Below, one piece after another: positions 1-64,000 of a DNA stretch of 64,000 nucleotides. The translations under genes and the position numbers were made by a program. The notes under the pieces are model-generated. The model saw only the letters and a program-made list of their open reading frames with translations. It searched no databases and had not been told where the DNA came from. The stretch covers positions 17,066,938 through 17,130,937 of the forward strand of contig NC_052146.1 of NCBI RefSeq assembly GCF_902713615.1. Direction: 5' to 3'. The DNA is from Scyliorhinus canicula. Taxonomy: Eukaryota. Numbering within the stretch: the stretch's first letter is position 1; the number at the start of each line of letters is the position of its first letter.

Positions 1-505
1 GTTCGGGGAGGCTGGTACGGAAATTGAACCCGCGCTGCTGGTATTGTTCTACATTACAAGCCAGCTGCCTTAGCCCACTGTGCTAAACCATCAAATCATC
101 CACCGATCTCATTACCTTGGAGCTAAGTTGTGAAGGTGCAGGTGGGTCGCCAATTCTCAATATTCTATAGGAGAAAGAAGAATGGAGCTTCATTTATATA
201 GCACCTTTCAAAACCTGAAGCGGTTTGGACGTGCTTTCCAGCCAGCTAGGTGTTGAAGCATTGTGTCAGGAAAAACCCCCAACTTGCACATTGCAAGTGA
301 TGCTAATCGAGGGATTGATAGTCAAGGATAGCAGAGCGAGCTGTACTGCCCTTCTTCAGAATTGAGCCCTGGGATCTTTCCATCCACATGAGAGGGCGGA
401 TGGGGCCTCAGTGTAATGCCTCTCCCCCCCCCCCTCCCCCCCCCAAGTGATTCACCCTCCCACAGTTGACAACCCCGTGTTAATCAATACCTCTTTCTCC
501 AACAG

Positions 506-677
506 AAATGCCTCCACTGCCGTTTACTGCTGCCGTAACCCAGCCCAGGAAACTCACTTCCAAAACCTTGCGTCTCCTGCCCGGAACTCTGGTATTCCAA
601 ATCCCCGTGACAGCGCTTTCGCTCTACCGGGGAGAGCCAAGCAGAAGCTGCTAAAATACGGAGTAAACCTGCTCTGA
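506..677 (+). CDS. HPS4: HPS4 (BLOC-3 subunit), last coding exon
   Basis: Polypyrimidine acceptor ctctttctccaacag ends at 505. The exon reads (R)[56 protein letters not shown], matching the HPS4 C-terminus as I recall it (…KAKQKLLKHGVNLL). ASPHD2 at the other end of the window supports this by synteny. Confidence 0.9.
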
Positions 678-2699
678 GTCGCACCGTTCTCGGAGATTTG
701 TCAGCAGTATTCAGCGGACTCTGTTTTTTAATGAACAAATGGAGAACAATGTAACTTTTTTAAGTCGCGCCCACTCGATTTACAATCAGTCGCTGATGCA
801 CTCAGGTACCATGGGCTGCCTCCTGCTCCAGGAGATTTGCTTAAATTGGCTAATAGTTAGAGATCCCAAGGACTTTTCTTTTGTTTGTTTTGTAGTGGGA
901 AAGGGTCGACACGGTGGCGCAGTGGTTAGCACTGCTGCCACACGGCGCCAAGGACCCGGATTCGATTGCACATTCTCCCCGTGTCTGGGTGGGTCTCACT
1001 CCCCCCCCCCCCCTCCCCAACATAACCCAAAAAGATGTGCAGGGTAGGTGGATTGGCCACGCTGAATTGCCCCTTAATTCGAATTTTGTTTTTAAAGAAG
1101 CTGTTTTAAGGAGCATCTTAAAGGAGGTTCGAGAGGGGGCGAGATGTTGGTGGTGGGGGGAGGGAGACAGGGGTTGAAATTTCAGAGTTTAAAAAAAATA
1201 AATTTTAGAGTACCTAATTCACTTTTTCCAATTAAGGGGCAATTTAGCATGACCAATTCATCTACCCTGCATATCTTTGGGTTGTGGGGGTGAAACCGAC
1301 GCAAACACGGGGAGAATGTGCAAACTCCACACGGATAGTGACCCAGGGCCGGGATCGAACCTGTGACACAGGCAGCAGGGGTAACCCACTGCACCACCGT
1401 GCTGCCCTAAATTTCAGAGTTTACAGTCTACTATATTATTCCAATTTTCAACACTCTTATTCATGTAATCATTGCAACACTAGTAGAATCACTTTGACAT
1501 TTTCATTTCTCTTGTGAAATTCTACAGGTTCTCACAGACTTTTTACGTTTAGTCCAGGTATTCCCGCGTCTTGCTGACTTTTCAGACCAGAAACTGCCAA
1601 TTGAACACATCACTTGGGTGCATTTTTCGGGGAGAGGAGCCCTAGCTGTCCCCCGTCCCTGCCAGCTCAGCAACACAGAGGCTAATTTTTTTTTTAAACA
1701 AACAATTTTATTGAGGTATTTTTTGGCATTGTAAATAGTTACAGATAACAGAAATATGCAAACAACACCGAAAAACCAACACTTCAATGCACGCCGGTGC
1801 CCAGGCATCCTGCAATGATGTTTTTTTTCTCTCTGTTAGCTTTTTGCACTTTACACAAATGTTGTGTATCAGATCAGAGACATTAGGAATTTTGCCAGTT
1901 AGCAATGGTGGCTGATTTTCTTAACATTTATAGATAACTTAAGTTTTTCCATAAATCAATAGTGGTATAAATGAAAGAGAGGGAATAGTATGCAGCATTC
2001 GTACCGAATCGAACGCAATGGCGTGCATGTTTATCAGATATAAAATGATAGTCCGGAATTTCCCAGCCCCCCCCCCCCCCGCGGTGCATTTCCCCACGGC
2101 GGAGGGCGTTCGCCGTTGCTGCCAGTGGAATATCTCGCAGGCCCGCCCAAGTCAATGGCAATTTGCCTGACTCGCCCGTTCCATAACTGCTGGAATAGGT
2201 GATAAGACAGGTAGCTGAAGTTGAAATTTATTGTAACGGTTATGAGTTTGACCGGCCTTTTCTTATTTCTTAAAGCTTTTGAGCTGGCTTCTTCTACCGT
2301 TACAGCCGGTGGAAAATCCAGCCTATTATTCAGTCAGGCTTTAGCAATGATTGTATTTGTTGATTTTGTGAATTTTACTGAACCACCTTACCTCCATCCC
2401 TGTGGGCATACTTGGCTATCAATTTACTCTCTCTTTTCCACTGACAAAGAGCGGCAACATGGCACAGCTGCCCATTGGCACAATATTACTGCCCGCAGTA
2501 CTGCACCAACCACAGAAGCAACTATATTCCTTTTGTCACTACAGCTTGCTCTGACTCAGCTGCTGTACCTGCCCTCAACACTTCTGCCTCACTAGCCAAG
2601 GGCATACCGATGTGTAGTCTGCATCGTACGACCCTAGCTCCATCTAGTCTGGCTACGGTAGACATGTAGTCCTCTATAACTTCAGTATTTCTTGATAGT

Positions 2700-3510
2700 A
2701 TTGATTGATTTATTGTCACGTGTACCGAAGTACAGTGAAAAGCATTTTTCTGCGGCCAAGGGAACGTACACAGTACGTACACAGTAGACAAAAAAGAATA
2801 AGCGACAAAATACAACGACAAATACCGTATATACTCACGTATCATGCGACTTTTGAAAACCTAAATTGTAACCTAAATTTGGGGGGTCGCATGATACGCG
2901 AGATACAAAATTTGCGGGTGTGAAGTGCTGGCCAAGATTAGGCTGTTAGGCTGTTAAGCAGACCATATCCATTTACGGTAAGTCAAATAGTACCCAGTAG
3001 TTAATGAAACTATTATATTTATTTTTGGACATAATGAAATATAAAACAGGAATACATACGTAGGTTAATTAACATTTAATAAAATAAAAACTATTAAAAC
3101 AAACACATTGTGTTGCCATACACGTTAGTACAACCGTAAAATGTGTCTTTTCATGCCCTGTAGTTTTGATAAAAATACTTTTCTCGCTGAGTTTATTAAC
3201 GGTTGAGTTTGATGGCATATCAAAATTCACGGGTGTCTCATCCATGTTTCCAATGCACGATAACTTATAGCTGTTAGCTTTGCGATGTTTGATTACAAAT
3301 GTTTGAAAACTAGTCACTTTTTCTTCTAATTCTTTTGGGAGTTTCTGTGCAATTTTTGTTTTTCTTCTCGCATGGTACATAAGATATATGATAAAAATCA
3401 TGTTTTGGGGACGAAAATTTAGGGGTCGCATAATACGCGAGATCGCAGGATACGCGAGTATATGGTAAGTAATTGGCTACAGTGCGGAACGAGGACCAAA
3501 CAAAGCAAAT
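2700..3510 (-). mobile_element. LINE 3' tail fragment interrupted by the pogo element
   Basis: ttgattgatttattgtcacgtgtaccg… is the reverse complement of an AATAAA plus short-repeat tail. The sequence appears to resume after the TA at 3466. Confidence 0.4.
2825..3465 (-). mobile_element. Internally deleted pogo-family (POGK/Passer-like) DNA transposon
   Basis: TA on both sides; imperfect TIRs ccgtatatactcacgtatcatgcga / tcgcaggatacgcgagtatatgg. Carries a transposase fragment RRKTKIAQKLP…IGNMDETPVNFDMP…KTTGHEKTHFTVVLTCMA (first catalytic Asp motif of the DDE_1 domain). Confidence 0.85.
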
Positions 3511-5419
3511 ATGACATGAAGCTTATACGAAGCATTATACCACATGAAGCAAATACCTTGCATTCAACACTGCAATTTGACTGATCAATTATTGCTGTAC
3601 TACGAGTTGCTAATTTTCTTTCCCCTAACTGTCAGATTGCCTCAACACTGCAGGATATTTGTTCTAATGGTAATTTGTAGAATTTTATATTGAAAATGTG
3701 CTGTATGTGGTCTTTTGAAAAATGCCTTCTGCCCAGGCTGCTCACATCTGTGCAATAAATTGAATATACTCTGCTCCCTGTGCCTTTCTTGGACTGAAGT
3801 ATAAAATTGAGGGGATGGGGAGGGGAGGAGTGGACTTTTCTGCAGGATTGATGTTAAATGTTTCAGCTTACAGTGCATTCTGTGTCAACCCTGAGGCTTC
3901 CACCAAACTCTTGGTTAGCATCAACATGGGCGGCACGGTAGCACAGTGGTTAACACTGCAACTTCACAGCACCAGGGTCCCAGGTTCAATTCCCGGCTTG
4001 GGTCACTGCCTGTGCAGAGTCTGCACGTTCTCCCCGTGTCTGCGTGGGTTTCCTCCGGGTGTTCCAGTTTCCTCCCACAAGTCCTGAAAGACGTGCTGTT
4101 AGGTGAATTGGGCATTCTGAGTTCTCCCTCCGCGTACCTGAACAGGCGTCGGAATGTGGCGGCTATGGGATTTTCACAGTAACTTAATTGCAGTGTTAAT
4201 GTGAGCCTACTGATGAATGAAAATCACTTATTGTCACGAGTAGGCTTCAAATGTAGTTACTGTGAAAAGCCCCTAGTCGCCACATTCCGGCGCCTGTCCG
4301 AGGAGGCTGGAATTGAACTATGCTGCTGGCCTGCTTTCAAAGCCAGCGATTTAGCCTTGTGCGAAACAGCGATATCTCCCATGGTGAACTGATCCTTTAG
4401 CCTGGCAAGACATCTCCTAAAGTGTCACAGCAGCGTTACCAAGCAAATGCAGACACCAAACCACCAAAAATTATAGTAATAATAATAGCAATTACTTACT
4501 GGTAGGCCATTATTGAAAATATCACTGCCGACTTAACTCATATTCAGTATCCAGTGGCTTCGTCTGGATGTGTACATGTCGGTGACTGGCGATCTATCGT
4601 GAACCAAATTGCAGAGTTACAGTGCAAAAGGCCATTCAGCCCATCATATCTGCACCGGCTCGCCAAATGAGCAACTCACCTAGTTCTGTAATCCTGCACA
4701 TTGTATATTTTCAGATAAAAGTCAATTCCCTTATGAATGCCTCAGTTGGGGCAGCATATTGGTTAGCACGTCTGCCTCACAGCGCCAGGGACCCTGGTTC
4801 AATTCCGACCTCGGGTGACTGTGGTATTTACACGTTCTCCCCGTATCTTGCGTGGGTTTCCTCCGGGTGCTCCAGTTTCCTCCCACAGTCCAAAGATGTG
4901 CAGGTTAGATTGATTGGCCACATTAAATTGCGCCTTAGTGTCCAAAAAGGTTAGTTGGGGTTACGGGGATGGGGCAGGGGGTTCGGGCTTTGGTAGGGTT
5001 CTCCTTCAGAGGGTGGGTGCCTGGCAGCATCTGTGGAGAGAAATAGAGTTTACAGCGGAATTGTTCGGCCCATTCCGCTGTCAGGATCTCTCTGTTCGAC
5101 CGATGGTGGCCCCTTCCCCCGGGAGCAGGTTACCCGGTAGCAGAGGGCGTCGGTCACGCAAAACCCTGAGGACGTTGGCAGGTCTGAAAGTTCCCGCCTC
5201 CGACCAATGGCGGGTCCCCTTGGTCACTGGGGGGGGGGGGGGGGGGGGGGCGCAGAAAATCCCACCATACTTTGCAAGTCCAATATGACTCTTTGGGTTT
5301 TGAAGAGTCTCTTTAAGTACTGTAGTAGATAAAAAACATTTTGATGGGCTGAATGGCTTCCTCCTACACTGTAAATTCTATGATTTCAGCTGCTCACAGC
5401 TTTCACATAGAAGCAGAAT

Positions 5420-6012
5420 TCATTTTTTAAAATTTTATTTGGGTATTTGTAATTTCTATAATAGTAACGACAACAGCAACATAAACATGGTACAAAAAAC
5501 ATTTCCATCCCTATCACTTTCTTCACACCCCCAATCAATGAAACAATAGCCTAACCACCCCATCTAGATTTCTGCCTCCGTTGACGAACGGCTGCCACCT
5601 CCGGACGAACCCTAACATTGACCCTCTTAGGGCAAACTTTATTTTCTCGAGACTGAGATACCCAGCCATGTCACTGGCCCAGGTCTCTAATTTTGGGGGC
5701 TTCGAGTCCCTCCACATTAACAAGATCCGTCTCCGGGCTACCAGGGAGGCAAAGGCCAAAACGTCAGCCCCCCTGGACTCCCGGCTCTTCCGACACTCCA
5801 AAGATCGCTCACTCCCCACTCTGGACTCGGCACCACCCGTGTTTTTAGCCCGTGCACATAACCTTAGCGAAAACCTGCCATAACATATGGACATGGTTTG
5901 CTGGACCTCCCGCGTACCTTGCACACCTGGCCTCTACCCCAAAGAACTTGCTCATCCGGGCCACCGTCATGTGTGCCCAGTGGACTACCTTAAATTGTAT
6001 CAGGCTAAGCCT
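5420..6012 (-). mobile_element. L1-clade LINE, 3' end of ORF2 (rearranged/deleted)
   Basis: RLSLIQFKVVH-AHMTVARMSKFFGVEARCARYAGGPANHVHM-W (CCHC-type region) and ARRRILLMWRDSKPP…EKIKFALRGS…RWQPF, typical of L1 ORF2 C-termini; A-rich tail. Confidence 0.8.
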
Positions 6013-7439
6013 GAGAAGTGGAATTCTAGCCTCATAGGTCTGTCCTAATGTTTTTACATTAAACACTAATCCTGCCATTTGCATTCAATTAGATGTTCAA
6101 TGCAGTTTCTACATGGGAACAAAGCTTGGCTGAATTTACATTAAGGAGCAGCAGGAGAGCCAAAGAATTGGCTGTTATTTATTCTTAGAACTGTTATCAC
6201 CTCATTTACTCTCATGCGCTGTGGTTGGGGGGATCATTCTGCATATGAATAGTGGACTGATCGGTTTTTACACTGGAAATTTTCGACACTGTTCTGAGGA
6301 GCCACTGATTTTCTTTCTATCTTAAAAGAGCTTTAGTTTAGGACTGTCTCCATGAAATTATTGTTAGTGATATCTGTTGGATCTGCACTATACTCTATTT
6401 AGCAGAGAGGTTAGCACATTTGAAATGAACTGCATTGCAGAGGATTGTGAGATGTGTTAAAAGATTCATCCACTAATCTCACCAACAATGATTTATAGGT
6501 TCATATTTATACATAACAGAAAGAAAATAAATAACATTCATCTATTAGTTAGACCTCAGATGGAGTATTGTGCATAGTTCTGGGCGCCACACTAATAATA
6601 GAACATAGAACATACAGTGCAGAAGGAGACCATTCAGCCCATCGAGTCTGCACCGACCCACTCAAGCCACCCTATCCCCATAACCAAACAACCCCTCCTA
6701 ACCTTTTTGAGGGTTATCTTTATTAGTGTTCTAATAATGTTTATTATTGTCACAAGTAGGTTCACATTAACACTGCAATGAAGTTACTGTGAAAATCGCC
6801 ACTCACCGGCTCCTGTCAGGGTACATGGAGGGAAGTTTCAAAATGTCCAGTTCACCGAACAAGCACGTCTTTCGGGACTTGTGGGAGGAAACCGGAGCGC
6901 CCGGAGGAAACCAACTCAGACACGGGGAGAACGTGCAGACTCCACACCGACAGTGATCCAAGCGAGAATCGACCCTGGCGCTGTGAAGCAACAATGCTAG
7001 CCACTGTGCTACCGTGATGTAAACGCATTGGAGAGAGCGCAGCAGAGGTTTACAAAAGGATAAATTGGAGAGGTCGGGACTGTTCTCCTTGGAGAGCAGG
7101 CTGAGAGGAGATTCGTTAAAAACCACGAGGGGCTTGACAGAGTAGAGAGGCAGAAACTGTTCTTGCTGATTGTAGGATCAAGAACGAGGGGACCCAGATT
7201 GAAAGAAGCAAATGTGAGAAAAAAGATTTTCACACAGTGAGTGGTTCGGGTCTTGAATGCACAGCCTGGAAGTGTGGTGTAGGCAGGTTCAATTGAAGCA
7301 TTCAATGAGCTGATTATTTGAATGGAAACAATGTGCAGGGCTACAGGGGAAAGGCAGAAGAATGGCACTAAGCCATAATGCTCATTTGGGGAACTGGTGC
7401 GTGGAGCTGAATGACTGCACCCATAACAATTCTGTATGT

Positions 7440-7562
7440 GATGCGGAGATGCCGGTGTTGGACTGGGGTGAGCACAGTAAGAAGTCTTACAACACCAGGT
7501 TAAAGTCCAACAGGTTTGTTTCGAATCACTAGCTTTTGGAGCACAGCTCCTTCCTCAGGTGA
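7440..7562 (-). mobile_element. Solo copy of the same Penelope-like repeat, hammerhead GAAA mutated to AAAA
   Basis: Matches one arm of the 41.1 kb and 42.8 kb elements. Confidence 0.7.
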
Positions 7563-8049
7563 GAATTCTGCATGTGATTAGTACTTTCTTAGAATTATTT
7601 CACAAGAAGTAGGGGCGGTACGGTGGCTCAGTGGTTAGCACTGCTGCCTCACTGCCCTGGTTCGGTTCCGACCTCGGGCGATGTCTGTGTGCAGTTTGTA
7701 TGTTCTCCTCGTGTCTGCGTGGGTTTCCTCCGGGTGCTCCGGTTTCCTCCCACAGTCCAAAGATGTGCAGGTTAGTCGGATTGGCCATGTTAAAATGACT
7801 GTTCAGGGATGTGCAGGTTAGGTTGAGGGGATAGAGCAGGGTGAACATTGTAGCGTGCACATTCAAAGGGTCAGAGCAGACTTGTTGGGCCGAATGGCCT
7901 TCTTTTGCACTGTAGGGATTCTGAGGTGTGAACGTCACTAGCTAGTCCAGCATTTATTGTTCATTCCCGATTGCCCTTGAGAAGGTAAGCTGCCTTCTGG
8001 AACAACTGCAGTCCGTGTAGTGTACATACACCCACAGTGCTGTTGAGGA

Positions 8050-10020
8050 GCACTTTACCAGCCAGAGAAATGTTAAGACGTGTAGTCACTGTTGACACAG
8101 CTAGGCTGTGAGGATTGTTAAATGCCAGGAGGAAAATGTTAAATTTGTGGTATACGATGGCCATGTAAGAAGTTTTGGCTGATGGTAGCTTCACAGGCAG
8201 CGTTTTGGGTACGCCGAAGTTTAAGGAAAGTGGAAGATGAAAAATTGGCCTAGCCACTATTAGAATAATTCAGTTTGGAGGTGCCAACGGCACGAATGGA
8301 GGTTTCAGTGGGAATGGGCTGGTGCAGAGGTGACAAATGTCGTGACGGTGAAAGTAGATGGTTTTTGTGAGGGACGGGCGAGAAGGCTGGAAGCTCAACT
8401 TCGGGGGGTCAGATAGATTTCTGAGCTTGCCAACAGTCTGATTCAACTGGAGCCAGTGGCCAAAGACGGGAATGGAAGGGTGTGGGGTGGGGGGGGTGCA
8501 TCTTATCTGAGACTGCATGTCAAGCACGGAACTGGCAATAAAGAAGCAGCGGAGGGGGTCAAGAAAAGATAAGAGAGGACGGGTTTGATATCATCAGTGT
8601 ACATATAGAAACTGATCACAAGATTCTGGATGCGCCTAGTATCAACGGCTGCAAATAGTGAAGAAGGAAGAGGAGAAATAGTGTATCGTAGTCCTATAGA
8701 TTACAATGGGTTCAGTGATGAATGTGGCGCAATCGAAAAATGAGCAGAGACTTCCAAGTGGGAAAGTTGAACATAGATTTGAGCAGGATCAGGACTTTGA
8801 AGAACTTTCCAAAGAAGCCCTACAATGGAAAAGGAGGCCATTTGGCCCATTGGTTTTCATGACCCTCTGAACGAGCACCTTACCTGGGCCCACACCCTGC
8901 AACCCCACCTAACCTGCTCATTCCTGGACACTAAGCGGCCATTTTTACCATGGCCAATCCACCTAACCTGCATATCTTTGGACTGTGGGAGAAAATTGGA
9001 GCACCCGGAGGAAACCCACGCAGAGGGAGAAACTGCGAAAGTGCAAACTCCACACAGACAAGTCACCCAAGTGTGGAATTGAGAGTCCCTGTTGCTGTGA
9101 GGCAGCAGTGCTAAGCACTGTGCCACCCATGAAAGAGGGGGTTCGCCATGACAGGAATTTGCAAGGAAAAAAGGGTTAATGGAGCTTTGATGATGAGTGG
9201 GGAGAGGGTGATGGTGGTAGTTTTGAACAGGAGGACAACAGCAGTTTAAGAGAGGAAAATAGTTAGCACAACCGCCTCACGGCGCTGAGGTCCCAGGTTC
9301 GATCCCGGCTCTGGGTCACTGTCCGTGTGGAGTTTGCACATTCTCCCCGTGTCTGCGTGGGTCTCACCCCCACAACCCAAAAACGTGCAAGCTAGGTCGA
9401 TTGGCCACGCTAAATTGCCCCTTAATTGGAAAAATGATTGGGTACACTAAATTTATTAAAAAAAAGAAGAAAAAAAAAAGAGGAAAATATTTTAGCATGG
9501 TGGCCAGGAAGGGAGGTTGTGTATTCAACAAATTCAGGGGCAGCACGGTGGCACAGTGGTTAGCATTGCTGCCTATGGTGCTGAGGGCCCAGGTTCGAAT
9601 CCCAGGCCTGGGTCACTGTCCGTGTAGAGTTTGCACATTCTCCCCGTGTCTGCGTGGGTTTTGCCCCCACAACCCAAAGATGTGCAGGTCAGGTGGATTG
9701 GCCATGGTAAATTGCCCCTTAAATGTAAAAGATAATTGGGTACTCCAAATTTATATTTTAATTAAAAAATAAATAATTTGGTAGCAGTGGGGTTGAGGGA
9801 GCAGGAGGTCAACCTCACAGGTAAGGTTCAGCCACGTGGGGATATATGGAAATAGAGAAAGATGCGAGTCCAAGCAATGAGATATAATTGGTTAATGATA
9901 CTATGAAGTACTCAGAGGTGACCTTACCATTGATTAGGCTATGGAAACAGAGATTACATGAATGTGCAAAGCTCAAAGGGTTACCATAAATGTGAAGCAG
10001 AGTTGAAACGGAGAGGGCAA
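8050..10020 (-). mobile_element. Highly decayed LINE (L2-like) remains broken by several SINEs
   Basis: Purine-rich + strand with gtttgatatcatcagtgtacat (reverse complement resembles the RT YxDD region). No intact frame. Confidence 0.4.
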
Positions 10021-13000
10021 GGTGAATTCTAATCTTAAGAGTTTTATAGCACAGCAAGAGGCCCTTCGATCCATCATGTCTGTGCTAGCCGTCAAGCACC
10101 TATACATTGGTGACACAATGTTTAGCACTGCTGCCTCACAGCGCAAGAGACTCGGATTCAATTCCAGCCTTTGGTGACTGTGTGAAGTTTGCACGTTCTC
10201 CCAGTGTCTGCGTGGGTATCCTCTGGGTGCTCCAGTTTCCTCCCACAGTCCAAAAATGAATTGGCCATGATAAATTGCTCCTTAGTGTCTAAAAGGTTAG
10301 GTGGGGATAAGGTGAGGGCTTGGGCATAGGTAGGGTGCTCGTTCAGAGGGTCGGTGCACTTGATGGGCCGAATGGCTGTCATCTGCACTGTAGGGATCCT
10401 GTGATTCTATTCTAATCCCAATTCAACTGGGAATTGAAAACAGAAGCATGAAGGCAGGAGCTGAGGGAGGAAAGGAAGAATATATCAAGAACTATATTAT
10501 TAGGGCAGCACGGTGGCAGCGGGTAGCACTGCTGCCTCATGCCGCCGAGATCCCAGGTTCGATCCCGCCTCTGGGTCACTGTCCACATAGAGTTGGCACA
10601 TTCTCCCCGTGTCTGCTTGGGTTTCGCCCCCACAGCCCAAAAATGTGTTGGTCACGCTAAATTGGAAAAAATGAATTGGGTACTCTAAATGTATTTTTTA
10701 AAAATATATTATTTTTGAAATATGCTTGAACTATATTTACATTACAACAGCACACTTCACAAAGTACCTCATTGGTTGTGGTGCTTTGGTAGGCTCTGAC
10801 ATCATGAAAGGCACAGTAGAAGTACAAATCCTTCCTCTCTTAAGACATGACACTGAGAAACCATTCTGTGTGCTCAGTTTACTGGAACAGGAAGCTTTGA
10901 TCCAACAGCAGATTCATTGGCCCATTTCTGTGGTTCCCTGTAGGCCTGGGTCATGTATACTTAGGAATGCAGCCAACAGTGAGAAGACTTCATGTCGGCA
11001 TTCGCTTACATTCCCTTAATGTGAAAGCACTTTAACTGAGGTCATTGAAAGTCTTCAGGTCTCTGGAGAGCTTACTGGTCCTGCACCATCATCACCTACT
11101 TAAGCAAAGCTTTGACTCCTGACTTCCCTCCACCACACCCTCTCTGCATTACAATGAAGGGAATTGTCCAGGCAGTTAACTAAATTATAAGGATCAGGAG
11201 TCTTGTGTTAAACTTAAAAAGCACAAAGTATCCTTCCATTGCAAGTTTGCAACAAAACTTCAGTCTTGATTAAAGCCACATGAAAAACAATTAATGAATT
11301 ATAATGACATTAAATACTAATAGTGGCAAAAATGTAATGCAAGCAAAGACAACAGCTTAAATGTGTGTATTTATTAACTAGCTTGCTGCTTTGAAGAATA
11401 CTTTTGTGCATTACCATGCCAATTTTCTCTCTTCCCAGGACAGTGACTCCATGTGCATTCCACCTAAACACTTTTGTCTCTTGGCAAAAACCAGAAGCGG
11501 TTCCTTTCGTGACTTTACTGCTATTTGGCCGAGACCTAAATTCAGCTAACTCTCGTAATCAGGGCCGGTCTCGTCATGGTTTAGTAAGTCCCTGCCGTAA
11601 TCAGTTGAACCATCAACACTCCTACCTCAAGCATCAAGCAGGACGTTGGCCTGGAAATGTAGAAGGGCCTATACAGCATAGGCTTATAATTATAATTAAA
11701 TGTTAGATCTTAATTTGCTCAAAGGTAATCACAACAGTTTTGATCCAGGTTAGAATTCACCCTCAAAGCTTAAATGAGTGGTTGAGAAAGAGCTGTGCTG
11801 TATCAGAATGCTTTTACCAATTAACCATAAGAATTAATTCATGGGATAATCACTTATTGCCACAAGTAGGCTTCAATTAAGTTACTGGGAAAAGCCCCTA
11901 GTCGCCACATTCCGGCGCCTGTTCAGGGAGGCCGGTATGGGAATTGAACCTGCGCTGCGAGGCATTTTAGCACAGGCGCTGTTTAGCACAGGGCTAAATT
12001 GCTGGCTTTGAAAGCAGACCAAGCAGGCCAGCAGCACGGTTCAATTCCCGTACCAGCCTCCCCGAACAGGCGCCGGAATGTGGCGATTAGGGGCTTTTCA
12101 CAGTAACTTCATTGAAGCCTACTCGTGACAATAAGCCATTTTCATTTCATTTTTTTCCATTTCATTGTTCTGCATTACAAGCCAGCTATTTAGCCCAGTG
12201 TGCTAAACCAGGATGCGGGTGTCACTGGATGGGCCAGCATTTATTGCCCAACCCTAATTTTTCCCCCCAATAAATTTAGAGTACTCAATTAACGGGTCCT
12301 CAGTGCCGTAGGCAGCAGTGCTAACCACTGTGCCACCCCTGCCCAACCCTAATTGCCCTTGAACTGAGTGATTTGCTTGGCCATTTGAGAGTCGACCACA
12401 TTGCCGTGGACCTGAAGTCACATGTAGGCCAGATCAGGTAAGGAGGGCTGTCGCAGGTTTGTGCATCTCACAAGAACTTCCAGTCTGATCAATCTGTTAT
12501 TTAACTACTCAGAATCCGACAAATACTGTGCTATATGCAGAGCAGGAATGAACTATTTCAATCACTGGAGCACGTTCCATCAGAGCTATACACGCATCCC
12601 ATCTAAACACTTTGCTCCACAACCTTACCTAACAAAGATCTATCAATCTCAATTTTGAAATTTTTAACTAACCACCATATTTTGAAGTAGTGTTGCAAAT
12701 CTATGAGGAAACATTTTTTTTGTTCCTTGAGCTGTTACCATCTGGAATACTCTACCTGAAAGGATGGTAGAAGAAGATTCAATAGCCACTTTCAAAAGGG
12801 GATTAGATAAATACTTGCAATTCGATAAGGGCAGCACGGTGGTGCAATGGTTAGCACTGCTGCCTCACAGCGCTGAGACCCCAGGTTCAATCCTGGCTCT
12901 GGGTCACTGTCCGTGTGGAGTTTGCACATTCTCCCCGTCTTTGCATGGGTTTCGCCCCCACAACCCACAATTGTGCAGGGTAGGTGGATTGGCTACGCTA

Positions 13001-13292
13001 AATTGTTCCTTAATTGGAAAAAATGAATTGGGTACTCTAAATTCAAAAAATAAATCTGGTAGACATCACTCCCTGTCTCACCCAGAGAGTACGCGATATA
13101 TCAGAGTACAACTAGTGCTCGTGAACCGTATTCTACAGAAGAATTTGGAGAGAAGAGGGAAGTAACTGAGGAAAAGGGTGGTGTGGCAAAGATTCACCAA
13201 GTTGTAATGCAAAAACTCTTCGGAATATCAAGGTCTTTTTACAGGATTTTGTAACACATCACACTAAAGCCTTCTAATTGAACCAATTCTTA

Positions 13293-13298
13293 TTTATT
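13293..13298 (-). terminator. Candidate polyadenylation signal (AATAAA) of the novel gene
   Basis: tttatt on + at the end of a ~1.3 kb SINE-free, AT-rich stretch downstream of the stop codon. Confidence 0.45.
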
Positions 13299-14149
13299 TA
13301 ACAAAAAATCTTTTACATTTACATAAATAGATTCAATCTGTATTTATAGGTTCTGTATGTTTACAAATTCTGTACATAATTTTCGTAAAGTGCATATGAC
13401 AGTGAGATAATGCGCATGACATTACCGTTAGACGCTAATCTGGAAATGGGACAGCAATATTACTGTCAAAAGGTGTTTATGAAGTTATTGCGAACTGGCA
13501 GAAACTCCATATTAAAAATCCATATTAACATTTAAATATTTGTACACCAATATCACAGTGTAACCTCTAGGCCATTATTGATGTGTTGGCTGTGATATGG
13601 CCTGAATAACAATTTATAGAATTAATTATTCTTAAAAAAATTATCCTCAGAGCCTCCGAGTGCCCTTAGTTCGTTGCCCTAAGAATTGTTTCGACTCCCA
13701 TGGTTTAGTGAGATTTAATGGTCGGATATGATCATTTGCTGGCATGTCCTTCCATTTTGCACTCCTCCAGTTATTTAACACGTTGTGGGAGGTGGGTGTT
13801 GGGTAAGTTGGTGATTTGATCCACGCACAACACCCATTAACTCATAACTGACAGAAATTGACGCAGGACGTATACGAGTTTTATGCATCGTGTTCTGTAG
13901 AATTATACTGTAAACTGGGTAAATCCCACTGTGAAGGAGCAGACAATGGGCGAGATACTCTGGTCTGATGAATGGGATTTCCCATTGTAACCACCCACTC
14001 CACCGCAAAATCTGCTGGCCGAGCTGCGCTGCTGGCAGGAAGATTGGGTCAGAACGACCGGAGAATTCCGGCTAATGCATCCCTCAACCGTTTCAATGGG
14101 GCAACTCGTCCAGTCACTAACTGGATACTTGCTAATCATCTCTTGATGA

Positions 14150-14467
14150 GATCCCCTGTTAATGAGCGAGTCCAACCATCAGATCGCCTGTTAATGAGCG
14201 AGTCCCACCATCGGATCCCCTGTTAATGAGCGAGTCCCACCATCAGATCGCCTGTTAATGAGCGAGTCCCACCAACAGATCGCCTGTTAATGAGCGAGTC
14301 CCACTATCGGATCCCTGTTAATGAACGAGTCCCACCATCGGATCCCTGTTAATGAGCGAGTCCCACCATCGGATCCCCTGTTAATGAGCGAGTCCCACCC
14401 ATCGGATCCCTGCTAATGAGCGATCCCACCATTTGGGATCCCCTGTTAATGAGCGACTCCCACCATC
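14150..14467. repeat. Minisatellite, about 10 copies of a ~32-bp unit (gatcccctgttaatgagcgagtcccaccatcg)
   Basis: Directly visible head-to-tail units with few substitutions or indels and no unique spacers. Confidence 0.95.
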
Positions 14468-14630
14468 TGCTATCAAGCTGCTGCTAACTGGTCAAACTGC
14501 TGCTTCCAGCGTAGCAAGGAACTGAACATCAAGCAATGTCCCCACTATCCCAGGATGCCTCAGCTGCCTGCACATTGGCTGAAGAGGGGGCCCTGATGGT
14601 GCGTATCCCTCTTTAAAATGTAGCATGTTT

Positions 14631-14844
14631 TTAAATGTAACCAATGGCCATGAAAGGTGCACGTAATACACTGACCCCGTGCTCACTGCACGACAGAGGA
14701 TTATTGTCCTGAGAGCATTTCAGTATCAGGGAGAACTCAGTGGTCCCCCCACCATCCATGAAATGTGCCTCCTTCATCATCTTGAAGAGGAACAGAGTAT
14801 CGAAGGCCAGCTCGGACTCTCCATGCTTGTGCCAGGTGGCGTTT
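14631..14844 (-). CDS. Exon 3 (terminal) of the uncharacterised secreted protein
   Basis: Acceptor tctttgtgtttcag; phase 2 matches exon 2. Reads (R)NATWHKHGESELAFDTLFLFKMMKEAHFMDGGGTTEFSLILKCSQDNNPLSCSEHGVSVLRAPFMAIGYI* (TAA). The three exons total 843 nt = 280 aa plus stop. Confidence 0.85.
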
Positions 14845-17447
14845 CTGAAACACAAAGATTGAAGGCGGGATGTGAGTATGATCTGGATATTGGGTGCAGC
14901 TTTCCTGGATTTGTCCTCCAGTTTCCCGAATGTACAGATACCCAGTGGGCAGCGTGTGTTCTCAGATTCAGACAGGAGTCAAAAAGCCTGAGAGAGAATC
15001 TCCCCTTCCAAAAACCTCCTTCCCACGCCGTGCCCTGTTGTGACCCTATTCATCAAATGGCCTTCAGTCAGACTTACATTTTTGTAGTATGAAGACAGGG
15101 AGCCAATGAAATTGATCAAAGATTAGGTGGAGTTAGGGTGGGGGCATGAATTTAGGTAGGGTGCTCTTTAGGCGGCACGGTGGCGCAGTGGTTTGCACTG
15201 CTGCCTTAAGCTGCTGAGGACCCGGGTTCGATCCTGGCCCAGATCACTGTCCATGTGGAGTTTGCACATTCTCCCCGTGTCTGCGTGGGTCTCACCCCCA
15301 CAACCCAAAGATGTGCAGGATTGGTGGATTGGGGAGAATGTACAAACTCCACACGGACAGTGACCCAGGGCCGGGATTGGAACTCGGGCCCTCAGCGCCA
15401 TAGTCCCAGTGCTAACCACTGCACCACCTGGCCACGCCAATTTGCCCCTTAATTGGAAAAAATAATTGGGTTCTCTAAATTAAAAAGAAAGGGTTGGGTG
15501 TCTTTCGGAGGGCACAGACTCGATGGGCCAAATGGCCTCTTTCTGCACTGCTGATTCTATGGTGAAGACAGGCAGCAGATTTTTTTTGTCTCTGGTCTGC
15601 TTCGGTGAATGGATTGATCAGTGGACAATTAGTGCGTGTTCATCGCCAGCCGATGTAAATTGGGTCATTGATGGAGTAGAGGAATTCCCAACTGAGGGAA
15701 GTAGCAATGATTTGACCAGCCAGCTTAAGGGCTACTTTTCAGATCTACTCCTGAGGGCTTCGTAGAGTCCCTACAGTGCAGGAGGCCATTCAGCCCATTG
15801 AGTCTGCTATGACCCTCTGAAAGAGCATCCTAACCTAAGCCCACCCTATCCCCATATAACTGATCGACACTGATGGTCAATTTTTATCATGGCCGATCCA
15901 CCTAACTTGCATGTGTCTTTGGAGCGTGAGAGGAAACCGGAGCATGCAGACACAGGGAGAACTTGCAAACTCCACACAGAAAGTCACCCAAGGTTGGAAT
16001 CAAACCTGGGTCCCTGGCACTGTGAGGCAGCAGTGCTAACCACTGTGCCATTTTCCACTAATCACCACATAACCTTGCCCAATGGGGTGTCCTTGATGAA
16101 GACAATTGGCGAGAAGCCTGTCAATGTTCTTCAAATTGTTAAACTCAGGCAGAGCTTCTGTATATATTTTGGAGAGTGGGTTGGGCTGGAGAGTCCGTGC
16201 CACACAAATACTTAGTTCTGCCAACCAAAGGCAGCACGGTGACGCAGTGGGTTAGCACTGCAGCCTCACGGCGCCAAGGTCCCAGGTTTGATCCCGGCTC
16301 TGGGTCGCTGTCTATGTGGAGTTTGCACATTCTCCCCGTGTCTGTGTGGGTTTCGCCCCCACAACCCAAAGATGTGCAAGCTAGGTGGATTGGCCACACT
16401 AAATTAATTGGAAAAAATGAAGTGGGTACTCTAAATTTTTTTTATTTTTTTTAAAGTTCTGCCAACCAGCTCCCTAGATTTGGGATGTACTATTGCAGGT
16501 GACTGTGCAGTTAACCTTGGGCAAACAGATGCTCAGGAGCAACTTCCAAGTTCTTCTCCAAGCCACACATTGTCCTGACCTTGTCCTTGGACAATATTGG
16601 TACAATATTGGCCATTCCTTCATTGTCACTGGGTGGAAATGTTGGAACACCATCTCTAGCAGCACGGTGGGTGTATCTACTCCTACATGGGCTGCAGCGG
16701 TCCAAGAAGGCAGCTTACCACCAACTCCTCAAGAGCAATTGGGGATGGGCAATAAATGCTGACCTTGCCAACAATGCTCTGAATAAATCAATAGTTTGGT
16801 TTGGAGACCTCAGACATGAATGACTGCCATCCGAGGTCAGGGAACACTTGCAGCGGGCAGCCAGAAAAAGCACACCACGCTCCAACAATGTGACCCGATC
16901 AATTCAAAAAGAAAATCTGGTTTATTGCCATTTTTTTATAATCTTCTCAGACTTTTAGTACCTCTTTCCTCGAGATATATTTCTACAAGCACAAGGCTCC
17001 CTCAGTTACCCTGGCCAAAGGTCATTATCTACGCATAGCTATAGACAAGGAATGTTGTCAGGCTGTTGGGGTCGGTAAGGCATCACAGTGTAGACCAATC
17101 ATCACCCGACGAAGGCAGAAAACATTTCCACCAGTGGTTTCTGGATGGCGAATGGAAACTGCCCTGAACTTTCTCTACCCCAGGGGATGGAAGATTCACT
17201 GTAGATGTCTGTGATCTTTCCCCATAATTCAGGAACTCTGACCGGAAATTAGTTCACAAGAAGGTTCTGAACATTTACTTCAATCTCAAATTGATATTTT
17301 GTATGAATTCTACATTTTTCACTGCAGCATCAACCCAGGGACCCTCCTCCCTCTATGGCTCTGCAGTCCAATCAGATCAATCCCCGGTGACAACGATGGG
17401 GAGTTTTATTACCGGATTGCGATCAACATGGTTTGATGTCTCCTTAC

Positions 17448-17607
17448 CTTGTGGTTTTGCTAACAGTGATGCCCTGCCTTTTTGCCCTTATCTCTGCCTC
17501 CAACACCACCCTGTCTGGGTTGGCAATGTGCACGTGCAGCTGAGCTCGGAGTACGTCCAGATTCAGATACTCTGGCCTCAGGAAGAACTCCATCTTCCTT
17601 TCATTAT
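17448..17607 (-). CDS. Exon 2 of the uncharacterised secreted protein
   Basis: Acceptor ctttcttgtttcccag and donor AG|GTAAGG. 160 nt, phase 1 to phase 2, open frame (H)NERKMEFFLRPEYLNLDVLRAQLHVHIANPDRVVLEAEIRAKRQGITVSKTT(R). Not in the ORF track. Confidence 0.85.
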
Positions 17608-19643
17608 CTGGGAAACAAGAAAGGTGTTTGTGACCATTCGCTCCAGTCCATTTTGCTTCATCTTAAACAGCCCAACTGGTTGCTTTTGTATAAGAAATAT
17701 ATGAATATAATATATCTGAAATGAAGCAGAACGCATTGCATCCAATTGACAAGGATTGAGTCTAAAAGCATTTTATAAAGAGACAACATCTTCATTTTCA
17801 ACTCGTGCATAACCAATCCAAAGCTTTGTTAAAATAAATTTAGAGTACCCAATTATTTTTTTCCAATTAAGGGGCAATTTAGCATGATCAATCCACCTAG
17901 CCTGCACATTTATGGGTTGTCGGGTGAGACCCACGCAGACATGGGGAGAATGTGCAAACTCCACATGGACAGTGACCCAGAGCCGGGATCGAACCTGGGT
18001 CCTCAGCGCTGTGAGGCAGCAGTGCTAACCATTAGGCCATCGTAACCAATCCACAGCTGGCCCATCGTTCCTTTCCATACAAGATCAGAAATGTTTTGTA
18101 CACATGGCCAAGAGGAAAATGTGGTTGTTTTTTGATGTTTCAGAATTTTATATTTACTGATTGAAGCAGCCATTGTACACAATCCAATACCACTGTCCCC
18201 AAATCTCACACCTGGCAATCATTCTCAGGATATTTATGTTACAATAAACTTTCTGCAGCTGTAGAATAACATGTTTCAAAGGAAATTCTTTCCCCAAAGT
18301 CAGTGGTGGAGATTTAAGGCATCAAAGCATTCTTGACTGGAGTTTAAAACCCATCTTGCTCTGCGCCCCTTCCCATATTCTTGCTACACAACCTCTACTT
18401 TCAACACCAGCAGGTTAGCACCGCTGTCTCACAGTACCAGGGACCCTGGGTTCGATTCCTGGCTTGGGTCACTGTCTATGTGGAGTCTGCAGATTGTCTG
18501 CATGGGTCCTCCCAAAGCCCAAAGATGTGCAGGTTATGTGGATTTTGTATAAGAAATATATAAATATAATACATTTGAAACGAAGCAGAACCCATTGTAT
18601 CCAATTGACAAAGATTGAATCTAAAACATTTTATCAAGAAACAACATCTGTGTTCACATCATACATAACCAATCTGAATCTTTTTTTTTGTTTTTTATTT
18701 TATTTTAGAGTACCCAATAATTTTTTTCCAATCAAGAGGCAATTTAGCGTGGCCAATCCACCTAGCTTGCACATTTTTGTGTTGCGGGGTGAAACCCACG
18801 CAAACACATGGAGAATGTGCAAACTCCACATGGACAGTGACCCAGAGCCGGGATCGAACCTGAGACCTCGGCACCGTGAGGCCGCAGTGCTAACCCACTG
18901 CACCACCGTGCTGCCCTCGAATCTTTTTCTTTAAATATAAATTTAGAGAACCCAATTTTTTTTTTCCCAATTAGGGGGCAATTTAGCATGGCCAATCCAC
19001 CTAGCTTGCACATCTTTGGGTTGTGGGGGAAAGACCTAGGCAGACGCTAAATTTGTCCCTTAGTGTCCATTGGGTGGGGTGGGGGATTGGAGCTGGGTAG
19101 GGTGCTATTTCAGAGGGTGGGTGCAGACTCGACGGGCCGAATGGTCTCCTTCTGCACTGTAACGATTCTATCATCCCCTTGGGGCCACTTAACCCCTTGA
19201 CTCTCAATTCCAGTTCCATGTGCGAATTCAACCACCTCCCCCCTCCACAACTTTTCTACACGATCGTTTATTTGTTTAAAAACTCCGCTTGACTATTGCT
19301 GAGAAATGAATGGATGGGGCAGTATCTCACTGATGCCTTCCTCTCCGATTCTAGCTCCAACTCCTTGCCACCCCACCCCAGTAAAAAGCTTTGGGTGCCT
19401 CCTCTCTGTTCACTTCTCAGAAGCTGAGAATGGTAAGTCAACTTACAAATAACTGGCACTATATAAATGCAGTAAGAGGTGGGAGCCACTTCTCTCTGCC
19501 TTCTGCAACCTGAAGGTGCATTTTTCTAATAACTACATAAGGGGATGGTTAAGCTAAGCACAATTATCCAGCTGAGTCCAAACTCCCTGTGCTATTTCTC
19601 AAGCAGAAACTCTAACCCCGCTGCTGTTGTTGCTGATACTTAC

Positions 19644-20112
19644 GCCCAATTAAACGCCCTTGGTAACCTTTTATCCTCTTACACGGGTATCCCAGTTTGC
19701 AACAGATGTAGAAACGCCTCATGAAGACCATCAGGTGCCAGAGTGGGAAGACCTTCCAGGGGGGCTCGGTGGAGGCGGTGGTGACAGTCACCTTGTACAG
19801 GACATGCCTGGAGAGTGAGGCTGGCGAGTGGCTGGCTGCTGATGACCAGCTCTCACTCGACCTGGAGCAGTGAGAGTGCCTCAGCCCGGCCACGGTCTCC
19901 CTCCTGCCCATCCGCTTGTTGCTGCCCCTCTCCCAGGGCTCTTCTTCCCTCAGCTCCATCTCCAGGCTGCTGCTGCTGCCGCCGCTGAGGAACCGGTAGA
20001 GCAGCTCCTCGTCCTCGGGAGGGAAGGAGCTGGTGGGGCTCCCCTGCTGGGGATGGGCAGGCAGGGCCCAGGGGAGCTGCAGCAGGTACAGCAGCAACAA
20101 GGCTCGAAGCAT
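19644..20112 (-). CDS. Exon 1 of an uncharacterised secreted protein (280 aa, TGF-beta-prodomain-like)
   Basis: Kozak-type accATGC at 20112; hydrophobic signal peptide MLRALLLLYLLQLPWALPA; KRMGRR basic site; RRFYICCKLGYPCKRIKG motif; strong donor C|GTAAGT at 19643. 469 nt, ends in phase 1. Confidence 0.88.
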
Positions 20113-20745
20113 GGTCTCTCTCTCTCTCTCCCCCAACAAGTGGCTGCTTCTGCACTGGGAAGGTCACCAGCTTCTAAACTCCTTGCCTGTGGAAGAGACA
20201 GCAGTGATCACTGATCCTCAGACAGAATCATTTATGTTGGTGCCAGGAAGGTATTCCTCTCCCACAAGGGTTTCAGCATTCCCAGGGTGTGTCTGGCCTT
20301 CTGGCGTCCACCCATGTTAAAAGACATTTGCGTATGAATGGGATTGAAAAGCTACAATAAGACTTCTACTTAATGGTTTTCACTGCCGCGCCCCCCCCCC
20401 CCCCCCAAGTGGGGGTTGGCAGCACTTAACAAAATTGGAAACGGTGCTATTGATTTGGGGGAATGAAGCAAATGGAGGTAACATCATTCCAGGTTTGGAG
20501 CTGATTACTAAATCACTTCTTGGTTTACAGCTGGGTTAAACATGGTTACAATGGAGTTTGCACATTCTCCCCGTCTTTGCATGGGTTTTGCCCCCACAAC
20601 CCAAAGACGTGCAGGGTAGGTGGATTGGCCATGCTAAATTACCCCTTAATTGAAAAAAAAAAGAATTGAGTAGTCTTATTTTTAAAAAATATGGTTACAG
20701 AATTATTTGCCCAGATCCCACTTCACAGCCGGCCTCCAGAACGAT

Positions 20746-21048
20746 GGGGCAGCATGGTAGCGCAGTGGTTAGCACTGTTGCCTCACAGTGCCAGGGTCCC
20801 AGGTTCGATTCCGGGCTTGCGTCACTGTGCGGAGTCTGCATGTTCTCCCCGTGTCTGCGTTGTTTTTCCTCCGGGTGCTCCGGTTTCCTGCCACAAGTCC
20901 CAAAAGACGTGCTTGTTAGGTGAATTGGACATTCTGAATTCTCCCTCCGTGTACCCGAACAGGTGTCGGAATGTGGCGACTGGGGGATTTTCACAGTAAC
21001 TTCATTGCAGTGTTAATGTGCCGACTTGAGACACTAATAAATATTATT
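20746..21048 (+). mobile_element. V-SINE variant with an alternative tail ending aataaa(gat)tattatt (representative; also 3928-4210)
   Basis: The V core is followed by gtacccgaacagg…gaatgtggcgact…ttttcacagtaacttcattgcagtgttaatg. Confidence 0.75.
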
Positions 21049-22659
21049 AAAACTCTCTGAGTAGAACATGCTGTGACCTTTCAGCAGTTCAGGCATAAGG
21101 AGCTGTAGGTTCATCTTCCTATTTCAGATTTTCAGAATGCACAGCATTTTACTTTTATTATTAGTTCGTAAAGTTGCAGAAGGATGTTTTAATGAGATTG
21201 AACATTTATTGTACACTAATACAGTAGCCATTGCCGGTACTGGAGATCTGAAATAAATGGTCTGGCAGCATCTGTGGAGAAGGAGAAACAAGAATTTACT
21301 TTTCAAGTCCAGTATAACATTGATTCTCAGCTGAACAGCTAAAGGCTGCTTGGTCAGGTTGTTTTAATCTGGAACGCTTCTCCCTGAGATTTGGCGGAAT
21401 CCGATTCAATAATAACTTTCAAACGGGAGTTGCATAAATATTCCAAATGGGATATTGGTAGCACTATGGTGAAGAGGCCAGGCGAGTATAATAATAATAA
21501 AAATCTTTATTGACACAAGTAGGCTTACATGAACACTGCATTGAAGTTACTGTGAAAATCCCCTAGTCGCCACATTCCGGCACCTGTTCGGGTGCACTGA
21601 GGGAGAATTCAGAATGTCCAAATTACCTGGCAGCACTTTCAAGACTTGTGGGAAGAAACCGGAGCACCCGGAGGAAAAACAATGCAGACACAGGGAGAAC
21701 GTGCAGACTCCGCACAGACAGTACGGTAGCACTTTTGCTTCACAGCTCCAGATCCAGGGTCACAAGTTTCGATTCCCGACTTGGGTCACTGTGCGGAGTC
21801 TGCATGTTCTCCCCCTGTCTGTGTGGGTTTCCTCCGGGTGCTCCGGTTTCCTCCCACAGTCCGAAGATAAACAGATTAGGTGGATTGGCCATGCTAAATT
21901 GCCCTTCGTGTCCAAAAAAGATTAGGTGGGGTTACTGGTTTGCGGGGATAGGGTGGAGAGGTGTGGGCTTGGGTAGGGTTCTCTTCCCAAGGGCAGATGC
22001 AGACTCGATGGGCTGAATGGTCTCTTCCTGCACTGCAAATTCTATGATTCTATGACAGTGACCCAAGCCAGGAATCGAACCTGGGACCCTGATGATGTGA
22101 AGCAACAGTGCTAATCACTGTGCTGCCTTGCCACCCATTAGTGTGCAGGTAATAGGATTATTTTTCCGAAAGATCTGCAATGGATTGAATAGCCTCTTTC
22201 TGCGCTGAATCATTTGAACGGCAAACAATTATCCTCACTCTGGAAGGGTGGCATTAAATAAGAGGCCTTTGATTTGGGACCAGGTTTATTCCGAGATGAA
22301 CGAGCTGGAAATGGGAGATTGCAGCACTGCGGTTGATAACTGAGTATCCAGGTTGGTTTATCGACGGCACCTTATAGTTTTGTTGGCAATCTTCCCACTT
22401 GACTCCAGATTTTCACACAAACCCACACCCTGGTGCGTAAAGATAAAACGTTGGAACTAAAATCAGAAAATACAGGTCGCATTCTGCAGGTCGATCAGTA
22501 CCCAACTAAAAGCATGGGGTAGTTCCAGCTGGAGCTGGAATTTTACCTGTAATCCTGGAAGATATCCTGTGTAGATTTGAGTTGTTACACTCCAGGATCC
22601 CCAAATATTTGACTTGACCAACCTCTGGCTGAGTAAATGGCTCAGTAGAGGAAGAGATA

Positions 22660-22884
22660 GGGCAGCATGGTGGCCTAGTGGTTAGCACAACCGCCTCACG
22701 GCGCTGAGGTCCCAGGTTCGATCCCGGCTCTGGGTCACTGTCCGTGTGGAGTTTGCACATTCTCCCCGTGTCTGCGTGGGTTTCGCCCCCACAACCCAAA
22801 AATGTGCTGAGTAGGTGGATTGGACACGCTAAATTGCCCCTTAATTGGAAAAAATAATTGGGTAATCTAAATTTTTAAAAAAAA
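22660..22884 (+). mobile_element. Short V-SINE variant with A/T-rich tail and long TSD (representative)
   Basis: Lacks the ctccgggtgctccggtttcc segment, ends aattgggtaatctaaatttttaaaaaaaa, and is flanked by agtagaggaagagat on both sides. Confidence 0.85.
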
Positions 22885-24224
22885 AGTAGAGGAAGAGATC
22901 CGCCATGATCTGATTGAATGGTGGAGCAGGCTCGAAGGGCTGAATGGCCTCCTTCAGCTCCTAATTTCCTTGTTTCTATGATAATTATTTGGTCAAAAGC
23001 AAATGTAGCGTTCTGGTGCGTCAGCCGAATATTTCTCCTCTCCGTCAAATTTCTACTCCAATCCGTTTCTAATCCTCGACCTTCACTATTCTCCTGCTAT
23101 CATCCTCAACACCCCCTTGGATAAGCTGCCCACTGGCCTCTTGGCATCCCAAGCAGGGCCCATCAAGGCAATTGTCACTACGCCCCCCCCCCCCTCCCTC
23201 AAGAGCAGCAACCTCAGCTGTCCCACCCTACTCCATCACCAACCCAACCAAGCTGACTGAGGGACAGTCCTTCCCATTCCACTCACCCCTCGCACCACTG
23301 ACCCAGTGGACTCTCCGGAGAAAAAATAATCACCACCCCTGTCCACACCTCATTCCAGGTTGTCCATTCACTTGGCAACAAACTGCTTACCATCTGTGAA
23401 GTTATTGTGAATGGGTGCATTGCCGTCATGACCTGGACAGAAACTTGAGGGGCGGCACGGTGGCACAGTGGCGAGCATTGTGACCTCACAGTGCCAGGGA
23501 CCCCGGTTAAATTCTGGTCTCGGGTGTCTGTGCGGAGTCTGCACGTACTCCCCGTGTCTGCGTGGGTTTCCTCAGGTGCTCTGGTTTCCTTCCACAGTCC
23601 AAAGGTGTACAAGTTAGGTAGATTGACCATGTTAAATTGCTCCTTAGTGTCCAAAACAAGGGTAGCACGGTGGTGCAGTGGTTAGCACTGCTGCCTCACG
23701 GCACCAAGGACCCTGGTTCGATCCCAGCCCCGGGTAACTGTCTGTGTGGAGTTTGCACATTCTCCCCATGTCTGCGTGGGTATCATCCCCACAAGCCAAA
23801 AAGATGTGCAGCATAGGTGAGTTGGCCATGCTAAATTGTCCCTTAATTGGAAAAAAAAGAATTGGGTACTCTAAATTTATATTTTAAAAAATAGTGTCTA
23901 AAGATGTGCAGGTTAGGTGGGGTTACGGTGATAGGGCCGGGGTGTGGCCCGAGGTAGGGTGCTCTTTCAGCAGGTCGGTGCACAATCGATGGGCCAAATG
24001 GCTTCCTTCTGCACTGTAGGAATTCTATGATTCAATGAATTGTATGTTTTTTTATTTTATTTTAGAGTACCCAATTCATTTTTCCCAATTAAGGGGCAAT
24101 TTAGCGTGTTCAATCCACCTACCCTGCACATCTTTGGGTTGTGGGGATGAAACCCACGCAGACACGGGGAGAATGTGCAAACTCCACACGGACAGTGACC
24201 CAGAGCCTTTGCCCTGAAGAAGAA

Positions 24225-24810
24225 TCACCTGTATAGGGATTTGGTGAGGCTGCATCTGGTGGACTGCGCAGGGTTTTAAACCCCTTGAGGGAGGATATAA
24301 ATTCAGTACACGTGGTTCAGAGAAAGCTCACTGGATAGATTCCAGGGATGAAGGAATTAACTTATCAAGGGACATTGAGCAGTTTAGGCCTACACCCCCT
24401 GGAGTTTAGAAGAATGAGAGGAGATCTAATTAAGGTATATGTAATGCTAATGGAGGGTAGGCGTAGAGCGGGTGTTTCTCCTTGTTGGACATTCTAGAAC
24501 AAGAGGTCATAGTTTTATGCTATGGAGTGGCAGATTGAAATCAGAAATGAGGAGCAATCACTTCACTCAAATGGTCATGAATCTGTGGAACTCTCAATCC
24601 CAGTTGGTGTTCTGTCTGGCATCCACTGCCAGAACACTAACAAATTTAAGGAGGCGATAGGTTTTAAATTAGCAGTGGGAGGAAGGGTTAAGGGGAACAG
24701 GCAGGAGGGTGCACATGAGGCCAAGATGAGATCAGGCATGATCGTATTGAATGGCATAGCAGGCTCGGGGGGGCTGAATTGTCTACTCCTGCTCCTAGTT
24801 ATTATGTTCT
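24225..24810 (+). mobile_element. Degenerate CR1 LINE 3' fragment
   Basis: …SRTRGHS…SEMRSNHFTQ-V-NLWNS, the CR1 ORF2 C-terminal signature. A younger piece lies at 24995-25275 (FKTEMRRNFFSQRVVNLWNSLP). Confidence 0.75.
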
Positions 24811-27800
24811 TATGTCATGCAGACTCAAAACATTAACTCTGTTTCTCTCGGGGCGACACGGTGGCGGAGTGGTTAGCACTGCTACCTCATGCCGCCGGGG
24901 ACCCAGATTCGATCCCGGCCCTGGGTCATTGTCCATGTGGAGTTTGCACGTTCTCCCCGTGTCTGCCTGGGTCTCACCCCCACAACCCAAAGAGACAATC
25001 TGAGGCTAAAGGAACGATCCTTCAAAACAGAGATGAGGAGGAATTTCTTCAGCCAGAGGGTGGTGAATCTGTGGAACTCATTGCCGCAGAAGGCTGTGGA
25101 GGTCAAATCACTGAGTGTCTTTAAGACAGAGTTAGATAGGTTCTTGATTAATAAGGGGATCAGGGGTCATGGGGAGAAGACAGGAGAATGGGGATGAGAA
25201 ACATATCAGCCATGATTGAATTGGGGAGCAGACTCGATGGGCTGAGTGGCCTAATTCTGCGCTTGTGTTTTATGGTCGTATTTGCAGGCCTGGTGGATTG
25301 GCTATGCTAAATTGCCGCTTAATTGGAATTGTCTTTTTTAAAACTCTGTGTTTCTCTCTCTCTCTGCAGATGCTGCCAGACCTGCTGAGCTTTCCCAGCA
25401 TTTTCCGCTTTTTATTTGTTTTGCTTCATGTTGCCTTTGCGCCGCAGACATCCAGGGTACGTTCTCTCAAATTGGAGATATTGCTGTCAGCGTTTCTCGA
25501 GTTACTGCGCTTGTCCCCTGTTGATCTGAAATCTGACTGGCCAACAGAGGTGGAGGAGGCTACAATCTGCTCGGAGCTGGGATTTACTGCAGAAGTGGTT
25601 TCACCTCTGGGTTCTCCAAGTGAGGACATGAACTAATTTTTAGATGGGAACAAAGGCACATTAGTGTGCATAAAGAGGCAATTAGTGTAACAGTTTCAGA
25701 TTACATGAGGTTAAGGTGTTTTGCTATCATTGAAGGTACTCTTTACTTTATTGTGTTAAAAAAAACCTAACTGAACACACAACGGAATGTAAATTGCAGG
25801 GTTAAAGTTTAATGAAGAAACATTAGGATAATGTGATGCTTACACCCAATCGAATTACAGGGTTGTCTCTGACATTCCAATTAGATCAAGGCTGCTCTGT
25901 ATCCTGACTGTACCTACCCAGCTTTGTTGCATATCCTTTGCATGACATAAATCTGACCAATCTTAGTTTTGAAATTTTCCAATTGACCACCAGTTTTTTG
26001 CTGGCAGGGGGAGAGTTACAGAGTTTCACTGTCCTTTGTGTAAAAAATGTGCTCCCTGATTGTTACTGAAACAGCTTGTTTGAAGCTAGTGTGTGGGAAT
26101 GTGGCAGCCTTACCTGTCCTGGCCATGATGGTATCCGTGGTCCAATTGCTGGCTGGCATTAATGATCCCGGGCTCACACACGGGCAGTTGACTGAGTATC
26201 TGCTTCTGTTCCACCTTCATAGCGGTTCCCCCGCTGATAATACTTCATTTGTTCTGTCAGTATCTGTGAAGAAAAATGTTAGGCTAGGGCTTTGGATCAG
26301 ACTTATAGTCTACCTGCGACATTTGCTATATTTATTTCAGAATTTAAAAAAGTACTTTCAGTTTTTAAAAATTTTGTATCCGTAAATCCTCACCGGAATT
26401 TAAAAATGATGAAACGATTCTGTGTTTGAGTTGAATATATTGATTTGGCTTCTACCCATTGTAATTTATACTCGGGGAGTAGGGGTGATGGTGGCGTAGT
26501 GGTATTGCCACAGGACTGGTGTGCCAGAGACCTTGGGCAATGCTCTGGTGGACCCAGTTTAAATCTCGCCAACTGCAGATGGTGAAATTCTAGAATTTAA
26601 AAAAGTCTAATGATGACCATTGTCATAGAAACCTGGCCTACATGTGACTCCAGACCCACAGTAATGTGGTTGATCTTTCAAGGGCAATAAATGCAGGCCC
26701 TGCCTCATGGGGCTCATGAACAAATAAAAAAAAAACTACTATTCTCGTTCCACTCTGGAGACTTGAGCACAAAATGCTGGCTGCCACTCCAGTGGAGTTC
26801 TGAGGGAGTGCTGCGCTGTTGGAAGTGTTGCCTTTTGGATGCGATGTTAAGCTTCTCAAGTGGGTGCAAAGGTTATCTCTTGGTGTCCTGGCAAATATAT
26901 ATCCCTCAATCAACATTAGAGAAAGAGTATCTGGCCGTTGTCGTATTTCTGGAAAATTGCTGTGTGCATCTTTTTTCTAAAAACTTTTTAAAAAATAAAT
27001 TTAGAGTAACCAATTCATTTTTTTTTCAATTAAGGGCCAATTTAGCATGGCCAATCCACCTAGCCTCCACATCTTTTGGGTTGTGGGGGCGAAACCCACG
27101 CAAACACGGGGAGAATGTGCAAACTCCACACGGACAGTGACCCAGAGCCGGGATCAAACCTGGGACCTCGGCGCCATGAGGCAGCAGGGCTAACCACTGC
27201 GCCACCGTGCTGCCCTTGCTGTGCACATCTTTAGCATTTTCTGGCTCTGATGAAACTCTGCTTTTTTATTTTAGGCAATCACTGGGAATGAGTTCCTTCT
27301 CACTCATCCTTGTGATGTGTGCATCACTGGCAGGACCAGCCAGCCGTTATTGCCCAGTCCTGCGCTCAGGAACACAAACACAAAACCGAAGGTGCTGGAA
27401 AACTGAAATAGAGTTGGAAAATGCGGGAAACATTCCACGGGTGTGGCAGCATCTGCGAATCGAGAAAGTCCTGGTGCAGAGCTAGGGACATGAGGAAAAA
27501 TCTTCTGTACAGGCCGGGCTGTGAGGGTTGGGAATGCACTGCCTCAGTATGTGGTAGAGGCAGATTCAGTTTCCAGAGAAGGAACTGGGACATCACCGGA
27601 AAAGGGGAAAAGGTGTAGGACCATGATGCAAAGGCAGAGGATTTAATTGCTGTTGCAGAAGGCCAGAACAGACAAGATGGACTTCTCAGCTGCAACCATT
27701 CTATGGTTCTGTGACCTGAAAGGTTATCTCTGTTTCCCTCTCCACATGTACTGGCAGACTTGTTGAGCATTTACTTTTTAAAATTTTAGGTTAAAGGGTA

Positions 27801-30029
27801 AGTGTATGTTTTAATGGGGGGGGGGGGGGGGGGGGGTGGGAGAGTTGAGGTGGGGGTGGAGGAATACAGTGGAGGGTAATTAGAATTCCTACAGAGCAGA
27901 AGAAGGCCATTCGGCCCATCGGGTCTGCACGAACCCTCTGAAAGAGCACCCTACCTAGGGCACTCCCCCGCCCTATGCCCGTGACCCCAACTAACCTGCA
28001 CATCTTTGGACACTAAGGGGCAATTTAGCATGGCCAATCCTCCTAACCTGTACATCTTTGGACACTAAAAGGCAATTTAGCATGGCCAATGCACCTAATA
28101 TGCACATCTTTAGATTGTGGGAGGGAACCGGAGCAAACTCACGCAGACATGGGGAGAAGGTGCAAACTCCACACCGACAGTCGGCCAAGGCCGGAATCGA
28201 ACTGGGGTCCCCGGTGCTGTCAGGCAGCAGTGCTAACCACTGTGCCACCCTCAGGTTCCCTCTACCGATCCCTCAACAATTTTCCATTGAGTTGCATCAA
28301 ACCTGTCCACTCAATAGCGGATTTACACTTGTAAAATTACCGCAGTGCACAAATATTGCAGGTAGTTTAGCAGGATCCAGGTGTGTACTGGTGCTGCCTA
28401 ATCTGTTGTTGAAACAGCCATTCACACTTTATTTAGGTCTTTAATGGCCTATTCAGAGCAATCAGCCTGTGTTTGAATAACCTGATGGTCATTGATCTGC
28501 ATTTATGGCATGTGGTCCCACAAAAATCACAGTAAAAATCCTGCAATTCCAAGTAATGACAACGGAATTTGGATTATTAAATCATGGCGATTTGACAGGC
28601 CTAAATATAAAAAGGAGCGGAATCGCAGAGTGAAAACACTGAAAAGTCCCAGATAATCAAAAAGGGATTTGACTTTTCCAGTTACTGTAAATTGTTGGCG
28701 CTGCCAAGAATCATCATGGTGAGACCAGCATAGGGTTTGTTTTAATAAATATTTTCCCTCATTTGTTGTGGTGAAAGAACGGAGTTCACAGAAAGAAAAA
28801 TAAACATTCAGAATTGAAAGAGGAAGTAGCGCTGCTGCCCCCCAGCACCAGGGTCCCGGGTTCAATTCCGACCTCGGGTGACTGTGTGTGTGTGTGTATG
28901 TGTGTGTGTGGAGTTTGCACATTTTGCGTGGGTTTCCTCCGGGTGCTCTGGTTTCCTCTCACGGTCCAGGTTAGGTGGGGTTAGGGGGGAATGGGCCTGG
29001 GTTGGGTGCTCTTTCAGTGGTCAGTGCAGTCAATGGGTCAAGTGGTTTCCTTCTGCGCTGTCCGTGTTCTATAGTTCTAAGTAAGAAAGAAATAGGAGCA
29101 GGGCCTTTGTGCCTGGTCCGCCATTCAATATGATCCCGTCTGATCTTCCACCTCAATCCCAATTTCCCGCACTATTCCCATATCCCTTAATTCCCCAAAA
29201 TCTATCAATTTGTTTTGAATATACTGAACGACTGAGCATCCATAGGTCTCTGGGTAGAGAATTTTGAAGAGTCACACCTGTAGAAATTTCTCCTCATTTC
29301 AGTCCTAAATAGGCTAAGCCCGTGTTCCAGATTCCTCTGTCAAGGGAAATATTTTCTTCAGGATCTTACCCTGTCAAACAGCACAGTTGTTGGCACTGCT
29401 GCCTCACAGCGCCAGGGGGTTGGGTTCGATTGCCGCATTGAGTGACTGTGCGGGTTTCCTCCGGGTGCTGCTGTTTCCACCCACACACACTCCAAAGATG
29501 TGCAAGTTGTGTGGATTGGAGGTGATCACTGCATGAGGTTACAGGGATCGGGCCGGGGAGTGGGTCTGGATAGGGGCTCTTTCAGTGGGGTGAAGACTCG
29601 AGGGGCTGAATGACCTCCTCTGCACTGTAGGGATTCCATGGAATCCATGCCCCTGAGGATATTTGATATGTTTCACTTGGATCACCTCGCACTCTTCTGA
29701 ATTCCAGAGAATCATAAAATCATAGAATTTACAGTGCAGAAGACAGGTCTTGTCCGGGCAACATGGCGGCGCAGTAGGTTAGCCCTGCTGCCTCACGGCG
29801 CCAAGGTCCCAGGTTTGGTCCCGGCTCTGGGTCACTGTCCATGTGGAGTTTGCATATTCTCCCTGAATTTGCGTGGGTTTTGCCCCCACAACCCAAAAGA
29901 TGTGCAGGGTTGGAGGATTGGCCACGCTAAATTGCCCCTTAATTGGAAAAATGAATTGGGTACTCTAAAAAAAATTTTTTTTTTAAATACAGGCTTTGTC
30001 CACTCAATCTCTCATTCCAAGCAACAGTC

Positions 30030-31105
30030 TATAAGACCACAAGACATAGGAGCAGAATTAGGCCACTCAGCCCATCGAAATTGCTCCGCCATTCAATCAT
30101 GGCAGATATTTCTCTCATCCCCATTCTCCTGCCTTCTCCCCTGACCCCCTTCTTAGTGCAGAACCGATCTATCACTGTTTTAGAACATAGAACAGTACAG
30201 CACAGAACAGGCCCTTCGGCCCTCGATGTTGTGCCGAGCAATGATCACCCTACTCAAACCCACGTATCCACCCTATACCCGTAACCCAACAACCCCCCCC
30301 CCCCCTTAACCTTACTTTTTAGGACACTACGGGCAATTTAGCATGGCCAATCCACCTAACCCGCACATCTTTGGTTTTAGGGGCAGCACGGTAGCATTGT
30401 GGATAGCACAATCGCTTCACAGCTCCAGGGTCCCAGGTTCAATTCCCGGCTTGGGTCATTGTCTGTGCGGAGTCTGCACATCCTCCCCGTGTGGGCGTGG
30501 GTTTCCTCCGGGTGCTCCGGTTTCCTCCCACAGTCCAAAGACGTGCAGGTTAGGTGGATTGGCCATGATAAATTGCCCTTAGTGTCCAAAATTGCCCTTA
30601 GTGTTGGGTGGGGTTACTGAGTTATGGGGATAGGGTGGAGGTGTTGACCTTGGGTAGGGTGCTCTTTCCAAGAGCCGGTGCAGGCTCGATGGGCTGAATG
30701 GCCTCCTTCTGCACTGTAAATTCTATGTAAATCTATGTAAAGACACTCAGTGATTTGGCCTCCACAGCCTTGTACAGCAAAGAGTTCCATAGATTTACCA
30801 CCCTCTGGCTGAAGAAATTCCTCCTCATCTCTGTTTTAAAGGATCGTCCCTTTAGTCTGAGATTGTGTCCTCTGGTTCTAGTACTTCCCACAAGTGGAAA
30901 CATCCTCGCCACATCCACTTTATCCAGGCCTTGTTTCAATAAGATTCAATAAGATTCCCCCTCATCTTTCTGAACTCCAGTGAGTACAGACCCAGAGCCT
31001 GCAACCGTTCCTCGTACGACATGTTCTTCATTCCAGGGATCATTCTTGTGAACCTCCTCTGGACCCTTCCAAGGCCAGCACATCCTTTCTAAGATACGGG
31101 ACCTG
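30030..31105 (-). mobile_element. CR1 (HER1-like) LINE 3' fragment interrupted by SINEs
   Basis: GLDKVDVARMFPLVGSTRTRGHNLRLKGRSFKTEMRRNFFSQRVVNLWNSL; the tail continues at 30030-30180. Confidence 0.85.
30379..30730 (+). mobile_element. Full-length HE1-type SINE with CR1-like tail (representative; also 38067-38420 -, 55833-56165 +, 63629-63978 +)
   Basis: Head, V core and tail ending gatgggctgaatggcctccttctgcactgtaaattctatg, which is shared with CR1 3' ends. Confidence 0.85.
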
Positions 31106-32448
31106 GTCTGGGCCAACACATTCATATACAAAGGAGTCAGTACCCCTAGGAAACCCAGTACACACTAAGATCTACCACCCAACCTGCCCCATTACTCAAT
31201 AACCAGTGCTAACCACTGTGCAACCGTGCCGTCCCAGGGAGCAGAGTGAACAGGTAATACGAATGTCAATGCTTTAATACAGAGTGCGCTGGGGGAGTGG
31301 ATAATTAGAGCCACAAAGTGTCTGCTCAGTTCAGTGGTAGCATTCCTCCTCTAAATCAGATGACCAGGGATTCAAATCTTGCTCCAGGGAGTTGAAAACA
31401 GGGAGAAGTGACAAATGGTTATTTTTCAGATTGGAGTAAGATTTATAGTGACGTTCTCCAGCCAATCTTCATCCAGAAGTGCCGGGTGAAAAAAATGAAA
31501 AAATGAAAATCGCTTATTGTCACGAGCAGGTTTCAATGAAGTTACTGTGAAAAGCCCCTAGTCGCCACATTCTGGCACCTGTCCGGGGAGGCTGGTACGG
31601 GAATCGAACCGTGCTGCTGGCCTGCTTGGTCTGCTTTAAAAGCCAGTGATTTAGCCCAGTGAGCTAAACCAGCCCCTAAACCAGCCCCATCTCAGACTCG
31701 TCCGATGTCCCCAGCATCACAGATGCCAATTCATTCACTCCACATGGGCGGCAGTGGTTAGCACTGTTGCTTCACAGCTCCAGAGTCCAAGGTTCGATTC
31801 CCGGCTTGGGTCACTGTCTGTGCGGAGTCTGCGCGTTTCCCCCCGTGTCGGCGTGGGTTTCCTCCCGGTGCTCTGGTTTCCACCTATAAGTCCCGAAAGA
31901 CGTGCTTGTTAGGTGAATTGGCCATTCTGAATTTTCCCTCGGTGTACCCGAACAGGCGCCGGAGTGTGGCGACTAGGGGCTTTTCACAGATGTCATTTTA
32001 CTACTTCACATCTCCAAAAAAAAACATTGAGTTTTAAAAGCGATGAGTCATTTCTGTGCCAGGTTTCACCAATTTAGATTCACAAGTTTGTATTTAGTTT
32101 AACGGAAGGTTCAAGTGAACCAAAAATAAACGTTTATTTCTGAAGCTGTGAGCAATTGCAGTACACAGTGGGTTTAACAATGAATTTATTGTACCAAAGT
32201 TCAAAAAATGGTATTTACAGGCGGAAACAAAAAGACAGGTACTTAACGGAATGGTCAATTTCTTAAAACTGGCAGCAACATCCAAAACATCTGCAAGATT
32301 CACTGCAAGAACTCACCAGATTTCCTTAGACAGCGCCTTCCAAACTCGCAGCCACTGCCAACAAGGACCGGCAAGGGCAGAAGGAACTTGGGAACATCAC
32401 CGCCTGGAAGTTACCCTCCAAGCCACTCGTCATCCTGACTTGGTAACA

Positions 32449-32787
32449 CAGGGGTGGGCAAACTACGGCCCGCCAAAGGTCTTTATGCGGCCCACCAAGA
32501 ATTTTTTTTTTTTAATTTTAAGGTTAATATGGGGGGGCTGTTGGGTTACTGGTATAGGGTGGATACGTTGACTTGAGTAGGGTGATCATTGCTCGGCACA
32601 ACATGTGTTTCATGTGAAGTTTCTACTTTAAAATATTAATTAATAAAAATTAATTGTTTTTTTTCTTTAAAAACCTTTTATTTTGGCTATTTTAAATATT
32701 AATTATTTTACTTAATATACTATGCGGCCCTTTAAAATTGTGAATTTCTGAATGTGGCCCTTGCACGGAAAAGTTTGCCCACCCCTG
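32449..32787. mobile_element. Non-autonomous hAT (Charlie-like) MITE
   Basis: Perfect TIRs caggggtgggcaaact / agtttgcccacccctg and a perfect 8-bp TSD tggtaaca (32441-32448, 32788-32795). Confidence 0.92.
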
Positions 32788-33229
32788 TGGTAACATATCA
32801 GCCGTTCCTTCACAGTCGCGAGGTCAACATCCTGGAACTCCCTCCCAAACAGCACAGTGGGTGGACCTACACCACATAGACTGCAGCGGTTCCAGAAGAT
32901 AGCTCACCACCACCTTCCCAGGGGCAATTAAGAATGGGTATAAAATGCTGGCCAAGCCAGCGGTGGCCACATTCCATCAGTGAAGTTTAAAAAGTATTAA
33001 TGAGGGGCAACACGGTGGCGCAGTGGGTTAGCCCTGCAGCCTCACGGCGCGGAGGTCCCGGGTTTAATCCCGGCTCTGGGTCACTGTCCGTGTGGAGTTT
33101 GCACATTCTCCCCGTGTTTGCGTGGGTTTCACCCCCACAACCCAAAAATATGCAGGGTAGGTGGATTGGCCACGCTAAATTGCCCCCTTAATTGGAAAAA
33201 ATGAATTGGGTACTCTAAATTTTTTTTAA

Positions 33230-34050
33230 AAGTATTAATGAGGCATTGAGTACAAGTGTAAGGAGGTCATGTTGAACTTGTATAAAACCCTAGGTAGGCC
33301 TCATCTGGAGTACTGTGTCTGGGCATCATAATTGAGGAAGGAATTAAAGGCCTTGGAGTGAGTTACAGAAGAGATTCGCAAGAATGATCTCAAGGATAAA
33401 GAAGAGTAATGATAAGGGCAGATTGGAGAGGTTGGGATGGTTTTCCTCGAGGAAAGAAGGCTGAGAGGTATTCAAGACGCTGAGGGGTATTGGCAGGGTA
33501 AATGCTGAGAAACTGTTCCTACTCGAGACAACATCAGGAGCACGAGTGCACAGATTCAAAATAATTGGCAAAAGATGTAAAAATGTAGGGCAGCACGGTG
33601 GCGCAGTGCAGTCTCACGGCGCTGAGGTCCCAGGTTCGATCCCGGCTCTGGGTCACTGTCCGTGTGGAGTTTGCACATTCTCCCCGAGTTTGCGTGGGCT
33701 TCGCCCCCACAACCCAAAGATGTGCAGGGTAGGTGGATTGGCCATGCTAAATTGCCCCTTAATTGGAAAAAATTAATTTGGTATTTTAAATTTTTTTTTT
33801 AAATGTAAAAAGATGACGATTTTCTTTTCCCCCCCTATGTGGGTGGCTGGCGTCTGGAACAAACATCCTGACAGGGAGGTGGAGGCCGGTTCGATTGAGG
33901 TATGCAAAAGGGAATTGGATTGTTATCCGAAAAGAATGTGCAATGTTACGGGGATAAGGCAAGGGAGTGGGTCTAGGTAGAGTACTCGTTCAGAGAGCCT
34001 GTGCAGACTGATGGGCCAAATGGCCTCCTTCTGCACTGTGAAGGTTCTGT
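33230..34050 (+). mobile_element. Old CR1 LINE fragment with a nested SINE
   Basis: EYK-KEVMLNLYKTL-RPHLEYC-like stretch, the TR-H-FK motif and a CR1 tail. Confidence 0.65.
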
Positions 34051-37000
34051 GATATTAATGCAAGTTCTTTCTTTTCAATGCAGGGTACTATTCTCTTTTA
34101 CATCTTTGCCCTGAATTCACCGCCTCCTGCATTGCGGGTGCCAAACCTTCAACCCATCAGATATTTCTCTTACTTTGTGGTTTAACTACTTTGGTATGAC
34201 ACTAAAAAGAATAAATAATCTTGCATATACATAGCGCATTTCATATCCTCACGATGCCTCAGTGAGGTATTGCTTTGACTTACTTTTGAACAGTCCGAAC
34301 ACAACTTCTCCTTATAACTGCCTTTCATCCCCAGTAACTCATTTTTTAAAGCTAAGTTGTGTTCATCACCATGCTGCTTCTGAGGAATTGCTGAAACATA
34401 TAACTCTTACAGTGCAGAATGAGGTCCTCCAGCCCATTGTGTCTGCACTGACCCTCTGAAAGTGCACCCTACCTTTGCTCTATCCCTGTAACCCCACCTA
34501 ATTTGCACATCATTAGACACTAAGGGACAATTTAGCATGGCCAATCCACCTGACCTGCATATCCTTGGACTGTGGGAGGAAACTGGAGGAAACCCGAAGG
34601 GACCCCACACAAACACGGGGAGAAAGTGAAAACTCCACAGTCACCCAAGGCCAGAATTGAACCCGGGATGCTTTGAGGCAGCAGTGCTAACCGCTGTGCC
34701 ACCGTGCCGCCCCTGCTCTCAGAACATGCTCTCACCTAGCCAGGGTTCAAGTCAATGCTCGTCAGTTGTCCAATGGTCAAATTGTAGCTATGTTCCTGGG
34801 AGGGGGAAGGAACGTTAGTGACGTCTCTTCCTACTGAGAGTTCCAAAGTGACATACCTGGTAATGAACGGTTACAATTCAGTTTGATCTTCCATTGCACG
34901 GGTCTGTAATACTCCAGGCCATTGTTGAAGAATGGTCAGTCAGGGCGGCTCATAAATGGAGACATAGAGCTATCTGTGCAACTTGAGCTCTTGCTGCTCA
35001 GCTCCAGATGACCAGACAAGTTACTGGCCTAATTGGTAAGTGTTAGCAGCTAAACAGTCAACAGCAATCTTACCGGTGGTCAGAAAGGTTTTCGACTTCA
35101 ATAAACCAGTACTTATACAAGGCTTTCTAAGTGTTCACTCTTGCAGGGAGCACCTCAACAGCTTAGGGGAAGATGGTGGCGCCATGGTATGTATTATCAT
35201 TAGACTAATAACCCAGAGATTGAATGTAATGATCTGGAGACCTGGGTTCAAATCCCACAAAAACAGATGGTGGAATTTGAATGTAATAAAAATCTGAAAT
35301 TTTAAAGTTAGAACTAAAATATAACGCTAATGAGGTTATAAAAATCCCATCTGGTTCATTAATGTCCTGGCCGACATGTGGCTCCAGATCCACAACAATG
35401 TTGTTGACTCTTCTGAAGCCTATGAGATGGCCACAAAGTTCACAGGAATATTGGGAATGGGTAACAAATGTCCAGGAAAGAATGCTTGCTAGTGATGCCC
35501 AGGAAATAATTCTTTAAATCTCTGTTGTTAGGTAAGTGTACACACTGTGTTGGATGAACAGAAAATCTGACTTGTGGAAATAACTCAATCGCTTGATTTT
35601 TGACTTCTCACTGAGAATAATTCCCATTGTTTCAACCGAAACAATAAGGTACAAGTGTGTTTCTGCAGCACAGCCTCAACCATAGATGCAAACAGCGCGT
35701 GGATTAAGCGTCATACATTTCTGCTTGGTCAGACGGGTTAGTAAAACTTAGAAATGAGTCAACGGTAAAGATGATTGTTTTTTCCCCATGCGTCTCTCAG
35801 ACATACCTCAAATGCTTCAGGCCTCCTTTGCTGCTAACTCTGCTGAAGTTCACAGGGCCAGAAGGCAGGTCAGAAGAGGACCTTATGTGGCGCTGTGGTT
35901 AGCACTGGGCCTGCGGCACCGAGGACCCGGGTTCGAATCCCGGCTCTGGGTCACTGTCCATGTGGAGTTTGCACATTCTCCGCATGTCTACATGGGTTTC
36001 ACCCCGACAACCCAAAGATGTGCATGTTAGGTGAATTGGCCATGCTAAATTGCCCCTTAACTGGAAAAAAAATAATAATTGGGTACTCTAAGTTTATAAA
36101 AGAAAAAGAGGACCTTCTGTGATGTGGGAATGTATCGATTGCACTTTATTGAAGACCTTGGAAATGACAACAGTGACTGGTTAGCTCGAGGGGTGGGCCA
36201 GGTGCAGTGTTTCTCCTCTGCAAAAAAATCCATAGAGTCCCTACAGTGCAGAAGGAGGCCATTCGGCCCATCGGATATGCACTGACCCTCTGAAAGAACA
36301 CCCTACCTAGGCCCACCCCCACACATTAGTCAAGGCTAATCCATCTGACATGCAGGTCTTTTGGACCGAGAGGGGAAACCGGAGCATCCGGAGGAAACCA
36401 CGCAGTCACCCAAGGCCGGAATCGACTCCGGCTGGGCCCCTGCCGCTGTGAGGTGGCAGTGCTAACCATTGTATCATTTAAAAAAATAAATTTAGAGTAT
36501 CCAATTCATTTTTTCCAATTAAGGGCCAATTTAGCGGCGCCAATCCACCTCCCCTGCACATCTTTTGGGTTGTGGGGGCGAAACCCACGCAAACACGGGG
36601 AGAATGTGCAAACTCCACATGGACAGTGACCCAGAGCCGGGATCGAACCTGGGACCTCGGCGCCGTGAGGCAACTGTGCTAATCACTGTGCCGCCGTGCT
36701 GCCCTCACCATTGTGCCACCATGACACTCCTCTTCCAGAAGATCTTTGTAAGTGGCCACTTTAACTACTACCTCACTGCCCATTTAACCCTATCGATGCG
36801 TAGATTATCTCAGTAAAATTATCACCTCATTTAGGGATCAGAGGGACTGATGCTCATGAATAAAAGCAATGCAAAAGGCAGAATAAGATCAGACAGAAAC
36901 CAGTCGACCTATTGTCACCAACACACATTTATTTAAACTCCGAGAATGTGACACTGGATAACATTGTGTTTTCTTAAAATTACAGCACATTGAACAAAAC

Positions 37001-37679
37001 GTCTTACACACGGTGGGAACACTCGCACACACCAGCGATTCAACCTTGCCAAACCGCGAGGCTGCTATGGACAAGCTCGGAATTGGGTTCAAATCAGAAT
37101 TCGGTTCAAATAAATCAGTGCCCCCTCCCCAGCCCTCCTTCAGATGGGCAACATACTGACTCAAAAGTAGCTAAATTATCGCATTGGCCAAGTTAGACTG
37201 ACAGACGTAATGACGCATCGCACATGTACATTTACCCCCGGAAAATGGGGGCCGGGTACTTGTGTTTTCTTTTCCAAAGTGAGTGGCAGAGAATAATTTT
37301 CTTGCACTGCTGAAAAAAATTACCAAAAATCTGGCACCAGCAGTATGGATAGCCAAAACACACCAACTCCTAGATACACTGGGATAAGTCTCTCCATCTG
37401 CGTGCATGGAGTGCAGTATTTTTAAAAGAACTTGAATATATGTGGTAAGGGGCAGCATGGTGGCACACTGGTTAGCACTGCAGCCTCACGGAGCTGAGGG
37501 TCCATGTTCGATCCCGGCCCTGGGTCACTATCCGTGCGGAGTTTGCACATTCTCCCCTTGTCTGCATGGGTTTCACCCCCACAACCCAAAGATGTGGAGG
37601 GTAGGTGGATTGGTCTCCCGACATTGCCCCTCAATTGGTAAAAATGAATTGGGTACTCTAAATTTATTAAGAAAAAGAA

Positions 37680-37955
37680 TATATGTGGCACGTTTCACAA
37701 TCACAGGATGCCTGGTAGTGTTTTACGGATAATGGCGGGCCTTTCATTGTTGTGGTACGGAAAAGGGAGCAGCCAATTTTGTATAGAAGCTCCCCCAGAC
37801 ACACATTAACAAGATAACCCCTGTCAGTGATGTTGCGTGATGGATAAATATCTGCCACGACTCTGTGGAGCAGCGTTCCTGCTTCTCCTCAAAATGAGAT
37901 CTTTTACATCTATCTGAGGGCAGATGGGGCTTCACATCTCATCTGAAAACAGGGC
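37680..37955 (-). mobile_element. Old DeuSINE/SacSINE1-like copy (similar copies at about 180-420 and, opposite strand, 26740-26930)
   Basis: gagatcttttacatctatctgaggggcagatggggc resembles the reverse complement of the Deu-domain core; recognised from memory only. Confidence 0.45.
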
Positions 37956-40900
37956 ACAGGGAAATGCAGGACTAGTGTGTCCTGTGTTTCTATGTGAATT
38001 TCACCAATTGACACAATTTTGTTTTTCCAAGTTTATAGATGGGGTGCAGACTTGACCTGCTGTTTCATAGAATCATAGAATTTACAGTGCAGAAGGAGGC
38101 CATTTGGCCCATCGAATCTGCACCAGCTCTTTGAAAGAGCACCCTACCCAAGCCCCCACAGCCATCCTATCCCCATAACCCAGTAACCCCGCCCAACACT
38201 ATGGGCAATTTTGGACACTAAGGGCAATTTATCATGTCCAATTCACCTAACCTGCACATCTTTGGACTGTGGGAGGAAACCGGAGCACCCGGAGGAAACC
38301 CACGCAGCCATGGGGAGAACGTGCAGACTCCGCACAGACAGTGACCCAAGCCGGGAATCGAACCTGGCACCCTGGAGCTGTGAAGCAATTGTGCTACCCA
38401 CTATGCTACCGTGCTGCCCTGTTGAAATGAACAGTTTGGCTAATTGACTTTTGATAATTCCGTAGCTTTTGAATATCAAAACGTATCACATTGGGATACA
38501 AAAAAAATGTCTGTACTTGATCAGCACCACCGGGCTTTGTCAGATGTAATGATCTAATTGTATTTTTTTAAATATAAATTTAGAGTACCCAATTATTTTT
38601 TTCCAATTAAGGGCCAATTTTAGCCTGGCCAATCCTACCCTGCACATTTTTGGGTTGTGCGGGTGAGACCCATGCAGACAGGGGGAGAATGTGAAAACTC
38701 CACACAGTGACCCGGGGCCTGGGTCAAACCTGGGTCCTCAGCGCCATGAGGCAGCGGTGCTAACCACTGCACCACCCTGCCATCCCTAATATTGTACTTT
38801 TAATGTAAATATTGGACATTATATCACCACTTGACCAGATTTCAAACAGGCACCGCGTAGAGAGAAAAACCACAGACGGTGGTATTGACCTGGTTTTGAC
38901 ACATGTACTGCACTCCTCCATCACCCCAGATAGATAACAGTCCCTGTAACATTGCATACTCCTTAGAATAATTTCACACAAGTCCTCACTCCAGCCATGT
39001 AGTCTTTTCAAAATGTGTTTCAAGTGTACATAAGTAAGATTCCTTTGGCGAATGTGCACCCACATCCAGGCAAGGATGTGGAAATGGCTTCCAATATCAG
39101 AATATCAATATTGCAGCTCAAAGATAGAAACATCCCCGACATAACAATGAATCTTGAACTCAACCTAGGAACAGAGGAATTACGAGATGAAAAATAAAAA
39201 CAAAAGTCTATCAAATCTGCCTTCTATCATGCTGGTAATTGCTGGAGTTGATTAATCACACAATTAATTGGCCCACGCCAGATATCTGTCAAGGTACAAG
39301 GAACCCCACCCTCCACTGGATTTCAGGAACCAATGGTCCAGGATCACCTGCTCCTCACAAACATGTTCCACTTGTCATGCCTCAAAATTGCTCAGATTTT
39401 TCCCTTCTATACTCCTTTAGTGCTTCACATCCTCCCCGCAGCTCTTCGAGTGACAGGCATTTTAGGTACACAGCGGTTAGGAACTGAGGTGAGACCAGCC
39501 ACAAAACCCATGACATGGGACCCCAACAATAAGAACGCAAACCTAAAAATAACAGCATTTTGTAACAAGGAATCTCTGCACAGAATAAAGTGTGTATTAT
39601 TAGCAGTTTAGTTGTCACCCTAAATAAACCAACTGTGAAAGTGTCATTGCACGTTTTTTGGGCGAGGAGGAGGGGTCCTATAGATTGCACCAAAAAACCG
39701 AGCATGCAGCTGCCTCCTTGTGCATTTTATTAAATGCTAACAGTTGTATGCAATGGGTTGAATAATTTACAGGAATACTTGGCTCTCCGCATTCGACACA
39801 TTTCCATTAACTGTTAAACGGTGAGGGTATCATTGGTTCTGAGACCTCATTCGTCCTCTTCACACGCCCAATCGCAGAGGCTGCAACGCTTAAATCATAA
39901 TCAGGAATGTTTTCTTTTTGAAAATGCCTTCATCAATGTTCACCACTTCCATTCCCACTCCCCGTCAGAATATGGTACCATAGGCACCGGTCGCTCTCCA
40001 GTCCCTCACGTATGTGGGCATCCACCAGCTCAGATAACGTGGAGTGTGTGTAAAATCCTATTTTGCTTTTTGAGTGTTAAATTCTATTTTGTGCTCATTT
40101 GATGTCCACCCACACACTTTCCAGCAGAGAGGGCTGGATATCAGGAATCCCAGTTGATTTTTCCATCCCAAACCCAGGAGAAATGAAGTCAATGTTAGTT
40201 CACCGGATGAGGTTGATACGAGCCAGGGGACAGAACCAGAGACTTTTTGCTCGGAGTGTTTCAGTTGGGCAGCATGGTAGCATAGTGGTTAGCACTGTGG
40301 CATCACAGCGGAAGGGTCCCAGGTTCAATTCCCTGCTGGGTCACTGTCTATGCGGAGTCTGCACGCTCTCCCCGTGTCTGCGTGGGTTTCCTCCGGGTGC
40401 TCCGGTTTCCTCCCACAGTCCAAAGACGTGCAGGTTAGGTGGATTGGCCATGATAAATTGCCCTTAGTGACCAAAAAGGTTAGGAGGGGTTACTGGGATA
40501 GGGTGGAGCTGAGGGCTTGGGTGGGTCGGCGCAGACTTGATGGGCCGAATGGCCTCCTTCTACACTGTAATGTTCTAAACAGCCTCAGTGAGGCAACTTT
40601 CGGTCGAGGCTGGATTCAACCGAGCTACCGGGCCTGAAAGGTCACCAATCTTTTTTTTAAATAAATTTAGAGTACCCAATTATTTTTTTCCAATTAAGGG
40701 GCAATTTAACGTGGCCAATCCACCTATCCGGCACATCTTTTGAGTTGTGGGGGCGAAACCCACGCACGCACGGGGAGAAAGTACGAACCCGGGTCCTCAG
40801 TGCCATTGGCAGCCGTGCTAACCACTGCGCTACCGTGCTGCCCGAGGACAGCAATCTAATGGTGGGAGCTCGCTGCTTGCAATTTGGGAGCTGGATTTTC

Positions 40901-41179
40901 TGTAGTACAAGAACAGTCCTCTAAAGTCATTAATTGGCCATGGGTATTCTAATGTGCTTTACAGTCAATGAAGTAGTTTTAGTATCCTTGCTGCTGTAAT
41001 ATAGGAAGTACAGCAGCCAAATTGCGAACAGCAAGATCTCACAGACAGCAATGCAATCTTGACCAGATAATCAGATTTTGTGATGTGTGGGCTGCAAGGA
41101 TATAACTCTGTTGCTCTTCTTTGAGCACAGTAAGAAGTCTTACAACACCAGGTTAAAGTCCCAACATGTTTGTTTCAAA

Positions 41180-41214
41180 CACTAGCTTTCGGAGCACTGC
41201 TCCTTCCTCAGGTG
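41180..41214 (-). ncRNA. Minimal type I hammerhead ribozyme motif
   Basis: Minus strand reads cac-CTGAGGA-a-ggagc-agt-gctcc-GAAA-gc-TA-gtg: CUGAnGA box, 5-bp stem II, GAAA box, palindromic AGCU stem III, UH site, short stem I. Confidence 0.65.
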
Positions 41215-41224
41215 AAACTTCATT

Positions 41225-41259
41225 CACCTGAGGAAGGAGCAGTGCTCTGAAAGCTAGTG
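41225..41259 (+). ncRNA. Minimal hammerhead ribozyme motif (mirror copy)
   Basis: cac-CTGAGGA-a-ggagc-agt-gctct-GAAA-gc-TA-gtg; stem II is closed by a G-U wobble. Confidence 0.55.
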
Positions 41260-42776
41260 TTTGAAACAAACCTGTTGGACTTTAACCTGGTGCTGTCAGA
41301 CTTCTTACTGTGCTCACCCCAGTCCAACGCCGGCATCTCCACATCATGGCTCTTCTTTGAAGTAGCAACTGATGGAGCCTGCAGTATAAATCTAGAGGCG
41401 AGACTGTCTGCTCCAGAATCGATTGAGCCCTCATGTTTAACACTGATTCTGCAGTAGTGCAAATGCTTTAGTCTCAGAATCAATTGGACGAACACACACA
41501 CACACAAATCAAAAACAGAAAATGCTGGAAAAACTCAGGCTGTCTGGCAGCATTTGCGGAGAGAGAAAATAAGAGTTTTTATGTTTCGAGTCGGTGTGAC
41601 TTCCTTCTTCAGAGCATCGGCAGTATGTTGCTTTAGCCACACAAAAATAACTTTGGAAGTTGTATGTATTCCACGTGCCAACAAGATTAACTGATCTGTA
41701 ACTAAGAGTCGATGTAAATCCGAGATAGGAGTTGAGAATATTTTAGAATAAACTGGGATTATTTTCATTGAGGATGACCCAGAGAAAACCCAACCAAAGT
41801 GCTTTGTTCAAATACTGGCTCCTATATTTAACGCTTCCCTGTTAACCTTGAAAAGGTGTGAATTTCCTGAATGGCCTGCTGACTACCACAGACATCTCCC
41901 ATTAACAGCTCATTAAGTTCACATCTTCACTAACTGAAATTCAGAGGCCGAGCACACTAAATTACAACCCAATGTACCGCACCTCACTTTCTTGCCATTT
42001 ATTGGTCATCTTCCAGTCCCTTAGCCAAGTTACAAATTGCACAGAGTGAGTGCATTAATATGTGCTGCCAAGCCATGTGGGTACATCATAATAATAATCT
42101 TTATTGTCACAAGTAGGCTTACATTAACACTGCAATGAGGTTACTGTGAAATGCCCCGAGTTGCCACATTCCGGCGCCTGTTTGGGTACACAGAGGGAGA
42201 ATTCAGAATTCCCAAATCACCTAATAGCATGTCTTTCGGGATTTGTGGGAGGAAACCGGAGCACCCAGAGGACACCCACGTAGACACCGGGAGGACGTGC
42301 AGACTCCGCACAGACAGTGACCCAAGCCAGGAAGTGAACCTGGGACCCTGGCGTTGTGATGCCATAGTGCTAACCACTGCTACCGTGCTGCCCTATAGAT
42401 AAAAACAGAAAATGTTCTTTTTCAGAGAGTGAATAAGAGTCATACTAGACTCGAAACGCTAACTCTGTTTCTCTCTCCAATCAACGGCAATCAACAATCT
42501 TTATTAGTAGGGGCAGCACGGTGGTGCAGTGGGTTAGTCCTGCAGCCTCACGGCGCCGAGGTCCCAGGTTCGATCCCGACTCTGGGTCACTGCCCGTGTG
42601 GAGTTTGCACATTCTCCCCGTGTCTGCGTGGGTTTTGCCCCCACAACCCAAAGATGTGCAGGGTAGGTGGATTGGCCACGCTAAATTACCCCTTAGTTAG
42701 AAAAATTAATTGGGTACTCTAAATTTATAAAAGAAAATCGTTATTAGTGTCACAAGTAGGCTTACATTAACACTGC

Positions 42777-42966
42777 AAGAAGTCTTACAATACCAGGTTA
42801 AAGTCCAACAGGTTTGTTTCAAACACTAGCTTTCGGAGCACTGCTCCTTCTTCAGGTGAATCATTCAGCTGAAGGAGGAGCAGTGCTCCGAAAGGACTTT
42901 AACCTGGTGTTGTAAGACTTCTTACTGTGCTCACCCCAGTCCAACGCCGGCATCTTCACATCATGA
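42777..42966. mobile_element. Second palindromic Penelope-like insertion with hammerhead motif
   Basis: Same family as 41122-41348. The left arm (minus strand) has CTGAAGA…GAAAgcTAgtg intact; the right arm has an internal deletion. Flanked by near-duplicate tacattaaca(c/t)tg inside a SINE tail. Confidence 0.7.
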
Positions 42967-43375
42967 CTACATTAACATTGTAATGACGTTACTGTGAAAA
43001 TCCCCTAGTCGCCACATTCCGGCGCCTGTTTGGGTACACCGAGGGAGAATTCAGAATGTCCAATTCACTTCACAAGCATGTCTTTGGCGACTTGTGGGAG
43101 GAGCCTCATGCAGACACGGGGAGAACGTGCAGACTCCATACTCCCAAGCTGGGAATCAAACCCAGGTCCTTGGTGTTGTGAAGCAGCAGTGTTATCGTGC
43201 TGCCCTTAAGATGCTGCCAGCCCTGCTGAACGTTTCCAGCACCTGGAGTATTTTGCTTTTATTTTAGTACCCAACTGTAATCCTCTGACAAAGCTACACA
43301 CGCAAACTTTTCAGTAAAGGTCACTGGAGCACTGGTTTATTATTGACCTTCACCCAAAAATGAAATGAAACTGTC

Positions 43376-43688
43376 GGGGCTGGTTTAGCACACTGGGCTA
43401 AATTGTTGGCTTGTAAAGCAGACCAAGGCAGGCCAGCAGCACGGTTCAATTCCCGTACCAGACTCCCCGAATGTGGCGACTAGGGGCTTTTCACAGTAAC
43501 TTCATTGAAGCCTACTCGTGACAATAAGCGATTTCATTATTGTCACAAGTAGGCTTCAAATGAAGTTACTGTGAAAAGCCCCTAGTTGCCACATTCCGGC
43601 ACCTTTTCGGGGAGGCTGGTACGGGAATTTAACCGTGCTGCTGGCCTGCCTTAAAAGCCAGCTATTTAGCCCTGTGCTAAACCACCCC
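43376..43688. mobile_element. Two copies, tail to tail, of a short tRNA-derived SINE without the V core (also 1-90, 4218-4370, 11845-12210, 31495-31680, 58636-59620)
   Basis: Head ggggctggtttagcacactgggctaaa…ggttcaattcccgtaccag and tail gaatgtggcgactaggggcttttcacagtaacttcattgaagcctactcgtgacaataagcgattt. Confidence 0.75.
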
Positions 43689-45589
43689 CTGAGTGAGCCT
43701 AAGTACGGTGCTCATTCAGAGGGTCAGTACATATTCGATGGGCTGAATGGCCTCCTTCTGCACTGTAGGGATTCTATCAAATCTATGAAATGTATATTGC
43801 AAATATAACGTGTAATTGTAAGTTCTGATAAAAGATCACAGCCTGAAATGTTAATTCTATTTCTCTCTCCACAGATGCTGCCAGACAGACTGAGTATTTC
43901 CGGCCTTTTCTGTTTTTGCAACTTTAGTGAGGCGCCCGAGTGTCTCAAACTGTTCCGAAATTGAACTGTATTGTACTTATATGCATCGTCAAATTTGAAC
44001 TTATGTAATACACTTTCACAAATGTTATGAATAAAATGTGCATTAAAATAAAATAGCGACCACACTTCAGAAACAACTTGATGGCTGAAAAACACTGGGG
44101 AAATCCTGAGGTCAAGAAAGGTGCTACATAAATGCAAATTCTTTGTTTTTCTAGCTGAGATTCCAATTTCAGTCGCACCGCTCTGACGGGGTTTGGGGCG
44201 AGGCGAGACGATAGGCCCGAGACCTTTCTACGGGGGATGTTGAGAATTCACGTAAAGGGTTAATCATCCTCTTTGAAGTGACTGGTTCCTTTGCCGTGCT
44301 GACGGGCATCTTCCATGAGGTCAGCTGATCTACCCTCTTGGAGAACCCAAAGCTCGGGCTGGGGTGGGTTAAGAGGAGGAAAATTCGGCGTTTGGACTGT
44401 TGGTTATTTCAACATTTCAAGCTGTGACATTCCAATCAATGCAAACTCATTTTTACATGTTGTACCTATTTGAACAGTAGAAGCACTCAAAAAACAAAAT
44501 TCCAGATTAAGGAAAAATCAAATGACCCCAGATAATGATGACCACAGTATCATACAAGACTATTAGCAAAGGTCATATCTTTAAAACAATTCAAAAATAT
44601 GATTTAATCATACTGCAATCCCCCCTGCCCTGAAAAGTCATTCATTTCAACCAAGTACATTTACAGGTTTGCAACTCGGAAACGCACTGGCCCCAAACCC
44701 CCTTCCCTACATCTGAAAAATAGATCATATTCATACACTTTTTAAACTAGCTTTTTTAAGGCATGTAAAAGCATCTTGGGCCTTGGGCGAAAGGAATGCA
44801 TTAGACGAGACACAGGACATTGTGCAGCAACTGCATTACTGCTGTATGCAGAGCAGGCCATTGACTCGAGTGCTTTAAAACAGTTCTTCTGGGGCGGCAC
44901 GTGGCGCAGTGGTTAGCACTAGAACTGCAGCACTGAGGACCCGGGTTCGAATCCTGGCCCTGAGTCACAGTCTGTGTGGAGTTTGCACATTCTCCCCGTG
45001 TCTGCGTGGGTTTCGCCCCCACAACCCAAATATGTGCAGGGTAGGTGGATTGGCCACGCTAAATTGCCCCTTAATTGGAAAAAAAATTGGGTACTCTAAA
45101 TTTAAATTTAAAAAAAAAGTTCTTCCCACATTTCATACAGCATTTATTTATTTATAAGTAAGGTCAATATTCAGGCACCTCCTATGCTATGCTGAGATAT
45201 TCAGTAGAGTCTTACACATTGCAGCCACCTCTATTATACCACACTTATTGATGCCTTACAACAAGCTTCTCGTTACTTCTTACTATGGAACATACCAAAG
45301 GTGTTGCCATCTCAAAGCTCTGGCTTAAATATAATGATAATAATAATCTTTATTGTCACAAGTAGGTTACATTAACACTGCAATGAAGTTATTGTGAAAA
45401 GCCCCTAGTCGCCACATTCCGACACCTGTTTGGGTACACAGAGGGAGAATTCAGAATGTCTAAATTACCTAACAGCACGTCTTTCATAACAGGGAGAGTG
45501 TGCAGACTCCACACAGACAGTGACCCAAGCCTGAGTATAATCAATCATCTTAATTTAGCATGAATTCCTTTAAAAAAAATTAACCGGTG

Positions 45590-46255
45590 ACCAGGCGGCG
45601 TGGGCGGAGCAGACATCTGCACCACCACCTCCCGCTGGCACGGGGCCCCCTGGGAGGAGACTGAGGAGATCCTGCCTGTCGATGATCCCGGTGGCGGGAT
45701 CAAGGCAGCCCTGGGTTGGTTGGTGGTCCCGTGTCGCCCGCCGCACTCAGTGTGGTGGAGGATTCGGGCCCGGAGGGCGACTATCCGAAGGCTGTCAGCC
45801 GCCCAGTGTCGGGAGCGCAGGGTGCACGAGACACTCTGTAGCGGGGTGCGGGTCTCACTCGTGCCTGACACTGTGTCGCCACTCACCCCCTCTGGGGGAC
45901 TTCCAGAACCTGGCACATCATAATTGAAGGCTCTTTTATTTTTCTGCCTCCGTAGATAGTTCAGGCAGTGCCTTATTGCCCCCCCCGCCCCACCAACACC
46001 CCGACTCATTCCCTCCCCAACACCCTCCTTTCCCCTCTCTCCCCACCACCCCCTTCCTTTCCTTTCTGTTGGTACAGAGGCGAGGGTATCTGGTCTCTCC
46101 AGCGCAAAGTTTAGTGCTTGTACCATTTGTTTTTTCAGAAATGTGTTGCGAACTGTTTTAATAATCAGAGTACCCCCCTCCCCGTACATTGGTACTGAGC
46201 GGAGGGTACCCTGTTTCTCTGGCCTTGTATATGTTTTTTACTGTTTTAATAAAAA
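45590..46255 (+). mobile_element. Degenerate Tx1/L1-type LINE 3' end
   Basis: GC-rich, frameshifted segment with IKAAL-W… and …RRLSAAQ…RDTL-RG resembling Tx1-clade ORF2 C-termini, followed by a pyrimidine-rich tail ending aataaaaa. Confidence 0.45.
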
Positions 46256-47903
46256 GATATGGCCATTCCACATAACCTGCACATCTTTTTGGGTTGTGGG
46301 TGTGGGACCCACGCAGACAAGGGAAAATGTGTAAACTCCACACAGACAGTGACCCAGGGCCGGGATCGAATCCAGGTCCTCTGCACCGTGAGGCTGCAGT
46401 GCTAACCACTGCGCTGCCTTGTGCACCTTCCTTCTTGAGGGTCGGCGGCTAATTGCAATAAAATCACCAGTGCAGAAGGAGGCCATTCAGCCATCCTGCC
46501 TGGCTCGGCAAATAAGCAATTCCTTTCGTGCCACTCTCCAGCCACAGAGCAAACTTCCACAAACAACAATGGCATAAGAAGATCATCTGTCTGTTTTGGT
46601 GATGTCTACTACTAACATTTGCCTTTCCTCGATCATCCCTATGGTAAGCAAAATCACTCCCTGGTTGTGATCACTTAACTCAGCACAGCTCCTGGAGCAA
46701 GTCTAAGACTCATGTCTGGCCTTGATGCATCCCGAAACAATAAAATATTTTGTTAAGATTCCCTCAATCCTATAAAGAGTGCCACATTAACATTCCACAG
46801 GAGCCATGGTCTGACCTCCCAACAGAAAGGTTTTAAGCCTGGAGATAGAAAAAGATCACATCACAGATTGAGAAGCCTGAAGGAAAGACAAAAGTCACTG
46901 CAGGTTCCTGAATGTTTGAAAGTGAACAAAAGGTTCAGATGCGAGCCTTAAATACAGTATACATCTCAAAAAAGGACTAACCATTCATTCTTTTTCTAAT
47001 GCTGATCAATGTGGTGATTTTCCAGCATTGTTCACACTAGGTAGGTCACAGCACAGAGGTGGGCCATAGATCCGATAATTGAATGGTTGAAAGATTGCAG
47101 AGAGGTCAAGGGAGCTGGGTGGTCAGATGAAAATAAGATGCTTTCTCTGGCTATGACTGGGACAGTTTTAGTGCTGTGACCAGTTAAAATCAAGAATGCC
47201 GCGACTCCAAAAGATGCAATCACACACTGGCCATTCTTTTTAGGACCTGGTTATTCTTAACTCCCCCATGCGCCACTAGGAAACTTTGACTTTAATGTAC
47301 ATTTAACTGATCTCCTCTCCCCCGCCCCCTCCCCTGAGCAAAGAGTCAGTGCTTTCAGAAGAGGAGAAACGTTTGGGACTAGACGTTTTACTTGCCACTT
47401 CCATCCCCGAGGAGTAAGAAAATCCAAAAGATTCTCAATCCCAACAAATGCCAGTTTTAGTTCTCTGTTTCGCAGCAATCTTTCCCCATCCCTATCCCAC
47501 CCTCCCATCCCAAAAATAAAGCCTTTTCATTCCTTTTAGGCAATTTACCTTAAAAGCAAAGTACCATCTTTTTAAAAAAATAAAGTAGAACCACTACAGT
47601 GCAGCCGGGAGTCTGCACCGACCCTCTGAAGGAGCACACGACCTAGGCCCAATCCAATCCTCCACCCTATCCTCGCAATTCCAATAAGGGCAATTTAGCA
47701 TGGCCACTCCACCTAACCTGCACATACTTTTGGACTATGGGAGGAAACCAGATCACCCGGTGAAAACCCACGCAGACACGGGGAGAATGTGCAAACTCCA
47801 CACAGTCACCCGAGGTCGGAATCGAAGAGTACCCAATTCTTTTTTTTTCCCAATTAAGGGGCAATTTAGTATGTCCAATTTACCTGCCAGGCACATCTTT
47901 GGG

Positions 47904-47904
<1 letters not shown>

Positions 47905-47941
<37 letters not shown>
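47905..47941. repeat. (TG)n microsatellite expanded inside a SINE
   Basis: Replaces the usual ttgtgggg of the SINE body; a similar expansion lies at 28883-28909. Confidence 0.9.
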
Positions 47942-48639
47942 TGAGGGTGGTGGAGACCGACGCAGACACTGGGAGAAGCTGAAAACGCCACAAGGTCGAG
48001 ATCGAGCCTGGCTCCTGGGTGCTGTGCAGCAGCAGTGCTAACCACAGCGCCACTGTGCTGCCTGCAAAGTAGCATCGGTAATGATGGTTGATCTTACTGC
48101 AATTTGAAAACAAGAATGCTTCCAAAATTGGACAAATTCCCTGCCAGTATTCAGGTTAACTCAGGTTTTGCTGAAAGCTGGATAAATTCGGGCCAAAAAT
48201 AGGAAACGATTTTCAGCATCCAGTCGATGTGTTTCCAGAAGACAATTATGAATTCAAAACTGCACATTATGGTTTTGCAGAACCAGCTGTGCTAGCTAAA
48301 AATTGAAAACTGATCCTGATGCAAGCAAGAATAAACTAGATCAGGCAGATTTTGCGGTACCCAAATTCAGTGCAATTGAGGTATTACTGGAAATCAGTAA
48401 GGACTGTCCAGATTTTGAACAGTATTCTAAATAACCTGAGTGAAAGCAATATTAACAATCTTTCATTCTTATAGTGCTTTCAACACAGCAAAATGTCCCA
48501 AGCTGCTCTTCTGAGCAGACAAAAACTGTCACGGAGCAAAAGGAGGAAATACAAAGATAGGTGAGAGTTGGCTTTATGCCCAAATATGTGCAGGTTAAGT
48601 GGATTGGCCATGATCAATGCACAGGGTTACGGGGACAAA

Positions 48640-49012
48640 GAACAGTAAAGCAGAGGAACAGGCCCTTTGGCACTCCAAGCCTGTACCAGTCATGATACCA
48701 ACCTTGGCCAAAACCCTCAGCACTTCCTTGTGCCGAATCCCTCTATACCCATCCTATCCATGATTTTGTCAAGATGCTTTTGAACGCCGTTAATGTATCT
48801 GCTTCCACAACCTCCCCTGGCAACGTGTTCCAGGCACTTACCACCCTTTGTATAAAAGACTTGCCTCGCCACATCTCCTGTAAATGTTGCCTCACGGACC
48901 TTAAACCTATGCCCCCTGGTGACTGACCCCTTCACCCGAGGAAAGAGTGCCTGCTCATCCAGTCTATCCATGCCCCTCATAATCTTGTAGACCTCTATCA
49001 GGTCACCCCTTA
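48640..49012 (-). mobile_element. CR1 LINE 3' fragment nested in a SINE tail
   Basis: MRGMDRLDEQALFPRVKGSVTRGHRFKVR. Confidence 0.8.
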
Positions 49013-52000
49013 AAGGACAGGGGAGTTGGCCTAGGTAGAGTGCTTTTTCGTAGGGTCGGTGCAGACCCGATGGGCTGAATAGCCTCCTTCTGCACTACAG
49101 GGATTCTATGTTAGAACACAGCCAATGTCAACAAGCAGCTATCCTAGTTGTTAAATCTATGCAAATATAAATAATCCAGCTTTATAACCCTTCCTCTGTT
49201 GTCTTGACAGCTGCTGCCAGATTGCTCGATGGCTGGCTGCTTCTCATCCACAAAACATAGGAACTAGAGACATAGGAACTACTTTAGTTTGTCTGAGGTC
49301 ATCAAGCCAGTAGCTTTAACTGCTCAATTGGTCAGATTGAAATGCGGTCCCAAAGCCCAGGCTGGCACACATGCATAAATAACAGCATGGTGTCTTTTTC
49401 AATCATTAATTTTTGGAATGCTCCACAGCTTCACAACTGTGTGTAGGAAAAAAGTGTCTCCTGCTCCCTGCTCAGAACCTCTTGTATTAGCTAGGTGCCC
49501 TTGTTCAAGATCACTGAAACCGTCCTGTTTCTACCTATTCTGTTCAATCCATCATAATTAATCTGTCAAATCATCCACTAATTTCTTCTCGTCTATTGAA
49601 AATCGGCCCACGGCTGATTAGTTTGATTGGATTGTAGCAAGACAAGAGTTTGCCACCGAAACGCTGCAGATCCAATTGATAAATGGAGCACGACTGATGT
49701 ATTTTGCAACGATGTTAAGAATCTACTCTCACATTCTGCAGTGAGTTGTGCTGTTCACAATGCCACACAGTTGGTTGTGGCACCTGCTCTGCTCCAAGGA
49801 AAGGGTCAGTTGTGCACTGAACAATTGTCCACGGTCAATTAGTTGTGATCCCCTGGAAGCAAGGGGCTGGAAGCACACGTAACAATGCAAAATTGGAAGA
49901 GTGTTTTTTTGTTAATAAATTTAGAGTACCCAATTATTTTTTTACAATTACGGGGCAATTTAGTGTGGCCAATCCACCTATTCTGCACATCTTTTAGGGC
50001 CTCACGGTAGCATGGTGGTTAGCATCAATGCTTCACAGCTCCAGGGTCCCAGGTTCGATTCCCGGCTGGGTCACTGTCTGTGTGGAGTCTGCACGTCCTC
50101 CCCGTGTGTGCGTGGGTTTCCTCCGGGTGCTCCGGTTTCCTCCCACAGTCCAAAGATGTGCGGGTTAGGTGGATTGGCCATGCTAAATTGCCCGTAGTGT
50201 AAGGTTAATGGGGGGATTGTTGGGTTACGGGTATAAGGGTTACGTGGGGTTAAGTAGGGTGATCATTGCTCGGCACAACATCGAGGGCCGAAGGGCCTGT
50301 TCTGTGCTGTACTGTTCTATGTTCTATATCTTTTTGGTTTGTGAGGGTGAAACCCACGCAGCCAGGGGGAGAATGTGCAAACTCCACACAGATAGTGACC
50401 CAGGGTTGGGATTCGAACCCGGGTCCTCAGCGCCGTAGGCAGCAATGCTAACCACTGTGCCACCGTGCTGCCCTGGAGCAGTGTTTTTTTGTTAATAAAT
50501 TTAGAGTACCCAATTCATTTTTTCCAATTAAAGGGCAATTTAGGGTGGCTAATCCACCTCGCCTGCATATCTTTGGGTTGTGGGGGTGAAACCCACGCAA
50601 ACACGGGGAGAATGTGCAAACTCCATATGGGCAGTGACCCAGAGCTGGGATCGAACCTGGGACCTCGGTGCCGTGAGGCAACAGGGCTAACCCACTGCAT
50701 CACCGTGCTGGCCTAAATTGGAACAGAGTTAACGGCCTGGGCTTCATAGAATTAGAAAATTTCATAGAATTTACAGTGCAAAAGGAGGCCATTCAGCCCA
50801 TCAAGTCTGCAGCGGCCCTCGGAAAGAGCACCCTACTTAAGCCCCACACCTCCATCCTATTCCCTTTACCCAATCTAACATTTTGGACACTAAGGGCAAT
50901 TTAAAATGGCCAATCCACCTGACCTGCACATCTTTGGACTGTAGGAGGAAACCCACGCACACACGAGGAGAACGCGCAGACTCCACACAGACAGTGACCC
51001 AAGCCGAGAATCAAACCTGGGAGCCTGGAGCTGTGAAGCAACTGTGCTAACCACTGCACTACCGTTCAATTTACCCAACCCGCCAGCAGCTGATTGGTTG
51101 GTAAAGTGCAGAGATCACACACAGTACAGGATTCCCCTGCATAATGGTAGTTTAAACACTGTCATGCATGCTATATCAATGATCAGTCCCTCACTCTGAT
51201 TGTCAGGATTGACCTCCATTGGGACGGTACAGGTTGGTTCAGGCTGCCGCATAGGTAGGTTTGCATCTGAGGAGTTGGGGGTCAATGTGGATGCTTGGGT
51301 GGGGGTAGATACCCCAACACTGGAGGGTTGCACAGGAAGGTACACTGTGCCAGTAGATGGGTGTAAATGCACATGTTTCCTGGACCCAGCAGCCTTGCCA
51401 TGGAGGTAGCTGGCGGATTTCCTGAGGCTTGGGGAAACTTGTTGTCTACAGTTAAATTCTAAAAAGTGAACAATGAGCCTCACAGCTTCATAAATGTTAA
51501 TAATATTTAAACTGATAACCCGCCTCCTTCGAGCAGCATGAGCCACCCGCCCACCATCCAGCCACATTTAAAGTCAGAAATAGGCACGTGGGAGGCGGTT
51601 TTAAGTCAAGAGTTTCTAACTTTTGGGAATTTTAAACACCCTCCAAAAATGATCCAAAACTGTCCATTTCTTTGGGTTAAAATTCCACCCGCTCCCCACT
51701 AAGTGTTCTCTTGCAAACTTAGAACCGAACCTGGGAGGTCCAGTGGAGCAATGCCTGACCACCCAACTTGGCTTGTTGATAAGTTTCTGGAGGATGCGAA
51801 TGGTCACTGAGGGCTGGAGACTTTCCTGGAGCACCAAATAACTCGGTGAGGTACTGCCTTCTTTGGGTAGGTGATCTGAGCTGAACGAGCAGCGGGAAAC
51901 ATACTTGTGCTGGGTAGCTGTGAAGATGCTGCTAGCTAAACGCAGCTCAGACTTAGCTCCTGCCAGCCCAAATTTAAACTACACGGCATTAGACAGATGG

Positions 52001-52248
52001 GCATGCTCATATTGAAAGAAACAGGGCATTTGCTGCCCAGCAAACGGAAACTACTGATGTAGTTTTCAACAGTTTTGATTTCTTTTGGAGATTACTTTTG
52101 AGCATGATTGGGATACCCTGCCAACCAGCACAAAGCTATAGAATAAATTTCTGCCTGTGTCACTGGGAGACAGAGGCACATTAATTTTGGGATGAATACA
52201 GTAAGCATCAATTTACAAATAAAAACTCAGCAAGATTAGAACGTGTGG

Positions 52249-54296
52249 TTTATTTCTCCAAATCTTGCACCAGCACAACTCCACATGTACACATGCAATA
52301 CACGCTAGCTATCATATATAGTAAAGTGCATCGATAAAAGTAACTCGCCTCAAGGTTTGAGGGGAATCAGTGGCCAGGTTGTGCAAACAAAATTCCCAGG
52401 CCAACAGAGGTAAACGTGCCCGTGAAAATATAGTCCATCAAATGGGAGTCTCTCAGTAATAGGCAAGCATAACACTGCATTATGAACAGCACTGATGTTA
52501 ATCTAAATTACGTGGCACTGTATTAGCTTCTCTTAAAATCGAGTTCACATAACGCTAATTCACTGGTGGCCCAAACAAAAATAACACAATACCACATTTA
52601 CAATCTGAATAGACTAATGTTGCACTAAAATCATGTACACAACAATGACACAAGGAACCTAGGCTTGAATGCAGCTGATGCAGGATGGTAGTCTCCCCTT
52701 CTCTCTTGTCTGAAATCAGTTCACAATGTCTCAGTCAACACAAATCCACGGTACTAAAGTGCCAGAAATTCAGTACAGTGGTTGACTTCCTTTGCCTTTT
52801 GATGGGACAGTCTTATTTGGAGTTCATTGGGGCACACAGTGCCAGAATTAGTTATTTAAAACATGGAAGGAGTGATGGGGGAAAGAGGCGAAGGGAAACA
52901 ACTGGCAGTTCCCTTCTTGGGTGGGGCTCATGCACATTGTTCTAGCATAATGGAGTTTATATCTAATCCTACACTGCACGATACCGCACCTGAACCTGAA
53001 TTGCTTCAGACACTTCACGCAAGAAGGAACAAAAATCTTCAAGCGCGGTTAGTCAGCCTGCCACTTTGATGAACACAAAAGGAATAAAATATAATTCCAG
53101 TTTTAATCTCAAAGTACATCGAAAAAAATCATTAAAAATAATGACCCGAAGTTAAGTACCTTTAGATTCAAGTAAGAGAATTTATTGTATCGATCCATGA
53201 GATTAAAAATAAATGTAAACCTGTTTATAGTGAAATCCAACAAAGATAACTTCTCATTCACTCCCATTATATGGCTATCCAACAGATTAAATCATTTCCC
53301 ATTAAATGGGACAATGAGATATACCTTAATTACTGTTTATGTAGAATTTGCATTCCAAAAATAATAGCTCTAATAATCACAGGATAACTTTCCTGTGTTA
53401 GTTTCTATCTTTATATCTCGCATGCCCTGCAAGGTCAGTCCATTGTCTCATTTTCCCTGATGACCACAGAGCAGCTTGTGTGTAACTTTCCTTTTACCTC
53501 ATTAATTTCTCTTTTTTTTTGTTGCAAAATTCATCCTTTTTCAGTGAATATTTTAAGTGCCATTTTGATTCCACTGCAAAATACATTAAAACCGCCGAGA
53601 TACACAAGCGGGTCAATAAGCAGTCTATGGAAATCACATTGATCCAGAAACTTTGACCCAGGGCGGAACACATTTTTTCAAAAACATGCTCAATTGGGAT
53701 TTGGCTCCACTCACCTGTACACAGACGCCTGATCCCCAGGAGTGCCTTTGTAGAATTCTTGGAAAGCTATCGGATTCCTCCTCCCCAACACCCCCCCACC
53801 CTCGCCCCCACACCCCACTCCCCAAAAATGAACGTAGATTACCAGATGAGGAGATCTGGACTAGAAAACCTTCACAGTGTTTCAACTGGACTAGCTCTCG
53901 CAGAACACATGGCTTCAAATTAAAAACTTTATAGCTCAAGGCATTACAGGAAATTGTCTTTTGACTGCAACGTAGCGAGAGAGAAATCAGATAGACAGCA
54001 GTGGCCACCCCACTGACCAGTGGGATGGAAAGGAAGTTGACCCATTTTGTTAAAAAAATAAATCAGAAGCAATAAGTAAATAAATCTTGGACTCTTTGCT
54101 CCACCTATCCATTAACATGGCACTGCGTGAATTTTCAGTAAATAAAGCTTGTATTTTCCTTAGTCTGCCCACTTATTCCTTTTTGATGAATGGAAGGAGG
54201 ACAACACGTCTGATGATCCAAGAGCCCTGGTTCTGGTGTTCCGCTGCTTCTGAGATTGGCCAATCCGGAGAAAAAATAAAAGGACAAAACAAAAAG
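52249..54296 (-). other. ASPHD2: Probable ASPHD2 3' UTR ending near AATAAA at 52249-52254
   Basis: About 2 kb without recognisable SINEs in an otherwise SINE-saturated window, directly after the stop codon; tttatt on + at 52249. Confidence 0.5.
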
Positions 54297-54406
54297 TCAG
54301 CGGCCCGGAGAAAAGATGAAGTCCAGAGCCTGGCGCTCAGTGGCAGCAACGTTCGGGTGCCACAAATCAATCATGAAGACCACCCGTGGACCTTCTTCAC
54401 TTGGAC
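54297..54406 (-). CDS. ASPHD2: ASPHD2, last coding exon
   Basis: Acceptor ccttttttgtgattgtag; reads (G)[35 protein letters not shown], matching the ASPHD2 C-terminus (…[23 protein letters not shown]). Phase 1 agrees with the upstream exon. Confidence 0.92.
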
Positions 54407-55259
54407 CTACAATCACAAAAAAGGAATCATTAGGTAATAGGTTGGCCAAAGGAAAATACTTCTCACTTTGTACAACACCCTTCCGAATTACACTGACAGG
54501 AATCTCAGTCAGGTGATATAGTGAGAAACAAAAAGTACATACATATTCAGTGAGGAAAAGCTATTCTCAATTGTGATGCACTGTAGGATGAAATAGCCAT
54601 CTGAGTGCATTGGAATCAGATCGTAATAATGAAACAGGTCATTTGGTACAGTAAAATATACTGAGGCGCTTCGGTTAGGAATAATAATAACAATCTTTAT
54701 TAGTGTCACAAGTAAGCTTACATTAACACTGCGATGAATATACTGTGAAAATCTCCGAGTCGCCACACTACGTGCCTGTTTGGATACACTGAGGGAGAAT
54801 TCAGAATGTCCCAATTTCGTGAAGGTAAAAAGTAGAAAAAAACCTAAGTAGAAACCTTCCCTAGTGGTTAACACTGCTACCTCACAGCGCCAGGGACCCG
54901 GGTTCGATTCCGGCCTTGAGTGACTGTGTGAAGTTTGTACGTTCTCCCAGTGTCTGCACGGATTTCCTCCAGGTGCTCCTGTTTTCACCCATGGTCCAAT
55001 GCAGGTTAGGTGGATTGGCTACGATCAATGCACGAGGTCACAGTGATAGGGCGGTGGAGTGGGCCTAGATAGATTGCAGACTTGATGGGCCAAATGGCCT
55101 CCTTCTGCACTGTAGGAATTCTATGAATTCTGTAGTGACAGGGATCCAGAGACGCACAGAGACACAGAAAAAAAACAGAAGGGTATATTCCACCGTCCCA
55201 AATGACCTGTTTCGTTGTTACTGGTTTCAATCTGATTCCAATGCACTCAGATTGAGTTA

Positions 55260-55348
<89 letters not shown>
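55260..55348. repeat. Compound microsatellite (TG)n(TA)n(CA)n in the last ASPHD2 intron
   Basis: Directly visible. Confidence 0.95.
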
Positions 55349-55354
<6 letters not shown>

Positions 55355-58300
55355 AGAACAAACTCAATGTGTTTGCTCTGAAGTTGAAGCAATAGTGAGG
55401 TTAGTTTGCATTTTTGGGTGTTTCAGGGAGAGATAACAATTGAAGAAAAGAACCTAGTGAATGTTCAGCAGTCTGCCAGAAGAAAACGGTGCGAAACTGA
55501 GATAACCCAAGGACAGTGATAATTCTTTATTAAAATAAATTTAGAACTACCAATTATTTTTTTTTCCAATTAAATGGCAATTTAGCATGGCCAATTCACC
55601 TACCATGTACAACAAAGGGAGAATGTACAAACTCCACACGGACAGTGACCTGGGGCCGGGATTGAATCTAGGTCCTCGACGCGTGAAGCAGCAGTGCTAA
55701 CCACTGCACCGGCCCTAGATATGATAATTATATGATATATAAATTCTGCTAGTCTTACTTGTAACACGTATTGAGTTTTGTTTTGGTTAAACTTTTGTAA
55801 TTGTACGACATGACATATGTAGTTGTGAAACCGGGCAGCACGGTAGCATAGCGGTTAGCACAGTTGCTTCACAGATCCAGGGTGCCAGGTTCGATCCCCG
55901 GCTTGGGTCACTGTCTGTGCGGAGTCTGCATGTTCTCCCTGTGTCTGCGTGGGTTTCCTCCGGGTGCTCCGGTTTCCTCCCACAGTCCAAAGATGTGCAG
56001 GTTAGGTGGATTGGCCATGTTAAATTGTCCTGAGTGTCCAAAAAGGTTGGTGGGGTTACTGGGTTACGAGGGTAGGGTGATGGTGTGGGCTTGGGTATGG
56101 TGCTCTTGCCAAGGGCCAGTGCAGACTCGATGGGCCAAATGGCCTTCTTCTGCACTGTAAATTCAATAAGAAACGAGACGAAAATTTTATTTGAGAAGTA
56201 TACAATATGTCATTTGTTTGAAGTTTATGACGTTCAGTCCGTCCTTGTAAAGGAGATGCAAGGCCATTGTAAAGAAATCTTACTTGTAGTGAAGCTTTGT
56301 TTCTTTCAAGTGGGAAGGTATGATGAATCGCAAGGAAAAGAAAAATACCTATCTTAAGTTTAAATCTGTGGTCGGAGGCAGTTAAGTCCAGTACCTAGTG
56401 GGCATCGGGGGTTTCTATGCATGCACCAGTTATAGCATGGTTACACATGTGCAGATTTTCACATTTTCAGGCCGAAAAACAGCCCTGAAGACATGTGCGT
56501 TTTGTTTCTTTTACTTCTTCAGATCAGACACCAGTCTTGCGCAGAAGTAGAAAACAAGCAGAAAAGTGAAAGTGTGAAAAGGAAATCAAGTGATCTGGAA
56601 AAAGAGCAACACTGCAGAGTTCTTGTCCGAAGGAGCAGGTCACAGGGAGGGGGACATGAAGCAGGTCCCCCAGATTAAGATCCCAAACTAGAGCGGCATG
56701 TGGCGCAATGGTTAGCACTAGGACTGCGGCACTGAGGACCCGGATTCGAATCCTGGTCCTGTGTCACTGTCCATGTGGTGTTTGCATATTCTCCCCATGT
56801 CTGCGTGGGTTTCACCCCCACAACACAAAGATGTGCTGGTTAGGTGGATTGGCCACACTAAATTGCCCCTTAATTGGAAAAGAAAAATAATTGGCTATTC
56901 TAAATTTATATTTTAAAAAATCCCAAACTAAGGAGTGGCACATAAAGAGGTCCCAGAAGACAGTCCAAGTTAAGGGACAATGGCAACAGGTCTTGTTAAG
57001 GTAAAGGGAGCAAGAGAAATAGACTTCAAATTTAAGAGAGAAAGCTGTGGGGAGCAGACTTGCACCACAGTGGGTTTGAGACAATTGAGAAGATCTGAGG
57101 AAGCAGCCTAAAGTTGGTGACTCCTTACAGATCATCGGTGTTCTGCTTGGCCTAACCGAATATCTGTAAGTGAGTTTAGAAGGTGAAGCTTGAATGTACA
57201 TAGAGATCCAGAAGAAAAGGAACATCAGCAGGCGAGTTTGAAACACTGGAGGAGGGTCCTTGTGGAAGTGAGGTTTGGAAGAGCACTCCAAGTCGAGTTC
57301 TTCTAATATGGAGATAGGAAGCCCTCCTGGAGAAAGAAAGTTTCAGTGAGACCAGTTGGCTCCCAGTTTTAAAAGCTGATGCGAAATCTAGTCCAAAGAT
57401 GTGCACGTTGGATGGATTGGCCATGCTAAATCACCCTTCGTGTCCAAGGTATGCGTATGTTAGGTGGGGTTATGGAGATATGGGGATAGGGTGGGGAAGT
57501 GGGCCTAGATGGGGGTGCTCTTTCAGAGGGTCGTTGCAGACATGCTGGATTGAATGGCCTCCTTCTGCGCTGTAGCAATTCTATGAATTCCCTGGAATCT
57601 TTTTAAAAATAAATTTAGAGTACCCAATTCAATTTTTCCAATTAAGGGGCGATTTAGTGTGGCCAATCCACCTAACCTGCACATCTTTGGGTTGTGAGGA
57701 CGAAACCCACGCAAACACAGGGAGAATGTGCTAACTCCACACGGACAGTGACCCAGAGCCGGGATCGAACCTGGGACCTCAGCGGCATGAGGCAGCTGTG
57801 CTAACCACTAGGCCACCGTGCTGCCACCCTGGAATCTGTTTTATGTGGCATCTGTCACTCGCCTTGGATATGCCTAATCACAAGTTGCTTATTAGTTTAC
57901 ATGTACCACATACCGTGAATAGCAGCGTAGATGATAGATATAGTAGGTTGGTGTCTTTACAAACTTAATGTATCTGTAAAGGTAGTGCTGCAGTGACAAA
58001 ATAGGGAGATTTAACTCATTTACTGGTGTTTGCATTGAAGTCTTTCCAACTTTTTTGTAACATAGTTCATTTTTCTTGTTTAATAAAAATTTTATTCTTT
58101 ATGTTAAAGGTACACTAACAGGTGCAGCACGGTGGCGCAGTGGGTTCGCCCTGCAGCCTCACGACGCCGAGGTCCCAGGTTTGATCCCGGCTCTGGGTCA
58201 CGGTCCGTGTGGAGTTTGCACATTTTTCCCGTGTTTGCGTGGGTTTCGCTCCCACAACGCAAAGATGTGCAGTCTAGGTGGATTGGCCACGCAAAATTGC

Positions 58301-58830
58301 CCCTTAATTGCAAAAAAATAATAGGGTACACTAAATTTATAAAAAAGGTACACTAACAAACTCGTGCAAATGCATATAGTGGCTGCCCTCCACTGTTTCT
58401 AGAAAAAAAGCAAAAGTTAGAACCTACCAAGCCAGATTTCACTCTGGGATTTGATTTGTCCAGTATTATAACATTAGCCTGGCCTGCTGTTTTCTGTTTT
58501 TGTTTAACATTGGCTGCGATTGTAACAGTTCACCAAAACATCAGAGAAAATTTGAGAACAAGACACATAAGGATCTAATAATAATAATATCTTTATTATT
58601 GTCACAAGTAGGCTTACATTAACACTGCAATGAAGGGGCTGGTTTAGCTCACTGAGCTAAAATCGCTGGCTTTTAAAGCTGACCAAGCAGGCCAGCAGCA
58701 CGGTTCGATTCCCGTACCAGCCTCCCCGGACAGGCGCCGAATGTGGCGACTAGGGGCTTTTGAAATGAAATGAATGAAAATCGCTTATTGTCACGAGTAG
58801 GCTTCAATGAAGTTACTGTGAAAAGCCCCT

Positions 58831-59453
58831 TAATTTAACTTACAATAAGGATAAGTGCGTGTTTAGCACCGACCGTCTAGCCATCCTTGGCCACGTAGTG
58901 CATAACGGAGTGATAGGCCCCGATCCCGAACGCATGCGCCCCCTGATGGAACTTCCCCTCCCCAACTCCCTCAAATCCCTCAAACGCTGCCTGGGCTTCT
59001 TCTCATACTACGCCCAGTGGGTCCCCAACTACGCCGACAAAGCCCACCCCCTCATCCAGTCCACCTCCTTTCCCCTGTCAATGGAGGCCCTCCAGGCCTT
59101 TAGCCGCATCAAAGCGGATATCGCAAAGGCCACGATGCATGCTATCGACGAGTCCCTCCCATTCCAGGTCGAGAGTGACGCGTCTGACGTAGCTCTGGCG
59201 GCCACCCTGAACCAAGCAGGCAGACCCGTGGCCTTCTTTTCACGAACCCTCCACTCTTCCGAAATCCGCCATTCCTTGGTGGAAAAGGAGGCACAGGCCA
59301 TAGTTGAAGCTGTGCGATACTGGAGGCACTATCTGGCGAGCAGGAGGTTTACCCTCCTCACAGACCAACGGTCAGTAGCTTTCATGTTCGACAATGCACA
59401 GAGGGGCAAGATCAAGAACGACAAGATCTTGCGGTGGCAGATCGAGTTGTCCA
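58831..59453 (+). mobile_element. Ty3/Gypsy pol fragment (RT C-terminus, connection, RNase H), no LTRs
   Basis: Uninterrupted frame NLTYNKDKCVFST…LGHVV…GPDPER…LKRCLGFFSYY…VESDASDVALAATLNQ…RPVAFFSRTL…EKEAQAIVEAVRYWRHYL…FTLLTDQRSV…KILRW. Confidence 0.93.
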
Positions 59454-60046
59454 CCTAGTCGCCACATTCCGCGCCTGTCCGGGGAGGCTGGTACGGTAAT
59501 CGAACCGTGCTGCTGGCCTGCTTTAAAAGCCAGCGATTTAGCCCAGTGAGCTAAACCAGCCCCCTTTCACAGTAACTTCATTGAAGTCTACTCGTGACAA
59601 TAAGCGATTTTCATTTCATTTAATTTTCAAGTTACCGTGAAAAGCCCCGAGCCTCCACACTCCGGCGCCTGTTCGGGTACACTGAGGGAGAATTCAGAAT
59701 GTCCAATTCACCTAACAAGCACGTCTTTTGGGGCTTGTGGGAGGAAACCCACTTGGTCTAAGAAGTAGATTTCAAGGGGTGCCTTAAAGAGGAAAGATAG
59801 AGAGAGGCAGAGATTTAAGGCAGGGAATTCCAGAGGCGAGGGCCTAGACAACTGAAGCTACAACAACCAGTGATGGGGCAAAGAAATCAAGAGCCAGAAT
59901 TGCAGGGACACAGATCACTCAGGGAGTGTAGAACTGGAGGAGATTGCAGCAGCAAGGAGGAGAGGGGCCAAGGAGGGATTGGAACACAAGAATGAGAAAT
60001 TAAAGATGAGGTTAAAATAATGACTGACAGTTACCAGTATACTTGC

Positions 60047-60160
60047 CTCCATGGAATGCTGTGTGTAGGAAGGAATCATCAAACAGCAAACAGCGTCCTT
60101 CTGCCCAGCATTGCGGCTCCCCGCCTACCACCAATTCACAACTGCTGGGAACCTTTAAAC
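60047..60160 (-). CDS. ASPHD2: ASPHD2 (aspartate beta-hydroxylase domain-containing 2), penultimate coding exon
   Basis: Acceptor ctcctgctattgcag; 114 nt reading (G)[37 protein letters not shown](G), the conserved ASPH-domain segment containing DDSFLH. Donor AG|GCAAGT. Confidence 0.92.
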
Positions 60161-60507
60161 CTGCAATAGCAGGAGACCATAGTGACAATGAACACTGCAG
60201 ACCAACATTAACAATATAGACATTGAAAAGAAAAATGGAATCAAATGTGAAAAACAACACGATAATTGCTAACCATGTAGCTTAACAAATGGGATGTCAG
60301 AAAGTGGCCCATATTACCATTGATGCTAATTAATCCAGATACTGCTATTCTGTGGACCTTCTGCTCTTCTCCAAAGTTCTGCATTCCAGTCCACTCCTAC
60401 AAATGGACCATGCATTCCCCATGATTCTGAATGCCATCCATCCAGTATTTTCATGTCTGCACATTTTTCACCTGATTACTTTGTAAATGAATCTTTTGAT
60501 TCATTTA

Positions 60508-60851
60508 GGGGCAGCAGGGTAGCATGGTGGTTAGCATAAATGCTTCACAGCTCCAGGGTCCCAGGTTCGATTCCCGGCTGGGTCACTGTCTGTGCGGAGT
60601 CTGCACGTCCTCCCCCTGTGTGCGTGGGTTTCCTCCGGGTGCTCCGGTTTCCTCCCACAGTCCAAAGATGTGCGGGTTAGGTGGATTGGCCATGCTAAAT
60701 TGCCCGTAGTGTCCTAATAAAAGTAAGGTTAAGGGGGGGTTGTTGGGTTACGGGTATAGGGTGGATACGTGGGTTTGAGTAGGGTGATCATGGCTCGGCA
60801 CAACATTGAGGGCCGAAGGGCCTGTTCTGTGCTGTACTGTTCTATGTTCTA
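60508..60851 (+). mobile_element. V-SINE variant with a second CR1-type tail ending ttctatgttcta (also 49996-50326)
   Basis: Tail gggtgatcatggctcggcacaacattgagggccgaagggcctgttctgtgctgtactgttctatgttcta; the 50.0 kb and 60.5 kb copies are nearly identical. Confidence 0.8.
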
Positions 60852-63800
60852 AGTCACACTGCCATTCAGCCTTCAGGCTGAGAATGTGTTTCTCGAATAA
60901 AATATCATTATTATAAAATGGGGTTATAAAATAACACTTGTGTACTGGCTCATGTAATTACCTAAGTGCTGCCATGTGGGTGGGCCTGTTTTTAATTGTA
61001 ATTGATTGCGAGTTGACAAACTGGTTTAATTTGACATGAAATACATGCAGCAACAAAATACACAGATTTCACAGCAAAATGTATGAATTCCACCCACTCC
61101 TCAGTCAATGGAAACAAAATAAACAGGCTCGAGGGGGCTGCATGACTGACTCATATACCTCAAATATAAACTTTACAGGCCATTTTGAGGCAGAAACTCA
61201 CTTTCTACTTAGCTACTTAGCGTGGGGCAACACAGTGGATAGCACTGTGGCTTCACAGCGCCAGGGTCCAGGTTCGATTCCCCGCTGGGTCACTGTCTGT
61301 GCGGAGTCTGCACATTCTCCCCGTGTCTGTGTGGGTTTCCTCCGGTTTCCACCCATAGTCCAAAGACGTGCAGGTTAGGTGGATTGGCCATGATAAATTG
61401 CCTTTAGTGACCAAAAAGGTTAGGAGGGGTTATTGGGTTACGGGGATAGGGTGGGGGGAGGCCAAATGGCCTCCTTCTGCACTGGATGTTCTATGTGGAC
61501 CCAAGCTAGCTGACTCTCCCTTCGGCTGAGAACGGATGACGACTGTCTAACAAGCTGTGGCTACCTTCGACAAGTGCCCGTCTAAGTTTGTAAAGGGGAG
61601 TAGTAGCATTCTTGAAGACTGACATTAAACTGCCTGAAGTGTTTCTGTCACCTACTGCTGATGAGGGAGATACACGCGTGACAGATTCATCTCACTTTCA
61701 GTGGCATCAATGTGTTGGGGGAAGCATAGAAAAAAGGTTACAGGAAAGTGCCAATTTTTATTTCTACAAATCATTGGTTGGACCTTGGTTTTGGTACTGT
61801 ACTGTATCTTATTCTGGACACGATGCTACATCAAGGATTTGGTGAGGGCACAGAGGAGATTTACTGAAACGGTACAGGAGATGAGGGGTATTCAGAGAGA
61901 CAAATGAAACTGCAATTGTTTTTGTTAGAGCTGAGAGGTTTAAGGGGGGATTTAACAAGAGGTGTTCAAAATCATGTGGAGTTCCTTTAGGACGAGAGAA
62001 ACAGTTTTCACCAGCACTGAAACATGAGGTCCCTCCGAAATGTCCTAGCAGTGTGTTGTACCAAACTGAAATACAGACAAATTGAAGAATAAAAAAAACT
62101 GGAAGAGCCATCTGGCATTGGATTAATGAGGGATTTTCCAGGTACCAACAAAAGTTAGTGGACTTTTGGCTGGGTCGCTGAAACACCCGTGGGGGTCCCA
62201 CTACAATGGGGGCCAGTAAATCCCAGTCTGAGGAACTGGAAATGACAAAGATTCATCCTGCCCAGTCGACAGTGCAAAGCTCTCCTCAGTAATATTTGAG
62301 GACTTGTGCCAAAATTAGGAGAACTGCCCCTTAGACTAGCCAATCAACAGCTTGACAGTCATATTCACCAAATCAGGGGCAGCACGGTGGCACAATGGTT
62401 AGCATTGTTGCCTACGGCGCTGAGGACCCGGGTTCGAATCCCGGCCTTGGGTCACTGTCCGTGTGGAGTTTGCACATTCTCCCCGTGTCTGCGTGGGTTT
62501 CGCCCCCACAACCCAATAGATGTGCAGGATAGGTGGATTGGCCACACTAAATTGCCCCTTAATTGGAAAAAATAATTGGGTACGCTAAATTTATTTTAAA
62601 AATATATATTCACCAAATCATACTTTATGAGCAATGTCCCAGACTCCTCTATCACTAACGCTGGGTATATCCTGGACCCGCCAGCAGGACAGATTCACCA
62701 AAGGTTGTGGCACAGAGGTACACAGTTGAGGAGTGGGTGGGGGAGGAAGAGAGAAATGGTACCCATAGAGTCCGAGAAGCATTGAGGGCAGCATTAAAGG
62801 CACAGATGTGTTGAACCACCACCACCCACATGTTTCCTGACAAAACACACGTCACCCTGACTCAGAACTACATCGCCTTTCCTTCACTGTCGCTGGGTCA
62901 AATCATCAAACTTTCTCCTGAACGGTATTGTGGGCGTACCTACACCACATGGAATGAGGATATCAAGAGGCCAGCTCACTATCAGTTGATGAATTGCAAT
63001 TACAGATCCCAAGACGAATTAAAAAGAAAATTAGTAACCATAAGTCACAGATTTAAACGAATTTGCAAAAAACCTAGCAGGGAAGTGTTGAGCAATTTCC
63101 ATTAACTCAGCAAGGGTCTGAAAAGGTGATGGAAGCAGATTCAGTTTGAACATTCAAATGGGGTTGAACACATTCTTAAAAAAGGAAAGAATTTGAGGGC
63201 TATGGGTAAAGATTGGAACTAATTGGATAGCTCTCTTTTTGGGAGTCAGTGATGGTATAATGGGCCAAATCACTCTAATTAATGTATGATTCACAAATTA
63301 TTGCTCAGTAACACTGGGGTGAAGAATTATGTTAAAAATGTTGGCTCTTAATCCATTTATTTACAGAACAGTATAATTTTTAACACATCTATTACAAACA
63401 TCACACTAATAAAGAATGTCAACTGTGATATTTAGCACCTAACATCTAAAACAAACAGCAGTGCCAACTAAGTAAAAATGTTCCAGGCTGATTTAGGCCT
63501 TTTTGTTCTATTATCTCCTGAAAATAATTTAGTTTCACACAAAAAGTTCAATGTTAAGAAAATAATTGGCCATGTGGGGGAGAGGTTCCACTGGGTTCTC
63601 TTGACCTCTCATACTAATTTTGCAGAACGGGGCAGCACGGTAGCAGAATGGCTAGCACAATTGCTTCACAGCTCTAGCGTCCCAAGTTCGATTCCCGGCT
63701 TGGGTCACTGTCTGTGTGGAGTCTGCACGTTCTCCCCGCGTCTGCGTGGGTATCCTCTGGATGCTCCGGTTTCCTCCCACAGTCAAAAGATGTGCAGGTT

Positions 63801-64000
63801 AGAGGGACTGGCTACGCTAAATTGCCCCTAGTGCCCAAAAAGAGAGGTTAATTGGGGTTACGAGGTTAAGGGAATGATGGGGTGGAGGTGGTGTGTGCTT
63901 GAGTCGGGTGCTCTTTCCAAGGGCTGGTGCAGACCCGATGGGCCGAATGGCCTCCTTCTGCACTGTAAATTCTATGATAAGATCGTAACAGTGTAAACTG

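What the first reader, a model, noticed from the sequence alone, without database searches (positions are those of the whole stretch)
677..54297. An extra gene between HPS4 and ASPHD2, which are direct neighbours in mammals
Seen: HPS4 ends at 677 (+) and ASPHD2 ends at 54297 (-), convergent, with the novel gene between them. Known: human HPS4 and ASPHD2 are adjacent and convergent on 22q12. Inference: the secreted-protein gene is an ancestral jawed-vertebrate gene lost on the way to mammals, which would explain why it has no name. The conserved flanks give a fixed address for dating the loss.
Basis: partly seen in the sequence, partly recalled or inferred. Interest (0 to 1): 0.72.

Follow-up and report, generated by a model that had tools for sequence, protein, structure and literature searches.

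The report
Anamniote gene lost between HPS4 and ASPHD2
Between the HPS4 and ASPHD2 genes of this catshark-like genome lies an intact gene for a secreted protein folded like the pro-piece of a TGF-beta growth factor but with no growth factor attached; sharks, bony fishes, lungfish and amphibians keep it at this address, and reptiles, birds and a mammal have lost it without trace.

Summary
The HPS4 last exon stops at 677 (+) and the ASPHD2 last exon stops at 54297 (-). Between them lies an intact three-exon gene on the minus strand (20112-19644, 17607-17448, 14844-14631; all introns GT-AG). It encodes 280 aa and is 94.6% identical to an annotated Scyliorhinus torazame protein.

The gene is not nameless. 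It is the orthologue of zebrafish si:ch211-170d8.2, which is annotated "uncharacterized" everywhere. I found no paper on it.

Orthologues occur in sharks, rays, chimaera, sturgeon, bowfin, many teleosts, lungfish, newt, caecilian and frogs. None of the 30 hits to cluster representatives or the 61 hits in the word-indexed search is from an amniote.

Synteny holds. In bowfin the order is HPS4-gene-ASPHD2. In milkfish the gene follows HPS4. In a caecilian and in Xenopus laevis it abuts ASPHD2. In turtle, bird, lizard and platypus, ASPHD2 and HPS4 are direct convergent neighbours 3.5-7.6 kb apart, and neither tblastn nor a family HMM finds a remnant there.

So the gene is ancestral to jawed vertebrates, and the most parsimonious date for its loss is the amniote stem. 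In the catshark the gene is inverted relative to bony vertebrates.

The modelled fold matches TGF-beta-family prodomains (VIA Z up to 9.0). The protein ends where the prodomain arm ends, in all orthologues. No member matches Pfam PF00688. Function is inferred only.

The parts
504..677 (+). HPS4 last coding exon (stop codon 675-677). The exon start is approximate; the acceptor lies near 503-505.
   Evidence: ORF 447-677. tblastn matches the terminal exons of the Intu_longin/HPS4 genes of turtle, lizard, bird, bowfin, milkfish and platypus (gene calls).
19644..20112 (-). Exon 1 of the secreted-protein gene. It holds the ATG at 20112-20110, the signal peptide, a variable acidic N-terminal part, the basic KRMGRR site, the first conserved Cys, and the most conserved block (a helix with a CC pair, a further Cys, and GYQGR). 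The donor is GGC|GTAAGT, phase 1.
   Evidence: Homologues match across this exon. RNA-labelled runs hold 0.65 of the sampled words of 19400-20400.
17448..17607 (-). Exon 2 (160 nt). Acceptor cccag|AT, donor CAAG|gtaagg.
   Evidence: tblastn with P0001 gives 100% identity over 53 aa.
14631..14844 (-). Exon 3 (214 nt including the TAA stop at 14633-14631). The protein ends ...APFMAIGYI, at the same place as all orthologues.
   Evidence: tblastn with P0001 gives 97% over 71 aa. The conserved C-terminus is seen in alignment A2.
14150..14467 (.). A 32-bp x 10 tandem repeat about 165 bp downstream of the stop codon, probably within the 3' UTR.
54297..54440 (-). ASPHD2 last coding exon (stop codon 54299-54297).
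   Evidence: ORF. tblastn gives 82% to Chiloscyllium ASPHD2, 72% to turtle ASPHD2 and 58-66% to ASPHD1 proteins.
60045..60212 (-). ASPHD2 penultimate coding exon, part of the Asp/Asn beta-hydroxylase domain.
   Evidence: Pfam PF05118, E 1.8e-12. tblastn.

Best explanation
The interval holds one real, intact, three-exon gene for a 280-aa secreted, cysteine-stabilised protein. It is the catshark orthologue of zebrafish si:ch211-170d8.2.

The gene was already present at the HPS4/ASPHD2 address in the last common ancestor of jawed vertebrates. Cartilaginous fishes, ray-finned fishes, lungfish and amphibians keep it. In amniotes it was deleted or decayed beyond recognition, most parsimoniously once on the amniote stem, which left HPS4 and ASPHD2 as direct neighbours.

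Residues from about 100 to the C-terminus are predicted to adopt the fold of a TGF-beta-family prodomain (alpha2 helix plus arm-domain beta sandwich). The reading frame stops where the arm domain ends, so there is no furin-released cystine-knot growth factor.

Inferred, not shown: it acts outside the cell as a free-standing prodomain-like binder. It might be a trans-acting partner or trap of a TGF-beta-family ligand, or it might bind matrix or a receptor. It may also be trimmed at a conserved basic site that lies N-terminal to the folded part.
For: Gene model. Canonical GT-AG introns, a 843-nt CDS, 280 aa, 94.6% identity to S. torazame P0001. The same three exons are recovered in skate, bowfin, milkfish and Xenopus.

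Conservation. Six Cys and the C-terminal end are kept in at least 90% of 27 orthologues from chimaera to frogs.

Distribution. Of 30 hits in a HMMER search of 1.84e9 cluster representatives, every named hit is a cartilaginous fish, ray-finned fish, lungfish or amphibian, and every unnamed hit is closest to a teleost member. All 61 hits of the word-indexed search are teleosts or cartilaginous fishes, and none has a precomputed Pfam domain.

Synteny.
- Bowfin: COX6A-HPS4(+)-gene(+)-ASPHD2(-)-Sushi/CUB gene. The neighbour is named ASPHD2.
- Milkfish: COX6A-HPS4-gene.
- Caecilian: the gene is followed 6 kb on by a convergent 369-aa Asp_Arg_Hydrox gene.
- X. laevis: ASPHD2 is followed 6 kb on by the convergent orthologue.

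Absence in amniotes. In turtle, bird, lizard and platypus, ASPHD2 and HPS4 are directly convergent with gaps of 7.6, 4.4, 3.5 and 6.0 kb. tblastn finds nothing at E<0.1. A six-frame HMM scan finds nothing better than E about 10, while the positive controls score 1e-11 to 1e-43 per exon.

Fold.
- The AF2 model built on 27 sequences has pLDDT 84-94 for residues 141-277 and a mean of 71.
- The top Foldseek PDB hits are pro-activin A, pro-BMP9, latent TGF-beta1 and the BMP10 prodomain, all at probability 1.0.
- In VIA-align, 26 of the top 27 rows are TGF-beta-family prodomain entries at Z 6.3-9.0, followed by a drop to 4.9.
- The Swiss-Prot AFDB hits are all TGF-beta-family proproteins and align to their prodomain parts.
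- The nearest language-model neighbours are TGFb_propeptide families.

No growth factor downstream. ORFs downstream of the stop have no Pfam hit.
Against: No member of the family reaches any score against Pfam PF00688. The family profile finds no PDB sequence even at E up to 10. The TGF-beta-prodomain reading therefore rests on a predicted structure with middling scores: TM 0.3-0.6, and Z 9 is only just above the range the tool's own notes call common.

The N-terminal 96 residues are modelled with low confidence, so a straitjacket (alpha1 helix plus latency lasso) is not shown.

The only hint is that RNA-labelled runs hold about the exon-1 share of a 1-kb stretch.

Only four amniotes were examined at the locus. 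A single loss versus several parallel losses cannot be told apart. No function has been tested in any species.
Confidence: 0.85

Rival explanations
1. The gene is a gain specific to sharks or cartilaginous fishes, inserted between two anciently adjacent genes.
For: In the catshark it lies on the opposite strand to the copies of bony vertebrates and sits in a repeat-rich 53-kb interval.
Against: Full-length orthologues with the same three exons, the same six Cys and the same C-terminus exist in bowfin, sturgeon, teleosts, lungfish and amphibians, next to HPS4 and/or ASPHD2.
Confidence: 0.01
2. Amniotes still have the gene, but it has moved to another locus or diverged so far that sequence profiles miss it. 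It could even be a named mammalian protein.
For: The family evolves fast outside cartilaginous fishes: 25-35% identity between shark and bony-vertebrate members. Protein libraries hold only predicted proteins. Only the ASPHD2-HPS4 interval of four amniotes was scanned at the DNA level.
Against: The exhaustive HMMER search of 1.84e9 representatives and the 5.8e9-sequence indexed search gave no amniote hit, although the same profile finds frog, caecilian and lungfish members at E 1e-21 to 1e-51. Structure searches in AFDB Swiss-Prot and AFDB clusters returned, besides the family's own clusters (which carry no name or organism in the output), only complete TGF-beta-family proproteins. No named amniote protein of the prodomain-only type appeared.
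Confidence: 0.07
3. The protein is not a relative of TGF-beta prodomains. The resemblance is a generic jelly-roll or beta-sandwich similarity, and the family is an unrelated secreted protein.
For: There is no Pfam PF00688 hit for any of 27 members and no sequence-level PDB hit. TM-scores are 0.3-0.6. A carbohydrate-binding module scores Z 6.7 among the prodomain rows.
Against: Of the top 27 VIA rows, 26 are TGF-beta-family prodomain entries, from six different ligand types, followed by a clear drop. The Foldseek probability is 1.0 for these hits. The match includes the helix that precedes the sandwich and runs to the very C-terminus. An independent language-model search points to the same family.
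Confidence: 0.12
4. The catshark copy is a decaying remnant of a complete TGF-beta-family gene whose growth-factor part was recently lost (a truncated pseudogene).
For: The ORF stops where a furin site and cystine knot would follow in a normal family member.
Against: The stop falls at the same position in the full-length orthologues from chimaera to frogs. The frame is intact with canonical splice sites. The protein is 63-95% identical among cartilaginous fishes, with long invariant blocks.
Confidence: 0.01

Closest known systems
Zebrafish si:ch211-170d8.2 and its 'uncharacterized protein LOC...' orthologues in fishes, lungfish and amphibians
   Same: Same gene family over the full length: the same three-exon structure, six conserved cysteines and C-terminal end, and the same neighbours (HPS4 and/or ASPHD2).
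   Different: The catshark copy is inverted relative to the bowfin, milkfish, caecilian and Xenopus copies. The cartilaginous-fish proteins lack the long low-complexity insert that ray-finned fishes carry before the last beta strands. No member has a published function; two full-text searches found nothing.
Prodomains of TGF-beta-family proproteins (LAP of TGF-beta1/2; prodomains of BMP9, BMP10, activin A, myostatin)
   Same: The predicted fold of residues about 119-277 superposes on the alpha2 helix plus arm domain of these prodomains (Z 6.3-9.0, 120-145 aligned residues). The protein is secreted. It has a Cys pair near the position of the bowtie cysteines.
   Different: There is no growth-factor domain and no C-terminal furin site. 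There is no sequence-level match to PF00688. The N-terminal straitjacket is not recognisable. A basic processing-like site lies N-terminal to the fold rather than C-terminal.
Drosophila Anachronism (ana), a glia-secreted glycoprotein that keeps neuroblasts quiescent
   Same: It is the nearest named neighbour by language-model features (score 0.93). The ESM Atlas lists that cluster with the TGFb_propeptide family only, so it is a possible precedent for a prodomain-type protein without a growth factor. It is secreted (PMC5829083, citing Ebens et al. 1993).
   Different: No alignment, structure comparison or phylogeny was made here, so this is a lead and not a tested relationship. It comes from a different phylum and has a different length (about 350 aa in the Atlas cluster).

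Membership tests
si:ch211-170d8.2 orthologue group | Full-length sequence similarity to annotated members | tested here: met
   The spliced 280-aa product is 94.6% identical to S. torazame P0001 and scores 297 bits against the family HMM. Hits to shark, ray and chimaera members have E 1e-33 to 1e-90.
si:ch211-170d8.2 orthologue group | Conserved three-exon structure, six conserved Cys and a common C-terminal end | tested here: met
   Exons were recovered separately in bowfin, milkfish, Xenopus and skate. C79, C134, C135, C141, C250 and C259 (P0001 numbering) and the PF...Y end are present in at least 90% of 27 sequences.
si:ch211-170d8.2 orthologue group | Genomic position beside HPS4 and/or ASPHD2 | tested here: met
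   Window, bowfin, milkfish, caecilian and X. laevis. Neighbours of the skate and stingray copies lie beyond the 10-kb flanks.
TGF-beta family proprotein (PF00688 prodomain + PF00019 growth factor) | Prodomain arm-domain fold with the preceding alpha2 helix | tested here: met
   On a predicted model only: Foldseek probability 1.0 to pro-activin A, pro-BMP9, LAP and BMP10 prodomain; VIA Z up to 9.0; AFDB Swiss-Prot hits are all family proproteins.
TGF-beta family proprotein (PF00688 prodomain + PF00019 growth factor) | Sequence match to the Pfam TGFb_propeptide model | tested here: not met
   No PF00688 hit at E up to 1 for any of the 27 members. None of the 61 database members has a precomputed Pfam domain.
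TGF-beta family proprotein (PF00688 prodomain + PF00019 growth factor) | C-terminal cystine-knot growth-factor domain released at an RXXR site | tested here: not met
   The ORF stops right after the last arm strand in the full-length orthologues. Downstream ORFs have no Pfam hit. Model residue 277 aligns to the end of the prodomain chains.
TGF-beta family proprotein (PF00688 prodomain + PF00019 growth factor) | N-terminal alpha1 helix and latency lasso (straitjacket) | tested here: inconclusive
   Residues 13-96 have pLDDT below 50. Structural matches start at about residue 119.
HPS4 (left flank) | Terminal exon homologous to the ends of the Intu_longin-domain HPS4 genes | tested here: met
   E 1e-28 (turtle), 4e-28 (lizard), 2e-27 (bird), 2e-18 (milkfish) and 3e-18 (bowfin), each ending at that gene's called end (gene calls in 31, 32, 49-51). 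Only the last exon lies in the window.
ASPHD2 (right flank) | Asp/Asn beta-hydroxylase domain, closer to ASPHD2 than to ASPHD1 | tested here: met
   PF05118 at E 1.8e-12. Identity is 70-82% to named ASPHD2 proteins against 54-66% to ASPHD1 proteins.
Drosophila Anachronism-like proteins | Demonstrable homology by alignment or structure | not tested
   The only link is neighbourhood in the language-model search.

The most novel reading that the evidence does not exclude
The family is a free-standing TGF-beta prodomain that works in trans. It would be a secreted latency or trap factor (or chaperone) for one or more TGF-beta-family ligands in anamniote vertebrates, processed at a conserved basic site on its N-terminal side. 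Its loss on the amniote stem would then have removed a whole layer of extracellular TGF-beta-family control that fishes and amphibians still use.
Probability: 0.2. Interest if true: 0.75.

Novelty: new variant of a known kind. Interest (0 to 1): 0.5.

Why it matters
The HPS4/ASPHD2 interval gives a fixed, checkable address for a gene that is at least about 450 million years old, is kept by every non-amniote jawed-vertebrate group sampled, and is cleanly missing from four amniotes. This is a well-dated gene loss at the water-to-land and amniote transition.

The gene product is also unusual. It has a TGF-beta-prodomain-like fold with no growth factor, it is under strong constraint, and it has no published function, even though zebrafish and Xenopus both carry it and could test it directly. 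If it modulates TGF-beta-family signalling in trans, it is a missing component in fish and amphibian models and a natural example of what engineered prodomain inhibitors try to do. If not, it is still a clean marker for gene-loss studies, though not a surprising one, since many genes were lost in amniotes.

Tried and rejected
No read-level proof of splicing was obtained.
   - The Rfam scans were run as 1-15200 and 15300-64000.
   - One local BLAST inside the closed script machine still used the whole window as subject.
   - In one search those places were masked in the database made there (the ASPHD2 search). The HPS4 search in the same call reused the database, which still held the whole window.
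3. A shorter exon 1 using the phase-1 donor at 19856 was considered. It was rejected because all orthologues read through to the donor at 19643.
4. Pfam on three members and later on all 27 gave nothing. The family profile against PDB sequences gave nothing.
5. The first AF2 model, built from 7 sequences, was unusable (pLDDT 41). The 27-sequence alignment fixed this.
6. Full-text searches for the zebrafish gene name and for prodomain-only proteins found nothing relevant.
7. The skate and stingray loci showed no neighbours within 10 kb. So it is not known whether the inversion is shared by all cartilaginous fishes.
8. Frog (Rhinophrynus) and stingray DNA could not be fetched because the files were too large.
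9. Rfam at gathering thresholds found no RNA family anywhere in the scanned window.
10. ORFs downstream of the stop codon, and the 214-aa ORF at 45545-46189, have no Pfam domain.


Full report
**Observation**

The window looks like cartilaginous-fish DNA and is dense in SINE-like repeats.

On the plus strand an ORF at 447-677 ends with a stop at 675-677. Its peptide aligns to the very last exon of the genes that carry the HPS4-type Intu_longin domains in several species. The matches are turtle (72% over 65 aa, E 1e-28), lizard, bird, milkfish, bowfin and platypus, and each ends at that gene's called end (gene calls).

On the minus strand an ORF ends at 54297. An upstream exon at 60045-60212 hits Pfam Asp_Arg_Hydrox (E 1.8e-12). 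Both exons are 70-82% identical to proteins named ASPHD2 and only 54-66% identical to ASPHD1 proteins. So the flanks are the 3' ends of HPS4 and ASPHD2, convergent, at the stated coordinates.

**The gene between them**

The gene lies on the minus strand. An ATG at 20112 opens a signal-peptide-like start. Two phase-1 donors in exon 1 were possible, and the homologues decide for the one at 19643.

The model is 20112-19644, 17607-17448 and 14844-14631. All introns are GT-AG. The CDS is 843 nt and the product 280 aa, with one stop at the end. The product is 94.6% identical to an annotated Scyliorhinus torazame protein.

The product has six cysteines, one N-glycosylation sequon and a basic KRMGRR stretch upstream of the first conserved Cys.

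The only hint is that runs labelled RNA hold up to 0.65 of the sampled words of 19400-20400. That is roughly the exon-1 share of the stretch, not the whole of it.

**Relatives**

A first search found full-length proteins in S. torazame, Carcharodon, Cetorhinus, Chiloscyllium, Hypanus, Amblyraja and the chimaera Callorhinchus. Several carry the name "si:ch211-170d8.2", which NCBI transfers from zebrafish.

A profile of these was run by HMMER against 1.84e9 cluster representatives and gave 30 hits.
- The named hits are lungfish, newt, caecilian, two frogs, sturgeons, bowfin and many teleosts.
- The unnamed hits are exon-1 fragments whose best matches are teleost members.

A second, word-indexed profile search of 5.8e9 sequences gave 61 hits, all teleosts or cartilaginous fishes. 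Every one is "uncharacterized" and has no precomputed Pfam domain. No hit in either search is from an amniote.

In the 27-sequence alignment, six Cys, the block around the CC pair and the C-terminal end (..GV.LL.APF.A..Y, then at most three more residues) are kept from chimaera to frogs. The short reading frame is therefore the ancestral state and not a catshark truncation.

**Synteny**

- Bowfin: COX6A, HPS4 (+), the gene (+), ASPHD2 (-), then a Sushi/CUB gene, all within 23 kb. The neighbour is named ASPHD2 by NCBI.
- Milkfish: COX6A, HPS4, the gene, then an HNF1 gene.
- Caecilian Rhinatrema: the gene is followed after 6 kb by a convergent 369-aa Asp_Arg_Hydrox gene.
- Xenopus laevis: ASPHD2 is followed after 6 kb by a convergent 276-aa gene. 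Its three exons match the family at E 1e-11 to 1e-32.

In all four species the gene points the same way as HPS4 and towards ASPHD2. In the window it points the other way, in the same direction as ASPHD2 and towards HPS4. A local inversion therefore separates the catshark arrangement from that of bony vertebrates. Its polarity is unknown, because the skate and stingray loci have no neighbour within 10 kb.

**Amniotes**

Starting from named ASPHD2 proteins I fetched the loci of a box turtle, a passerine bird, an alligator lizard and the platypus. In each, ASPHD2 is followed directly by a convergent HPS4. The gaps are 7.6, 4.4, 3.5 and 6.0 kb, and no gene is called between them.

tblastn with twelve family members found nothing at E<0.1 in these loci. 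A six-frame scan with the family HMM at maximal sensitivity gave nothing better than E about 10. The same scan recovered every exon in bowfin, milkfish and Xenopus at 1e-11 to 1e-43.

The gene is thus absent without a detectable remnant at its old address in both sauropsids and a mammal. A single loss on the amniote stem is the simplest reading, but parallel losses cannot be excluded with four species.

**What the protein is**

Sequence methods say nothing.
- Pfam gives no hit for any of the 27 members.
- The family profile finds no PDB sequence.

An AlphaFold2 model on the shallow 7-sequence alignment was useless (pLDDT 41). On the 27-sequence alignment it reached a mean pLDDT of 71, with 84-94 for residues 141-277. 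Residues 13-96 stayed below 50.

Structure searches gave these results.
- Foldseek against the PDB puts pro-activin A, pro-BMP9, latent TGF-beta1 and the BMP10 prodomain on top, at probability 1.0 and E about 1e-4.
- In the VIA-align re-alignment, 26 of the top 27 rows are TGF-beta-family prodomain entries at Z 6.3-9.0, covering model residues about 119-277. The one other row among them is a carbohydrate-binding module at Z 6.7. After these rows Z drops to 4.9.
- The 30 listed Swiss-Prot AFDB hits are all family proproteins, aligned over their prodomain parts.
- The AFDB-cluster and ESM-Atlas shape searches return the family's own clusters first and then GDF and BMP proproteins.
- A language-model search independently lists TGFb_propeptide families as nearest neighbours. 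Among them is the cluster of insect Anachronism, which the Atlas shows with the propeptide family only.

The model's last residue aligns with the end of the prodomain arm. No growth-factor ORF lies downstream.

The family fails the sequence-level and the architecture-level criteria of a TGF-beta-family proprotein.

**How it may work (inference)**

The protein is secreted and disulfide-stabilised. Its most conserved surface is the helix with the CC pair and the following KG.QGR loop. That helix corresponds in position to the alpha2 helix, which contacts the growth factor in latent complexes (established structural knowledge of pro-TGF-beta1 and related structures).

Free prodomains of myostatin and related ligands are known to bind and inhibit mature ligands in trans. 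A free-standing prodomain-like protein could do the same. I put this at about 0.2-0.3.

A basic site (KRMGRR in sharks, RRWRR-like in many teleosts, RRQKR in lungfish) is kept N-terminal to the first conserved Cys in most orthologues. This suggests proprotein-convertase trimming on the opposite side from classical family members. None of this is tested.

**Comparison with the known, and novelty**

The gene is already annotated in many genomes, and UniRef even labels the S. torazame protein as containing a TGF-beta propeptide domain. Its existence is therefore not new.

I found no paper on it. The following appear not to have been described:
- conservation at the HPS4/ASPHD2 address from cartilaginous fishes to amphibians;
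- clean absence in amniotes;
- the inversion in the catshark;
- the universal lack of a growth-factor domain.

Gene losses in amniotes are common, so the synteny result alone is of moderate interest. The unusual architecture and the availability of zebrafish and Xenopus orthologues raise it somewhat.

**Limits**

- There is no read-level evidence.
- The fold comes from a prediction.
- Only four amniote loci were examined.
- The human locus was not examined.
- Coelacanth, gar, bichir and cyclostomes were not specifically checked.

Noticed in passing
window 58859-59458 (+): A 199-aa ORF inside an ASPHD2 intron carries the RT_RNaseH and RT_RNaseH_2 domains (E 3e-25 and 8e-22). It is a fragment of an LTR-retrotransposon pol gene.
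   Followed up: partly
window 14150-14467: Ten tandem copies of a 32-bp unit (89% matches) lie about 165 bp downstream of the gene's stop codon, probably in its 3' UTR.
   Followed up: no
An Rfam scan of 15300-64000 at gathering thresholds found no family at all, hammerhead included. No permissive-threshold scan was run.
   Followed up: partly
window, throughout (e.g. 914-1177, 3815-4087, 9401-9772, 12764-13165, 62306-62575): Dozens of copies of one SINE-like repeat lie on both strands. Their ORFs read like ...GSTVAQWLALLPHSA..PGSIP.LGHCPCGVCTFSPCLRGF... They fill much of the 53-kb interval and the ASPHD2 introns.
   Followed up: no
L008 9770-15538 (Amblyraja radiata): The annotated skate protein (209 aa) is truncated at its N-terminus. 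tblastn with the catshark protein finds the missing start of exon 1 upstream of the called gene.
   Followed up: partly
L006 5331-9344 (platypus): A called 292-aa gene without any Pfam family lies just upstream of platypus ASPHD2 on the same strand. It does not match the family and was not examined further.
   Followed up: no
window 55257-55392 and 47900-48000: Long (TG/CA)n and (TA)n microsatellites give spurious Cys-Val and Ile-Tyr repeat ORFs.
   Followed up: no

Follow-up and report, generated by a model that had tools for sequence, protein, structure and literature searches.

Does the catshark genome hold a TGF-beta-family prodomain as a gene of its own, with no ligand half behind it, and if so, what would such a protein do? 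The question arises from a 64,000-nucleotide stretch of Scyliorhinus canicula DNA (contig NC_052146.1; referred to here as the window), in which a three-exon gene had been predicted, from the DNA letters, to encode a secreted protein that ends where a TGF-beta prodomain would end.

Gene model

Three minus-strand exons splice into one frame of 280 residues, 843 nt in total with the TAA stop included. Coding exon 1 (19644..20112, minus strand, 469 nt) covers residues 1-156 and the first base of codon 157 and contains the signal peptide, a variable N-terminal region, the first conserved cysteine, an extra beta-strand and the alpha2-beta1 block. Coding exon 2 (17448..17607, minus strand, 160 nt), entered in phase 1, encodes strands beta2-beta5 with the motifs MEFFL (residues 162-166) and VLRAQLHVH (residues 175-183). 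Coding exon 3 (14631..14844, minus strand, 214 nt including the TAA at 14633-14631), entered in phase 2, encodes an NAT sequon, beta6 (LAFD, part of LAFDTL at residues 222-227), helix alpha4, beta7 with Cys253, then Cys262 and the last strand APFMAIGY (RAPFMAIGY at residues 271-279). These four motifs lie within one residue of where the original prediction had placed them. The start codon stands in the context ACCATG, and both introns are GT-AG, in phases 1 and 2, with donors GTAAGT and GTAAGG and acceptors ...TTTCCCAG and ...GTTTCAG, each preceded by a pyrimidine-rich tract.

The spliced product is letter for letter identical with RefSeq XP_038673851.1 (Scyliorhinus canicula); therefore, independent annotation had reached the same model, and the predicted exon number, GT-AG sites, phases and length of 280 residues are all confirmed. 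NCBI names exactly this protein si:ch211-170d8.2, the name that had been suggested for a similar teleost family. The gene is genuine and already annotated but unstudied, and we found no paper on the family under its placeholder names. In RNA-labelled runs, 0.90-0.92 of the words of exon 1 are present, against 0.39 for a half-exon/half-intron stretch, which is a weak hint of splicing because low-coverage DNA runs show similar shares. An Rfam scan of the whole window gave no match.

A conserved family of jawed vertebrates

The family is present in sharks, rays, chimaera, lungfish, amphibians (including Xenopus), sturgeon, bowfin and teleosts, and none of the family search matches came from amniotes. 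Full-length orthologues match at E 1e-21 to 1e-145, which places the gene far beyond chance; a word-indexed search with a shark-only alignment found nothing outside cartilaginous fishes. Most sampled species carry a single copy, and two copies are found in sturgeon and in Xenopus laevis (XB5848002.L and.S). Only placeholder names are in use: si:ch211-170d8.2 in fishes, XB5848002 in Xenopus and numerous "uncharacterized LOC" proteins. The gene tree broadly tracks the species tree, with cartilaginous fishes, amphibians and neopterygians each recovered at support 100.

The three-exon structure is shared, with identical phases at homologous positions, by S. torazame and two teleosts. The shark exon boundaries (...GYQGRLIG|HNERK and ...SKTT|RNATW) correspond to ...KGIQGRLS|GSHID and ...KLPT|RYSVG in the teleosts, in the same phases. 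Between S. canicula and S. torazame, the splice sites are shared and the exons are 94-97% identical, against 83-92% for the introns. The dN/dS comparison that had been proposed as a check gave 0.18 overall against S. torazame (0.11 for the C-terminal 180 residues and 0.30 for the N-terminal 100 codons), and purifying selection acts on the gene. Between alpha4 and beta7, ray-finned fishes have an insertion of 40-100 residues rich in Gly, Pro and Arg; sharks, lungfish and amphibians have none.

Micro-synteny is shared as well. The last exon of a neighbouring gene, at 495-674 (plus strand) of the window, has 58-60% amino acid identity (E about 1e-20) to the teleost neighbour gene, which carries Intu_longin domains; the orientation relative to this neighbour differs between the shark and teleosts. 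HNF1 or malectin comes next in teleosts, where unrelated genes follow within 3-5 kb.

Protein layout

Residues 1 to about 19 (20056..20112, minus strand) form a signal peptide with a basic residue, a Leu-rich core and a closing ...ALPA. All 22 full-length orthologues have a hydrophobic N-terminus, which upholds the predicted signal peptide. A polybasic motif, KRMGRR (residues 66-71; 19900..19917, minus strand), is a putative proprotein-convertase site, and its sequence makes cleavage there possible. It lies 11-16 residues ahead of the first conserved cysteine, is found in the same place in 14 of the 22 orthologues (RRQKR in lungfish, RRWRR or RRFRR in teleosts) and is missing in eight. Upstream of it is an acidic helix-like stretch (EDEELLYRFLSG) that is conserved in cartilaginous fishes; the region upstream of the site as a whole has 15% identity between cartilaginous and bony fishes.

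Conservation is highest in residues 116-155 (19648..19767, minus strand), a block made up of a Pro-rich lead-in, helix alpha2 terminating in Cys137-Cys138, then Cys144 and strand beta1 (KGYQGRL). The block matches alpha2-beta1 in the alignments to solved prodomains, and pairwise identity averages 51% across it, against 41% in the arm and about 20% in the N-terminus. Six cysteines (82, 137, 138, 144, 253 and 262) are kept in 22-23 of the 23 aligned sequences.

Predicted prodomain fold

The link to TGF-beta prodomains is invisible to sequence methods. The profile check of residues 100-280 against PF00688, suggested with the original prediction, came out negative: there was no match at E<=10 for these residues, the three exons, whole orthologues or 23 family members. 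Whether run on the exons, on whole orthologues or on the arm by itself, Pfam scans yielded sub-threshold noise only (e.g., TNRC6-PABC_bdg and OstA_2); the family profile found 0 chains at E<=10 among PDB sequences, and family members were all that came up when 1.84 billion proteins were searched exhaustively with a HMMER profile. UniProt has automatically named the S. torazame orthologue "TGF-beta propeptide domain-containing protein", which implies a signature match, whereas our PF00688 scan gave none.

At the level of the fold, the picture is different. An AlphaFold2 model built on the 23-sequence family alignment has a pLDDT of 71 overall and about 88 across residues 100-277; with the 7 cartilaginous-fish sequences only, the pLDDT was 41 and the model was unusable. 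Each of the 37 best matches in a Foldseek search of the PDB belonged to pro-TGF-beta1/2, to pro-activin A or to a BMP9/10 prodomain (best E 2.5e-4), so that the prodomains named beforehand for this comparison (pro-TGF-beta1, pro-activin and BMP9) are indeed among the best matches. A Foldseek-independent structure scan of 48,161 chains placed prodomains in all top 5 positions, at a modest margin (Z 8.5-9.9 versus 6.9-7.0 for an unrelated carbohydrate-binding module). Among the 30 best matches in AlphaFold Swiss-Prot, 29 are TGF-beta-family proproteins, matched chiefly over their prodomain part, and PF00688 clusters are also where the ESM Atlas leads, by language-model features and by an independent model alike.

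The predicted model contains an alpha2 helix, a beta1 strand and a two-sheet arm-domain sandwich with alpha4. Its C-terminal half of the sandwich, residues 219-279 (14637..14819, minus strand; pLDDT 88-93), aligns with the BMP9, BMP10, TGF-beta1, activin A and myostatin prodomains. A further strand at residues 103-112 (19777..19806, minus strand) is modelled with high confidence and is left uncovered by the alignments to solved prodomains, which start at model residues 115-142. Residues 20-99 have a pLDDT of 30-57, and neither the short helix at 33-42 nor the Pro-rich lead-in aligns confidently to solved structures. Modelling thus supports, as originally proposed, the fold of alpha2-beta1 plus the arm domain of a TGF-beta-family prodomain for residues 119 or so to 280.

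No ligand half

The frame closes at residue 280, a single residue past the last strand of the arm and without a furin linker. In fold matches this last residue aligns with residue 234 of the TGF-beta1 chain, in agreement with the proposal that the protein stops at the prodomain end; in the numbering of that chain, residue 234 lies about 15 residues ahead of the furin site. The precursor layout of PF00688 plus PF00019, in which RxxR is joined to a C-terminal cystine-knot growth-factor domain, is not found. A six-frame search for the cystine-knot pattern came back empty for both the window and the teleost loci, as anticipated, and the 14.6 kb downstream of the gene hold no cystine-knot ORF. All orthologues terminate at the same ...APF-x-A-x-x-Y strand. 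A newt transcript contig of 1,323 nt, from a gene that spans 7.7 kb in the genome, carries the whole CDS uninterrupted, followed by the stop and 260 nt of UTR.

Probably, then, the locus encodes a conserved secreted protein with a prodomain fold and without a ligand half, under purifying selection. Conservation and the missing cystine knot led us to reject both a truncated ligand gene and a recent pseudogene. We infer that the gene's ancestor was a TGF-beta-family precursor whose ligand half was lost, or had never been joined to it, before the jawed vertebrates diverged.

Possible function and alternative explanations

The best-conserved part of the protein is the element that holds the ligand in canonical prodomains, and for this reason we tentatively favour binding through the alpha2-beta1 face. 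The secreted protein would bind one or more TGF-beta/BMP/activin-type ligands in trans, which would mask or carry the ligand. Such an extracellular trans-regulator is our best guess from the analysis, and a tentative one. The roles put forward with the original prediction (chaperone, decoy, antagonist or a ligand in itself) are likewise conjecture. A convertase acting at the conserved polybasic motif may remove the poorly conserved first 50 or so residues after the signal peptide. Strand 103-112 might, in the model, take the place at the edge of the sheet where the ligand normally pairs; if so, this would argue against ligand binding. Broader still, and to be held with similar reserve, is the picture of an ancestral jawed-vertebrate free-standing protein resembling a latency peptide, which regulates ligands in trans or signals itself and was lost in amniotes.

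A stand-alone prodomain-fold protein could equally well work with no TGF-beta-family ligand at all, as a signal for its own receptor or as a matrix binder, as has been proposed for Anachronism. This reading differs from the best explanation in mechanism only, and we hold it just as tentatively. Among the nearest named clusters by embedding (0.90-0.93) are "protein anachronism" and arthropod "TGF-beta propeptide domain-containing protein", which carry PF00688 with no PF00019 listed; strand 103-112, confident and foreign to solved prodomains, could cap the ligand-binding edge; and carbohydrate-binding modules are the next-best structural matches. Yet conservation peaks at alpha2-beta1, where canonical prodomains hold their ligand, nothing points to another partner, and the link to Anachronism is one of embedding similarity. 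Another reading is convergence, in which an unrelated secreted beta-sandwich (jelly-roll or carbohydrate-binding-module-like) domain happens to resemble a prodomain. We consider this unlikely, given that TGF-beta-family prodomain entries all outrank every other fold in three separate searches and that the match takes in helices alpha2 and alpha4 besides the sandwich. RA(E/Q)L on beta3, FD on beta6 and PF on the last strand also recur, their equivalence being judged by chain order, and language-model features independently indicate PF00688.

Two further readings concern the ends of the protein. The active product could be an N-terminal piece released at the polybasic site, as from a peptide-hormone precursor, with the prodomain-like body as a mere carrier. 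The position of the motif 10-15 residues ahead of the first conserved cysteine in 14 of 22 orthologues and the retention of the acidic stretch in cartilaginous fishes would fit, but conservation is lowest upstream of the site (about 20% identity family-wide versus 41-51% for the body), dN/dS is 0.30 for the N-terminal 100 codons versus 0.11 for the rest and eight orthologues have no motif; we judge this improbable. At the other end, a growth-factor exon might lie further downstream or in an alternative transcript, and indeed the 900 nt downstream of the stop contain neither AATAAA nor ATTAAA. Against this stand the lack of a cystine-knot ORF in the 14.6 kb downstream, the whole window and the teleost loci, the shared C-terminal end of the orthologues, the closed newt mRNA and the last exon of the neighbouring gene at 495-674 on the opposite strand, and the idea is close to refuted.

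Significance

Prodomains of the TGF-beta family are known chaperones of their own ligands, which they also target and silence; supplied in isolation in experiments, they can inhibit ligands. If a prodomain occurs naturally as a gene of its own, it would be a new kind of component in one of the best-studied signalling systems and, should the protein regulate ligands in trans or signal by itself, a separate layer of extracellular control. The gene has been kept under purifying selection since before the split of cartilaginous and bony fishes, is present in both main anamniote laboratory models, zebrafish and Xenopus, and might help explain differences between fishes or amphibians and mammals in how the TGF-beta family is regulated. 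The gene itself is no discovery, because it is already annotated, and this annotation together with the UniProt propeptide name on one orthologue lowers the novelty. The new points are the reading of the structure, the range of taxa that have the gene, the conservation of the polybasic site and the identification of the ligand-holding face as the best-conserved part.

Comparison with known systems

The catshark protein differs from the TGF-beta1/2 LAP and from the BMP9, BMP10, activin A and myostatin prodomains in that it has neither a furin linker nor a cystine-knot ligand. Compared with canonical PF00688 prodomains, helix alpha1 and the latency lasso are not confidently modelled, there is an additional strand N-terminally, alpha2 ends in an added Cys-Cys-x5-Cys cluster, and the family is undetected by the PF00688 HMM. 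Anachronism, a secreted glial glycoprotein of Drosophila, has been proposed to act without a TGF-beta ligand. It and the arthropod PF00688-only proteins are likewise secreted and are listed with a TGF-beta propeptide domain but no ligand domain, whereas the arthropod proteins are longer (about 350-370 residues) and belong to another phylum, and the likeness is one of embedding similarity only. Anti-Mullerian hormone's TGF-beta propeptide-like domain has the prodomain fold, reportedly does not hold the growth factor and is suspected of another role (PMC11831175); compared here by description only, it lies within a full ligand-bearing precursor and forms a disulfide-linked dimer. The catshark gene is a member of the si:ch211-170d8.2/XB5848002 group, with which it has six cysteines, the C-terminus, three exons and the neighbour gene in common.

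Gene model and intronic repeats

The catshark gene, encoded on the minus strand at 20112-14631 of the window, is real and already annotated: its three exons are joined by introns of phases 1 and 2 into a frame for 280 aa, and the product is the same at every residue as RefSeq XP_038673851.1, which identifies the window as DNA of the small-spotted catshark. Exon 1 (20112-19644, 469 nt) starts at 20112 with the ATG of ACCATG and is followed by a GTAAGT donor. Exon 2 (17607-17448, 160 nt) lies between a pyrimidine-rich tract with AG and a GTAAGG donor, and exon 3 (14844-14631, 214 nt), preceded by a second pyrimidine-rich tract and AG, ends with a TAA at 14633-14631. The original prediction, made from the sequence alone, had coordinates, phases and positions of four prodomain-like motifs that agree with the spliced frame and a motif scan to within one residue, and the name that it suggested, si:ch211-170d8.2, is indeed borne by the RefSeq product. 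For S. canicula itself the transcript evidence is indirect: 90-92% of the sampled exon 1 words are present in runs labelled as probable RNA.

In the minus-strand stretch past the stop (scanned from 14631 to 12631), canonical polyadenylation hexamers first occur at +912 (ATTAAA) and +1333 (AATAAA), pointing to a 3' UTR of at least about 1 kb. A (GA)n microsatellite (20113-20135) abuts the ACC ahead of the start codon, and a run of ten G (20391-20400) lies about 280 nt upstream of it. Both introns carry copies of an interspersed repeat, on the minus strand at about 18810-18915, 17945-18040, 15960-16050 and 15335-15430 and in the opposite orientation at about 18420-18540, 16260-16390 and 15190-15330. 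The copies share a body (...GTCACTGTCCATGTGGAGTTTGCACATTCTCC...) and a head resembling a tRNA (...GGTTAGCACTGCTGCCTCACAG...GGTTCGATCCCGGC...), and have the appearance of a SINE family; they explain the majority of the spurious ORFs in the ORF list. An Rfam scan of the whole 64-kb window at gathering thresholds matched no family.

Distribution and descent of the family

Orthologues were collected by a word-indexed search, an exhaustive HMMER profile search against 1.84 billion representative proteins and an indexed search with the broad family alignment. They occur in cartilaginous fishes (sharks, one ray, one skate and one chimaera), in lungfish, sturgeon, bowfin and many teleosts, and in amphibians (one newt, one caecilian and more than 12 frogs, including Xenopus laevis, XB5848002.L/.S, and X. 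tropicalis). No amniote, jawless fish or invertebrate was found by these three protein searches among the family matches of identifiable source. All family matches are annotated as "uncharacterized", and one orthologue bears the automatic UniProt name "TGF-beta propeptide domain-containing protein". Because the catshark protein is in RefSeq and an orthologue has this propeptide-domain name, the sequence itself is not new.

A maximum-likelihood tree, unrooted and drawn by midpoint, recovered cartilaginous fishes, amphibians and neopterygians, each with full support. Most species have one copy (two in sturgeon and two in X. laevis), and these sequence groupings together with the copy number fit a single, vertically inherited gene. 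Every full-length member closes with a C-terminal strand ...APF-x-A-x-x-Y, and six cysteines (82, 137, 138, 144, 253 and 262 in catshark numbering) are common to full-length members. A Gly/Pro/Arg-rich low-complexity insertion of 40-100 residues between alpha4 and beta7 (alignment columns ~325-418) is present in the aligned sturgeon, bowfin and teleost orthologues and absent from those of cartilaginous fishes, lungfish and amphibians; it is longest in the sturgeon copies, which have a near-repeated ...PEDPTPAQ... unit.

The gene structure is conserved as well. The sister species S. torazame has identical splice sites, with 94-97% identity to S. canicula in exons and 83-92% in alignable intron DNA. 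The dN/dS ratio, suggested as a check alongside the original prediction, is 0.18 overall for this pair (Nei-Gojobori), with 0.30 in the first 100 codons and 0.11 in the remainder, showing that the protein is kept under purifying selection. Two teleost orthologues, whose exon structures were solved against annotated proteins, likewise have three coding exons with a phase-1 and a phase-2 intron at positions homologous to those in the shark.

Absence of the ligand half

The cystine-knot spacing was absent from a six-frame regular-expression scan of the 64-kb window, the 25-kb catshark locus and the teleost loci, where the next genes, the unrelated HNF1 and malectin, follow within 3-5 kb. The earlier reading of the gene as prodomain-only therefore stands. 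A newt contig of 1,323 nt, built from the reads of a sequencing run, contains the whole 253-aa CDS unbroken, then a stop and 260 nt; since the gene spans 7.7 kb in newt genomic DNA, this contig is a spliced mRNA, and it ends without a ligand domain.

At window 495-674 (plus strand), a 60-codon open frame resembles the last coding exon (58-60% amino acid identity, E ~1e-20) of a gene that adjoins the orthologues in two teleosts and encodes a product of 609-669 aa with Intu_longin_1 and Intu_longin_3 domains; a Pfam scan of these 60 residues alone gave no match. Judged by this sequence match, the neighbourhood is thus conserved between shark and teleosts with a different relative orientation, the two genes being convergent in the shark and in tandem in teleosts.

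Predicted fold and probable relation to TGF-beta prodomains

Sequence searches with the family gave no relevant Pfam match at E<=10, no match in PDB and, with the exhaustive HMMER profile across the 1.84 billion proteins, no matches beyond the family. We modelled the S. torazame orthologue (277 aa; same 90%-identity cluster as the S. canicula protein) with AlphaFold2 from 23 aligned orthologues, and obtained a pLDDT of 71 overall and of ~88 for residues 100-277. The first 37 chains retrieved by Foldseek from PDB were all pro-TGF-beta1, pro-TGF-beta2, pro-activin A or BMP9/BMP10 prodomains. A Foldseek-independent search of 48,161 representative chains ranked myostatin, BMP10, activin A (twice) and TGF-beta2 prodomains 1-5. 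Of the 30 best matches among AlphaFold models for reviewed proteins, 29 were TGF-beta-family proproteins, aligned mainly over their prodomains. The ESM Atlas, which relies on a different predictor and on language-model features, also pointed to clusters bearing PF00688, the Pfam TGF-beta propeptide.

The structural alignments run from the alpha2-equivalent helix through the last residue, and their range places the protein end near residue 234 of the latency peptide in TGF-beta1 numbering; the TGF-beta1 furin site lies about 15 residues beyond. Assigned by chain order to the secondary structure of the model, MEFFL, VLRAQLHVH, LAFDTL and RAPFMAIGY probably correspond to beta2, beta3, beta6 and the last strand. 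True homology to TGF-beta prodomains, not convergence, is in our view very probable.

The most conserved block is not the arm (41% identity) but the Pro-rich lead-in, helix alpha2 with Cys-Cys-x5-Cys and strand beta1 (51% for this whole block); the N-terminus has ~20%. In 14 of 22 orthologues, a polybasic motif precedes the first conserved cysteine by 10-15 residues. Sharks have KRMGRR, lungfish RRQKR and many teleosts either RRWRR or RRFRR; the motif may be a convertase site at which the poorly conserved N-terminal 50 residues are trimmed off.

Possible function and comparison with known systems

The zebrafish and Xenopus gene names are mentioned in none of the 8.4 million full texts searched, and the literature searches turned up no account of a stand-alone prodomain family in vertebrates. 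Based at present on a predicted fold, a free-standing prodomain gene would come as a genuine surprise in TGF-beta research, and zebrafish and Xenopus both allow direct testing.

Our analysis shows a secreted-type, cysteine-rich and ligand-less protein with a predicted prodomain fold. After removal of the signal peptide, and perhaps convertase trimming, it would work extracellularly. In canonical procomplexes, the elements of the most conserved block (lead-in, alpha2 and beta1) hold the growth factor (compare the commentary PMC11831175). The family protein might bind TGF-beta-family ligands in trans and so mask, carry or chaperone them, with its conserved alpha2-beta1 face as the contact surface, a tentative proposal that we consider possible but somewhat doubtful. 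A ligand-independent role of the type of Anachronism, an arthropod secreted protein, would be an equally tentative candidate; the ESM Atlas matches include arthropod "protein anachronism" clusters with the propeptide domain and no ligand domain listed. Other roles take the remaining probability. The extra strand confidently predicted at 103-112, which precedes alpha2 and might block the ligand edge, has no counterpart in the solved TGF-beta-family prodomains.
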